From Cenococcum geophilum (Eukaryota), in contig CP158635.1 of NCBI GenBank assembly GCA_050273025.1, positions 10,912,001 to 10,976,000 of the forward strand: DNA of 64,000 bases, written 5' to 3'. Below are positions 1-64,000 of this stretch, piece by piece. A program made the position numbers and the translations under genes. A model generated the notes under the pieces. The model searched no databases. It saw nothing but the letters and a program-made list of their open reading frames with translations, and was not told the DNA's origin. Position 1 is the first letter of the stretch. Each line of letters opens with the position of its first letter.

Positions 1-720
1 ATTATATCTAATACGCTCTACTTAGTTTAAGGTTCTTATAGATAAATAGGAGGAGCTTTTAGAGCGTTTAAATAAGCTGCTAGCAGCTAAGAGTATACCC
101 TAGGTGGCTACTAAAGTCCTTAATTAGCGTATAATACAAGCCGTTAGGAAAGCCCATTGTTAGTTTTATTATATTATAGTTAGAACACTTATACTAACTT
201 AGGTTTTAGCTTTATTAAATATAGCGTCTAAGGAGGAAGTAAGCAAATCGACTAATTAACCCTAGGCATTAACTAAGTAATATAATCCTATAAGAGATAT
301 AGGCCCTACAAGACGTAAGAGTAGAGGGGCGTCGTTTAAAAAGGTTGTTTTAGTTTTCTAAGTAGTTTATATATTAACGCTAGTAGCGCCCCCACTTCTA
401 AGTCTTCTTACTTAAGGAGGCTTATTTATACCGGACTTTATTAAAGAGATTAGGCTTTTAAAGGGTTAATAGGGAGATAAGGAGCTAGATAGAAAACGTT
501 TATATTAATCTCTAATGTTAACATATACGGTTATAGCCAAGATACGCACGCAGACAATATGCCTCGTTTTGCTACTATATACCTTATAGCACCCATCTTA
601 TATACTATACAAATGATATAAACCGGCGATCAATATATAGGCTATAAGACGCGTCATAGACGAAATGGCATATACCCCACGACTTAACTCCCTCCTATTT
701 ATTAATATAAGACGTATATT

Positions 721-967
721 TAGCTCCTATGTATAACTAGAACCGAAACTAAGCCCCGGTATATAGCCCTATACTTTAAGCCTATTACTTAGCTTGGACT
801 TAAGAGGATATTAGTATAATCTAGCACTCTAGTACTTACTAGCTTAGCTATCCAAACGCCTCTATACCCGCAATGGCCCGCTAATGAATTTTTTTATAGG
901 TAATTAGCGTTTCGTTCTCGTTTTCTAGGTTATTTAACGCCCCCGATTTTAGACCTACGTATACTTT
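721..967 (+). repeat. ~250-bp dispersed repeat, copy 1 (copy 2 at 27992-28240)
   Basis: Colinear match by eye, e.g. aagcctattacttagctt..gaggatattagtataatctagcactctag in both copies. Confidence 0.85.
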
Positions 968-1647
968 CGCATAAATCTCTTCACTCTTTAACATTTTTAG
1001 TCTTTTAATTTATCTAAGTTAAGGTTAAGGATATAGTATACAGTTAATCAAAAACAGTTATACGCTTAGCTCTAAGAATACTCCTCTAGCGTTTCTAACA
1101 TCTATAAAATCGTATCCCTAGTAATATATTCCGTGTATAATATATAGAACAATTGCTAGTCTTTATATATAAGTTTTTATAGCTTTATATATTATAGCTA
1201 ATCTAGCTTTTAACGCTAAAATAGAGTAAAATTAGCAACAACTAAAAGAAGGAATTCAAAAGACAACGCGGCATTATTTACTCTTATTTTAAAGACTATA
1301 AGTTAATAACGGATAATAAAGAAGATAAGGCTTTTTAAAACCTTATTAATTACTATAACACTTATAACAATCTAGAGAAAGTTTAATATTTAAAGGAGAT
1401 ACTACTTAACCTTAATTAGGGTAAGACTTAATAAGAGATGCTTACCAAGAAAATATTATAAAAAGGATAGGAGATATTAAAATATAGAATTTAAATATAC
1501 TATAGGCCTTAAGAAGCTCCTGGATATAACTTAGTAATAGCATAGCAGTGCTTAATAGATAATCTCCCCCGTTATAGCTAAATGTATAATATAACTTTTA
1601 TTTATCCTCTAATTAACGCCTAGTATATAAATAGGATATTAATAGGT

Positions 1648-2186
1648 AAGCTAGGCGATCCTATAAGCTGGGTAATTATATAAGCTAGGTAATTATACGA
1701 GCTAGGTAATTATACAAGCTAGATACTTATAGGAGCTAGCAAATCCTACGAGCTAGGTAATTATGCAAGCTAGGTAACCATATAAGCATAGTGCTTATAG
1801 GAGCTAGGTAATCCTACAAGCTAGGTAATTATGCGAGCTAGGCAATTATGCGAACTAGGTAATCGTGCGAGCTGGGCGATTGTGCGAGCTAGATGCTTAT
1901 GGGAGCTAGCAGATCCTACAAGCTAGGTAATCGTGCGAGCTAGGCAATCGTGTGAACTGGGTAATTGTGCGAGCCGGGTAATCGTGCGAGCCGGGTGATC
2001 GTGCGAACTAGGTAATCGTGCGAGCTGGGCGATCGTGCGAGCTAGGTGATTGTGCGAACTAGGTAATTATACAAGCTAGGCAATCGTGCGAGCTAGGTAA
2101 TCGTGCGAACTAGGTAATCGTGCGAGCTAGGCAATTATGCAAGCTAGGTAATCGTGCGAGCTAGGTAATTATATAAGCAGGGTAAT
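1648..2186. repeat. 17-bp tandem minisatellite (consensus GAGCTAGGTAATCGTGC), about 30 units
   Basis: Head-to-tail units visible directly, varying mostly by C/T and G/A transitions; bracketed by a ~30-bp direct repeat (1606-1636 and 2199-2228). Confidence 0.9.
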
Positions 2187-2599
2187 CTAACTTAGCGCCC
2201 TCTATTAACGCCTAGCATATAAATAGGAAGTAAATATTAGGAAAATACTAGAACTATAAAAAAAAAGAAATATATAAGTCCTAGATCTAGAAATATTAAA
2301 GAAGTTCCTATATATGGACTTTATAACGACTTAAAGCCCCCTTATATATACTTAGAGAAGTTTATATATAAACAGCCCTATAAGCGTAGCTATAAGTCTA
2401 AGCCCCCTTACGTAACTTAACTACCCCTCCCTACTATACCGGGATAGGTAAATAACCGCTATATACTATAAGTAGAGAAATAATTTAAATAAAAAAAAAT
2501 ACTATAAAATAATATATTTATATCCTTAAGATATAAATCAATAAGTACCGTAGTCTTAAATATAACTAATAGTTACTAAGGTAGCATACGTCCTAGGTC

Positions 2600-3760
2600 T
2601 ATAAGAAATTTAAAAAATCCTAGGTTGTTAGCATAGATTTACCTTACTTATTGCTTTTAAGGTAGTAAATAAATTTATCTAAGTGAAAGTATAGATTATC
2701 GCAAATACTTTATAGCTCGCTATAAGTCAAGCGGGTAGAGACTTTAGTGGGAATAGTGAAATATTGTTTTATTTCGCGATAGGCTAAATAAAGAGAGGCT
2801 AAAGTTTTAACCCTTTTACCAGCTTTTATTAGAACTTTTCTTTATATTTTTATCCTTTACTTATAGATTTAAGACTATAAAGTCAAGGCTACTGTATTTA
2901 ACCGTCGCCTATATAGCCTTATCGCTTAACACCTCTTTATTACCATCTGCCCCTATTTCTTAATCTTTAGTACTAAAACCATTTTCTTTGCTGTATAATG
3001 TCTCTGCGTTCTATTCTTGATCCTTATTACTAAAGTTACTTTCGCAACTAGTTTACGCCTTTAGGTCGCTATTGTTATCTCTAAAGTTAGTTTCTCTATC
3101 TATAAATGCCTACTTAGTAGCTAGCAATTTAGGGATAGTATACTTATAGGTACTTAAGGGTTGCGGGATACTACTTAAGGAGTTATGGTTAATGCTGCTG
3201 GGATATAAAATATATCTGTAGACCTCTAAGTACTGGCTGCTTAGCGCCTTAAGTAAAAGATCTCCCCTAACGTAAGGCAGATTAATAGAAGTTAATTGCC
3301 GCCTATATAAGGCGGAGCGCTTATAAAGGGCTTAGCCAGAATGCCAATTAAACCATCCCGCAGGCACTAATAGCTCCTTTATTATAGATGGGGGGTTAAT
3401 ATATAAGATTAACTGGCTAGGATAAGTCTACTACTTAGGCAGTGTCTTGCCCTAGGAAGAATTGGCGTCAGAAGTAGATTATATAATACTATTTCTACTA
3501 AGAGAGGCGTTATTAGGGGTTATTATTAACTTCTAATTCTAGTTTATAACTTTATATAAACACTTCTAAACCCTACTAAGGCATACGGCGTCCGTTGGGG
3601 ATCATTAGCCTTTTAAATTCAGTAACAGCTTAGCTAATAGCTACTCCTAATAATGCCTTACTTGCGGATCACTTTAGGCACCTATAGTCTTAGGCGTAGA
3701 TAATACCTAAGCTAAGAGTAATTATAGCTACTAAATATTGTACTACAGACACTATATAAA
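2600..3760 (-). pseudogene. RIP-degraded unknown protein gene
   Basis: Minus frame reads as continuous protein if TAA/TAG are read as Gln/Trp (e.g. DPQVRHYQEQLLAKLLLNLKG); no family recognised; ends approximate. Confidence 0.3.
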
Positions 3761-3999
3761 GTGGAAAGGGGCGGCTAGTGTGCTTTACCTTTCCCTTTTA
3801 CCTTTTATCCTAACTCTGCCTTAGGAGAGAAATGGAATATAAATGTTATACTCCTAGTTCTTATATACCATTAATTTGACTTACCTTTAAATCTAACCTT
3901 TTAACTATATATCTCTTACCATCTTTATAAGAATACTAGACATTATATATGTTACCTTAACTAAGCTTAGATATATTGCTAACATAACCTATAGGTCCT

Positions 4000-5170
4000 T
4001 AATTAGTGCTTATAAAAACATCACGATATACTATTGCCTTAAAGATAACATACCTAATTATTAACCTACTGGAAACCTTAAATTATTCTAGAATCGCATT
4101 AATAATAAAGACACGGCATCTAGTAGCGGGGAGGAGAAATAATTATAGCTTTCCGACCCTATGCAGAAACAGATACCTTATACGCCTACTTAAACACCTA
4201 ATGAGGCTAATTCTTATAAAAATAACAACAATACGAAGGGCGATATACAAGAGGATATGGTTTAGGGAGGTGTATAAAAAATATACCTTAATTATCTTAG
4301 GGGATTAGAAGGCTACGGTAAAACTAAAATAGACTTACCTAAGCTAATAGAGGACTATGGCGAGGCTAAGATAGACTTGCCTTAACTAAAAGAGAACTAT
4401 GTTAAAGGCTTATTCTAGTAGATAAATACAGTTATAGGTTTTAAATATATTTCGCCGGTACCTAGAGGTATATTTATAAGACACCTATATTATTTAGCAA
4501 TACTAATAATTAAGCAGAGAATGGTTTAGTCCCTATATATCCATCTAAAGTGTTAATAATTTCCGATGCTAAGATTTTAAGCGGATAAGTAAAGTATCTT
4601 ATATCCTGGTTACCTACTTATTATATAATAAAGGATATAACACGTCTCCGAAACCCTAGTTATAGAGAAATTATATCTTTATACGGTCCTATTACAGTAA
4701 TATACTAGTATCCTACCTAGGTTTTAGCGGTGGCTATACTGTAAAAGAAACTTTTATTATACTATACTAAGAATCCTCGTCACCTTCGCCGTTATGCTAA
4801 GATATATAAACCGCTTAAAGATGTTATAATTAAGATAGCTAAGAAGGGTAAACCGTATAAGTAAGGAGATTAACTAGGACAGTAGTAGATGTCCTTTACA
4901 CCTGCTTATATAACTAAGGAGGTTAACTCTTATAAAATCGGCGATAATACGGAGGGTAATATATAAGAGGATATGGAAATATACGCCAATTATCTCAAGA
5001 GCCTGGAAGGCCGTAGCGAAACTAAGATAGTCTTACCTAAGCTAATTAAGCAAAGAGACTAACCAGGAGAGGCGCTAGATGATTATTTAGAAGATCTATT
5101 AATAAGAGGGACACGTAAAAGAAAGGTGGATTATACTATAGATAGAGCCTCCAAGAAGCTAAAGAAATGA
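4000..5170 (+). pseudogene. RIP-degraded unknown protein gene with an internal repeat
   Basis: Motif NYL(R/K)(G/S)LEGxxxTKIxLPKLI occurs at about 4290 and about 4990; RIP-type stops in frame. Confidence 0.4.
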
Positions 5171-5807
5171 GAAATTTCTTATAAGAAAAGATTTTTATAA
5201 TTACGTTCTTGTTTTCTAGCGTTAAGAATTAAGGCGCCAATTAGGATTTCTTTAGCTTAGTATTATTTTTCTATCTAGTTGCTTCTATATTAAGAGTATC
5301 TTATTATTATTTATATATACGTTAAATTAAAGTTAAGAACTCGCTTATAGTAAGCTTATAAGTCCTCTACCTTTATATACTTAGTAGCAATAAGTTAGCC
5401 ACCCTATGACTTGCTTAGTCCTCTATAAAGAATTAAAGTTAAGGTATTAAAGTCTCTAGCGTTTTTATAGGTAACTAGGGTATAGGTTAACTCTAAATTT
5501 TATATTAATAAGGTGGGAATATTAAGGATAAATACCGGATATCTCTCTTAATATTAGCCTAAGTTATAACTCTAAAAATGGGATCTTGTTCTAAGAAGTA
5601 TATCCTATTCTAATTCTAAGCCAAACGTACTAAATATGGCCAAAAAGGTATAGCGTTAAGCTAAGCGGTTTAATGGTCTTGGAAGAAAGAAGCTATTTTT
5701 AGTTATAGCTTAAGTTACAATTCTAGGAATAGAATCTGATTCTAAAACTAGGATCCTAATTTAGGTTCACGAAGCAGACCAATTAACTGCTGTAAAAAGG
5801 GCGTAAT

Positions 5808-6017
5808 TGTTACGGCTCGTACAAATGCCTCTGAACCGAAGCTTGTAGAATGCTGTATTACGAAGATACTAAGCTAAAGAGAAGGAAAAGGGGTCGCCAG
5901 GACCGATGTAAACAAATATATAGGGTGAGCCGCCAAGGCGCTAGCTTTAGGCGGGCCAATCGCAGGTTGGCAGAATATAGCAGAATTTGGCAGGTAACGT
6001 ACAATAGCGCCGTTACA
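5808..6017 (-). repeat. 3' LTR of Gypsy element 1
   Basis: TGTTAC...GTTACA ends; adjacent polypurine tract on the minus strand. Confidence 0.95.
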
Positions 6018-9000
6018 TCACCCCCCTCTTTAAAAGAAAGCCTACCCTTAGGCTTAGTTAGAAAAAATAGGGTAGTACTAGGCTTATAAACGTAGGATTA
6101 TAAAAATATAAGATAAGGAAATAAAGGGGATATGAGTCCGTCCTAACTAAGTATAAAGGGCGATTGTAGGCTAAGTGGAAGCACTAGGCTAGAAAGAGTA
6201 GCCGCTAAAAGTCTTAGTACGGATCTGACTAATTAGACAACTTTAACCGGCGGTCAAAGTTTCTAGACATCTAAAATTTTACGGTACTAGCAGAAAACGG
6301 CAGAATATGGCAGAATTTGGCGGACAGCTGTATTAGGGCTTTAGGGCGTTTTTGTCCCTATATTCTTCCGGTAACTTATTATCTTTATTATACTAGCATT
6401 TTATTTATTCGTCTAGGTACTTTAGGGGTTTAGGCGCATTAGGGTATTAGTTATAGAATTCTTTAAGCTTCTGGGGGCAGCCTATAAAGTTCTACATAGG
6501 GTACTAGGTTGGGTCAGGATCGTAGCCCTTTTATTAGATACGGTATTTTAGCGCTCCCCGTACTATCTTATAGGCCAGTATTTTGTTAACCTCCTATTTA
6601 TTATTACCGTTTACTTAAACTAGTAGGGGAGGCTTATTCTTTTATCTAGGTAATAGGTCGTTTATAGCTTTCCGTAACTTATCTAGTAAAAAAATAGGGT
6701 AAACCCTAATTAAGTCTGGGAGCTTTATCTTATACAAGTTACCTATCTTCTTAAGAACCTTATACGGTCCTACCATCTAGTAGTCCAGCTTATAGCTAGG
6801 TTGTTCAGTCCTCTAATTCCTTGTTATAACCTAGACTATATCGCTAGGGGCAAAATCGGGCTCTTAACGGTGTTTGTTCGCCTACTATTCCATTAACCTT
6901 TAAGCTTTTTCTAGGTTCTCGCGGGCTACCATCTAGGCCTCCTCTAATCGTTTAGCGTACTATTGGGCCTTAGTATAGGATAGCTTCTCTTATATAGTCT
7001 AGGGTTCTTCTAGCCTTTTCTAGTCAAAGCTTATGCGGGGTAAGTATCCTATTTCTAGCTAAATTGGGGCAAACCCTGTAGAGTCGTGGGGTAGGGTTGC
7101 TTGCGTGTAGTCTATTAAGGGTAGTAGTTTAGACTAGTTATCCTAGAAATAGTTAATAAAGGGCCTAAGCCTCTGGTCCAGGTACTAATTTATAATCTCT
7201 ATCTAACCGTCTATCTAGAGGTAATAAGCCATAGAAAGCTTTAGCTTAATGCCTAGGATCTAGGTAAACTTATTCTAGAAGGCCGATATAAACTATAGCC
7301 TATAATCGGACATAATAGTATCTGGTAGTCCGTAGATTTAGTAGACGTAATAGATATATAGCCGGGCTACCTCTTTGGTATTAATATTCTTATAACATAG
7401 AATTAAAAACGGGCGTTTACTAAAGCGGTTAACTATAACTATAACTATATCGTATCCGTTACGGTCCCTAGGTAGTTTGTAGAAGTCTATAGAGATATAC
7501 TGCTAAGGGCGCTCTAGTATTAGGAGTGGCTTAAGTAGTCCTAGGGTCTTATTCTGTGGGATTATAGCTCTCTAGCAGTCTTCGCAGTTCTGTATATATT
7601 AATTAATATCCACAACCATTCTTAGCTAGTAGTAGCGGCAGTTAATGATTTTATAGGTCTTGTTCTTACTAGGGTATGCCGTAGAGACTTGGCAATAAGC
7701 TTCGCGGATTAGTTTAGTTTATAGATTATTAACGTTAGGGACTATAAGCCGCTCCTGGTATAGGAGTAATCCTTCCTCCGTCTTAAAATTGGGGTTTTCT
7801 TTTACGGCTTGTTCGCGGAGGGCCCTTAAGGCGTTAGCCGTGCGGTTTGTAGTTAGGAGGCGGTTAATTAGCCCTATTAGTTTATTTAAGGACTCCTCTA
7901 TTAGTGCTAGCTCGTTTTGCTAGAAGTCTAGCTCCTTAAAGATTTATAGGTTAAGCTATTCTAGATAGAGGAGGGCGCGCGTCCAATATTGGGTCTTTAG
8001 CTTATCCTAGGGTCCTATATCTTATTCTCTTCGGGTTAGGGCATTAGCCTTAGAGTTTTACTTATTAGAACAATATATAATTATAAAGAAGAATTAGGAG
8101 AGTATTTTAGCCTACTAGGCTTGTCGCCTTATAAGCTGCTTTATAGTTATAAAGTACTTTAGGGCTTTATAATCTGTATATATCTTAATCTAGAAGTTTA
8201 TACCTTTAAGCTCTACGCGCTATTAAGAGAGTAATTAAATAATAGCTAGTATTTCTTTATTGTGTACTTTATAGTTATACTTAGCTAGGTTTATTGTCTT
8301 TAAGAAAAAAGCTATAGGGTACTATTTGCCGTCTAGATATAACTATAATAGGATTCCCGCTACGACCCTATTAGAGGCGTCTATTTCTAGTATTAATTTA
8401 AGGTCTAGGTTATAGTAATAAAGGATTAGGGAAGAGATAAGCCGATCCTTTACCTCTTTAAAGGCCTCCCTATAGCTATTATTAAAGACAAAAGGTGTAT
8501 CCTTCCTGGTTAGTCGTATAAGAGGTTTTACCACAATTCCGTAGTTACGGATGAACCGGCGGTAGAAATTATAAAAACTAAGGAAGGACTGGATTCCTTT
8601 TACTATATAAGGGGGCTTCTAGTTACGGATTGCCTCTACCTTCTTAGGGTTAACCTTAATTCCTTCTATAGTTACGATAAACCCGAGGTATTTTATATGT
8701 TTTACCCTAAACTCGCATTTCTTAATGTTGACTTATAAGCCCGCGTTCCGTAGTCTCTCTAGGACCTTCTTAATATAAACTTAATACTTAAGTTCGTCGT
8801 CTGAGTATATAAGAATGTTATCTAGGTATGCCGTATAGAATTTGTTAAGGTAATTAAAAAGAACGTTATTTATATACCTTTGGTACGTAGCCGGTCCGTT
8901 TATTAGTCTAAAAGGAAGAACTTTGTATTTATAGGAACTATAGTAGGTACGGAATGTTATTAAATCTTTGGATGTAGGGTTTATCCTAATTTGGTAGAAA

Positions 9001-11784
9001 GCTTAGCGGATATTAAGTTTAGTAAAGATCTTTGCCTAGCTTAGACGTGTAAGGGTCTTGTTAATTAAAGGAATAGGATACCGGTCCTTTTAAGTAATAG
9101 CGTTTAGCTTCTAATAGTCGATATAAAAACGAAGGCCTTTATTAGGCTTTTTTATGAATAGGATAGGGGAAGTAAAAGGGGCTTAACTTGGCTTAATAAA
9201 CCCTTTATCTAGGTTGTTAATTAAGTACTACTTTGTTGCTTTTAGCTTATCCGTTAATTAATGGTAGAGGGGGTTATAGCCTAGCGAGTTATTGGCCTCT
9301 AATTGAATCTTGTGATTGTACGTCCGGTGGGGGGGTAACTTATTTAAGGCCGCCTTTAAGAATGCATCCTTGTAGCCTATATAAATGGTAGGAAGGAGGC
9401 GTTTAACTAGTTCCTCGTTGGTTTCCTTATCTAGCCTTTCCTCTTTATTATTAATAATTTAGTTAATTTTATATAGGCTTATTATAAAGACCTTATTGTC
9501 CTTTTGGTATATATTAAAGTGGAACACTATAGCGCTAATTACGGCGATATTTATAATAGGGGGGTTAACTAATAATAGGGGTATATGTGACTTTAGGGAC
9601 TTCCGGGGTACTGGCGTTATTATTACTTCTTTTAGCTCCTATTGCATCTTTCGGAGGTTATCCCTTATATCCTATTAATACGTTCTTTTCTATAACGGTT
9701 AGATCTGTGCGATTTAGACGTTATCTATATTATTATCTGTCCCGCTTTTATATGTAGAGTTCTCTCTAAATATAGCGCTTTGGGAGAGTATCTTTATTAG
9801 TACGGAGTTCTTTCCAGCTTCGCGGCGGGCGTCCTCTTAGGTAAAGGCTAGGTTATGGGCCTAGATATCCTACTAGTAGGTAGGGTTAGCCCTTGCGGCT
9901 AGTGTCTTGTGGTTAGTTCGGATCTCCTTAATAAAGGAGGGTAACCTTAGTTTATCCTCCGGCTAGACAAACCGTCTTTTTTGCATGTTTAGCCAAATAT
10001 TAAAATAGGATATCTATTTTTGTTTAAGGATTATGTTATAGGACCCTAGGTCTAGGATGTAAAAGGGGATACTATATTGGCGTCGTCCGTTAAGAGCGAT
10101 ATATAACTTTAAGACGTGGGTAACGGGCTAACCGGCTTGGCCGTTATAGCCCTTTACCTAGATAGGCTTCTTTAGTTGGATGGCTTCTATATTTAGAAAC
10201 TTGGCAATATTATTTATATAGGCAGTATTTATAAAGGCAAAGCTATTTACTCTAGTATTAATAAGGGCGGTTATATTAACTCTATATCCATTTTGAGATA
10301 CTATATATAAAACTGTAAAATGCTTTCTACCTATTAACTAACTGAGATTAATCTCTTTGAGATCGATAGGGTACCCTAGGGGGGAGTCTTTCCCTAGGGT
10401 TCTTCTTTTTTTAACTTATTAGACGTTTCTCCTTCCTCTATCTCCTTAATATCGCCTATATCCTTTAGCTCCGGGCAGGATGAGGTAAAGTGACCTTACT
10501 TATTATAGTTAAAGTATATAGCCGAGGTAGGGTTGATCGGAGTATTATAGCGAATACTAGTTAATGGCGTGGTATATAGCTAGTTAGGTAAGGCTTGCTA
10601 GGGCGTAGTTGTAACCGCCTTTAGTATAAGAGTAGTTATAACTTATCTTCTTGCTCTAGCTTCTATAGGTGTAGCTGGCAAGTTCTAATTGTTATGGAGT
10701 TGCTTCTGCTAATTAGGGCGGGCGTTAATCCGCTTTAGTTCTAAGTCTAATAATAGGTAATAAGCTATAAGTCTTTCGTAGGTTAGTAGGTTATTTAAGG
10801 TTATAGTAATCTTTTCTTATAGCCGGATTATTAGCTTATTATATAGGTCTAATTGGTAGTTCTTAAGGGGAACCTAGCCTTCTCCTGTAAGGTATAGGAA
10901 TTAAGTCTAGAATTTGGCAAAGGGTTAGTTTAATTTTATTATTAGGTGATTATAGTTATAATGGGCATCCTGTACTTTGTTTGGGTTAATATAAATAGCC
11001 GCTAGGTGCTATATTATTTTATTAATAGATATAAATCGGATAGGGGAGTCGTCCTTAAACTTGGCTTAAAGGTGCCGTTAGGCGTCCCCAGTGGTTTAAC
11101 TAAAGAGGTAGAGTATTTTGGCTTCTTTAGAAAGGAAATGGTTATAGTTAATACGGAGCTTTCCTTATACTTAAATCCTCTAATTCTTAAAGGTAGGGTC
11201 TATCCCGTTAGATAGTGGTGGGGGGTTAGGGAGCTTAACGGACTTTAATTACTTCGTTATTATATCTGTACTCCCTAGTATATTATATTTAGTAGAGTAA
11301 ATAGGTCGGCTAGGGCTTTAAGAAGGGGAAGCTGGGCTATTTTATAGGGCCGTAAGGCTTTCTAGGATCTCTTATAGGGTCTCTTGTATATTTCTTGCTT
11401 TAAGACAATCGGCTTCCTGGCTGGCTGTAAGGGCGCGAATCTGCTCGCGTATGTCTATAATATTATTATTGTCTTTGATTTCTAATCCCAATTAGATCTT
11501 AGGTTCCTCTTAGGTAGAGGCAGCTCTCTTAAATAAGCTTGCTTTAGGTGCCATTGTTAGCTTCCTAAGGTTCGTCGGTATTATACGCTTTAGTTTTAAT
11601 TCTGGGGGTATAGGTCTAGTCCTATTTAGCTTATAAGGTAGGATATTATCTAGGCCTTCCCAGGTAATATAGAGTTATTTTGGTGTCTAAGTATAGCGCG
11701 TTAATACGTCGTTGTAGACAAAGTTTCTTTGGGGTGGGATATTATTAAGGCCTTCTCAGGCAAGGTAGGGAGAGCTTAGTATAA

Positions 11785-11994
11785 TGTTACGGCTTGTATA
11801 AATGCCTCTAAACCGAAGCTTGTAGAATGCTATATTACAAAAATACTAAGCTAAAAAGAAGGAAAAGGGGTCGCTAGGACCGATGTAAATAAATATATAG
11901 GGTAAGCCGCCAAGGCGCTAGCTTTAGGCGGGCTAATTATAGGTCGGCAGAATATGGTAGAATTTAGCAGGTAACGTGCGATAGCGCCGTTATA
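11785..11994 (-). repeat. 5' LTR of Gypsy element 1
   Basis: Colinear with 5808-6017; the differences seen are transitions; terminal CA changed to TA. Confidence 0.95.
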
Positions 11995-12599
11995 GTAATC
12001 CTAAAAAAGGATCTAGTTCTAAGAACCAGATCCTAGTTACGGGAAATAAGTTAATTAAGCGCTATAAAATAGGGTTGGCTATATCTATATTTGGCATATT
12101 AGGTTTAGCTTATTTTAGGATTAGCTATATAATTGATTGTAGGTACTTATATAACTAACCTAATAATTAACCCGCTATTGCCAGCTATACCTTACCTAGC
12201 GCCTTTTAGCATTACTACATTAAAGCCTTACTCTATTTAAGCCTTACGCGTTATAGAACAAACTAAAAGCTAATAACTACGATTACTAATAAATGCTACC
12301 TATAACTTTCCACTTTAGGTTATTATGGCTTAGTATTTAACTAAGCCCCACAAAGCCTTAGTCTAAGCCACGTTAGATTAGCTTAACTTTTCCACGCCTA
12401 ACCTTTAAATCCTCCTTACGTTCCGCTCGCACCTTACTTTCTTTCCTCCCTCGCTATTCCCTTATTTTAAGACGCGCCTAATATATATTCAACCTCCCTG
12501 CACTTATTTACTTCTCTACTATTATACCGTCCTTATATACTGGCCTCTTAATCTCCTCTTACCTGCCTATTCGCCTACTACGTCGGCCCTCCTAATATA

Positions 12600-15040
12600 G
12601 CTCTTAGCGCGCCCGCCCGTAATAGCAAATCTCTTTAGATTAGAGATAATAAAAATAAAGCCTATTAGGGAAGGGCTAAGTAACTTTCACGATTTATTTA
12701 ACTTAGCTTATTAGGATCTAGACATCTCTAGCTCTTTAGACTTATTACACTAGATAGGTAACAAAGGTAATTACTAATATACCCACTATAAGTTTCTATC
12801 TAACGCTTACAGAACTAAAGAATATTTTGCTTAATTTAATACTAACTCTATAGAGCCTTTCCACTTCTTATTTATTACTATCTAATGGCGGTAATAAAAG
12901 CCTTCTTGTTAATCTATTAAGACTTAATTCAGCGGTTAATTTTAACGACTTTAACATTAAGCGGTTCCTGCCCCTTCTAAATATAATCCTTCGGATTAAA
13001 CCTAACAAGGTTATCTAGAAAAAGGCGTATACTACTATAATAGAGTCCACGCCTCCTCCCCGACCGCTACTATTCCATATTTAAACCCCACATCTACGTA
13101 ATATAAGCAGCTTTACTAACTCGTCTAAATATAGGAAATACGTAGATTATGTTCTAAAGGAGGAGCTAGGCCCTCTTTACGTGGGGATTCCTAGCTTATA
13201 TAAAGCATTCTTTAAGGGAGTAGAAGGTCTTAAAGAGGTAAGCGCCGCCGTTTTTAAGAAATGTAAGGAAGGAGATAATCCGCTATACGCTAAGGGCGGC
13301 TAGCATAACTAGCCTAGAAGCACAGAGCAAAATAATATTTTAGAGTGGTTTAATAACCTAATTAAATCATTTTTAGGCTTTATAGAGGAGTATAGGTCCG
13401 CCCTAAAGATATAACAAACGCTTATTGCATATACTAAGCAGCCCTTATAAGGGTCTACAGTAAAGCGAAAGCTAAACATTAGTTTTATAGATGATCTAAT
13501 AGCTAGCAAAAGCTCTTAATGCTATTAGTCGTATATACTTATACCAGAAGAGCTAAAGAGTAATCTAAACACTAATATAGCCTCGTAAGTATGGTTTGAT
13601 TTAGGAAAATATATAAGAGAAGTCTTCGCCGCTTAGGACACTCGTCGCTTTATCCTAGGCTTTACCCTTTATAGATCTATTATACGGCTATAGAAGTATA
13701 ACCGGGTAGGAGGCATCGCATTATTACTATTCGATATTAATAAAGACGGACTATAATTTACCTTAGCGATGTTGGGATTTCTCTAGATAAATAAGGAGTA
13801 GCTTAGGTTTAACCCTACCATTCTAATATCGGACGGCAAGCGATATATTAAGGTCGTGCGTAATAATTAGACTAAGCGTTTTATCCTTAACAAACCTATA
13901 AAGCGGGCACGCTATATCGCCGGTCGAGCGACTACTTACTAAAAAGTATACTGTAAGGGGGACACCTCTAAGATACCCCTCGTTATTAAAGACTTGTGGC
14001 AGTACCTATAGCGTAAGGAAGAAGGCGAACTGCTGCGTAAGGTAATAGGGAAAGAAGTGGTTAACGTGGCCAGGTACTATCACCACAAGACAGTTTATAT
14101 AGGCAGTAAGGAAGATAACATTTATAAAAACGTCCGCAAGGGGCTAGATATTATAAAAGCAACAAACTACAAGCCAGAAGACTTAATAATGCCTCTAAGA
14201 CCGGCTAGAGTGAAAATAAGTATAAGGAAAGGCCGAAGTTCTAGCAGAAATAGGTCGTTTAGCAGAAAGAGGTCGTTTAGCTACACTAACGCCCCATTAC
14301 CGCCTAGCAAGCGCATATATTCGGGCTCTCCGCCTTTAGGCAAAAGGCGCCCTATAACCCTAAATCGAGTACATTAACGCGTTATTACTAGGGACTACGG
14401 AAAGCCTCTTTATAAGGTAAGCTCTTGGGCTGCAATGCTTACTATACTAAAGGGTGGCATTAAAGAATACAAGTCTTTATATACACGGGCCGGCATTATC
14501 TAATATAACATTTTAATAGGCAACCTTATAATAAACAAGAAAGACAACAATCCTTCTTAGCCGGCATTCTTAATTAACTTCAATCTTGCGATTAAGGAGC
14601 AGCAAAAAGGGCCTTTAGGAGCGCGGGGCAAGACCAGCACAAGAGCGTTTATGGCGATTAGAGTGCTCCTAGGCGAGATACACTTAACTTAGTATGATTT
14701 TAAGTCGTTTTTTTAGGTACTATTCTAGATATACATTCACTATAATAGACCTAATAAGAAAGGTAACGTTATTAACAGATTTAATAAGTGGAATTCTATA
14801 GATACGGAAGAGCTAGCTAAAATAAAAAAAGGGGCAGTGGCTAATAAAGAGGATTTTCTTAAGACTGCAGGTGATAACTTTTCACTATACTATTAGCCAC
14901 TAATCTCTTAGGTTAATAGATTACGGAAGGTAGTATTTCTAGGCGGTAGGAGGCAAAAGGGAAAGGATAAAAAACTTCCTTCTTAAATAAAGGAGGTGCT
15001 TTAGGAAGTAAGGAAGGATCTAAAAGTACTAGTAGAGTAG
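12600..15040 (+). pseudogene. FunK1-type fungal protein kinase (Pkinase_fungal), RIP-degraded
   Basis: Recognisable motifs: ELKSN, REVFAAQDTRRFILGFTL, LGFN(D)PTI, IAGRATT, VVNVARYYHH, DYGKPL, LIN(D)FN(D)LAI, GKTS(G)TRAFMAI; many RIP stops; start approximate. Confidence 0.9.
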
Positions 15041-15249
15041 ATAGAATAATATTTTATTGCTCTTTTACTACACAAGTGAAGTTTTACAAAGATTTGGGCG
15101 GCTAAGGCCAGGTAGTAGCCTTAGTTAAAACGTATATAAAATAGCATAGGGCAAGTCGCCAGGGCTAAATAAACCTAGGAAAGTGGATAACCTAATCTTC
15201 CGCCAGATTATCAGGTCCCTATACCCTACCATCCTATATAGGCTTTATG

Positions 15250-16770
15250 TTTCCACAAAATACGCAATCCACTCCCTAGCCTATTAGAAGCAGCCTTATG
15301 CCGCCTAAATAGAGGCTATAAGAGAATAAATCCCTTCCTCTAACCAATCCCCTACTTAAATAAGTCCCCTACTTAAACAAATCCCCTACAGAAGCCAATG
15401 CCTACGTATTTCACCGCCCTATAGAAACTAGTCCCCTACTTTAATAAATCCCCTATGGGATCTAGTCCCCTACTCTAACAAATCCCCTACGCTAACAAAT
15501 CCCCTATGCTAACGAATCCCCTGCTTTAATAAATCCCCTACTCTAACAAATCCCTTACTCTAATAAATCCCCTATAGGTGCTAATACCTACGTGTTCCGC
15601 CGCCCTATAGGAACCAATCCCCTATAGCTTATATTCCTATACGGCTTTTACTCCCCTATAGGAGCTATTAGCTACGTTTACTACTCCCCTACGGGAACCA
15701 ATCCCCTACGGCTCCCGTTCTTATATCCTAAACTAAAATTATTATCTAGTATACAGTAACCGTATTTTCTACTACCCTATAAGAACTATACCCTATAGCT
15801 TTTACTCCCTTATAGGAACTAATAGCGATTTCTTCCGCTCCCCTATGGAAACTAATCTCCTATAGCTTGCGGATCTCTACGGAGATTAACACCCACTTTC
15901 TTCGTCACCTTATAGCTTTTAATTCCTTATAGAAACTAACGCTTATATCTTCCACTCCCCTATAGGAACTAATGCCCTACGGCTTCCGTTCTCCTATTCC
16001 CTAATCTACTAGCAATTTGCCCGCGCCATAGCCTACCGTATAGGCCTTATTATTATAGGAGTAAGCAAGTATATAGGCTTATGCCCCGTATAGGAATGAA
16101 AGCCATTTACGCACTAGTTACCCGCAATTACGGTTTCAGGAGGGTAGTAGGCACTTTGGGTCATCTAGTTATATTTGTTAAAATATGGGCCTATAACTAT
16201 AGAAGACACTATTACTTATACGGAAGTACCACAGCTGCTATAAGCATTGGCCTAGCCCAGTATATAAATCTAAACGCGAAAGGAAGCGCAGCAGCCTAGG
16301 TGGCTTTATTAAGCTCCTATATATATATCTCCAATTACTTTAAAGCTTCCTTTCTACCTTCCATAAACGCTATATCGCCGGAACAGGCTCTAGACCTTAT
16401 TAATGCTCCCTTATACTTAAGTTCCGCCAAAATTACTCTGCTACTACGGTAGCTAGGTTTGCCTAAAAAAAGCCAATTAAATAAATTATACATAGGAACC
16501 GTAAGCCGGCGAATATTGGGCACAATATATACAATGGCGATAATTTTACAAATCTTTAAGATGTTAGGGACCTGCTCACCTAATATATAGGCAATTACTT
16601 ACCTTTACCTCTCTTAAATTTTCTTCTTTCCATCCTATATAGGAGACCTTTCCTCTTTTCTCTTCCTTAAAGATAGTTTCCCCTACTATTGAAACCTAAT
16701 AGATCGAAGTTTTGCCTATATTGGACGTATCTATTATAAGAATAGGTATCTAAGAGTAGTAATTAGATTA
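15250..16770 (-). pseudogene. RIP-degraded intron-containing gene with C-terminal repeat region
   Basis: GTAAGT..CTAAC..AAG intron at about 16555-16600 joins frames; the downstream frame runs towards the repeats at 15340-15990. Confidence 0.45.
15340..15990. repeat. Degenerate tandem repeats with core AACMAATCCCCTAC
   Basis: Many copies of aatcccctac-like units with ~15-20 bp spacing and longer composite units. Confidence 0.8.
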
Positions 16771-17317
16771 TTAATAATATAGAAGGGGTGGGTTATATAC
16801 TGCTTGCCTCTAGCGGGTGTGTTATAGTTGCTAGCCTTTAGAGGTCTTTAAAGGTCTTTAAAAGTCTTTAGAGGTCCTTAGAGGCCTTTAATAGTCTATT
16901 TATACATTAGTCGGTGAAATACTAAGCGGAGGCTATGCATACATGTCTATAAGGCCGAGCTATATAACAATTCTTATTGGAGTAACAAGAGCGTATATAG
17001 ACTTAAGCTGGGCTGTAAACGATATAAAATGCGAAGTTGCGCGTAAAGGTAGCCTAAATCCGAATTACTAAACCGCATAAACATGGGAAGACGCCACTTA
17101 CTCTACATTTTTATTCTTGCGTACAAAGAAGTTCCCGCTATATGCTATAGGTGGTGAAGATCAGTAAAGGTTTTAACTTAACTCGGGGTTGCTAAATAGT
17201 AAGAAAGGGGTAAATAGATATATTGCACCCTAGCTTATAAAACTTAGGTATATTGCCCCCTAGCTACCCTAGTTACCTAACTACAATGAAAGCTTGCAGA
17301 TATATATAAGATAATAA

Positions 17318-18550
17318 TGTTCTTAACAGCCCCCACCCCTAATTGTCCTTAGAGAGATCTTTAGAACTACTCCTTTTCCTAGCCTAGTTTACGACGTTTG
17401 GATTAACTCGTGATATAGCAACTACTAAATTTATTTTATAACTTGTAGACCTTGCTAAAAAGCTTAAACAGGTTATTAAAAGTGTCCTATACTCTTATAT
17501 ACATCCTATAAAAAGCAACTATTAAACGATTAAGGATTTAGGTATAAGGCTTTTCAAGGCTATAGCAAAGCTCCTAGTGGAGATTAAAGTACTTAAAAAA
17601 AGACGTACAGAGTTGGCTTATGAGGAGGGCAAATAGCGGTTAAATTAGGCATAAGAGAACAGAAAAGACACTATTACTAGATTAAACTTAAAGAATTGAG
17701 GGATATTCGGAAAAAATATAGCACTTTTCTTTAGCGGTCTAAAGGATTTAGTTATTGATTTAAACGTAATCTAAATAAGGAAGTAGGTGACCCGAGAAAG
17801 GTATAAGTAGATTTATAGCCTAAGTTCTAACGGGATAATTTCCTAGGTAGCGGCCTTTAACCCTACCGTATGGATGGCAAATTTAATATCAAAGGATATA
17901 TTTAACTTTGTAGTCAAGCGGATTGACCTAGAGGATATTTAGGTATAGCTATCCGATATATATTATATACTAAATAGTTTAGGAACTAAAGAGCCGTTAC
18001 AAGAATCCTAAAAATATTATAAGTTCCTAAAAGGTAAGGTCTACTTTAGTGAGAACTTTTAAGCACGAAGCTAACGGCTACTAGCCGCCACAGAAGACAG
18101 GGAAAAACTTATAGTATTAAATCAGTTAAGGAAACGGAGGCGTATTAATAAGCCTGTATATAGACGTAAGTAGGATTTACCTTCGTTGCATTAAAGGCTG
18201 TGCTAACAATATATACTGTAGAAATTCAATACATATTTATAAACGCGCCCACCAATTATATCCCCCTTTTAGGCGACTTTCTTTCCAAGGCAGTCTAGAC
18301 TAGCAATTAATGGGAAAAGAAAAGAAGACTAGGACTTCCGATAATAGAATATTTAACTACGCTAATTCCTAAGGGAGAAAACATAGATATCTCTATTACC
18401 CTCTAGGTTAGTTATCGAGAGGCGGTTCTAATATATGACTTATTTAAGCTCTAGTGGACTTAGGTGTTATCTTTACCTAGCCATCTATTACCTTAACCTC
18501 ACACCTAGTAGGAACAGGATGCGATTTATTCTATATAATATCTTTAAGTA
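17318..18550 (+). pseudogene. RIP-degraded unknown protein gene with intron
   Basis: Long frame with RIP stops (AFNPTVWMANLISKDIFNFVVKRIDLED...); GTAAGT..GCTAAC..TAG intron about 18166-18220. Confidence 0.5.
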
Positions 18551-19299
18551 GTCTAGTGCCTTTAGGTGCTTTAGGATTAGAGATCCTAATTAATACGCCT
18601 CTAAATATTATTATTTAGTTATAATCTACCGTATCGAATATATAAAATAATATATAGTCTAGCTTTTCTCTCTCCCTAACCTGTATATAAATCCCAAGTT
18701 AGCTTAAAGTTTATTTAACTAGGTTTAGCTTTAATAGACCTTTCTAGATATAATAAATTATATAAAGGTATAACTCTAAGAGGGAATATGTTGCTAGTAG
18801 ATAGATAGTATAAATTTAGACAAAGCTAAGCTCTATCTAAAAGTAATATACGTTCTCTATATAGGTTTACGCTATTAAAAAGGACCTAAAGTAGGGGGGA
18901 ATAACAACCTAAGGATCGTGGGTAAGGGCGTTAAAGTCGTTATAAAAATAGGCCCTAGGAGGTTTTGGTAGGAAATATACTAGTTAAAAAGTAAATAAAG
19001 GCTATATCTTATGTAATAGACTTAGCAGCCTATTCTATTAGCTAAGGAAGAATTAGTGTAGGTAATGGTAAGTATATAGCTTCTGCGCGATAAAGAGATT
19101 AAAGAGGTATAAAAGAAGTAGATTATATACTTAAATAGAGCGGAGTAAAAAGGATTTAAGAATATAAATAAGTTATAAAGTCTAATAGGCGTATAAGTAC
19201 TCGAGGCATTGGTGCCCGATAAGAGATTAACGTAAAAATAATTTGGGCGGCGTTGGCTTAGCCTAGCTTACGCCCCACTCTATATAACTAGCGAGTATT

Positions 19300-21330
19300 A
19301 GCCTCTACAAAAAAAGTCGGCTTTATATCTAGTAAAGAAGAAAAATTAAGGCGTCTATAATTATAGCAGCGGTAGAATTAGAGAAGCTTTTTAATGTATA
19401 GTCTTTTACCGCAGTTAGTATAGCGTCTATTAACCTGGCGTAATGCGTACTAAATACTATATATACACGCGTATAAAACTAGGCTCAATTCCATATACCT
19501 ACTTTTACCTACTATATTAGAATTAGTTCCATAACCGCCTTTCATATAACCAGTAGTAAAAGGCCAAGTTAAACAAGATCACCCTCTTATACTTAAGCAC
19601 TATATTCTGCTTTCTGCAGATATTTTTAAGCGCCTTTATAATATCCTATTTTTATACTAGGATTAGCAAAGGAAGTATAGTTCTTTTTACGTAATTTCCT
19701 AATTATATATAGTATATTCTTAGCACAATAAAATTTAATAGCTAAGCCCCTAAATAGATTAACTAACCAAACGCTTGGTACTATAGAAGGCCTAAGCTTA
19801 GTAAATGGCGTACGCTAGCCTGCTTAGCGAGAGCTCTTTTATAATAACTTGGTCCTAAACTTAAGCTAAACACATTTATAAATTGTCATCCCATCTAGAC
19901 CCTCCGCTAAACTCTCTGCCGTAACTATCCTATCGCAGTATAATGGAATTTAACTCCAATACAGCTAGGGTATTCTGCTATGCTAAAGTATATATCTAAC
20001 TACTTTTTTAGTATTATAAAGAGGGATAAAGACAATAATCCTAACGCTTATATGCTACTCTAGTAGTATTATATTATATTCGCCTATTCCCCGGCCAGGA
20101 TTTCCTTTAAAGTTCCCTTATAGATAGCTTTTATGCAAAATCTAATAATCCTATTACGTGACTTATGTTTATCCTCTATATACCATCCTTTTATATACCG
20201 CCTATTTTGGTTTCTATTTTGGATAATCCTATATTCTATAACCCTTATTTCTTCCTTTATAATATCATTCTATCCTTTAGGGAAATTTTAAAGGCGGCCT
20301 AGTAGTAGAGATCTAAGCTTAATCTAGACTTAGTCCTATTTATAGTTAATCTAAAAGATAGTCTAGATAGGAGAGAAACCTACTTTAAAGTCTTTAAATT
20401 CTTTCTGCCATTCTATGCTACCTACCGTATATCCTATATTATTAGCAAACTCCCTTTTATTTACTAGGATACGCTATATAGATAGTTAGAAAATACATAT
20501 ATAAAGAAAGATTTTTAGATAATCTTAATATTCTAGTATAGGGACTTCCTCCTTTATCTCGAACCCGCATTTAGTATAGAAAGTCTCGCTACCTATTACG
20601 GAAGAAACGTTAAGCGGAATACTATTAAGAACCAAAATCGCTTTAAACTAGTACGTAAAGGCTTTAGCGTACCTACGCCCTTAATATTTTGGGTACAGTG
20701 CCAGCGTTTAAAGTATATAGTAAGGCCTAGATTCATAGAGCCACCTATTATTTAGGTAAAAGGTTTAGAATTAATCCTAAGATTTAAGGGGGCAAGGTAT
20801 TATACTTTAACTTAGCTAAATTAGTACATTTCGCATAGAGCAACATAGCTTCTTTACTCTCGTCTCGCTTTAGGTTTAGGACTTCCTCCTATAATTTATT
20901 AATATCTGCGCTAGTGTTAATAAAGCCCTACAATCGCTATAACACTTAATAATATTTACTTTCCGGCTAGAATTGCCCGCTCTAATTAGAACCTTTTAGT
21001 AGGGATAAAATCGCAACACCAACAATTACAGATTTAGCATTCTCGATGGGCGGATATATACCTTTAAGTGCGTCATAAACCATCTCATGCTTATCGTTTT
21101 TAAAAGCATCGTCTATAACAAGTACGATTTTATTTAGATTTTAAATTTCTTGTCCAAAAAGGTTTTTAAAGCTCGTTAGTGTATCTCCTAGAAATTTGGC
21201 ATAGTGTGGTCTCTAATATTTCCATATAGGGGAGGAAAAGTATACGGCAGTGGCAATAAGTGCCATTTATTTTGCCTTAGAGACCTCTACCTTATAAAGA
21301 CGCCCTAAAATAGGCGCTTTAAACATTGCT
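19300..21330 (-). pseudogene. RIP-degraded unknown ~650-aa protein gene
   Basis: A single minus frame traced over ~800 bp with only RIP-type stops (NKIVLVIDDAFKNDKHEMVYDALKGIYPPIENAK...); family not recognised. Confidence 0.5.
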
Positions 21331-22899
21331 AACTAACTTTCTCTCTATATAGGGAGAACGTGACTTAAAGAAGAGTAGTAGGAGAAACAGTTTTAGAAAG
21401 TATGTAAAGATTAAAAGGACTCTAAAAATTGCTATAAAGCAAAGAAAGGGTAAATATACTTAGCGCGGGCTAATAAGGTTTAACTCCTGTAGACCAATTA
21501 CTAGATCATGCTAGGAATTATAGCGTGGAGATTAAAGCTAAGTATCCTTTTATATTAGTCTACGGTTATATAATTTCCAATTAGGCGGGAGAAAGGGAGC
21601 ATTATTTATAAGATAGGTTTGCTAGTCGCTATTATAAGGGTATAGAATAAATATGTCTCAGCGTGCATATAGGGCGAAAATTAATAAACTTAGGTAGCTA
21701 GGGTAGATAAGGGGCTATACACCTAGTCCTAGAAGTAAGGACTCTAATAGTATACATTCCTATAACGCATCTCCTTTATTATCTCCTATCTTAGTCGCGT
21801 ATTAAGTAGTATATATATACTATAAATTCCAGAATAGCTCTAACATTAGAATCCACACATTGCCCATACTTCACCTAGACGGAAAATTGTTGTCATTACC
21901 TTATAAAATATACGACTATATTTAAATGGCGCTTAAATACGGCCATTTCATTAATAGAGTAAAAACATAGTGCTTAAAATACTAAAAGACCTGCAAACTA
22001 TATCCTCCTAACGTTATAAAAATGTAAGTATAGAGACCTTCTAATCCAATCTAAGGTTATTGCTTACGGCATGATTTAGAGATAACTACCCGGATAGAAA
22101 CTGCCGTAAGCTTTAAAACAGCTAAAAAGATTAGGCGGTCGGCTTATTAAAACGCACAGCGGACTATTAATTAAAATTACAGATAGAGCAGAGGATATAA
22201 TTTAGCTAAAAGGTGTTATAAAGAAACTATTTAAAACCAGCCAGACATTCTTATATTAGGGTATATTTTACAAGTCTAAACCTTTAGAAATTTACCTTTT
22301 ATATCAGCTCCTCTCGCAATTCCTTAGCAATCTCTTAGCAATCCTATTACAGCCCCATGACAACCTTATAAGACTCTTATATAACTCCTACATAACTCCT
22401 TTAAGACTCCTATAGGACTCTTATAGGACTCCTATAGGAATCCCCTAGCAATCCCACGGCAATCCCTAGGACCTCCATCTCTAAAATCCACTTATTATTT
22501 TAGAGGACAGACGTTAGCACCTAAACTAGGTTATTTTCCGTCTAAACCTAACCTTCCTTATTTTTAAACTAAGAGTCTAATACCTACTAGACCTTTAGTT
22601 GCCCCTAGTCTAATCAAGGTACCAATTTCATAGCCCCTGCTTTATAACTAGTACGTTCCTCTAGATTTCACTACTAGTGTTTTCTAGTATATAAGAATTT
22701 AACCACTTCTTTAAGGATGTCATTTTAGCTTAAGCTTAAGCTTAAGTCTTCTTCGATCTTGGCTTAAAGCAGTTAAATCTAGTAAGCGTCACCTAGAGGT
22801 TTAATAAAACAAGCTTATATATATTTAAGCTAGAGATATTAAATATTAATAGTTAGTTATTAAAGTCGATATGCGATAATATTCATTAATCTTACTAGG

Positions 22900-23720
22900 T
22901 AAAGCATTATATATACTAGAGGCTTTAGATTATAGCTATGCCCCACTAAACCTACCCCACGCGGCTTAAAATTTTAAGTAGTAAAACAACAACAACTTTA
23001 AACCAACGGCAGAACGACTAAGTAACAAGTATATAGATATTAAAGTCGTTAAACGTAGTAGGCAAGGGCTCTTTATAAAAGAAGATCTTGGTAAGGCTTT
23101 ATAAGCTTTTATAAAAGACGGGTTTCTTATTCTTAAAAGAGCTATAAGCATTAAGCCCCCTTTAGCGGAGTTATTAGAGTTATTAAGCTTTATTAAAAGG
23201 GAGATTGTCTTAAATAAGGTAAGCTATTTCTGAAGTTTGTAAGCGAGACTAATATCCCTCTAGGCTATTAAAATAATACTTTTCTTAGCTTAAGATAATG
23301 GCTTTTATATTGCCGCCTGCCTTCTATTTAAACCTACTCTAACCCGCGAAGAGTTAAGGCGCGATTATAAATAGAAAAAAATGGCTTCTGTTAAAGATCT
23401 TATAGGGGCTATATACTATTATTTAGGAGGAGATTAAAATGTTATATAGATATTCCAGGTTAATATATATTCTTGTAAAGTAGCTACTAAGAAAATAGTA
23501 GATATTAAGGCTAATAGAGGTAATATATATATACTCTTAAACCCTATAAATATTTTCGCATTTACTAAACTTCCTCTAGCTTTATTTGCTATTACTAGCT
23601 ATTATAGTTAAGACCTTTCCTTAAGAATAAACTACCTTCCCTAGTGTACGCGATTATGGTTTTATATATATAGACCGGGTATCCTAGGCGCGGAGTGCTA
23701 GATAATCGAACTAGTAATAA
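22900..23720 (+). pseudogene. RIP-degraded unknown gene
   Basis: Protein-like frame (AFIKDGFLILKRAISIK) and intron-like GTAAGC..CTAAT..TAG at about 23219-23262. Confidence 0.3.
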
Positions 23721-23749
23721 GATTCTAGAGCAGTTTGGAAATAATTGCT

Positions 23750-25400
23750 TTAGAAGTAGTAAATATATAGTTTAAAAGCGGTAACTATATTAAGTAGCAC
23801 GTAAAAGGAATAAAGATCACCGCTTATAGCTAGCTATAGATTCTCCTATATATCCCTCTACCGAAGTATTAAATATTACTTTAAGCCTAGACGAGAACTA
23901 ATAGCGTATAATTAAAAGTAGATTTAGTTTAAAAGGAGGGCAATTAAGCGAGCTTAGGAGGCGGTTTTATAAGTCACGCTAATACGCTTTAGTCAGTGCT
24001 AGGCTATAGCGGGGATTTTAAAAGGCTTACGCCAGGCCTATAATATTTAAGTCTAGATTAAAGAGTAATATATTCGTTATACTAGGACCCTCTAGGGAGA
24101 ATAACTACTATATTGACTTTAATAGAAGGTTAAAGGGTGTCGCGTTAAACGTATTCTAATAAAATAACCATACTTCTGCCGGAGAATTAGAGGGTGCCGC
24201 ATTTAACGGGTTTAAATCGTCCTAGGAGGATAGCGGCTGCATTAGTTCTAGCAAATTATTAAAGGGCGTGGCATTAAACGTATTCCAGTAAAATAACTGC
24301 ACTTGCCCTATTATATTTAAAGTGTTCCAGTTATCCTATAGGGGCGGCTACTATATTAGCTCTTATAGATCGTCAAATGGAGTAGCATTAAACGTGTTCC
24401 AATGAAATAACCGTACTTACTCCGCTAAAGAATTAGTGGCTACCGTACTTAACGAGCTCGAATTGCCCTAGGAGAATAGCGGCTGCATCGGCTCCAGTAA
24501 ATTATTAAAGGGCGTAGCATTAAATGTGTCCTAATTGCGATTAAAGGGCGTAGCATCAAATGTATTCTAATTAGGCGGTTGCACTAGTTCCGCTAGAGAA
24601 CTTAAGGGTGCTATACTTAACGTGCGCCCAAACAGCTCTCTATATAGCTACGATGCTAATTACTTAAACTCTACTTAAGAACTAGAGGGCGTTACCTTAA
24701 ATTTATAAATATTTATATGCCAGGTAAAACTTAATAGTTTTTAGAATTCTTATTTGTATATATAGCAGTATTTATCCAGTTAACTCTTTCCTTTATAGAA
24801 CTTCCTTATATGTTTCTAGACATTATATAACTTGCTAAAACAGCAAATGCAGAATAGATAAGGAAATTTCTTTAAAGGCTCTTTCTTCTTTTTAAGAGAT
24901 AATATACAATTTATAGCTTATATATTATTCTCAGTCCGATAATACTTAGCATTCCGCTTACTTTAGTAAGGTTTAAAGATTGCAGAGTGACCGCGTTTTC
25001 GCATTAGAGGTATTATAACGTATAGGGTTGTACTAAATTCCTAAGTTTTAGTAGATAGAGATTAGATAGGTTCTATTACTTATAATTCCTACACCTCTAA
25101 ATACGTGTTCTGCTTAGTATAGAAGAGATATCTATAGTTCCTACTATATAGGGGACCGAAGGCTTTAAACTATCCCTACTATAGTTAATAACAAATACTC
25201 GTTATTTGCGCAGGAGGCTGCTAGGTACTATAGGGGAATTAGCGCAGATCTCTAAGGTCGCGGACTTTATTAAGCTTCGTTACTAAGTAAAGAGGCTGCC
25301 CATAATTAGGAGGAATTGTAATACTAAAGGAGTCGTTATACGGATACTAAGGAAGGTAAAACTAGGGCTTATTGTCGGCGAAACTATAGAATAGGGAAAG
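23750..25400 (-). pseudogene. RIP-degraded gene with zinc-finger-like segment and repeated (D/N)ATPF(D/N) motifs
   Basis: Minus strand has repeated aatgctacgccctttaat-like units (24100-24710) and a KFPxLFCxxCFSKLQCLETx segment about 24810-24870. Confidence 0.45.
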
Positions 25401-26399
25401 ATTAGGAAGAATAAGAGAGATATAATAAGTAAGAATCCGGGTAATGCGCGTTATGTTAGTATGTTATATACAGGCTGTAGGGGCTAAGCTTATTAAATAG
25501 AGAATTACGAGCCGCTAGGGCGAGAGTATTAGAAATAAAAAGCGTGCCAAGCAAGCCTATACCTTAGTAAAAGAGGTACTTAGAGACATTAAGGCCTAAA
25601 AAGGCGTATATAAAAGAAGGCGGCATTATAGATACGGCTGTTAAAACTGATCTTAAGACCCTAGCCACTCTCGCTACCTTTTTTTAGCTTAAGGAGGCTG
25701 GTTTCCTAAGGCGCTGCTAAAGTTATAGAGGAGTCCTATATAAGTTATATAGAAGTCCCAGAGGAGTTATAGAGGAGTTATAGAGGAGTCCTAGAAGATT
25801 CCTAGAGGATTGCTAAGAGATTGCCATTAAGGGGTACAATATTCTATAAAGGTAGTTAGAGGGAATTAGGCTATAACCTAGCCTTACAGCCGCCCTATTA
25901 CCCTACTACCCTATTACGCTATTGCCTTATCGCCTTATTACCTTCTTACCCTTTTTTACTTTAGTTAACCTCTTTATTAGCAGAACACCTCTACTTTTTA
26001 AAACAATGTATAAACTTCCTGTTGTAGCATTTATTAGCGCTAAGTTTATTTATTTACTTATTCTTAGTTAAGTAGTGCTTTTATAGCTTCGTTTACTAAC
26101 CACCTCACGGCATTCTCTCCGCTTTTAAATAATTTTTTACTTCCTCCCTCTCCAAACTACTTTTAGAGTCTCCCTTTATTACTAGCTTAAAAACATCTCT
26201 CCTATTTTAGCCAAGTTATTATACGTATTATTGGAGCTGTCCTAGTGTACTAGACTAGCTATTAAGGTTTATACGTGCAGCCTTTTAAAGTAAATTACTA
26301 ACTAAAAATTAGGCTTTATTTTTGTGGAGATTCTATATAAATATTCCAAAAACTATTTTTAATAAGGATTTCCCAGTCGTTACCAGCATTACTATACTT

Positions 26400-27770
26400 G
26401 CCTTTCTACTCCTAATTTCCGGCTTCGTACTAATATTCTTCTCACGACACTAAATAACAGGGCGTTTATTAGCTTTCTTAGGTGGTCTCTTAGTAAATAT
26501 ATTATTAGGTATAACTTTTACTACTTCTACCTAGATAGTGAGAAAATATAAAAGGTTAAAAGTATTATAGCTCTTATGCGCTACAATTATTCTTATACTA
26601 TATTCTAGCATTTACTTTATATTTATTAATACACATCTATTCCTTTTAGTAAGCTACTATAGTAACGCTCTAGTGACCTTCACTAATACGAATAGGGACA
26701 CTTTCTTATGGAATGTGTTACAAACATTGCCGTCATTTTGCTACAAGCTTAGTCGCTTTATATTAAATACTAATAGCATAACGCGACATCTTACGACATA
26801 CCTATTAGCCCTAGTGACTCGGAGAAAGCTATACGGAGATATTCGAACCCTAAGTACCCCGACCGACCTATTAGCCCCAATGACTTAGAGGAAGCCACGA
26901 TATTAAATCCTAAATCCTCCTATACTAAAACTGATCATAGAAGAAATAGGTTAGTTCTTAGTTATCTTAGTTACTTCTTAGGCTAATACCAGCTTAGTAG
27001 TTTTAAAATTTACGTTAGCTATTCCATTAGTATAACCTATAAAGCGCGAAGAGAAGGCAAGACCTTTCTATTTAAGAATTTCAAAGCTATAGATAATCCC
27101 CTACTAGATAAGGGCCTTTAATCTAAGGTATATGGCCTATAGTAGGATTATATCTTTCCACCTAAGAAGGTCAAAGCCATGGATGACTTCCTACTGGATA
27201 AGGTTTTCCTCGGAGATGATCGCCATATACTTTAGTTATGCCTTAAACATATATGTCTTAAGCAAGAGTGGGAAGACTTTATATCTTAGATACTAGAGCT
27301 TAGCGACTTAAAGAGGGAGGCTATAGAAAAGCTAAGGCTGTAAGAGGTACATATAAGGAACTATTAAGTTATTTAGGAGGAATTTTCTTCCTAGGTAGCA
27401 GCTATACATAGACTTTATTAAAGCTTAAAGCCTCTTACTGCTTTTAAACTTCCTTAGAAAACTCGGCTAAGGTGCGGCTCCTCCTTTAAAGGCATGTAGT
27501 ATTATCTAAAATTGCCTTATATGGCTAAGGTTAAGATGCACTCTATTAAAGCTACTAAACGCGTCTTTAGCTCTATGCCTCATCACATAAAACCAGACTG
27601 TGGTTTTTATTTATTTTTAGGAGGGAAGGCCTTATATAGAGTCTCTTATTATTGCATAAAACTTTTATACTAGAAGTATACCAAATTTTTAAGGGCTAGG
27701 AGTGGGGGATACGCTAGCGCTCTACGACTTGGCTAATTACTCCTAGTTATGCAACAAAGCCTTAATAAGT
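26400..27770 (+). pseudogene. RIP-degraded unknown gene(s)
   Basis: Protein-like frame with RIP stops (KVKAMDDFLLDKVFLGDDRHILLVMP...); ends uncertain. Confidence 0.3.
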
Positions 27771-27991
27771 GACGGTCTAAATATCTATAGGTTTCATTAT
27801 AGATAGGTAACTAGGGTAATTAGGGGAATATGCACCTAAGCACGAGCTAGAGTATAGCGCATTTACTTTACCCCTCTTAAATAGTTAGACTTTTATATTT
27901 TAAAGTCTAAGCCGCGATCTATAGGGTAAACTACTAATCTAAAAAAGCCCTAAACACTACTTACTCTCTTACTCGTTAATCTAAAACGTGC

Positions 27992-28240
27992 TAGCTCCTA
28001 TGTATTAACTAGCACTAAAACTAAGCCCCTATATATAGCCCTATACCTTAAGCCTATTACTTAGCTTAGAGTTAGGAGGATATTAGTATAATCTAGCACT
28101 CTAGGGCTTGCCAGCTCAGCTACTAAAACGCCTCTATATCTATAGTGGCCCACTAATGGATTTTTTTTACAGGTAATTAGTATTCCGTTCTTGCTTTCTA
28201 GGTTAATTAGCGCCTCCGATTTTGGGCCTATATATACTTT
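27992..28240 (+). repeat. ~250-bp dispersed repeat, copy 2 (copy 1 at 721-967)
   Basis: Direct colinear similarity to 721-967. Confidence 0.85.
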
Positions 28241-28299
28241 TACTGCTTCTAAACAATTAGGGTTAAACTATATTACAGTTAGCCCTCTACTAACCTTTA

Positions 28300-29250
28300 C
28301 TACGTATAACTATATATCCGCATTAAGTTACTAACGCTGCCTTTTAATGTATTTAGCGTACCGGGTTCGGACCTATATATACCCTCGTTATTCTAGTAAG
28401 ATATTGGCTATATATAGCATACTCAACCTTTAACCGGTCTTTGATATACATATAGCATAGTATATACTATTGTTTTATCGGCTAATGCATTAATAAACCA
28501 CTAAGTCCAGACCTCTAGAGCCGACATTCTTGTTACTTACCATATTATATCTTCCTAGGGAGGTTCCCAATCCTAAGGATACTCTTATAGCTACTTTTAC
28601 AACTCTTAAAGCCGCCCCCATAGCGGTGAGATTTCAAGTCCTTGCCGCTAACTTTGACAAAAGCGTTCGTATAACCAATAGCAATTACTCTATACTTGTT
28701 TATATTGCAATGCCTCTTAATAACCGCACTATGTTAAGTTTAGAGATCCTTCGTAATACGATTTACGAAGAAGGTGTTAAGTACGCAGTTAGTGCGTATA
28801 ATATTTCCGGTAAAGCCTATAAGAAGCTTCCTAATAGACTTACGGTTCTACGCTACTGTTTAAGTATATATCCTTTAATAATATAATTTTCTGGACTAAT
28901 TGCAATGTAGAGCAAGAGGCGAAATTTAAAAGAGAAGCCTTTAAATAAGCACTTAAGGAATATATGGCAGAGCAACAGAATAAAGGATAGATTATATAGA
29001 TAGCTAAAAAGCTTAGGCTATAGGGGTAGGTAAGCCAACTCACTCGCTACCAAATTAAGGGTGCTATATATTAGAGGCTATAGAAATACTACTATCTAAT
29101 TATATGAAGGAATGTTTTATAGGTGCACGGGAATAATTAGAAAATTTTATATAAACTATTAAGGAATATAGAGTCCTATAAAACATTTTCGTCGTTATAT
29201 TTTTAAGACAAAGTTTAGAATAAATAAGACTTAGTATAGCTTAGACGGAG
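28300..29250 (+). pseudogene. RIP-degraded unknown gene
   Basis: Residual 118-aa open frame 28530-28886 that continues through RIP-type stops. Confidence 0.35.
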
Positions 29251-29388
29251 GACCTAGGGTTAGTATATCTGCTATAAAGACTAATCTCGTCCAAGAATAG
29301 CGTCTAAAATCTAGGGTAAATAATAGATTAGTTAGCCAGACACCGGGATTTTGCCACCCCTTTAAAGCCCTTTACTACTTCAACACTT

Positions 29389-30130
29389 ATAGACCTTATC
29401 GTAGTACCACCCCCTAGCTGCAGCTGTAAGAATCTTATCGGCTAGGGAATTTTAGGCACTGTGTATTATAATAAACTTTAAAACAAGGTTATTAAAGCTC
29501 CAAATAACGCGAATTCTTAACACTTTATTAAAGTTAAAAAGGAGATCTATAAGAGACTTGGTTAATATAATGGACTCTTATAATACTATAGCAGCGAACT
29601 TTTCTAAAAGGATAACCGTACGGTAATACGTCTAGAACGCGCTCTAAACGGCCAGCTTTATGGGTTTCTTTAGGACAGAAGCAATAATATCAATCAAATT
29701 TTATAAATATGTTAGATTTTATAGCTTACAGATATTCTTAAATATATTCACTCTAGATATGTTATATATAGTGATATTTCATACTATAACATTCTCTTAG
29801 ATAAACATTTAAACGCAAAGCTAATCGACTTCGCTAGTTTATTAATTAATAGGTCTCCTCTTCTTATTTTATACTCTATTTAAGCCCAAGCTTTATATCT
29901 AAGCACGCCTTAGAAGGACAAAATTTTTGCCTTTAGATCGGCTTGTTATTATATCTTAATGCGTTATATTGCCTTTTATAAGCTTTCTAACGATAATATA
30001 GAAGATCGTTATAAATAAGGAATATTTCCCGAATTAAAGTCCCTAGGGGCCTTTAGAGTCATTATTAGAGGCTGTTAGAACGGCAAATATAACTATATAA
30101 ATAACATTATTAAAGAAATGGATAAGTAAG
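29389..30130 (+). pseudogene. Atypical Ser/Thr protein-kinase-like gene, RIP-degraded
   Basis: Gly loop LIG(W)GIxGTVY, VIKAP, EIYKRLG, NILLDKHLNAKLIDFAS, IIRGC(W)NG; ATG changed to ATA at 29389. Confidence 0.8.
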
Positions 30131-30949
30131 GTATATTTATAAAACTAGGAATTTTAACTATCTAAACTTATTCGCAGGTTTACGGAATCTATCCCTAGTA
30201 ACGACGCCGCGGCATTTCCTCCACACTCTTAAGGCTTTCCTTTTAACGTTTATAAAATCTCGTCTTTAGCTTAAAAATCTAAAGGCTTCTCTGTTTAGAT
30301 TTATACTTTACCTATTTCTTAGGCGTTATTAGCGTTAACAAAGGTAAGTTTTGTGCTTTATAAGTCTATTAGTCTTACTATCCTTATATACAGTGTAATA
30401 TACTAACCATCCTTTATTTAGGACATATTAGACAATCTCTAGTTACTAGCAAGCTCCTAAACTGCGCCGTATTTTATATTACGGGTGTTAGGTTAGGATA
30501 CGCTTACCCACCTTATATAATGGCACTAGGGTAGGGGACGATGCGATTTATCTTTAAGGAATATCTTAGTCTCTTCTAGCACTTTTTATATTAGACGGTA
30601 ATCTTAGTAGATTAGCATATCTTAAGTATAGAGAAGTTTATAATTTAACGAATTCTTAAGTATATTAATGGTAAAAGAGAGGATTTATAATATAAATAAA
30701 TAGGTACTATAATACCTAGTAATATAACAAGTCTTACAACTTATAAGGCTCCGTTTTGATTAAATATACATAACATAGATAAGTTAGCAGCGAAATTTAG
30801 ATGAAAACGGCTGTATATAGCAATACCGCCTTAAGAAAATGCACTTAAACAATTGGACTACTAAATGCAAACCCCGGCTTCCTATTTCTATAGGACTAAC
30901 CAAAATATAAGAATACGCCCAAGCTACTAGCCCCGTCTCTTCTATACGG

Positions 30950-32150
30950 CAACCCTGCCCTTTACTTTTGCAACTTTAGAAAAAGAGTGCACCTATAACA
31001 ATCTAGCTTTAGCTTACTAAATGCGTCTTTAGTAAGACTTAAGGACATCGTTAGAATTTAAAAGCCCGCTCTTATAAACCTAGGTAGGCTTCCAAGCCAC
31101 CTTATATTTGCGCCCTAACTTAATTATTTTTTCCCCTAAAATATCATTAATCTCCCATTCATCATCCAAGCTTACTTTGTTAATTTTGTCTTTTTTAGTC
31201 TAGGTACAACGCTTCACAGCAGGCTCTAGGTTTAAAACGTCGCTCCAGTTATTAGCGACGCCGCCGCTATTACCGTCCTTGTCCTCATTATAAGTACGAT
31301 TACTAGCCTTATTATACGGCGGTTTAATGCTATAAAAAAGGGTAGGCTCCTAAAGTAAAGGGCTAGCAGGACGCGGAGTGGATACCGCTTACTAGTTAAC
31401 TTGCGGGTATTAAGAGTTAAGGTTAGGGATAGGGGGGCTAGAAGATAAGTCTTTGCGATAGGCGGGTGGCCTTTATTACTTCTAGGGACGTAGACTATTA
31501 CCACCCTTACTACCCCTACTACTCTCTTTAGTAGGGTTATTAGAATTATAATTAGTAATATTATCCTACTTAAGCTTCCGCTTCCTTAGTATAAAGGATA
31601 ATTCGCCTTCTATATTCCCTTTCTTATAATTACCTTCCTCCCTAATAAGCGGATTGTCTATATTATGGTTATTAGGTTATAGTAACAATATTTTTAATAT
31701 CTATAACCTACCAATATTATCTATATTATTGGCTATTAAGGAGTCTTAGTTAGTTACTATATAGGTCTCTAACTTTTATATAGCCTAGGGGACAGTCGCA
31801 ATATTAATTCCCTTAGCTAGGCTATCTATTTCATTAACGTCTTCTGCTATAGGTTTGAGATAGTTATATATAGATACGCTAAAGAGATCTTCCAGCTCCT
31901 CTAAAGAAGGTAACTCCTTATCCTTATTGTCTTTATTGCCGCGGTTATTTCTACTATCTAATAATTGTTAAGTAAGGCCGTTATATAGGGGGGAAGTATA
32001 TACCTAACCTATAAGGTGCTAGTTAATCGCCGACTTTATTAGCTTTATTGCCAGTATTACTAGCTCTATCCCCTTTAGCTTCAGGTTCCAAGTCTAGGTC
32101 GGCTATATTATCTTTAATAAATATTGGATTCGCTGCTAACCGTTAGACAT
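30950..32150 (-). pseudogene. Low-complexity protein with C-terminal chromodomain-like module, RIP-degraded
   Basis: ATG at 32150; C-terminal DDEWEINDILGEK..GRKYKVAWKPT(W)VYKSGLLN at about 31040-31165 fits the chromo-fold aromatic pattern; no integrase upstream. Confidence 0.6.
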
Positions 32151-32799
32151 ATTTATAGTTATTAAAAAAAGAAGGAGGGGATAATTACTAAATTACCTTA
32201 ATTACTTCCTCTAGCGTCTTGGCTGTTACTTATATTCTTATAAATATCTTTATACTTATTAAAAGCCTTAGGATCTGCGGGTGCCTTATTAGGTAGAATA
32301 TTTAAAAAAGGTAATATAAAATAACTTGCCTAAGTGTAACTAGGCCAAATATTTTATAGGATTATCTCTTAAAGGGAAGCGAGGTACTCTCCCCTTTTTT
32401 GTCCTCTTTTTAAGTATGTTACTTATATTTGCCTTAAAAGCCGTAATTATATAATACTAAGAAGCCTTCGGTTTTTTAGGGGGTGTAGTATAAAAATTAA
32501 TATTATTAAGTAAAATTTATAAATTAAAATAAAGGGGTTAAGAAGATGCCACCGTTACTACCGCTATTATTATTAGAATTATTATTGCCTTATGCCTTTC
32601 CAATAGCCCTAAAGAACGGGTTACGCTAGGCTTTTAAGTCTATGCTAGTCCCCTCTTTACCACTAGCTTATATCCGCAGCATCTATATTAAAATAACCCT
32701 ACTAACTTAATAGCGAATTAAAACGTGTAATCTACACTCTATTAGTAATTACTATTTATAATATATAAAGGTATATACGGGCTTAAACTCTATTATAAG

Positions 32800-33900
32800 A
32801 TTAACACCTATTAGGAAACTGCAATTAAGACCCAACTAATTAACCTAGCACATTCAGCCTCTAACAGGGGCATCGCACCAAGCCTCCTTATTAAGGAGGT
32901 TGGTAGCAAAATGCCTCTGCCCTTATTCCTTAGAGTTAGAGCTAGTGCTAACATATCTGTTTTCTAACCCGATTTTTCTAACCCAATTATACTAGTAAAC
33001 TAGATCTTCTATACTAGATCCTCTGCGAGACTATAGTTCCTAGGGTTAGATAGGTAGGGGGCGTGCTATAATTCTGCTGTAAGTATTAAAAGACACTCTG
33101 AGTAATAAGGGTATCCTTAAATCTCTCCCCTAGATCCGAGGAACTTCTTTAGTTATACTCTACCCTTACCTATAGCCGGATGTCACAAACAACATAAGGG
33201 GGCAGATAGCGTAAGTAGATCAGGCGATTATACCTATATCCATCTCACTACGCCCTTTTAGCTAATGCAGCTACCGTATAAAGTCCGTCTCTATTAGGAG
33301 GTTAAATACGCGAATTTTTCTCTAGTATTTATCAGCTAAGAGTAAGATTATAACACCAGCTTCACTAAAAGCCAGGCTATGCTACTAAATAGGCCGTTTA
33401 CCCTTAGATTCTACCTTATAAGTCTTAGGTCTATATAAAGGATATTTCTATATAACCTATACCTCCTTAACTAAATAGGGGGCTGGATTAGACTAAAGCC
33501 CGGCGGCTTCTCTAATTATAATATAATCCTCTAATTGTTAGGGAAGGGTAAGGTTTAGGTCTAGGTTAAGAAGGCGCTAAGGAGGGTAAGGGCTTCTAGC
33601 TTTTAGCGGCGCAGCTTTAACTAAGCTAAGTGACTAGTATTAGCCTATAGTTTCGCTAAGGACCCACTTCGGCGTCCGGCTTTGCCTTTATTATAATGCT
33701 GCAATGCGACACTACCTAACGCGTCCCGCAGCTCGCAGTAGCTATAACCCGTATAATCTATTGCTAGGCGGTTCTCGGCATGGCTATTTATAGCTATTCC
33801 GATAAGGATTAAGTTGTATATTATAGTTACGTCCGAGACACTACTAGAGGTAAAGGTAAAGAAGAGGATAAACGGAAATGTTATTCCGGTACACTAATTA
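32800..33900 (-). pseudogene. RIP-degraded unknown gene
   Basis: GC-richer protein-like stretch with a CT-rich promoter-like region upstream (33900-34250 on the minus strand). Confidence 0.25.
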
Positions 33901-34299
33901 GTAGGAGACGTAGGGAGAAAAAGAGAGAGGAGAGAAGAAAGAAGGAATATAGTAGAACCGAAGCATACGTTAACACTAGGAGAGAGTATAAATATATCCT
34001 ATAGAAAGGGCCGAAGAGTTACAGCGCTAGGTAATCGTTAGTATAAAACATATAGAGATTAGGGAAGACGGGCAGAGCACCTACATAGACGCTAAGGGGA
34101 TAGAAAATGCCTTATAGCTAACAGCTAGAGTCTAAGGTAGCATAGTAGCGGGAAAGAAAAGAGGAGATAGAGCATAAGGGCAAAAGTAGCAAGGGAGAAG
34201 GCCTTTTATAGTTAAGGTTAAGGTTAGGTCTTAGCCAAACTAGGGTAAGGAAGCGAGCGCGCCTTGCCCATAAAGGAACCTCCATTTCCTGATACGTGG

Positions 34300-37200
34300 T
34301 CTCCATCTTATTTTTTACTTTTTAATTTTTATATATATCTGCTTATGGATCTTCTAGCTATACCTCTAGAATTCTTTATACCTAAAAGCTTTTTGGTAAT
34401 TTGTAAACTCTATCTAGTTCCTTTTAAGTTATTATAATTTTTAGATAATTATACCTAATTAATCCGTCTATATCTTTTCATAGTAAAGCCCCTAATGGCT
34501 TTTTATTATTTTGTAGTTTAGCCTTATGACTTAGAGTATCTGCTTATATATTATCTGTACCCTTAATATACTAAATCTTAAAATGGTATTCTATAAGTAT
34601 CTCTGCCTATCTAACCTATCTTTAGTTAAGTTCCCTTATTATTAGGAACCCTATTAGGTTCTTATAATCTGTCTTAACTATAAATAGTTTCTCTATACCT
34701 TATAAGAATACTTTCTATTTTTTTAATACTATAACTATACTTAATAACTCCTTATTATAGATATTATAGTTTAACTCTAGTAGTGTTATTTTCCAACTAT
34801 AATATATTACTAGGTGCTATTTATCCTAATATTTCTATATAAAGTATGCCCCTAGTATATAGTCTAATATATCCGTTTTTATAACCGTCTTTAGACCTAG
34901 TTAATAGATTTTAAGAACTGGCTCCTAGGTAAATAACTCCTTAACTTTCTTAAAGAGTTCTTTCTATTCCTCTCCCTATGCCTATAGTTCTTCTTTCTTT
35001 ATTAATTACGTAAATAGCTTAATATCCTTTAACTACTGCGCTATAAACCTTCTATAGTAATTATAAAACCCTAGGAATAATTTTAACTGCGTAACGTTCT
35101 CTAGTTCTTATTAATTCACTATAGCCTTAATCTTCTTTAGATCTATGCTAAGTTAGCCTAGTTTAATAATAAATTTAATAAAATTAGTCTTCCTAGTAAA
35201 GAACTTGTATTTCTTAATTACTACTAGTATTTATTTTTCTTATAGTCTCTTTAAGACCTATTTAACGTGTTCCCTATGTTCTTCCTTAGTTATTAAGTAG
35301 ATAATAATATTATTAAGGTATACTATAACAAACTTATCTAAGTGTTCTCCTAATATATTATTAATACGCTTTTAGAACGTTGCTAGTACATTTATAAGCC
35401 TAAATTGTATAACTAATGGCTTATATAGTCCTTCCTTTAACCTAAAGGCTGCCTTTTATTTGTTACCTTCCTTAATTCTAATCTAATAGTACGCCTATCT
35501 TAGATCTATCTTCGTAAAGATTTACGCGTTGCCTATTCTATCTTAGATTTCGCTAATTAAGGGTAAAGGATACCTATCCTTTCTAGTAATACTGTTTAAC
35601 TATCTATAGTTAATATACAGCCTTAGTTTGCTATTCTTTTTTGGTATAAATAGTACTGGATATCCTGCTAATAACTGCGATGGTCTAATATATCCCTTTT
35701 ATAGGTTTTCCTAGATAAACTCTTTTAGTACTCTACCTTCTTCTTCGGTAAGCTTATAGATTAGAAAGAATCTTAGACTTATTCCTAGTTCTAATTCTAT
35801 CTTATAGTCCTATACTATATATTCTAACAGCTTTTTACTTTCCGGTAACTATAGTTTCTTACCATACTTATGGTATCTTTTTGGTACGTAACTTAATCCT
35901 TTTTCTATCTCCTTATAGGTTGCTTTTACTTAGTACTATACTAACTTAGCTTATTATCGTTGCTTGCGGCGTTAAGTATCCCTAATATTAACCTAACCTA
36001 TAATCTAATCGATCCTTAGATTATATTCCTATAACTAAGGTATTCTTAATACTGCCTTATTTTATCCTAATAGTAGGATATTAAAAGATATTTTAATTTA
36101 TCTTCCTTTAATAGTTATCTAAATAGGTCCTGTTTTAAGATTAATAATCCCTCCTCTATAGGTTATTAGATCTCCTAAAATTATAACTAATAGATAAGGT
36201 TGTTCCTTCTGTCTATAAGGTAATCCCATTCTCTTAACTACTGCTAGTAAGATATAGTTTCGCGTTACTCTACTATCTATTAGCGCTTTAAACTGCTAAT
36301 CTTGCTATTTAACTTATAAATTTAGGTATCGTCTTTAAATTCCTTTAAGGGTTTAAGGCTTTACTACTAGCTCCCTTTAGTTCTATAGGCCTCTACTTTT
36401 CCTAACTATTAGCTGCTTAATCCTTATATACTTAGCTCGCTCTTCGGCTAATACCTAGTTTGCTTTTTATCTTTAATATACTATAAATATATATTTTCTA
36501 GGTATTTCTACTACTGTTATTCGTCTAAGTATTTTTCTATAAGGAATCTTTCTAGTTAAAGTACTAAACTTCCTTTCTCTTAGACTTCTGCTGGATGCCA
36601 ACTATATATATATTTGGCGTTTCTATATTATTACTTATCCGACATCTAATATATCCTTATAGGGTATTTCCGATTTTTTTTCTTTTAAATTCTTATATAT
36701 TTCGTATAACGTAAGTGATAGAGTTATGACGGCGATAGGGTTATGACGGTCGGCTACTACCGCCTTCCTGATGTAGATGGAACACTAAAATACTGCCGAA
36801 ATACCGCCAAAATGCCTTAGAAGTAGCCGTTGGGTTGTGTACGATATGACGGCGTATATGACCCGACGGCGTGCACGACCCAACGGCTACTTCTGAGGCA
36901 TTTTGGCAGTATTTTGGTGTTCCATCTACATTAGGAAGGCGGTAGTAGCCGACCGTTATAACCCTATCGCCGTTATAACTCTGTTACTTACGTTATATCG
37001 TCTACGCACGCGATCTATAATAACGTGTAGTATGCTAGGTGCTTTAGGTTAACTCTTAATTTGTCTTTATTTTTAAGTTTAAACCTTTATCGTATTAATC
37101 TAAACGTTATAACTTTATTTGCGGGTACTAAGATGCGCCTTTTACTTCTCTAGTCCTCTAAACACTCCTTTAGATCCTTTAACGTTATTATTAAGGCTCC

Positions 37201-40111
37201 TTTAATATATGTTATAGCCTTTTCTATAATTAGGTAGTCCTAGATAACTTGTTTATCCAACTATATATAGAAATTTTCCTACTTATTATTATGCCTTTGC
37301 CTATACCACTTTTAGTATAGCTGCTAGAGTATATACGGCTTATCCGTAAGGAAGTATCTTCTTATTACTGCGTTATAATAGCCTTTTATGTGTCGTTTCT
37401 TAAACCTAGTAGGGATCCCTAAATCCTCTTCGTTTTCTAGTTTAGTAAGCTACTTAGCTCTTAGTGTGCCTGCCCTAGGCCTATTAGTGATTTTTTATAC
37501 TAGTGCTCTGTCCTTTATACGTCCTAATATGCTAAATCTCTTATCTAGTTTCTATTCTTACTATGCGATAATTCTCTGTCTAAATTCTTCTATAGTTTCT
37601 TTTGGTTTGCGTCTCGCGCTTAGATCCTTAAAGTCTTTATACTTCTTAATCTTGGTATTAGCATTTCGATCTTTAGTCCGAATACTATATTCTACTAGTA
37701 AGTCCTTTAGGTCTATGTATTTGTCTTCTAGTCTAATTACTGTTTATGCCGCAGATTCTTTAATCTATAAAGAAGCCTCTTACCTCTTATTTATGGGTGT
37801 CCTTATTTATACTCCAAATTCTTAACCCCTTTGGATTTTCAATCCTAAGCTTGCTTCTGTTTTAAGCCTTACTTCAGCCTTAGTTTAACTAGGCTTACTT
37901 AGTATTCTTATCTTGTTTTAAGAGTCTTAAATCTTACTTATCTCGTCCTAAGAGTCTTGTGCCTATAGGAAACTTCGTCCTAAGCTTATTCGTATATTAC
38001 TAAACTAAGCCATTGCTTTACTCTATTGGTTATCATCTATTATAGGTCCTTAAGCTTGCCTTATCTTGTTTTAAGAATCTTAGTCGTCTCTTATCTTATC
38101 TTAAGAATCTTAAGCCTTTAGCCTTTTGCCTTTATTAAGTACTAAAGTGGCTCGCTGTTCTACTTCTCTTACGTCTTATAAAGCGATAGATATTATATCT
38201 AGTAGGGTCTTAATCCCTACTAATGTTCCCTATTCTGTAGTGGAATTATCCTCTACCTCTAGTATAATATCTCTAAGGTCTACGTGCCTTTAGTAAGCCG
38301 CCTTTGTTACCTTATTGTTATAAAATATTTTACCTATATTGAAATTATCGTCCTTAATGTCCGATCTGCGAACTGGTTTATTAGTTCCTTTATATCCTAT
38401 AGGTGCTAGCTCCTATAGCTAATAGCTTACACTATACTTAGCGTCTTTATAAATTTGGTATACGTTATTATAATAAAACGCAAAACTTTTAATTAAACAT
38501 TCTTTTGTTCCTTATAGTATATTATTATCCCTCTATATATATATGTCGTTTACTAGTCTTATGCCCTTTACTATATAGTGACTTTATCTACTTCTATAGT
38601 CTCTAATATAATAACCCTATTTTCCATAATTTATATAAGCTCCTTTTTTAAACTATTTTTCTTACTATAGAGTCTACCTAAATGTCTTCTGCTACTAAGA
38701 TTTCTAATTTAGCCTCTGCTCCTTAGACCTTTAATTACTTAATTTTTATCCTTTAGATTTCCACGGTTTCTTACTCTATCTCTTATAGGCTTCTTTAGTA
38801 CCACTAAGGTCTATTAGCTCTGCGCCATACTATGGTTTTTAACTTAGCTTTAGTCGTTACGTACTCTGCGCCTTATATAACTATAGAACTCTATCCTAGC
38901 CCTTCTTAGCCTATTTCCTTTAGTAGATTTAATGGTTAATCTTAATCGCCTAATTTATTAGTTCCCGTAGGGTATCCGCATCTTCTATTAGGATAATTAT
39001 ATTCTAGACTTTAGCCTTAAGTCCCTGTTTATACTATGCTATAAGCGCCCTATTATTCTACTTTACTTATATTGCTAATGTCTGGAACTGCGTTATATAC
39101 TTAATTGCTAAGGTTTGTTACGTAATGTCTTAGAGTTTTCTTTCTACTGTGGTTGTTACCTTTAGGTCTCTAAATATTTATATAAGTTGTTCTATAAATC
39201 TATTTTAGCTTAAGAATATAAATTGTACCTCTTAGTTGGTGGTTATTATACCGTTCGCTTGTATCTCTATAAGGTAAGGCTTAAACCACTTAAGTGCCCT
39301 TTCTGTTAAGAATAGTCCTGTATAGGCTATTTAATCTATAGGTGTTGCTAGCTTTGCTCCTTCCTATACTACCTTAAAGTATATTTATATAAGGAATCCT
39401 TTAAGCTTTAATCTCTCTCCTAAGTACCTTTTAATTGATGGTAACTTAACCTTTGCTGCGCCTATCCTATTAATCCTATTTTCTAACGTTATATTATTTT
39501 CTGTTAACTGGTTAACTATCTCTTATAGTTATCCGACCGTTATAGGTTGCTATAAGTTAGTATTTGCTATACTAGTGTCGTTACCTAACCTTAAAGTAAT
39601 TGCCGCTGTTAATGGCGTTGTGGCTAGTGCTTTTGGTGGCATATTGTTTAACTTTCTATATTAATACTATAACTAGGTAGTAATTGTGTAACGGAACCTT
39701 ATAGTAAGAACTACGGTGGGTCCTGTTATTAGGCTAGGTATATAGGTAATATAAATATAGAAGTTAACAACGTAATAATAACTGGTGGAGTGGTTGCCTA
39801 ACAGATTAACTCTAATTGTATTCTAAGAATTACTATAAGGAAGGAACTATCTAGGTAGGAACTGAGGGTCCTTAAATACACAACCGTACTCCTATAAAAT
39901 CCTTCTTATATATAATATACGTCTTATATATAAGGTACGTGAGTTCCTTTTATTCCTCTTGTTTAATATATAGCATGTTATATACCTTAGTTACTATTCC
40001 TCGTTATATAGTTTTATCGGCTCTATTCTGGACTGTGCCTAAATTAACTAACTAGCTTCTTCCGTCTTTTCTCTAAGTAGTTATAATATTATACTTAAAG
40101 CGTCCGTAACA
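34300..40111 (-). mobile_element. Gypsy LTR retrotransposon 2a: 5' LTR, gag, protease, RT, RNase H; 3'-truncated (no integrase core or 3' LTR seen)
   Basis: LTR 39687-40111 (TGTAAC...GTAACA); RT motif VYLNN(DD)IIIY about 35300-35330; RNase H about 34500-34900; heavy RIP. Confidence 0.88.
36709..36993. mobile_element. Fold-back MITE (pogo/Fot1-type ACGT ends) nested in Gypsy 2a
   Basis: TA|ACGT...ACGT|TA; nearly the whole 285 bp is an inverted repeat. Confidence 0.9.
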
Positions 40112-41535
40112 GAGTCCGCCTAAACGTCTTCTACTACTAAAATCCCTAGTTTAGCCTCTACTCCTTAGTCCTATAATTACTAGATCCTTAACCTTTAGAT
40201 TTCTATAGTTTCTTACTCTATCTCTTATAGGCTTCTTTAGTACTACTTAGGTCTATTAGCTCTGCGCTATACTATAGTTTCTAACTTAGCTTTGGTTATT
40301 ATATACTCTATATTTTATATAACTATAGAACTCTATCCTAGCCTCTCTTAGCCTATTCCCTTTAGTAGATCCAATTATTAATCTTAATTACTTAATCTAT
40401 TAGTTCCCTTAGGGTGTCTATATCTTCTATTAGGATAATTACGTCCTAGACTTTAGCCTTAAGTCCTTGTTTATACTATACTATAAGCGCCCTATTATTC
40501 CACTTAACTTATATAGCTAGTGTCTAGAACTACGTTATGTACTTAATTACTAAGGTTCACTGCGTAATATTTTAGAGTTTTTTTTCCGCTATAGTTACCG
40601 CCTCTAGGTCTCTAAATATTTATATAAGTTACTCTATAAACCCTTCCTAGCTTAAGAATATTAACTATACCTCTTGATTAGTAATTGTTATTCTGTTTAC
40701 CTATATTTCCGTAAAGTAAGGCTTAAACTACTTAAGTGCCCTTTTTAATAGGAATAGTCCCGTATATGCTATTCGATCTATAGGTATTAGTAGTTTCGCC
40801 CCTTCTTAGGTAACTTTAAAGTATATTTAGGTAAGAAACTCCTTAAGCTTTAATCTTTCTCCTAAGTACCTCTTAATTAATAGTAACTTAATCTTTGCTG
40901 CTCTAATCCTATTAACCCTTTCTTCTAGCGCCGTATTGTTTATTATTAACTAGTTAACTATCTCTTATAGTTATCCAACCGTTACAGGTTGCTATAAGTT
41001 AGTATCTACTATATTAGTGTTACGTCCTAACCTTAAAGTAGTTGCCGCCGTTAATAGCATTGTAGTGGCTGCTTTTGGTGGCATATTATTTAACTTTCTA
41101 TATTTAATACTATAACTAGGTAGTGATTATGTAATGGAATATTATAGTAAGAACTACGGTAGGCTTATTATTGGGCTAGGTATATAGGTAATATAAATTA
41201 AAGTTAATAACGTAATAATAACTGGTGGAGTGGTTACCTAATAGATTAACTTTAATTATATTCTAAGAATTACTATAAGGAAGGAACTATCTAGGTAGGG
41301 ACTAAGGGTCCTTAAATATATAACCGTACTCCTATAAAATCCTTCTTATATATAATAAACGTGCGTTTTATCTACTCTGTTGTGGATTATATAGATTACA
41401 TTATATAACCTTAGTTACTATTCCTTATTATATAGTTCTATTGGTTCTATCCTAGACCGTGCTTATATTAACTAACTAGCTTCTTCTAACTCTTCCCTAA
41501 GTAGTTGTAATATTGTACTTAAAGCGTCTGTAACA
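40112..41535 (-). mobile_element. Gypsy 2b: 5' LTR (41130-41535) and first ~1 kb of gag, same family as 2a
   Basis: 40112-41129 duplicates about 38670-39686; LTR colinear with 39687-40111. Confidence 0.9.
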
Positions 41536-43810
41536 CGACTGCTCTATATATAATTAAGTTATATTACTTAATAAAGCCTAGAAAAGTCCCTTAGATAGAG
41601 TTAACTTTTTAATAAAAAAGTTTAGCGATATCCGCTTGCAGATATACGTATATCTACTAATTAATTCTACGGTCTGAGCTTGCTAAGGTAATGCCAAACT
41701 CTAATATTACCTTAGGTTCCTGATATGGAGGCAGTCTTAGATGTACTTTGTAACTATAAGTGTAAGAGTAAAGCATTGTATAAAAACAGTTTAATTATCC
41801 TGTTAAAGAGGCAAAACTATTACAGTCTTTTAGCAGCTAATAACTAATAAGGGGTTCGAAAACTAAGCCCTGCGTAGGGGGCTCATTATTAATCCACAAT
41901 ATAACGTAGTTGACCAGGAAGCGAGCCACTCCACGTAGCGAGCCACATAAGAATATTCCTACCATTTTTAATTTCATAGCAAATTACACTAAAATTAAAA
42001 AACCTTAGCATATTACAAGATGCCAAATCAATCTTTACCCTCTCGCGAAGCCGAGACTACTATACAAAGTATTATACAAGATCTTTTTTCTAGTGTTAAG
42101 CCGTTAATTTATAAGGCCTTTAGCGCCCACGGAGCACCTAGATCTACTATTAGATATTATCTTACTAGCCATTTTCTATAACATGAAGCTTACCTAGGTT
42201 TATTACATCCTTTATAAGAACAATAAATTATTAAATAGATCTACGAATATTAATCCTAGGGCCTTCTGTTAAAGGTTAATATTCTCTTAAAAATAGCTTA
42301 TTCCCTTTTAGGGAAAGGCTAAACCGTAGGTAAGCATTAGGGGTAAAGATTCGTTTAACGCCATAGTTTTAGTATTATATTAAGTTATTAGCTTAACTAC
42401 TAAAGAGCTTAAAATAATAATCTAGTAGTTATACGTAATTAGTTTACGTTCTTCTATACTATTCGTAAGTAATATTAAGTTAAGTATTTAAAATTTATTA
42501 GCAACTTTAATAAGAAGGGGGTAATACTAGGCCTTATAGCAGTGGCCTAGGTAATTGTATTAGGCAAGGCATATAGGGAGAGGTTAAAAAATCGAATAGT
42601 TATACAGCTAGGCTCTTGTGAGTTAGTATCTATTATTAAGACAATTTCCGCTAATAGCTCTCTACTACCTACCTTCTTAATTTAGAAGGCGCAAACTACC
42701 TAGAAGGATAGTATTAAATTAGTAAGTAAAATAAGGGCCTTTGCGGATATATATACGCTACCTCCCCTAGTAGGTAGATAGATAACTCCTTAAGCCTATA
42801 TTATATTAAATATTATAATAAATATACGAGATACCTTATAGAAGATTCCAACGGTAAAATATAGTAATATCGCTTACTTTTAATAGATAATTATTTAAGC
42901 CACCCTATTTAGTAATTTGTTAAGTATATACTTGCGTATAAAATTATCCTAATAGTCCTATTACCTTATTTAACTTATAAGCTTTAACTACTAAATATAG
43001 GTTATTTTAGGCCACTTTCTTACTACTACAGGAAATAAGTAGATAACTTCTATTAATATAGCCACTTAGGCGTTAATAAGGAATATTTTTTAAAGCTCTA
43101 CCTAAAGGCGCGTATATAGGTATTTACTTATAATATAATCTATAGCGCCTAAAAAGCTATAGGCCTTCTACCTTATAATCCTACTACTATTTTAAAGACT
43201 CTTACCTATATAGAGCCTTCTAAAAGCCAGAATATAGAGGAATTAAATATACTTACTACTTTATGCACTTTAAAGACGCTAAGAACTATAAGGGAAATTA
43301 AATCTCTATATAATTAAATTAATAAATTAACGACCGCGCGACCTAATGGCTTACTTAAGACCCCAACTTAACAACGTCTTAGAAAGCTATTTAAAGCTTT
43401 AATAGGCTTCGCGACTAACTCCTATATCTAAAGGGAAGAAAATATTAAATATTAAAGCTTTTATATTAATAAGAAGTTAAGCAGACAACTCTTTAGTAAG
43501 GGCAAAGTTCTTAGTTAGGAAGACGTCAATTAATTAAAATCTAAAGATCTATAAAAGCAGAAGGCCTCCGTATAAAAGTTAACTTAAAGGAAGTATAAGG
43601 AAGGAATGACTCTACTAGAGCTTAATATTACTATATTAAGCAGAGCCGTTCTAAACCGCAGTAAATATAATTAGGATTAGGCCCACCTCTCTTATATATT
43701 TAGGTGTAATCCTTAGCCTGCAAATAAGTAGATTAACAGGTCGTTAATCTGGAAAGGGACGTCGCAGGAATGTGGTAGTCGCCCATATAGTTAGTTAGCG
43801 CGTAGGTCTA

Positions 43811-44234
43811 ACGTATCTTACCACTTATCCGCCACACCAGTTACCCACCCACCCTAAAAACCCACCAAAAATCGGAAAAACTGCACCTTAATATCTTAAC
43901 AACGGCTTAATAATAAATTCTGAAATTTTATAATTAGCCTTTTATACCTATATTAAGACTTTTAATAAAGTTCTAGCGTAATAAGCCTGGCCATTATTAA
44001 GATATTAGGTTTTAGCCCCTAATCTTAAGCTAAATTATAATATCTCTAGAGCTACTTAATAGATTCCTTTTTAAATATAATAAGAGGTTTAAAATATATA
44101 TAAAAGGCTAATTATAAAATTTCAGAATTTATTATTAAGCCGTTGTTAAGATATTAAGGTGCAGTTTTTCCGATTTTTGGTGGGTTTTTAGGGTGGGCGG
44201 GTGACTGGTGTGGCGGATGAGTGGTAAGATACGT
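43811..44234. mobile_element. MITE A (ACGT ends, TA TSD) nested in the Fot1 element
   Basis: Long TIRs acgtatcttaccact(t/c)atccgccacacc...; palindromic body. Confidence 0.92.
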
Positions 44235-44236
44235 TA

Positions 44237-44652
44237 ACGTATTCGGTAAGCAAGTGGCCACCGCAAGCATATGGCCACCCCAAAAACTTACTAAAAAACC
44301 TAAAAATCGGTCTTTAATATATTAACAACGGCCTAAAAAATTATAATAAAAAGTTATAATTAAACTCTCATACTTACTTTAAGACCTCTATTAGAGTTTT
44401 AGAGTAATTAGTTAAGCCGTTATAAATATATTAAGATTTAGCTCTTAAATTTAAGCCTAACTATTATATCTTAAGAACCACTTATTAAATTACTTTAAAG
44501 CTTTAATAGAGGTCTTAAAATAGGTGGGAATGTCTAAATTTAAATTTATATAATTTATTATTAAGCCGTTGTTAAGATATTAAAAAACTATTTTTGGGTT
44601 TTTTGGTACAGTGGCCACATGCTTGCGGTGGCCACTTGCTTACCGAATACGT
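44237..44652. mobile_element. MITE B (ACGT ends) inserted at the TA flanking MITE A
   Basis: TIR acgtattcggtaagcaagtggccaccgcaagcat; shares the TA at 44235-44236; TA at 44653-44654. Confidence 0.92.
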
Positions 44653-46722
44653 TATATCACCACCAAAACGCAGATAAATTAATTCAAGCGATATCGCGAT
44701 CAAAATAGTAGTATAAAAGCCTCAATTTGGCCTATTTAGAATATATATAAGCTCGTTGTTGATTTTATTATAAATTGATCAAATATCACCTGTATGTGGC
44801 TCGCTACGTGGGGTGGCTCGCTTCCCGGTCAACTACGTTAATGCCATTCCTAGATTTTACCGTCTTACAGAGATGCTTTAAAAACTTCCTTGCCGTTGAA
44901 ACTTGTAATCTTATCCCTGCGATAATGACAGCGTCTACCGGCCCGGAAAGATCCTGCTCAAACGACGCAGCAATATCAGACTCATCTGGATTGTCTCCTC
45001 CATAAAGGAGTATTTTCGGCAAATAGACTAACGCCGAGTGCTCCCTTGCCTCTCCTTACCTGATCCTCGCTAGTAGTCTCGCACTTGTAACACGAGGAAG
45101 CCACTACTCGCTCGAACTCTTCGAGCCCAACTTTCTTCGTATCTTGACACAGTTGGCAGATCAACGTGTCTAACCGACCGTGAAGCTGCACTGTTTTTTG
45201 AGACAGCCAAGACAGCCTAGCGTCAAAACAGTCAATGTTCTGAGTGTAATATCGCTGGAGGCGGCCGGACTGAGCCAGCTCATCCATGAAATGGTGAAAG
45301 GCGGTCGGCTGCAATTCCGATGTAGATTAGAACATTTTAAAGACAAGATCGTAAAACCAAGTAGTAGAATTCGCCGAAGACAAGGCCGATATATCGAAAA
45401 CGTTTTGGCTAGATAGCTTTGTACTGGAGGTTATACGAAAATCGTTGACTAATAATAAACAGGTGAGAAAAATGCGATTACAGTTTGGCAAAGGGACTCT
45501 TACCACCTGCATTTGTGGAAATACCAGCTCCAGTTATAAAGACAATCTTCTTCTTGTTCTAGAGGATCTCCTGTAATGCCGCCCACTGCTTGCTATCCTT
45601 TCTCCATGCCTTGCTGTATAAGTGAATCGCGCCAAGGGTCGAGAATGTGCTTCTCGGCGCCCACATGTGCATCGGAGCACAATGGCAGAGTAGCTTCTTT
45701 ACGGTATGGATGGCTTCGCGCGGTGAGATGTCCATGGTGTTTCCGAGAACGGGGGAGTTTAGCCATTTGGAATAGAAGTATGGCCGTTTGGAATGAAGAC
45801 GAAGGATGAGGAAGTCAACGAGGGGAGATCGCTCCTATTTATACCCAGCCTGTATCAATCCTAGGCCAATAGCGTTAGAGCTTATAAGGCAGACTCCCAC
45901 TTAGATAACTTATTCAAGCGCCCTGGCTACTAGCCTAGTCGGTCCTTGGTAGTAATGCGGCCTCGGTAACTTCCAAGACATCCGGGTGGCACAGCAGAGA
46001 GGGAGCCAGAAACGAGGGTTTTAAGGTGCGCGCATAAAGTCAGGCTCGGGCCATACATCGCTGGATGCACTTGGGTGAAAAGCCACAATCCCAAGACGTA
46101 GGCTTATACCTTCTCATCCCCTTTTCGTTTCAGAAGCAGGCTGTTCCCTCTTAACTTGTGGGTGAAAGGCATCAGAAGGCGAAGTACCGCCATCAGGGGA
46201 TGCCCCAAGAGCCAAACTAGGGCTTTCTTCGTCATGCGGTGACGCAGGATCCATGCGGACGTGCAACGGCTCATCCAAGTTTGCCTTGCTGGACCGCATG
46301 ACGGTGGGGCTAGTGAGACATTTTACCAGCCTGCCGTACAGGGCGAAGTTGGTTTAGCTGATGTTTTCACGGTGACATCTTGGAGACAGGCGCCCCCATG
46401 GTATGGCGCATTACCAACCAATGACACACATGCCGGGTGCACCAATGGGTTCAGAATCTGGAGGGCGGAGCGGGGGAGTAGAACGTTCCTTGAGGCGCAG
46501 GGAGATAGATTGTCGCAAATTTCAGTGTATCTTTCGCTGCCTAGAGTGTTAGGGATCAGGTGGAATTCAGTCAAAGCGACGAAGATGAGCCTGGTACGGT
46601 CCGTACCTTGAAGGAAATCTCATCTTTGCTGATGTCTCGATCGCCCCTCTGTTCAAGTTAATAAGTTAATGGCATAGGGTTCTAGCCTGAAAATTGGGAA
46701 ATCATTATGTCGTCGTTAATTA

Positions 46723-48690
46723 CTACTCGTGTTTCTGCATCTTGGTCCCCTCTTTTGAGAGTGGTGTCTTCTCTTCATCGGGCAAGCTCTTCCTGTCCTT
46801 CACCTCTCTCCTATGCATCCAATACTGAAGTGCCGAGAATACCAGGATGGTCAAGGGAAGAGTCACAACCCAATATATCCAGAAGTAGCTTGATACAGAC
46901 GGCCCTCCTTCAGTCTGAAAATTAAACATGGTTGTGCTAAAGAGGGACTATCATAGCCAGTCAGCATTAATGCCTCATCCGTTCGGCTCTCTCAACCTAC
47001 TGCGATATATGTGCCTGGCAAGAATGCCGTGGTTAGTGCGGCAATCTTCTTCATGGCATTGCTATCCTTCTGCGCCGCAAGAGCTATCCGCCTCGATTCT
47101 TCTGCTATGGATAGGGAAGCTTCGGTTAGTGCTCGCATTTGATTGTTCTCTTGAAGAGTGAGCCTTGCGATTTGGATATTTGCCTGGCTGTCTTGTTGTG
47201 AGACTAAATTGCGTATCTAAAAGTGAAACTGTCAGCAATGTTTATACAAGAGCCAATAGTGTGGAGTGTCATACCAGGCCTATCAATCCATCAATTCGCC
47301 GAGGAAGGGACACCAAATCTAGGCTCCTTAAGTCCCCCATCTCCATAACGGCCTCGATTCTCTGAGTCACGGCCTGCAATCTGGCCATGTTTCGCTCATG
47401 TATCCAGTAGCTGACCGCATCGCCGCTGCCAAACACTTCACGAGTTCCAATGCAGACCTCCTTCAGTAGCAACGCTGAAAGACGCTTCTCAAAATCTCGT
47501 CGACGATCTAGTTCTACCAGTGAGTTACTACATTGATACAGCCTCTTACTCAATGCCCCATAACTCGTTTGCGTCTTTGCGCCCCCGGTGTCGAATTCAT
47601 GAAATACATCTATCGCAGCTGGATCGATGGCCTCCTCGATCTCCGTTAGTTCCCGAGAGATACTCATAAACTGACGAGCTGATTCATGCACATGGTACGA
47701 TAGCATTTGAATCGGCAAGAGTAAAGGATGTCGATATGTTGCTGCAAAGGTGCGGACTTCCTCAACGATACTGGCTAGATCGACTATGGCGTTAGCTTCA
47801 AACAGCCCGATGGCTTTGACAGCACTCGTGCCTTCTTCACATTCTTCCGCTTCTGTAGTATCGGCCATGTAAACGGGCTCTTTTGGTGCTGCACCTCGGG
47901 GATTACGAATGGTGAAGGCCAAGGCCCAGACACCCCCAGATCTATAGAACGGCGTTTGAATGATGAAGTCTAAATGTACTGGGCATCAGCAACGCTTCTG
48001 CAGCTTGGGTGGAGGGAAGGGAGGACCATGATGGGTGCTTACTTCGATCTGTGTGGATACTACCGTCGACATAGCAAGTGCCGATATCATTGCTGCGCAT
48101 GACCAGCCATTCCAACGGGATGTGGAGTGTTTTCATGGTGCGCAAGAGCAAGCTCTCCTTAAACGGCAGGCTGAAGCCCCTGGTCCAATCGCGGCCTTTC
48201 TCGTCCGTACACATTTGCACTCTACCAATCAGCCCAGCCTTATCTCCCAGTAAAGAATGGTCACTCACAGAAGTTCACATGACCCAGCAAAACCTATTTT
48301 CCATTCTTCCTCATCTTTCTCCTCCGAATCATACCTTCGTATCTTACCCTTCCTCATCTCCGGTAATGCACCAAGCTGCTTGGCATCAAAGCATGTGAAC
48401 ACATCTAGCTCATCTCTGAGCTCTTCCGAATTTTCAACGACCTTCCCTAAAACCGACACATTTACCCCACTACCAATCCCCTCGTCATCAAGAACCCGCA
48501 TCGCGACAATTTTCTCTCTTCTCTCGTTATCAATCACAGTCCCAAAAACGTTCTCCCACAACTTTATATAGAAAGTCGTCGTTTTATCCCCATCATCAGC
48601 CGTGGAGCCTTGATACGCAGCCTCGTACTTAGACATGTACAGCCTTGCCGAATCGTCCCATTTCGTGTCACCTTTGGCTGTTGCGCTCAT
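46723..48690 (-). CDS. Multi-exon protein with C-terminal CorA-like two-helix transmembrane domain
   Basis: Exon ORFs 48265-48720, 47942-48268, 47269-47922, 46723-46929; a GTGAGT..CTGAT..TAG intron was traced between the first two; C-terminal AFLPGTYIA..MFNF..SSYFWIYWVVTLPLTILV is typical of fungal CorA-like proteins. Confidence 0.75.
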
Positions 48691-48980
48691 CTTTGGGGAG
48701 GAGCAAAATGGTTTCTGCAATTATAACTTCGTTATGCAAAGGGCAGGACAATATTTGCAACGAAAGAAATAATTCGAAATGAGGTAGGACACGAAAAATT
48801 GAGGTGAGAGATGGAAGAAGTTTACCTCGGCGAGCTCAGACGTGATTTTTTTGGCTAGCGTCGGAATAACAGCAGGGCCGTCCTCCTTCTCGCTCAATCA
48901 CGTCTGAGAGCCTTTGGCGAGTTTGTTAAAAGCGTAAGCAAGATCCACTAAATAGAGGCTATGGATATCTAATTTATTTA

Positions 48981-49821
48981 GGCCACTACTAGTTACACGC
49001 CCTCTAATTACTGCGCACACACCCCCCAATTGATACGCGTACACCCCCCACCGAACAGGCTTAGATTCTTCCTCTTCAGGTTAGAACATCACGTGTGTTT
49101 GACTTGTATGCATCTGCATTAGTGCGCAACTGTCGCGCGCCCATACCTAAATCAACACCTCGCATTTGCATACTTTTCCCTACATCTACCATGGCTCTCA
49201 ACCCACCTCCGTTAAAGCTATGCAATTGCGCAAACTTTGCCCTTAATAATATTAACGAGTTCACTAAAGGGCAGGGCTATACGGTGTCAAAATTCAGCTC
49301 AAAAACTGACAGTCGTGGGCGCGGGCGCAGAGCCTTAAGCAGAGGCGGTAGCAGCCAAATCAGTTCAAGTACTGCCTTACAGATCACTGCGCAATCAACT
49401 CAGTCGACTCCGGAGCAAGTAGGTAGTATTATAGGTAGTATTACAGGTGGCATTACAGGTGGTAATACAGGTGGTAATAGTGGTAGAAGTCAAGATACCT
49501 CTGCAGATGGCTTGCCAAGTATTAGCGGCAGGCTTACGGTGGTCGTGGGGCCTTGTCCTTTCAGCACGACTTTGCTGAGGGGTCCTTTGGTGCATTCCAG
49601 CTTTAATTTAAACTCTACGAGTTATACTATAGTTGAAATCAAGACTTGATTCTGGTGGTACAGTCGTAGAAGTTACATTTTGAAAGTTTGATTTTCGCGA
49701 TGCAGATGCATACAAGTCAAACACACGTGATATTCTAACCTGAAGAGGAAGAATCTAAGCCTGTTCGGTGGGGGGTGTACGCGTATCAATTGGGGGTTGT
49801 GTAACTAGTAAGTTAGTGGCC
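48981..49821 (+). mobile_element. Non-autonomous long-TIR element, probably an internally deleted Mutator/MULE
   Basis: ~130-bp near-perfect TIRs starting GGCCACTA; internal remnant INEFTKGQGYTVSKFSSKTD resembles a MULE N-terminal (FAR1-like) region fused to a GRGR C-terminus; no clear TSD. Confidence 0.75.
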
Positions 49822-49829
49822 AAGATTTT

Positions 49830-50201
49830 GGGGCTGTTCGGTTACGAAAACGTCAAATTAAATCTGAACTGAAAGTCCGGCAGAAAAGCGCGTTCCTTCC
49901 CGATTCACCGCGTCTGTGGCTTCACAAAATTACACAGGTGTGCGCAATCTAAAGCTTTAAGCCGAATTCTAAACCAGGATTTTAATCCGACGCCAAGACC
50001 TTTAGATCAGAAACTTTATATGGTAAAGTTACCAACTTTTCAGTAGACCCCAGCCTTTTTTTGGGCGATCAGAGGAACATCGAAAATTTGTGGCTGTAGC
50101 TTCATTTTAACCGAACAATCGCATTAGAATCAGAATCAGATTCATTTAGAGCCTCTAGAACTGATCTGATCTGGAGCCAAATTTTGCAACTGAGCGGCCC
50201 C
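49830..50201. mobile_element. Degenerate Tourist/PIF-like MITE
   Basis: Imperfect TIRs ggggctgttcggttacgaaaa / ttttgcaactgagcggcccc; TTT on both flanks. Confidence 0.4.
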
Positions 50202-50292
50202 TTTATTTGACTGAACAACAGCAGAGGCGTTACATTGCCCGTAGAACATAATTTATAATCCTACAGCCACCGCCCATAAAAGCTTCAAGAGC

Positions 50293-51214
50293 TTAGTAAT
50301 TGCTATCATCATTACCACCCCTGCCGCCGTGGCTTCCTGTCTTGTTGCCGTACCCGGCTCCACCCGTCGTCCCGCTGCCGTAGCCACCGCTGCCAGAGTA
50401 CGCCGCCGTGTCATCGCCGCCGCCGTACCTCGTGTTGCTGTTGTCGTAAGAGTCGTCGCCGCCGCCGCCAGTGGACTTTTTGTTGCCGTAGCCGACGCCG
50501 CCAGTCGTACCGGACCCGTAAGTGTCGGAAGAGGAGTTGTTCTGGGGTGGATTAGTTAGCATGAATTGGCAGGGAAAATGGTAGGTCACTGGGGATTGGT
50601 AATAATGGAAGACCTACGCCATAAGTGTCGGTGCTATCGTCGCCGCCATAAGTGTTATCAGATCGCTTCTTGCTGCCGTAGGTATCGTCATCACCGTATG
50701 TGTTGCCAGACTTCTTAGAGCTTCCATAGCTGTCATCGTTGTCTCCATAGGTGTTGGATGACTTCTTAGTGCTGCCGTAGCTGTCATTGTTTGATTGGTT
50801 TGTGCTGCCATAGCTGTCGTTGTTATCGTTTCCATAGGTGTTGTCTGATCGCTTGGTGCTACCGTAGGTATCATCACCGCCGTATGTGTTGCTAGACTTC
50901 TTGGAGCTTCCATAACTGTCATCGTCGTCTCCGTAGGTATTGCCCGTCTTCTTAGTACTGCCGTAGCTGTCATTGCTTGATTGGTTTGTGCTGCCATAGC
51001 TGTCGCTGTTGTCGTTTCCGCCATAGGTGTTGTCTGAGCGCCTAGCGCTACCGTGACTATCATTGTTGTCGTTTCCTCCGTAAGTATTGTCGGGGCGCTT
51101 GGTGCTTCCATAAGTGTTACTGGAGTCATTACCCTCGTAGCTGTCGTCGTTTCCGCCATAGCCTCCCCTGGTGCGGTTGCCGCTGCCGTAGCTGTCGTTA
51201 TCGTAGTTGGACAT
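50293..51214 (-). CDS. Hydrophilic Gly/Ser/Asp/Asn/Tyr repeat protein (hydrophilin/LEA-like), two exons
   Basis: Repeated D(S/T)YG(S/G) motifs; intron 50617-50542 (GTAGGT..GCTAAC..CAG) joins the two ORFs in frame. Confidence 0.85.
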
Positions 51215-52055
51215 GATGAATATGAATTGGAGTAGTTAAACTTTAATTAGACCTGTTGATGGTTTTATAAAAAGGAATTGATTGAATTGAGTGTATCCGA
51301 GAGCTTGTCTATCAAAACATAAGTAGGATCAGTTGCTATTTATCATTCTTTAGTCACTTCCAACCCCTCCACTCTAGGTCCCAAAGCAGACAGGTTCGAG
51401 AAAAAGAACAGGCTTGGAGGGGCAGTGGAGATGTCGTCACTGCAAATCAGCTGTCCTGTAGTAGATCGGTGAGAGCGGTTGCTTCCAGCTTCGGGTATCA
51501 CAAGCATGGAATAGGTCTAACCGGCAAGGAACAGGTCTAAACTGTTCTGGTGCTATGCTGGCAGCATGTGGCGGCTCTGGATCCCTGGGAATATCATAAC
51601 CCCACACTTGGGTTTGCAGTGGATGAAGGCGTGCTTTTTTGCTCCATAACTTGATTTGGAGTAAGCAATACCCTGGGTTCGCTTGTGATAGTGCTCCAAA
51701 CGTGGGCTCTTCCAAGATTCTCATACGCTATACAACAATTGAATTTAGTATAAGGTTAAGATAGAATTGGGCCCTGCTCCCCTGCGTAGTTTTTTCTCTA
51801 CCAATGACGGATAGTGTTCAGGCCACCTTACATGATTTGCGATCTGGCTGGTGGCTGGGCAGTGCAGCTTCGCTCGTGCCTGTGAGGGTTTGAGCTTTGC
51901 CGATCTCAGATAAGGCCCACTTGCGTCACTTCTCCCTTCCCTGCTGCGCCTCCTCCACCAACTCCACCCATTGGTCTCGACTCTCCGTAGAAGCCTGTCT
52001 CGGGACGCCGCGATGCACTGGAAATGCCGAATGTGAAATAACATACGAGTTCAGC

Positions 52056-53087
52056 TCATCGCACGTATTTGCTCTTTGCCACTCATTAGCTACGGTGTGC
52101 CCGAACGTGGCGAATTTCCAGACTCACCATGAAGCGTCTGTGGAAATCTGATCGCAGCATATCGTTCACGAATTCCTTTTTCTTATCCTCGGTCCCCCGG
52201 GCCTGGTTCTTGAATACGACATCGTCATCCCATCTAGATGAGCTGTTCAGCTGCTGTGTTTACGTGTCGCATGTGGGAAACATACCGGCGCTTGACATTG
52301 AAGTCTTTTGGATTCAATAGTGGATTACCTCGAGCTATGTCGAACTCGCGCTGCTCTTCTTCCTTCGCTGCCCTCTCCGCTTCCTGCAAATAGAAGCTTA
52401 GCATCCACATTATAATTTAATAGCAGCAAAACCTACTTCTCTAGCTTTTGCTTCGGCTCTTTCCTTCTTTATCTTCGCCAATTCGCGCATTAACTCTGCA
52501 GTTTCGTCCTCCTCGTCGTCATCACTACCCTCATATTATTAGAATCCTCCAATCTGGGATATGTATGCCGTACTCTTCACCACTGCTATCGCTGCTCTCA
52601 CTGCTGCCTCCATCCGAGTCTGCATCAATATCTTTAGCTTCCTCCAATATAAGACGCCTCCGTTTCGCCTCGGATTCTTCATTCTCCTCTACATCGTCCC
52701 CAGTAGATGTTTCTAGTTGTCGCTTTGGCATAGATGACGAAATTTCGGGGGATTCATTGTCTTCTGGTGCTGATCCGCCGTTCTTTTTCGCAAAGTGTAC
52801 TGCCTCGGCCTTCAGGAGTTCAGCACGAAGGTCACGCACTTCGTTATCTGCACTGCCACCTTGTCCTGGCTGTCTGTATATGTGTAAGATAATTGTATGT
52901 AGCATTTGAACATAGATACACACCTGTGCTTAAGGACAGTGTGAGCTGGTAGTAGTCGTTGATGGTAGGCCGGTCCGCGTTGAGCGTCTTTGCCGCGTGC
53001 CTAAGTAGCCGTTAGGGTCACAAGTTGCAGGTTCAAAAGCTGTGACAGACTTACTGGATCAAACGTAGGTCGATGAGCTGTAGTCAT
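52056..53087 (-). CDS. CWC15: Pre-mRNA splicing factor Cwc15/Cwf15
   Basis: N-terminus [26 protein letters not shown]-terminus [17 protein letters not shown]; several canonical introns. Confidence 0.95.
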
Positions 53088-53278
53088 TGTGTGTAGTCTT
53101 TGGTATGAGTGGGAAATTGGTTGCTTGAGATACTGCTGGTGAAAGTGAGGCTCAAGAGCTGGGAATTCTAGAGCAGCTTCGGGTTAACGATTCGCCGGAT
53201 ACCCAGGATATTTTCCTGCGGCACTAAACACAAGCAAGGAATTCTTGAGCCCCGCTGCAGCTGCTAAATCTCGTCAAG

Positions 53279-54272
53279 ATGCCCCGTGAAGCTGATATAT
53301 CAATCAACGAGCGTGAGTTCATTCAGCAGGCGCTCCGGGAAAATATTCGGCTAGATGGACGGTCATTCGACTCGTTTCGAAACCTAGAGCTTACTTTCGG
53401 AGATGAATATGGTGTTGCGGACGTTCAGCTGGGCAAAACCAGGTAAAATCGCTATCGTAATGCTAATTAAACCTCACTAAATGATAGATCCAGGGTCATC
53501 GCCAGAATATCGGCAGAGGTAACCGCACCTTTCCCAGACCGCAAATTTGACGGCATCTTCAACATGAGCACCGAATTCTCTCCTATGGCTTCGCCCGCAT
53601 TCGAAGTCGGCCGGTACGCTTCTTAGATATTATTGGTTTCAGGCTACTTGTCTCAAGCACCCTAACTGAGCCCATAGACCTACAGATGCCGAAATCATCC
53701 TCTCCCGAATCCTCGAGAAAGCTATTCGCCGTGGCGGTGCCTTAGACACAGAATCTCTTTGTATAATTGCTGGCGCAAAGTGCTTCTCTCTCCGCGCCGA
53801 CGTTCACATCGTAGATCACGACGGTGGCCTCATTGATGCGTCTTGCATTGCCGTAGTAGCGGCTCTGCAGCACTTTCGTCGGCCCGACGTTGCCGTGGAG
53901 GGAGAGAACGCGACTATATTCAGCATTCGAGAGCGCGAGCCTATACCGTTATCGATGCTGCACCATCCTATTTGCATGACATTCTCATACTACGATTCTG
54001 GAGAGACTGTGCTAGTGGACGCAAATCTGGCAGAAGAGCAAGTCCGAGAAGGCGAGGTGGTCATTACAATGAACAAGCACGGAGAAGTCTGCCAGATTGC
54101 AAAGTATGGAGGAACTTCGGTCGGTGCATTAACTCTTCTGAACTGCACGAATGTTGCATTGGAAAAGGTCAAAGATATAACTAAGTTCATCCAGGGCAAG
54201 CTCGAGGAGGACGCAAAGAAGAGGGATGTTGGTGGCCTCATGGCTGAACTTAGCGCTGAAAATGCGAGGTGA
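53279..54272 (+). CDS. RRP45: Exosome complex component Rrp45 (RNase PH-like)
   Basis: MPREADISINEREFIQQALRENIRLDGR, LDTESLCIIAG, DGGLIDASCIA, ALQHFRRPD; two introns. Confidence 0.95.
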
Positions 54273-55137
54273 TAGGCAAATCTGTTGCATAGGACCGGTT
54301 TGGCCTTCACTTTGCATCTGTAGCATTCAAGGCTCGCACAGTCTTGCCAGTCGAGCCAATCTCCATTATAGCGCTGTGGATTATGGCTCCCGGACGATCT
54401 CTCATCCGAAACTTTCCCTCGTCAAGAGATGACGTGTGATTAATCGTCGATTGAAGCTAGAGAAGAATACTGGCGCAGACAAATTGAGGTCATGGAGGCA
54501 GAGCCAACAGGTGGCTTCAGGAACTGATAGGAATTTGCCGAGGGACATTGTGAAAATCATTAGTGTTTTGAAGAGCGAGCTATTTGCGGGTGTTTGACAT
54601 TCCGAGGTGTTTACGTAGGTAGCTTCTGGAAGTGTTTAGTATAAAATCCATCCAGAAGGTCTTGATTACTACGCCTATCTCCACATGCTCGGTTCTGAGT
54701 TTATCACGGCACTCTCGGAATGGCTATGCTTGGTATTTGGCATGTCCAAGGCCCTACCCCAGCGGGTGGAAGATGTCATAGCATGTGTTGCTGACAGAGC
54801 GGCTTGGCTACTCGTTAAGGTTTAGTGTCGCGCATCCAACGTGGTATGATTGGCCAGGTCCAGACAATTTGCATTTCGACGAAGTTTCCACCGGAAGGCT
54901 CGTGATGGATAAATAGCTTGTCGGGTCCTCCCATCTAACCATCTCATAATTCAAACTTCCACCCAACATCAGAGACATTGTCGCAGTGGCATTTCAACTT
55001 CTATCCCGCGTATTTCAAAGCTTAAAGTTGACCTCGTCATTTACTTCTATTGCACATCGACAGCATTACCAACACCGACCTAAAACTTTCACAGTTCTCA
55101 CCCTCCATATAATTAGTCAGACCCTGCAAAAGCCAAG

Positions 55138-56085
55138 ATGACCTCGAAGCTGATCCCGAAGAGCCCGGCGGAGGTCATGGTAACCCGTCAAGTTGTGCCA
55201 AACGTGATCACTACCTTCTCAGCACCATTCTGGCGATTTGGGAGGATAAGGATTGGTGGCAGAGGCACAATTGGTATTTATCCCTCAAGAAGCTTTTCAT
55301 TTGTATATACCCCTTTTCCTAACAGGATTGATTTAGTCCGTCTGCGATCCGGCGCCCTCGCCGTCTTTTCTCCCGTAGCATTATCAGACGAAGTTAAAGA
55401 AACTGTTGCCAAGCTGGGGGAAGTTAAGTATATAACTGCGCTTGATATTGAGGTAGGATAAATCTCTTATACCATTAGTCTGCCATCTCCGCTTTAGCCA
55501 TTCTAATTCTCCGTTTTGTAGCATCATATTTTCCTAGGCCCATGGCACGCCGCCTACCCCCAAGCCAAAGTGCTCGGCCCAGAAGGCCTGCCTGAGAAGC
55601 GTGCCAAACAGAAGAATGAAGACGTGCCCTTCAGCGTCATCTTCACCGCCAAGGACAGGGACAGCACGACTGTGGATGCCGAATTTGACTCCGAGTTCGA
55701 GTACACGTACCTGCCGTCCCATCCCAACAAAGAGCTGGTCTTCAACCACAAGCCGACCAAGACGCTTATTGAGGCCGATCTGATGTTCAACCTCCCTGCT
55801 ACAGAGCAGTTTAGCAAAACTGGCGAGTCTGCCACATCTGGCTTCTGGACTAGGCTCTTTACCATCTTTAACAACACCAACGGCGCTGCCACCGGCCAAA
55901 GGCGTTTTCTGTGGTATGCGATCAGCAGCGGCGACCGCAAGGGTTTTAACAGCAGCGTTGCCAAAATCGACAAGTGGGACTTCGATCGCATCATCCCGTG
56001 TCACGGAGACGTCATCGAGACAGGCGGCAGGGGCATTTTCCAGAAGGTTATGGCATGGCATCTGGCCACGAAGAAGGCGGTGTAG
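55138..56085 (+). CDS. DUF4336-like / metallo-beta-lactamase-fold hypothetical protein
   Basis: PFWRFG..IGGRGT, LAVFSPV, ALDIEHH, ELVFNHKPTKTLIEADL, WDFDRIIPCHGD; two introns. Confidence 0.8.
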
Positions 56086-56744
56086 GCCTTCATTAAATGA
56101 AACAGTTTGAGTGCTGATTTGGTGATCGTGGGGCAGGTAGGATACCTCTGTTTTGTAGCTTTTGTAATATTCGGTGTCATGCCGTGTGCATGGCCTGTAT
56201 AATTAGAAGATTCTACCCATGTTTCTCGATATAGAGCTCGCGTTTCCTGGAGTGAGGGTGTGTGTTCTTTTTGCATTGAGTCACGGCTTGTTCAATTGTT
56301 TTCATGCAACACTCTCTTGATACATCAGAGGGTATCCGGAAAGGGCCCTTACGATGCAAGGCGCTAAATTACTTCCGAAGCTCTATTTACCGCAGCCCCA
56401 GAGGTAAATTGTCCAGTTGTCATTTCTAAGAAACCATTCTGAAGGCCCTTAAATGCTTACCCAAAATGCCTACGACTTGATAATGACTAAACGAGCTGCG
56501 CATTGGTTCTCTTCATTCTCATGCCTGGTGGGACTCAAGACAGGCAATACTTTACTTGGAGAACCGAAATGACATTTCCATAGCCAGCAATTTTAAAGCC
56601 AAACTCTTGGATCAACGATCAAAGCAGGTGTTACTGGAGCTAATTAGGCATACTATAGAGCATTACAGCGTTGGGTATCCTTGCTATAGAAATAATTTTA
56701 CCAAACGGGATTCTACGCGGACGACAAATATAATCATCCATACT

Positions 56745-58802
56745 CTACCTCGCATCCAAAACATTCTTCTCAATGCCCCCAACTGCCTCCCTCACAACGG
56801 GACAAAAATGGTGTCGCAGAATTTCACCCTCCCAGACCGTACTTGCGAACGGGTTGCTTCCCTCCACTTCCCCTCTGAGTGGATCAAACACGCCATCCCC
56901 CTTCCTCTCCTCGGAATTCCACAGCGCGCTGATCTTGCGTCCGTGGATCTTAGTCACGTTGCTCATGAGACCCAGCATCGCTATGCATGACTTCTCGGGT
57001 AGTTGCAGGGATGCTGTCAGGAGCTGCTTGCAGAATGCGGCGAGTCGCACCGGCGGGACGGCGCGCAAGGCGGTTGGGGGAAGCAGGACGGAAGAGAGGG
57101 AGCGGAGGAGGAGAACGGTTGTTGTTTGGACGTTTACTTTATTTGTGGCGGGCGTTTTGGCGGATGAATCGAGGGCGTGTGGGTCGGGGAGGTGCAAGGA
57201 TTTGACGCTGAATTCGATGTCGGTATTGAGTGAGACGGGGTATAAAGTGCGGTAAAGATGAGTGATGAAATAGTTTAAGTCTAGATTTAGGGTAGTTGCG
57301 GCTGTGCTCCCGTCTTGACCCTGTAAGAGCGCGAAGGCAGTGATTACGCAAAGGAGAGATTCACGGGTTGCATTTCGCGGGACGTCTTCTTCCTCTGCGT
57401 CGGCACCCTCCTCACCAGGATCAGTGCCGTTTGCCGCCTCTGCATGAGCGATTAGATCCTTCAGCGCTTCTAGAATGTCACCGAAGAAATCTTGGTTGAT
57501 GAGATGTGCGTATCTCGCTAATCCTTCCAGCACGGCACCCATCAACTTAGGCGACCGTGCTTTAAGAATGCGGAAGTAGGTAACGAAGACCATTTTCAGG
57601 GTTTCGGCTTGCATCCTGTCACGTTCTTCGTGGCTGACTGTTGCATCTGCTTCTTTCATTTCCTTTTCAATTACTTTGCGCTCTTTGAGTAGCTTTCTCT
57701 GTTTTTTGGTCCTAAATTCCCGCTTTTCCTTTGGTTTCTTTCCAGAGGTGAGCTGTTCTGAAGGCTTGTCGATAGAGTTCTGAGAGCCCTTGAATGAAAA
57801 CTCGGACAGAAGCCTGAGATGAAGAAAGGTATTCAAAACACTTTCATCCATATTGTAACTCCGTGCTTTAATCATCTTTGTCAACATAGTGACAGTATCA
57901 AGGGAAGCATTCCCGTCTTCGTCGTTCTCAAAAAGAGTTTCCAGAGTTTCTCGGCATTTGACAAAGTCGGTATCAATTCCTTTCCTACTTAATTTATCCA
58001 CAAGAATCTTCAAGAGCTCTCCTCGAAAGTTGAAGTGCGGCACAGCGAGGAGAAGATTGCAAGCGCAACTAATCGCAACAGTAACCTGACTTCCAATCTC
58101 CTGTGGTGATTCGGCTTTATTACCCCGTGCCAGCTTAGCTAAATGACGGATATAGTCCTGATATCCGGTGACAAGAGCTTGTTCAAAATTTCGAAGTCGT
58201 CGCACTTCTTTAGATAACTTCGACTTTATGTCCTCGTCTGACAATGGCCGTATTCGGTAACCGGGGATTATATCCTTGTATATAGCCAACTGAGTTGCCA
58301 GCGCCAGTTTCCTGACTGTAATATTATCCGACGCAGCAATTTGCGCCAATGCCCGAAGCGATCCAACGTGTTCCTCTGGGTCCTCGTTGATCAGACCTGC
58401 CAGTCGTGCCAGCTCTTCCTTCGCCTCAATTATCTGCTGTCTCTGAGATATTTTCGGTTTCTCTTCCTCTACATCTTCCATCTCTTCCTCCTCTTCTTCA
58501 CCACCGTCAGACTCCAAAAAGCTGTTCCCGTCCTCCTCATCTGCTTCAGGCTCTGGAGCAGGCTCCTGCTCTACCCATCCCTCCGAGGTCTTGATTGGGA
58601 GCCTCGAGGTCTCCATCTTCTTGGTCTTTAGCTTGCGCGGGCGCTGTTCGTAGTCCTGTTCGAGGTTCCATTGTGCCGCGTGTGAGTAAAATTTGGTTTC
58701 TGTGGTGCCGTTCAATTTTTGACTCTTTGAAGAGTGACTGGCCGAATCTTCGGAATCTGGGGGAGACAATCGTCTTCTTTTTGCAGCAGGTATTCGTGAC
58801 AT
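56745..58802 (-). CDS. NOC3: Nucleolar complex-associated protein 3
   Basis: Single long ORF with RLPIKT, YKDIIPGYRIRPL, PHFNFR, LEGLARYAHLINQDFFGD (NOC3p and CBF domain motifs); first ATG at 58802. Confidence 0.95.
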   Translation of the reverse strand: MSRIPAAKRRRLSPPDSEDSASHSSKSQKLNGTTETKFYSHAAQWNLEQDYEQRPRKLKTKKMETSRLPIKTSEGWVEQEPAPEPEADEEDGNSFLESDGGEEEEEEMEDVEEEKPKISQRQQIIEAKEELARLAGLINEDPEEHVGSLRALAQIAASDNITVRKLALATQLAIYKDIIPGYRIRPLSDEDIKSKLSKEVRRLRNFEQALVTGYQDYIRHLAKLARGNKAESPQEIGSQVTVAISCACNLLLAVPHFNFRGELLKILVDKLSRKGIDTDFVKCRETLETLFENDEDGNASLDTVTMLTKMIKARSYNMDESVLNTFLHLRLLSEFSFKGSQNSIDKPSEQLTSGKKPKEKREFRTKKQRKLLKERKVIEKEMKEADATVSHEERDRMQAETLKMVFVTYFRILKARSPKLMGAVLEGLARYAHLINQDFFGDILEALKDLIAHAEAANGTDPGEEGADAEEEDVPRNATRESLLCVITAFALLQGQDGSTAATTLNLDLNYFITHLYRTLYPVSLNTDIEFSVKSLHLPDPHALDSSAKTPATNKVNVQTTTVLLLRSLSSVLLPPTALRAVPPVRLAAFCKQLLTASLQLPEKSCIAMLGLMSNVTKIHGRKISALWNSEERKGDGVFDPLRGEVEGSNPFASTVWEGEILRHHFCPVVREAVGGIEKNVLDAR

Positions 58803-58945
58803 TTTCGCTGAATGAGAATGCGAGAATGATTTTACAGAGTTGTAAATCTCCACGAAATATTTCGGCGATGGGAATTCATTACACGCTCCTTACCTCAGCA
58901 AGCTCAGACCACATATTCGGAATAATTTTATATCCGCTCCACGTA

Positions 58946-59372
58946 ACGTGTTCGGCAAGCAGCAAGTGGCCACTGCAAGCATGTGCCCACCCCAAAAACT
59001 TACCAAAAAACCCAAAAATCGTTTTTTAATATCTTAAAAGCGGCTTAATAATAATTTATAAAAATTTATAATTAGATTCTTATACTTACTTTAAGACCTC
59101 TATTAAAGTTTTAGAGTAATAAGTTTAGCTATTATTAATATATTGGGATCTAGCTTTCAAATTTAAGCCTAATTATTATATCTTAAAAACCACTTACTAA
59201 ATTATTTTAAAACTTTAATATTAGTCTTAAAATAAATATGAGAGTCTAATTAAAAAATTTTATAATTTATTATTAAGCCGTTGTTAAGATATTAAAAAAC
59301 AATTTTTGTGTTTTTTGGTAAGTTTTTGGGGTGGCCACATGCTTGCAGTGGCCACTTGCTTGCCGAACACGT
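58946..59372. mobile_element. MITE C, same family as MITE B, in the NOC3 upstream region
   Basis: TA|ACGTGTTCGGCAAGC...GCTTGCCGAACACGT|TA; body colinear with 44237-44652. Confidence 0.93.
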
Positions 59373-59449
59373 TAAAATCGAAAATGTCTGATTACTTCAG
59401 CAAGCTCAGATAGAATCAATTAGCGGACATACGTATATCCGCAAGCAGG

Positions 59450-62400
59450 TATCGGAGGTCCGGGTTAGGCTTGGCATAACCTCGGGTTACGCACGACCCC
59501 CCAAGGTCCGCGACATATCGTCCAAATATCACCCCCCCCCCTTTGGTGGTGGCCCCTACTTTTTAGACGCGTTTTTGAGGCCTAGGTTAGTACTAGGTTA
59601 GTATGGAGGACCTCGTCGCGCGCCTTCGACCTCATCGTCGCCTCGACAATCCATTTTTTGACCCTCTTCCTGTTCTCGTGCCCGCGCCGGCTCCTGGCTC
59701 GCGCGGGGCTTCTAGTTTTATATAGAACGGCCTGCTATAATTCTAATTCTATAATATAGAGCTCTCTTCTTCTCCTCCTCTATTAATATTTACGCGTTCG
59801 ATGGCTTTATTTACCCATACCCGCGCTACGCTTACGCGTCTTCCCCCTAACCTCTTACGGAGATGGAGTCTTTTAAAAATCTTCTTACCCTACGGTCTAC
59901 TTTATAGTCGAAGGAAGCCCCCCTAGCCTCCTCCTTCCCCTCCTCCTATAGCCTCTAGAACGAATTTAAGGCCCAAACGTTACGGCTATACGATATTTAT
60001 AAGGCCTAGCGCTTAAAGAATACTATAAGGGCGTATAAGCCAAAGCAGAAAGAGTAGGAAGACTAGTATACGAGATTAAAAGGTAATATAGATAGCGCCT
60101 AGGTAACAGAAGATAAGCTTTACCTATTTTTAGAGCAGTAAGTTATTAACTAAGAATTACGGGCTGCTAGCTATTAAAAACGGAAGTTAAAATAGAAAGA
60201 GATATAGAAAGATAGCGAGTAGGTAAAGAAGAGGTAGAAGACAGTTAAGCGGGTAGGGTAGTTAGGGGGGAAGGTAGCCGTAGGGGCAGCCGTAGGGGCA
60301 GCTGTAGGTATAGGGGAGGAAGCTATAAAGGAGGAAGGGGAGATATAGGATAAGGAGGCCCTAGACGCCCTATTTAACGAGATAGTCTAATACTTAGTTA
60401 TAAATAGCTATGTCTCCGCTATTACTAAGCTTTATATATAGTAGTTAAAAGATAAGACTACGCAGCCACTATAGGGGGCAAAGCTCTTAGTAGTACTAGA
60501 CAGCATCCGCCGCAATAAGGACTAAATTTAACGCGTTAACTTTATTAATTAAGGCCTATTTATAATTACTAGCGGCTATAACATTAAAGGGCTTAAAAAG
60601 GCGATTACTTAGTGCTAGAAGACGGGCTCTAAGATACTAGGTTTAGTTAAGTCTTACCTTTAAACTATAGCTAAGCATTTATTAGGTTTATATATACCCT
60701 ATTTAGTCTATATAGCTGCCGTTTTCTAACCCGTTTTTTAGGCTATACTACTATTACCTATAGTAAAAGTAAATAAAATATTTAGCTTACTAACCTTATC
60801 CTTATTAAACTAGAGAATAAAGGGCCTAAACTAAACAAGTTAGCGTTGTATATAATTATATTAATAATATAAGGGAAGCAGAATTAGTACGGCAAGGTTA
60901 AGTATATAGGCTATATACGGAACGCTAACCCTATCCTCTACCCCCTCTCTATAATAGCCTTCTACTTCTTTAACTACTAGGGTAAAGATAGCGCTAAAAG
61001 CTTTTTATTTTTTTGGTAGTTAGAGAACTACTATAACCTATACATCTTCCCTGGTAGTATTAAAGTACTATAACGGCCGCTAAGCTATTATACGCAGTTT
61101 AAATAGAATAAAAAGATATTCTGGGGGGTAGGAATTTACTTAAAGGAGAAAACCTATAGCGCCTATAAGTAGAGCGTCTAATATACTAAGCTTAGCGGCG
61201 TTAAGGAGACCTAAATTAAATGGGCTAAACGCTAGAATATAGATATAATAATAGGAGCCTACCTTAGCTACCTACCCTATATATTTATATAGTTAATTAC
61301 TGGCTTCCTAAAGAAAGAAAAGGGCTACTTTTTTTCCCGCGTATGGAAGGTGCCAAAGAAGGCCCTTTATTTAAAGATATAGCCTAAGACTAATATCTAG
61401 CTAAAATGTATAGAGGCCTACTACCTAAGTAGGGCCGATAATAAGGTTATATAGCTTAACTTTATAGGCTTAGGATTTCTACGCCTCCTCTACGCGCTTA
61501 GGGTAATTCTATTATAGGACTTAGTAATCCTATATAAGTAGTTCCTACTCTACCCCTTATAAAAAGACCCCCTCTTTAGCTATAAAGAGTACCAGAGGTT
61601 TACTATATAGGTAAAAAGCTTACTAGCTAATATAGTTATATTAGATAAGCCAATAATACGGAAATACTAGCCCGCCTATAAGGCTGTAGCTAAGCTAAAA
61701 TATAAGGCCGCAATCTCTAAAATAAAGGGGGTTTAATTACGTATATAGATGATTTTAGAACGCCTTAGCGAGATAAAAAGGTTATTAGTATTATTTACAC
61801 CTATATAGATCTAGTAAAGAAAGATAAGTATCTAAATAGGGCCTACGGAGTCTATATATCTACCTTTAGGCAAGCCTATACTGTTTACTATAATATTTAC
61901 TATATCTACGCCGCCTACTTAGCCGTCTATAATATCCGCACTACCCGCTTAGCCGTTTATAATATCCGCACTATCTACTTAGCCATCTATAATATCCGCA
62001 TCGTCCGCTTAGCTATCTATAATATCCGCACCGCCCGCTTAGCTATCTACTATATTTATACCACCCGCTTAGCCGTCTACTATATCCACATCGCCCCTAC
62101 TAACGCAGGCATAAGCTAATACTTAACTATCTCTCCTATTTATCCTTAACCTATAGGCGCCGCTAAGGAAATATAAAATACTTTATAGTAATTTAGTCTT
62201 TTAGCTCTAGACTAAGTAGACTTTAGGGCTAGCGGGTAGGCCGTTAATTAAAGCTCTTAACCGCTACTAGGGGGCACGCTAGTAGGTTAATAGCGAGGCT
62301 ATATTTTATAGCTGTCGCTATAAGATAATTAAGGATATAAGACGGCGCGTAAAAGACGGTATAGTAAGAAATAAGAGATAGGCTATTAATTAGCTAAAAC

Positions 62401-62890
62401 AGCTACAAAGCCGGCATTCTTTAGATTGGCTTTATAAGAATATCTAAATAGTTATTTTACTATAGTAACCAAGACGCCTTAATGTATAACTATATTAGTA
62501 ACTAAGACGCCTTAATATATAACTGCACTGCAGTAATTAAGACGCCTTAATATAGGATTATAGTGACTAAGACGCCTTAATATAGGACTATAGTAACCGT
62601 AGTGCAGTCCTATATTAAGACGTCTTAGTTACTAGAGTATAGTCCTATATTAAGGCGTTTTAGTCACTATAGTATAAGTATATTAAATTTAGAGCAACAT
62701 TACGCGACCCCCTAGAAGTACCGATTAAACTTAAATTATATACCTTTTCGCCTAAAATCGCGCGCGAGGGTATTTAGGGGCGATTGCTATATAACCTTAT
62801 ATAGGGTTCGGGCGTATTATTAGTAGAGGTAGCCCTAACCTTATATTAACCCGGGTTATAACTGTGCTAAATTAGCCCCCCCGATATATA
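59450..62890 (+). mobile_element. Crypton-type tyrosine-recombinase transposon, RIP-degraded (ORF about 59603-62447)
   Basis: KNTIRAYKPKQKE(W)ED(W), VTEDKLxLFLE, Ndc10-II-like core with an intron (about 60686-60741), GCR1_C-like C-terminus (RYKIIKDIRRR...SLDWLYKNI*); ends approximate. Confidence 0.8.
61890..62100 (+). repeat. 30-bp tandem repeat (~7 units) inside the Crypton ORF
   Basis: Units like gcttagccgtctataatatccgcaccgccc; unit length divisible by 3. Confidence 0.85.
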
Positions 62891-63261
62891 ATAGGTATAG
62901 GGGAGGAAGCTATAAAGGAGGAAGGGGAGATATAGGATAAGGAGGCCCTAAACGCCCTATTTAACTAAATAGTCTAATACTTAGTTATAAATAGTTATGT
63001 CTTCGCTATTACTAAACTTTATATATAGCAGTTAAAAGGTAAGACTACGTAGCCACTATAGGGGGCAAAGCTCTTAGTAGTACTGGACAGCATCCGCTAT
63101 AATAAGGACTAAATTTAACACGTTAACTTTATTAATTAAGGCCTATTTATAATTACTAGCGGCTATAACATTAAAGGGCTTAAAAAGGCGATTACTTAGT
63201 GCTAGGAGACGGGCTCTAAGATATTAGGTTTAGTTAAGTCTTACCTTTAAACTGTAGCTAA
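62891..63261 (+). mobile_element. Internal fragment of a second copy of the same Crypton
   Basis: Duplicates about 60304-60674 with transition differences; interrupted by an LTR at 63262. Confidence 0.9.
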
Positions 63262-64000
63262 TGTTACGGCACTGGCAGAAAGCGGCAGCTATGGTAGACG
63301 TTATGGTAGACGCAGGGCTCACGTGACTCTTACGTGACTAGGGATTATATATAACTCCTCACGTTGCTGCTTGTCCTTTCCTTTCCTTTTCTCTAGCTTT
63401 AGATTCTCGTTTATAGACAATCCAATCGTACAGGCTTACGCGACCCTTTTGCCGTGCTTATGTCTTAATTAACTAAGTCGCTAACATTATCTAAAGCTCA
63501 CTCTACTCTTTCTTCCTAAGAAGGAACTTAAATATATCTACAAGAACACAGAACAGGACCCCAAGGACATTACTAGGACCATAAGGACAGGACCTAAAAG
63601 AAAAGAATAGAACCCTAAGGAAAGGACCTACAAGATATACACAGACCAGAACCCCTAAAGAAATTACCCGGAATTACCCAACACCCCTACCACTATGCCA
63701 CGAACCACAGTAGCAGGTAAAGCAGCTATAGGACCCTTAAATACTTTAGACAAAGAAACAATTAACGTTTCAACCCCCTAGGCGGAGCTTGCGGCTGCTA
63801 ATGCCGAAATTAAACGATTGCGAGAGCTGCTTAAAGCTAGAGATACCCCTATATCTAATAATAAGTCATTATTAGACAACTAAAGACTTACTATAGTCCT
63901 TTAGGCCCTATCCTAGCGCCTTAATGGATCTACCGAGACCCATATAGCACCGAAGCGGTTAGTAAAGGTCGCGGACCCCCTACTACTTACAGACGGAACT
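63262..64000 (+). mobile_element. Gypsy element 3: 5' LTR (63262-63486) and start of gag (ATG 63695), continues beyond the window
   Basis: TGTTAC...TAACA LTR; self-complementary PBS; gag-like frame ending ..VKVADPLLLTDGT. Confidence 0.8.

Follow-up and report, generated by a model that had tools for sequence, protein, structure and literature searches.

A probable RIP-killed composite repeat with relics of two kinase genes and a chromodomain-like gene, most likely from Cenococcum geophilum

The first 33.9 kb of the 64-kb stretch of DNA analysed here (the window) form a block in which dead genes, minisatellites and a nested retrotransposon lie beside a long tract with no detectable coding capacity (Table 1). 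A RIP signature extends from 1 to about 44.7 kb of the window; every 2-kb bin of the first 44 kb has RIP-like indices, with a GC content of 0.30-0.40, TA/AT of 1.45-1.96 and (CA+TG)/(AC+GT) of 0.38-0.66, and no stop-free frame of at least 150 aa occurs left of 47 kb. The composite RIP index of 2-kb bins is 0.85-1.25 in the parts outside the nested Gypsy element versus 1.13-1.54 inside it, in keeping with the original prediction that the block is as RIP-mutated as true transposons. High TA/AT, low (CA+TG)/(AC+GT) and C-to-T/G-to-A differences between copies, the marks of a RIP-affected repeat, are all present in the block.

Table 1. Features of the block and of its right flank (window coordinates).
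Feature	Position	Strand	Details
Left part of composite repeat	1-5807		segment A 200-1639, minisatellite 1647-2172, segment M 1851-5543
Nested Ty3/Gypsy LTR retrotransposon	5808-11994	minus	LTRs, 5-bp target duplication, RT/RNase H/integrase
Segment Y, 264 bp	12036-12299		adjoins FunK1 unit; L002 14109-14372 at 88.6%, opposite orientation to neighbours
FunK1 unit	12299-15910	plus	dead FunK1 gene, then 17-bp minisatellite
FunK1 kinase relic	gene ~12700-14950, PF17667 match ~13508-14732	plus	E = 7e-85
Segment B, ~13.4 kb	15911-29300		nearly flat depth, no detectable coding capacity
3.5-kb sub-element inside B	22322-25832		inverted ends of ~110 bp with 11-bp repeat arrays
Second protein kinase, dead	28960-30270	plus	N-terminal region and kinase domain; Pkinase 2.8e-8
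Acidic orphan protein, dead gene	30951-32423	minus	chromodomain-like C-terminus; homologues P0284, P0285
Right end of block	32424-33900		no Pfam match; adjoins truncated Ty3 element
Truncated Ty3 RT/RNase H	~34585-35644	minus	Pfam; directly right of block

The nested element has each of the features that define Ty3/Gypsy retrotransposons: two LTRs of 208 bp (5808-6015 and 11785-11992, 90% identical), a 5-bp target duplication, GTAAT, on both sides, and a pol region in the order RT-RNase H-integrase, with minus-strand Pfam matches to RVT_1 (9e-26), RT_RNaseH_2, RT_RNaseH, Integrase_H2C2, SH3_Tf2-1 and, weakly, rve. Both this insertion and the truncated Gypsy adjoining the right end of the block had been recognised in the original prediction. 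The element has no match in a second copy of the block, described below; it inserted into the composite repeat in the window copy, and the second copy lacks the insertion.

Outside the Gypsy element, the evidence supports only three dead genes, encoding a FunK1 kinase, a second kinase and a chromodomain-like orphan, rather than the roughly 15 genes, at one per 2 kb, first proposed. Among 24 six-frame translations (X at stops) covering 1-5900 and 11901-33900, two gave Pfam matches, and both were to kinases. The match to PF17667 (FunK1 / Pkinase_fungal) is full-length, spanning profile positions 17-386 of 387 at 285.5 bits against a cut-off of 24.1; it lies in a single frame, with 26 stops in the 570 codons read, so that the gene is dead. 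This relic has 715 homologues (best, 62% identity), including an intact relative in C. geophilum 1.58. The second kinase scores 33.9 bits for Pkinase, above the cut-off of 31.7, and both kinases are thus as anticipated. Convergent to it lies the orphan gene, with the strongest period-3 signal in the block (chi-square 23-35) and with matches to two intact proteins, P0284 (E = 2.5e-114) and P0285 (E = 1.1e-94), the latter annotated in C. geophilum 1.58. The relic itself has no Pfam match (Chromo none at E <=5), and in P0284 and P0285 Chromo (PF00385) covers the whole profile at 19.4 and 21.0 bits, below the cut-off of 25.1. The predicted product is therefore chromodomain-like only: a protein-coding gene was correctly seen there, and its assignment to the chromodomain family was not sustained. 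Alignment of this relic to its intact relatives requires three frames, which read as frameshifts rather than as introns, originally suggested for some of the genes. The supposed repeat proteins were likewise rejected, TRF resolving both as minisatellites with 17-bp units (1647-2172, and 15325-15574 onward), a unit length that cannot make a codon repeat.

The remainder of the block is without recognisable genes. None of the six frames of the left part has a Pfam match, nor was any found inside segment B in six-frame translations, and an exhaustive search with one frame of 26301-29900 returned only 10 short ORFs from other copies. A target-site duplication was looked for around the 3.5-kb sub-element of segment B, and none was seen. 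As a possible flanking pair there was a sole direct repeat (678-967 / 27955-28240), which is bridged by colinear contigs. With large non-autonomous LTR derivatives (LARDs) the block shares many kilobases of repeated DNA devoid of coding capacity; it differs in having no LTR pair around either the 13-kb segment or the block, and a LARD was rejected because no flanking LTR pair was detected around 12-34 kb, either by self-BLAST or in a search of purine/pyrimidine words.

Contigs from four sequencing runs (X1, X5, X10 and X22; short Logan contigs) were compared with positions 12001-32000 at a likeness of at least 80, yielding 15,900, 12,918, 18,822 and 698 diverged contigs, respectively; all 30 bins of this stretch were covered in X1, X5 and X10. 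In X1, 2,249 contigs had a likeness of 99 or more, 3,837 of 95-99, 6,458 of 90-95 and 3,356 of under 90, and variant sites were overwhelmingly transitions (C>T 982, G>A 830, A>G 737, T>C 660; each kind of transversion only 2-32). The number of distinct X1 contigs with another letter at listed variant sites was 3-20 at 16-29 kb and 18-48 at 13-15 kb. Several strains thus harbour the 12-32 kb stretch in very many diverged copies, which are distinguished almost exclusively by C-to-T and G-to-A changes running both ways. The supposition that the block is multicopy was borne out by the 12,918-18,822 diverged contigs per run in three of the four runs and by its recurrence in the second copy. These observations support its membership of a many-copy, diverged repeat, and not the view of it as unique DNA reached by leaking RIP.

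The copies are unevenly distributed along the stretch. At 16-29.3 kb the summed depth in three of the four runs amounts to 30-60 times the depth of single listed contigs, a rough measure and not a copy number. Within segment B it is nearly constant in X1 (2,918-4,574 in 19 of 20 bins from 16.0 to 29.3 kb, and 5,454 in the first bin) and likewise flat in X5 and X10, climbing to 7,000-9,400 from 29.3 kb; the FunK1 unit has the highest summed depth of the 12001-32000 stretch (15,000-33,000 in X1). Three tiers result, the FunK1 part at about five times and 29.3-32 kb at about twice the depth of the 13-kb part. Loose ends with poorly agreeing flanks occur at 12312-12314 in all four runs, and one joint links 22203 to 29476, with 29 letters on its shorter side, which suggests deletion variants. 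Since depth is non-uniform, the block cannot be simply one unit; besides the tiers, a break near 12299-12314 whose flanks are heterogeneous and the inversion of two segments in the second copy tell against the single uniform unit originally envisaged.

The second copy, L002, consists of 20,028 bp of an independent metagenome contig of 74,886 bp. With the Gypsy left out, about 96% of window 200-26721 is found again in it, at 80-91% identity. Segment B is colinear over 15911-26721 at 89.4%, the FunK1 unit (12298-15730) matches at 80.5%, and 12036-12299, 1851-5046, 5038-5543 and 200-1639 match at 87-91%. Two segments, M (relative to A) and Y, are flipped in place; there is a break at window 12298/12299; and L002 lacks 5544-5807 and 11995-12035 (305 bp) as well as the Gypsy element. 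Over 10,813 columns of segment B the two copies differ by 1,025 transitions, about equal in both directions, and 40 transversions. Transversion divergence is 0.3-0.8% outside the FunK1 unit, and the FunK1 coding part has more transversions than segment B (78 in 2,244 columns), which sets its history apart from that of the adjoining parts. Comparison of the two sequences indicates that at least about 20 kb, comprising part of the 12-32 kb stretch and the left part, recurs together in an independent copy, the colinearity being seen in a metagenome contig while the Logan contigs are short, no single record spanning it in the source genome. Rather than a paralogue, L002 may represent the orthologous locus from another lineage, or else a chimeric metagenome assembly. 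A further sequence, L001, is a third distinct copy; over the 1.2 kb that it covers, L001, L002 and the window are mutually 88-89% alike, with 3-6 transversions, an equidistance resembling that of paralogues RIPped independently.

Some of these features would be expected of an ordinary mosaic, in which unrelated, unclassified repeat families and expanded gene families are nested at this site with no amplification as a unit, and L002 is the same locus in another lineage. The depth tiers and the heterogeneous flanks at 12312-14 fit such a mosaic, as do the nested Gypsy, the 3.5-kb element with its inverted ends and the low transversion divergence from L002, which is compatible with orthology. So does the reported composition of the C. 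geophilum 1.58 genome, with 78% transposable elements, unclassified elements making up 17.76%. Of the transposable elements, 94% are reported to be RIP-affected, and the expansion of the genome is attributed mostly to retrotransposons (PMC12910237). We nevertheless consider a mosaic rather unlikely: unrelated families would hardly give a depth that stays nearly flat over 13.3 kb in all three high-copy runs, L002 has been rearranged and lacks the 305 bp and the Gypsy, and the three copies are equidistant. The block does resemble the large RIP-affected, AT-rich repeat compartments of C. geophilum and other Pezizomycotina in its length of tens of kilobases, in RIP indices comparable to the published ones, in containing Ty3 elements and unclassified repeats, and in adjoining a GC-normal gene island. 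It differs in its composite repeat with kinase and chromodomain-like relics, which the portion of that report accessible to us does not describe and which its supplementary TE tables may list as an 'unknown' family (PMC12910237).

Spread by repeated segmental duplication or ectopic recombination within the AT-rich compartment, in place of transposition, would account for the local inversions between the window copy and L002, for the joint of 22203 to 29476 and for our finding neither transposase nor termini. Yet tens of dispersed copies are many for such a process, and the 64-kb window contains no second copy, hence no local tandem array. Run X22, where the stretch's words are next to absent, has 698 contigs against 12,918-18,822 in the others, which hints at a lineage-specific burst, although contigs cannot prove absence. 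Overall, duplication of this kind seems very unlikely.

The original prediction envisaged a Starship-like or undescribed giant element, and there are points of resemblance to Starships (with their DUF3435 captains): large portions of the block are present in many copies and found again in the same neighbourhood, host-type genes are aboard, and the host is a Pezizomycotina genome. A decayed element driven by a tyrosine recombinase, with the chromodomain-like gene and the two kinases as cargo, could have its captain left of the window, beyond which the left end lies, and captain-less degraded Starships have been described (PMC9156397, as far as consulted). As had been predicted, no captain or terminus is visible: DUF3435, DUF3723, ferric reductase, patatin, NACHT, HET and SesA were found in none of 45 six-frame translations of window 1-44.8 kb (no match to PF11917; none at E <=0.01 to PF12520, PF01794, PF01734, PF05729, PF06985 or PF17107), in a repeat that runs past the left edge and to which L002 adds no new sequence. 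The same scans detected Ty3 RT at 1e-15 to 1e-26 in equally RIPped DNA. Degraded Starships are recognised by at least three matches among DUF3723, ferric reductase, patatin-like protein and NLR (PMC9156397, in the sections available), a set that is missing from window 1-44.8 kb. Starships insert as discrete units between target-site duplications, often with TIRs, and empty sites exist in other individuals; here no captain, other Starship gene, LTR or TIR was found as a boundary of the block in that interval, nor any transposase or target-site duplication for it in the window, and its internal breaks show no TIRs or direct repeats. Thousands of diverged contigs and a depth at 16-29 kb of 30-60x that of a single contig in three of four runs, a rough measure, point to copies in tens, against 0-5 per genome for four Starships (PMC9156397, same sections), and depth falls in three tiers. 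Starship membership of the block is therefore unsupported, and we regard it as quite unlikely.

We infer instead that the block is probably a single dead copy of a large composite repeat from a Dothideomycete that, judged by homology, is most likely C. geophilum. Its sub-repeats would differ in abundance: the most abundant is the 3.6-kb FunK1 kinase gene with its minisatellite, an intermediate unit of 3-4.5 kb carries the convergent protein kinase and chromodomain-like genes, and the least abundant comprises the left part and the 13-kb stretch, in which no coding sequence is recognisable. On balance we favour a lineage-specific burst in which this composite was amplified in large pieces, after which RIP would have struck every copy independently and killed the genes carried. 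These genes would have died because the DNA carrying them was repeated, and not by leakage from neighbouring transposons. The machinery of amplification is apparently not encoded in the visible part; we prefer a mechanism in which a large DNA segment, non-autonomous or of the cargo type, was dispersed while the FunK1 and kinase/chromodomain sub-units spread independently. There is a slim chance that the repeat is instead an undescribed high-copy giant mobile element (at least 27 kb, tens of copies) of no known transposase family. Its own genes, as opposed to cargo, would then be the convergent pair (kinase and chromodomain-like) and perhaps FunK1. The chromodomain of such an element could, for example, steer insertion into heterochromatin, and machinery that current profiles miss, through RIP damage or novelty, might be concealed in the 13-kb 'non-coding' part.

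The FunK1 unit also bears on a wider pattern. Family PF17667 is reported, in the part of the source consulted, to be expanded and non-syntenic in some fungi (PMC3203195), and with the lineage-specific expansions of Paracoccidioides, Coccidioides and Coprinopsis the present case shares a PF17667 member, here in the part of highest summed depth. It differs in that the copies are RIP-killed and lie inside a repeat whose left break is defined and whose tail is a minisatellite. Titles and abstract openings of literature naming FunK1 and transposable revealed no link between FunK1 and repeats, and a literature search found no paper treating Starship and FunK1 together.

The block is well supported as an example of a known phenomenon; the data so far reveal no mover. 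A root-symbiotic fungus appears to have multiplied a large block of DNA many times and then mutated it to death. If the block was mobile as a whole, a symbiotic fungus would harbour a giant gene-carrying element whose copy number far exceeds that of known Starships. Even on the ordinary reading, it illustrates the destruction by RIP of whole sets of host-type genes carried on repeated DNA. It also marks FunK1 kinase genes as belonging to a highly amplified repeat, an association that may partly account for the patchy, lineage-specific expansions of this family.

The window is AT-rich from its first base to about 44.7 kb (GC 0.30-0.40 by base composition), GC-normal in a gene island at about 44.7-58.9 kb (GC 0.44-0.50), and AT-rich again at 60-64 kb. 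Every 2-kb bin of 1-44 kb gives TA/AT values of 1.45-1.96 and (CA+TG)/(AC+GT) values of 0.38-0.66; most of the gene island gives 0.68-0.99 and 1.15-1.42, respectively, and all 12 stop-free frames of at least 150 aa lie between 47.2 and 58.9 kb. By these indices RIP mutation extends throughout the block (window 1-33900), as the original prediction had held. PMC12910237 reports a C. geophilum genome of 178.5 Mb, 78% of it transposable elements, 94% of these being RIP-affected; a RIPped region of 44 kb is therefore ordinary in that species. The upstream end of the Noc3 (nucleolar complex protein 3) gene in the island lies about 1.1 kb from the second RIPped region; its product is 99% identical to one cluster of 16 sequences, its closest named relatives being from Lepidopterella (74%) and a cluster with Mytilinidion and Lophium (73%). 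Palindromic repeats of about 430 bp stand at either edge of the island (43809-44654 and 58944-59375), are 77-84% alike and match in both orientations; they might be the mark of a boundary element or of a foldback-type repeat. In the second RIPped region two direct repeats of 370 bp (60305-60674 and 62892-63261, 95% identity), separated by 2.6 kb, resemble a young pair of LTRs enclosing a short interior.

The Gypsy nested in the block is confirmed by its LTRs, by GTAAT on either flank, and by a single minus-strand frame matching RVT_1 (9e-26), two RNase H models, Integrase_H2C2, SH3_Tf2-1 and, weakly, rve. The truncated Gypsy noted at the right side of the block is likewise present, as a Ty3 RT/RNase H relic. 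The Ty3 capsid-like relic belongs to a stretch of about 1.4 kb that is duplicated in tandem (38669-41535, 83% identity).

Coordinates of features in the window and of the matches to L002, the second copy of the block
Feature	Window position	Strand or orientation	Remarks
Nested Gypsy LTRs	5808-6015 and 11785-11992		208 bp each; 90% identity
FunK1 kinase relic	~13508-14732		PF17667, 7e-85
Nested 3.5-kb segment	22322-25832		inverted ends ~110 bp, partly 11-bp repeat arrays
Chromodomain-like frame	30951-32423	minus	60-61% identity to two intact proteins
Truncated Ty3 RT/RNase H	~34585-35644		Pfam; right of block
Ty3 capsid relic	~38931-39408	minus	Pfam; right of block
Noc3 gene	56745-58889	minus	intact, in GC-normal island between two RIPped regions
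L002 match	26721 down to 15911		89.4%; one unbroken alignment
L002 match, FunK1 unit	15730-12298		80.5%; directly onward from 15911
L002 match	12036-12299	flipped
L002 match	1851-5046 and 5038-5543	flipped relative to neighbours
L002 match	1639-200

About fifteen genes had been proposed for the block; the relics supported by Pfam and homology number three, and orphan genes without a profile could escape such a count. When 24 six-frame translations of 1-5900 and 11901-33900, with X at each stop, were scanned with Pfam, two gave a match, and these bear out both predicted kinases: FunK1, and a second kinase of which a 437-residue piece scores above the Pkinase cut-off (33.9 against 31.7 bits). 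The sensitivity of the scan is adequate, because Ty3 RT domains were recovered at 1e-15 to 1e-26 from DNA just as heavily RIPped. The third relic, predicted as a chromodomain protein, stands by its homology to two intact proteins, and three-base periodicity is the strongest in the block there; as to the domain itself the claim is less secure, since the frame has no Pfam match of its own and the two relatives match Chromo across the whole profile with scores below the cut-off. The annotation of Cenococcum geophilum 1.58 includes one intact relative each of the FunK1 and chromodomain-like genes (K441DRAFT_249103 and K441DRAFT_180999, respectively). Judged by these homologies and those of Noc3, the window probably belongs to C. 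geophilum or a species very near it. Metagenomes scanned with the chromodomain-like protein in its intact form returned no relative, a result that says little because the scan is blind to RIPped copies, in which the peptide patterns are lost. Per-frame stop density and period-3 chi-square are too weak on RIPped genes to serve for gene counting (FunK1 itself gives 6-16). The supposed repeat proteins are in fact minisatellites with a 17-bp unit, at 1647-2172 and 15325-15574.

That the block is multicopy, as had been predicted, is evident from thousands of diverged contigs and from two metagenome contigs, L002 and L001, found by means of 28 unchanged bases from the block's 13-kb part (about 16-29.3 kb). 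L002, which comprises 20,028 bp of a contig of 74,886 bp, contains about 96% of window 200-26721 once the Gypsy is set aside; it lacks the Gypsy and also window 5544-5807 and 11995-12035. L002 is itself RIPped, and across the 13-kb part it differs from the window by 1,025 transitions, in both directions about equally, and 40 transversions, the pattern that would be expected for two copies RIPped independently from one ancestor. L002 may come from the orthologous locus in another lineage, or may be a chimeric assembly. In the region common to all three, any two of L001, L002 and the window are 88-89% alike, so there are at least three distinct copies. The two minisatellites differ, yet share the same 17-bp period; one lies at the edge of the left segment and the other at the tail of the FunK1 unit (12299-15910), and L002 breaks at or in both arrays.

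Abundance in sequencing runs is uneven along the block. A 10-kb piece is near-identical in four runs from a single sample, which contain 0.56-0.62 of its words, and partly present in 16 others, 14 of them under a second organism label and two of them root metagenomes; four other runs of that label contain next to none of it. Contigs of four runs were aligned to 12001-32000 at a likeness of at least 80, further runs with small word shares (X6-X9, X11-X21, X23-X24) being left out; they numbered 15,900 in X1, 12,918 in X5, 18,822 in X10 and 698 in X22, and those of the first three cover all 30 bins. In X1, 2,249 of the 15,900 contigs are at least 99% alike and 9,814 fall below 95%; at variant sites each of the four transition kinds occurs 660-982 times, against 2-32 per transversion. 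Summed depth forms three tiers: 15,000-33,000 in X1 at 12.0-16.0 kb; 2,918-4,574 in 19 of 20 X1 bins at 16.0-29.3 kb, where X5 (154-269) and X10 (547-1,260) are equally flat; and 7,000-9,400 at 29.3-32 kb. Set against depths of single listed contigs (54-112 in X1, 5-7 in X5, 12-25 in X10), the 13-kb part amounts to roughly 30-60 contig-equivalents, which is not a copy number. X22 controls for alignments that AT-rich DNA would give by chance: its summed depth over the 13-kb part is about that of one contig, at 82-86% likeness; its bins at 21.3-23.3 kb are almost uncovered, and contigs cannot prove absence. The weakly supported joint 22203>29476, with a shorter side of 29 letters, is at best a deletion variant, because it would cut the kinase reading frame; another, 29531>15954, occurs weakly supported in one contig.

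The FunK1 unit has a history of its own. Its coding part (window 12700-14937 against L002 11496-13697) carries 78 transversions in 2,244 columns, or 3.5%, about ten times the rate of the adjoining 13-kb segment; in each of the four runs, contigs break off at 12312-12314 with flanks that agree poorly, and L002 breaks at 12298/12299. The divergence suggests gene conversion among the many FunK1 copies, or a separate origin. Literature naming FunK1 with transposable shows no link between FunK1 and repeats in its titles and abstract openings.

Six-frame Pfam found no domain in the 13-kb part. An exhaustive HMMER search of one frame of 26301-29900 (one of the 18 frame-segments of this part) matched 10 proteins of 47-200 aa, and no others, among 1.84 billion representatives; the five looked up are unnamed ORFs from source contigs of 0.9-6 kb, and we take the ten for ORFs called on further copies of the repeat. 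The 3.5-kb segment nested here is present in both copies, with its ends in L002 at 895-994 and 4261-4360; no target-site duplication was seen. A 290-bp repeat occurs in direct orientation 27 kb apart (678-967 and 27955-28240, 81% identity), and in L002 at 19239-19504; it is not high-copy, because depth shows no spike there. As a terminal repeat pair of the element it was rejected, contigs being colinear across 28240 with depth unchanged.

Nothing ties the block to Starships, to which it had been likened, and a captain could lie to the left of the window. No DUF3435, DUF3723, ferric reductase, patatin, NACHT, HET or SesA domain was found in 45 six-frame translations covering 1-44.8 kb. A search for LTRs and TIRs at 12.3-12.6, 15.9-16.3, 22.1-22.3 and 29.2-29.6 kb, with transitions scored leniently, gave nothing above shuffles apart from one marginal direct match (52.5 against a shuffle maximum of 42). 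The copy number of the block also greatly exceeds the 0-5 copies per genome that PMC9156397 tabulates for four Starships. No paper was found that combines "Starship" with "FunK1"; the word "Starship" occurs once in PMC12910237, within the reference list, and other literature naming both Cenococcum and Starship is, by titles and abstract openings, not about Cenococcum.

The proposal of one giant element survives in that the block is a large composite copied in big pieces, and fails in that it is built of sub-repeats differing in abundance and rearranged between copies, with the Gypsy and the 3.5-kb segment nested within it. By whatever route, a block of at least 20 kb has reached tens of copies. 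The core of the original prediction is right: RIP killed the genes of the block because the DNA in which they sat was repeated. The block is real, and newly noticed as a multicopy composite repeat degraded by RIP in a fungal genome rich in TEs.
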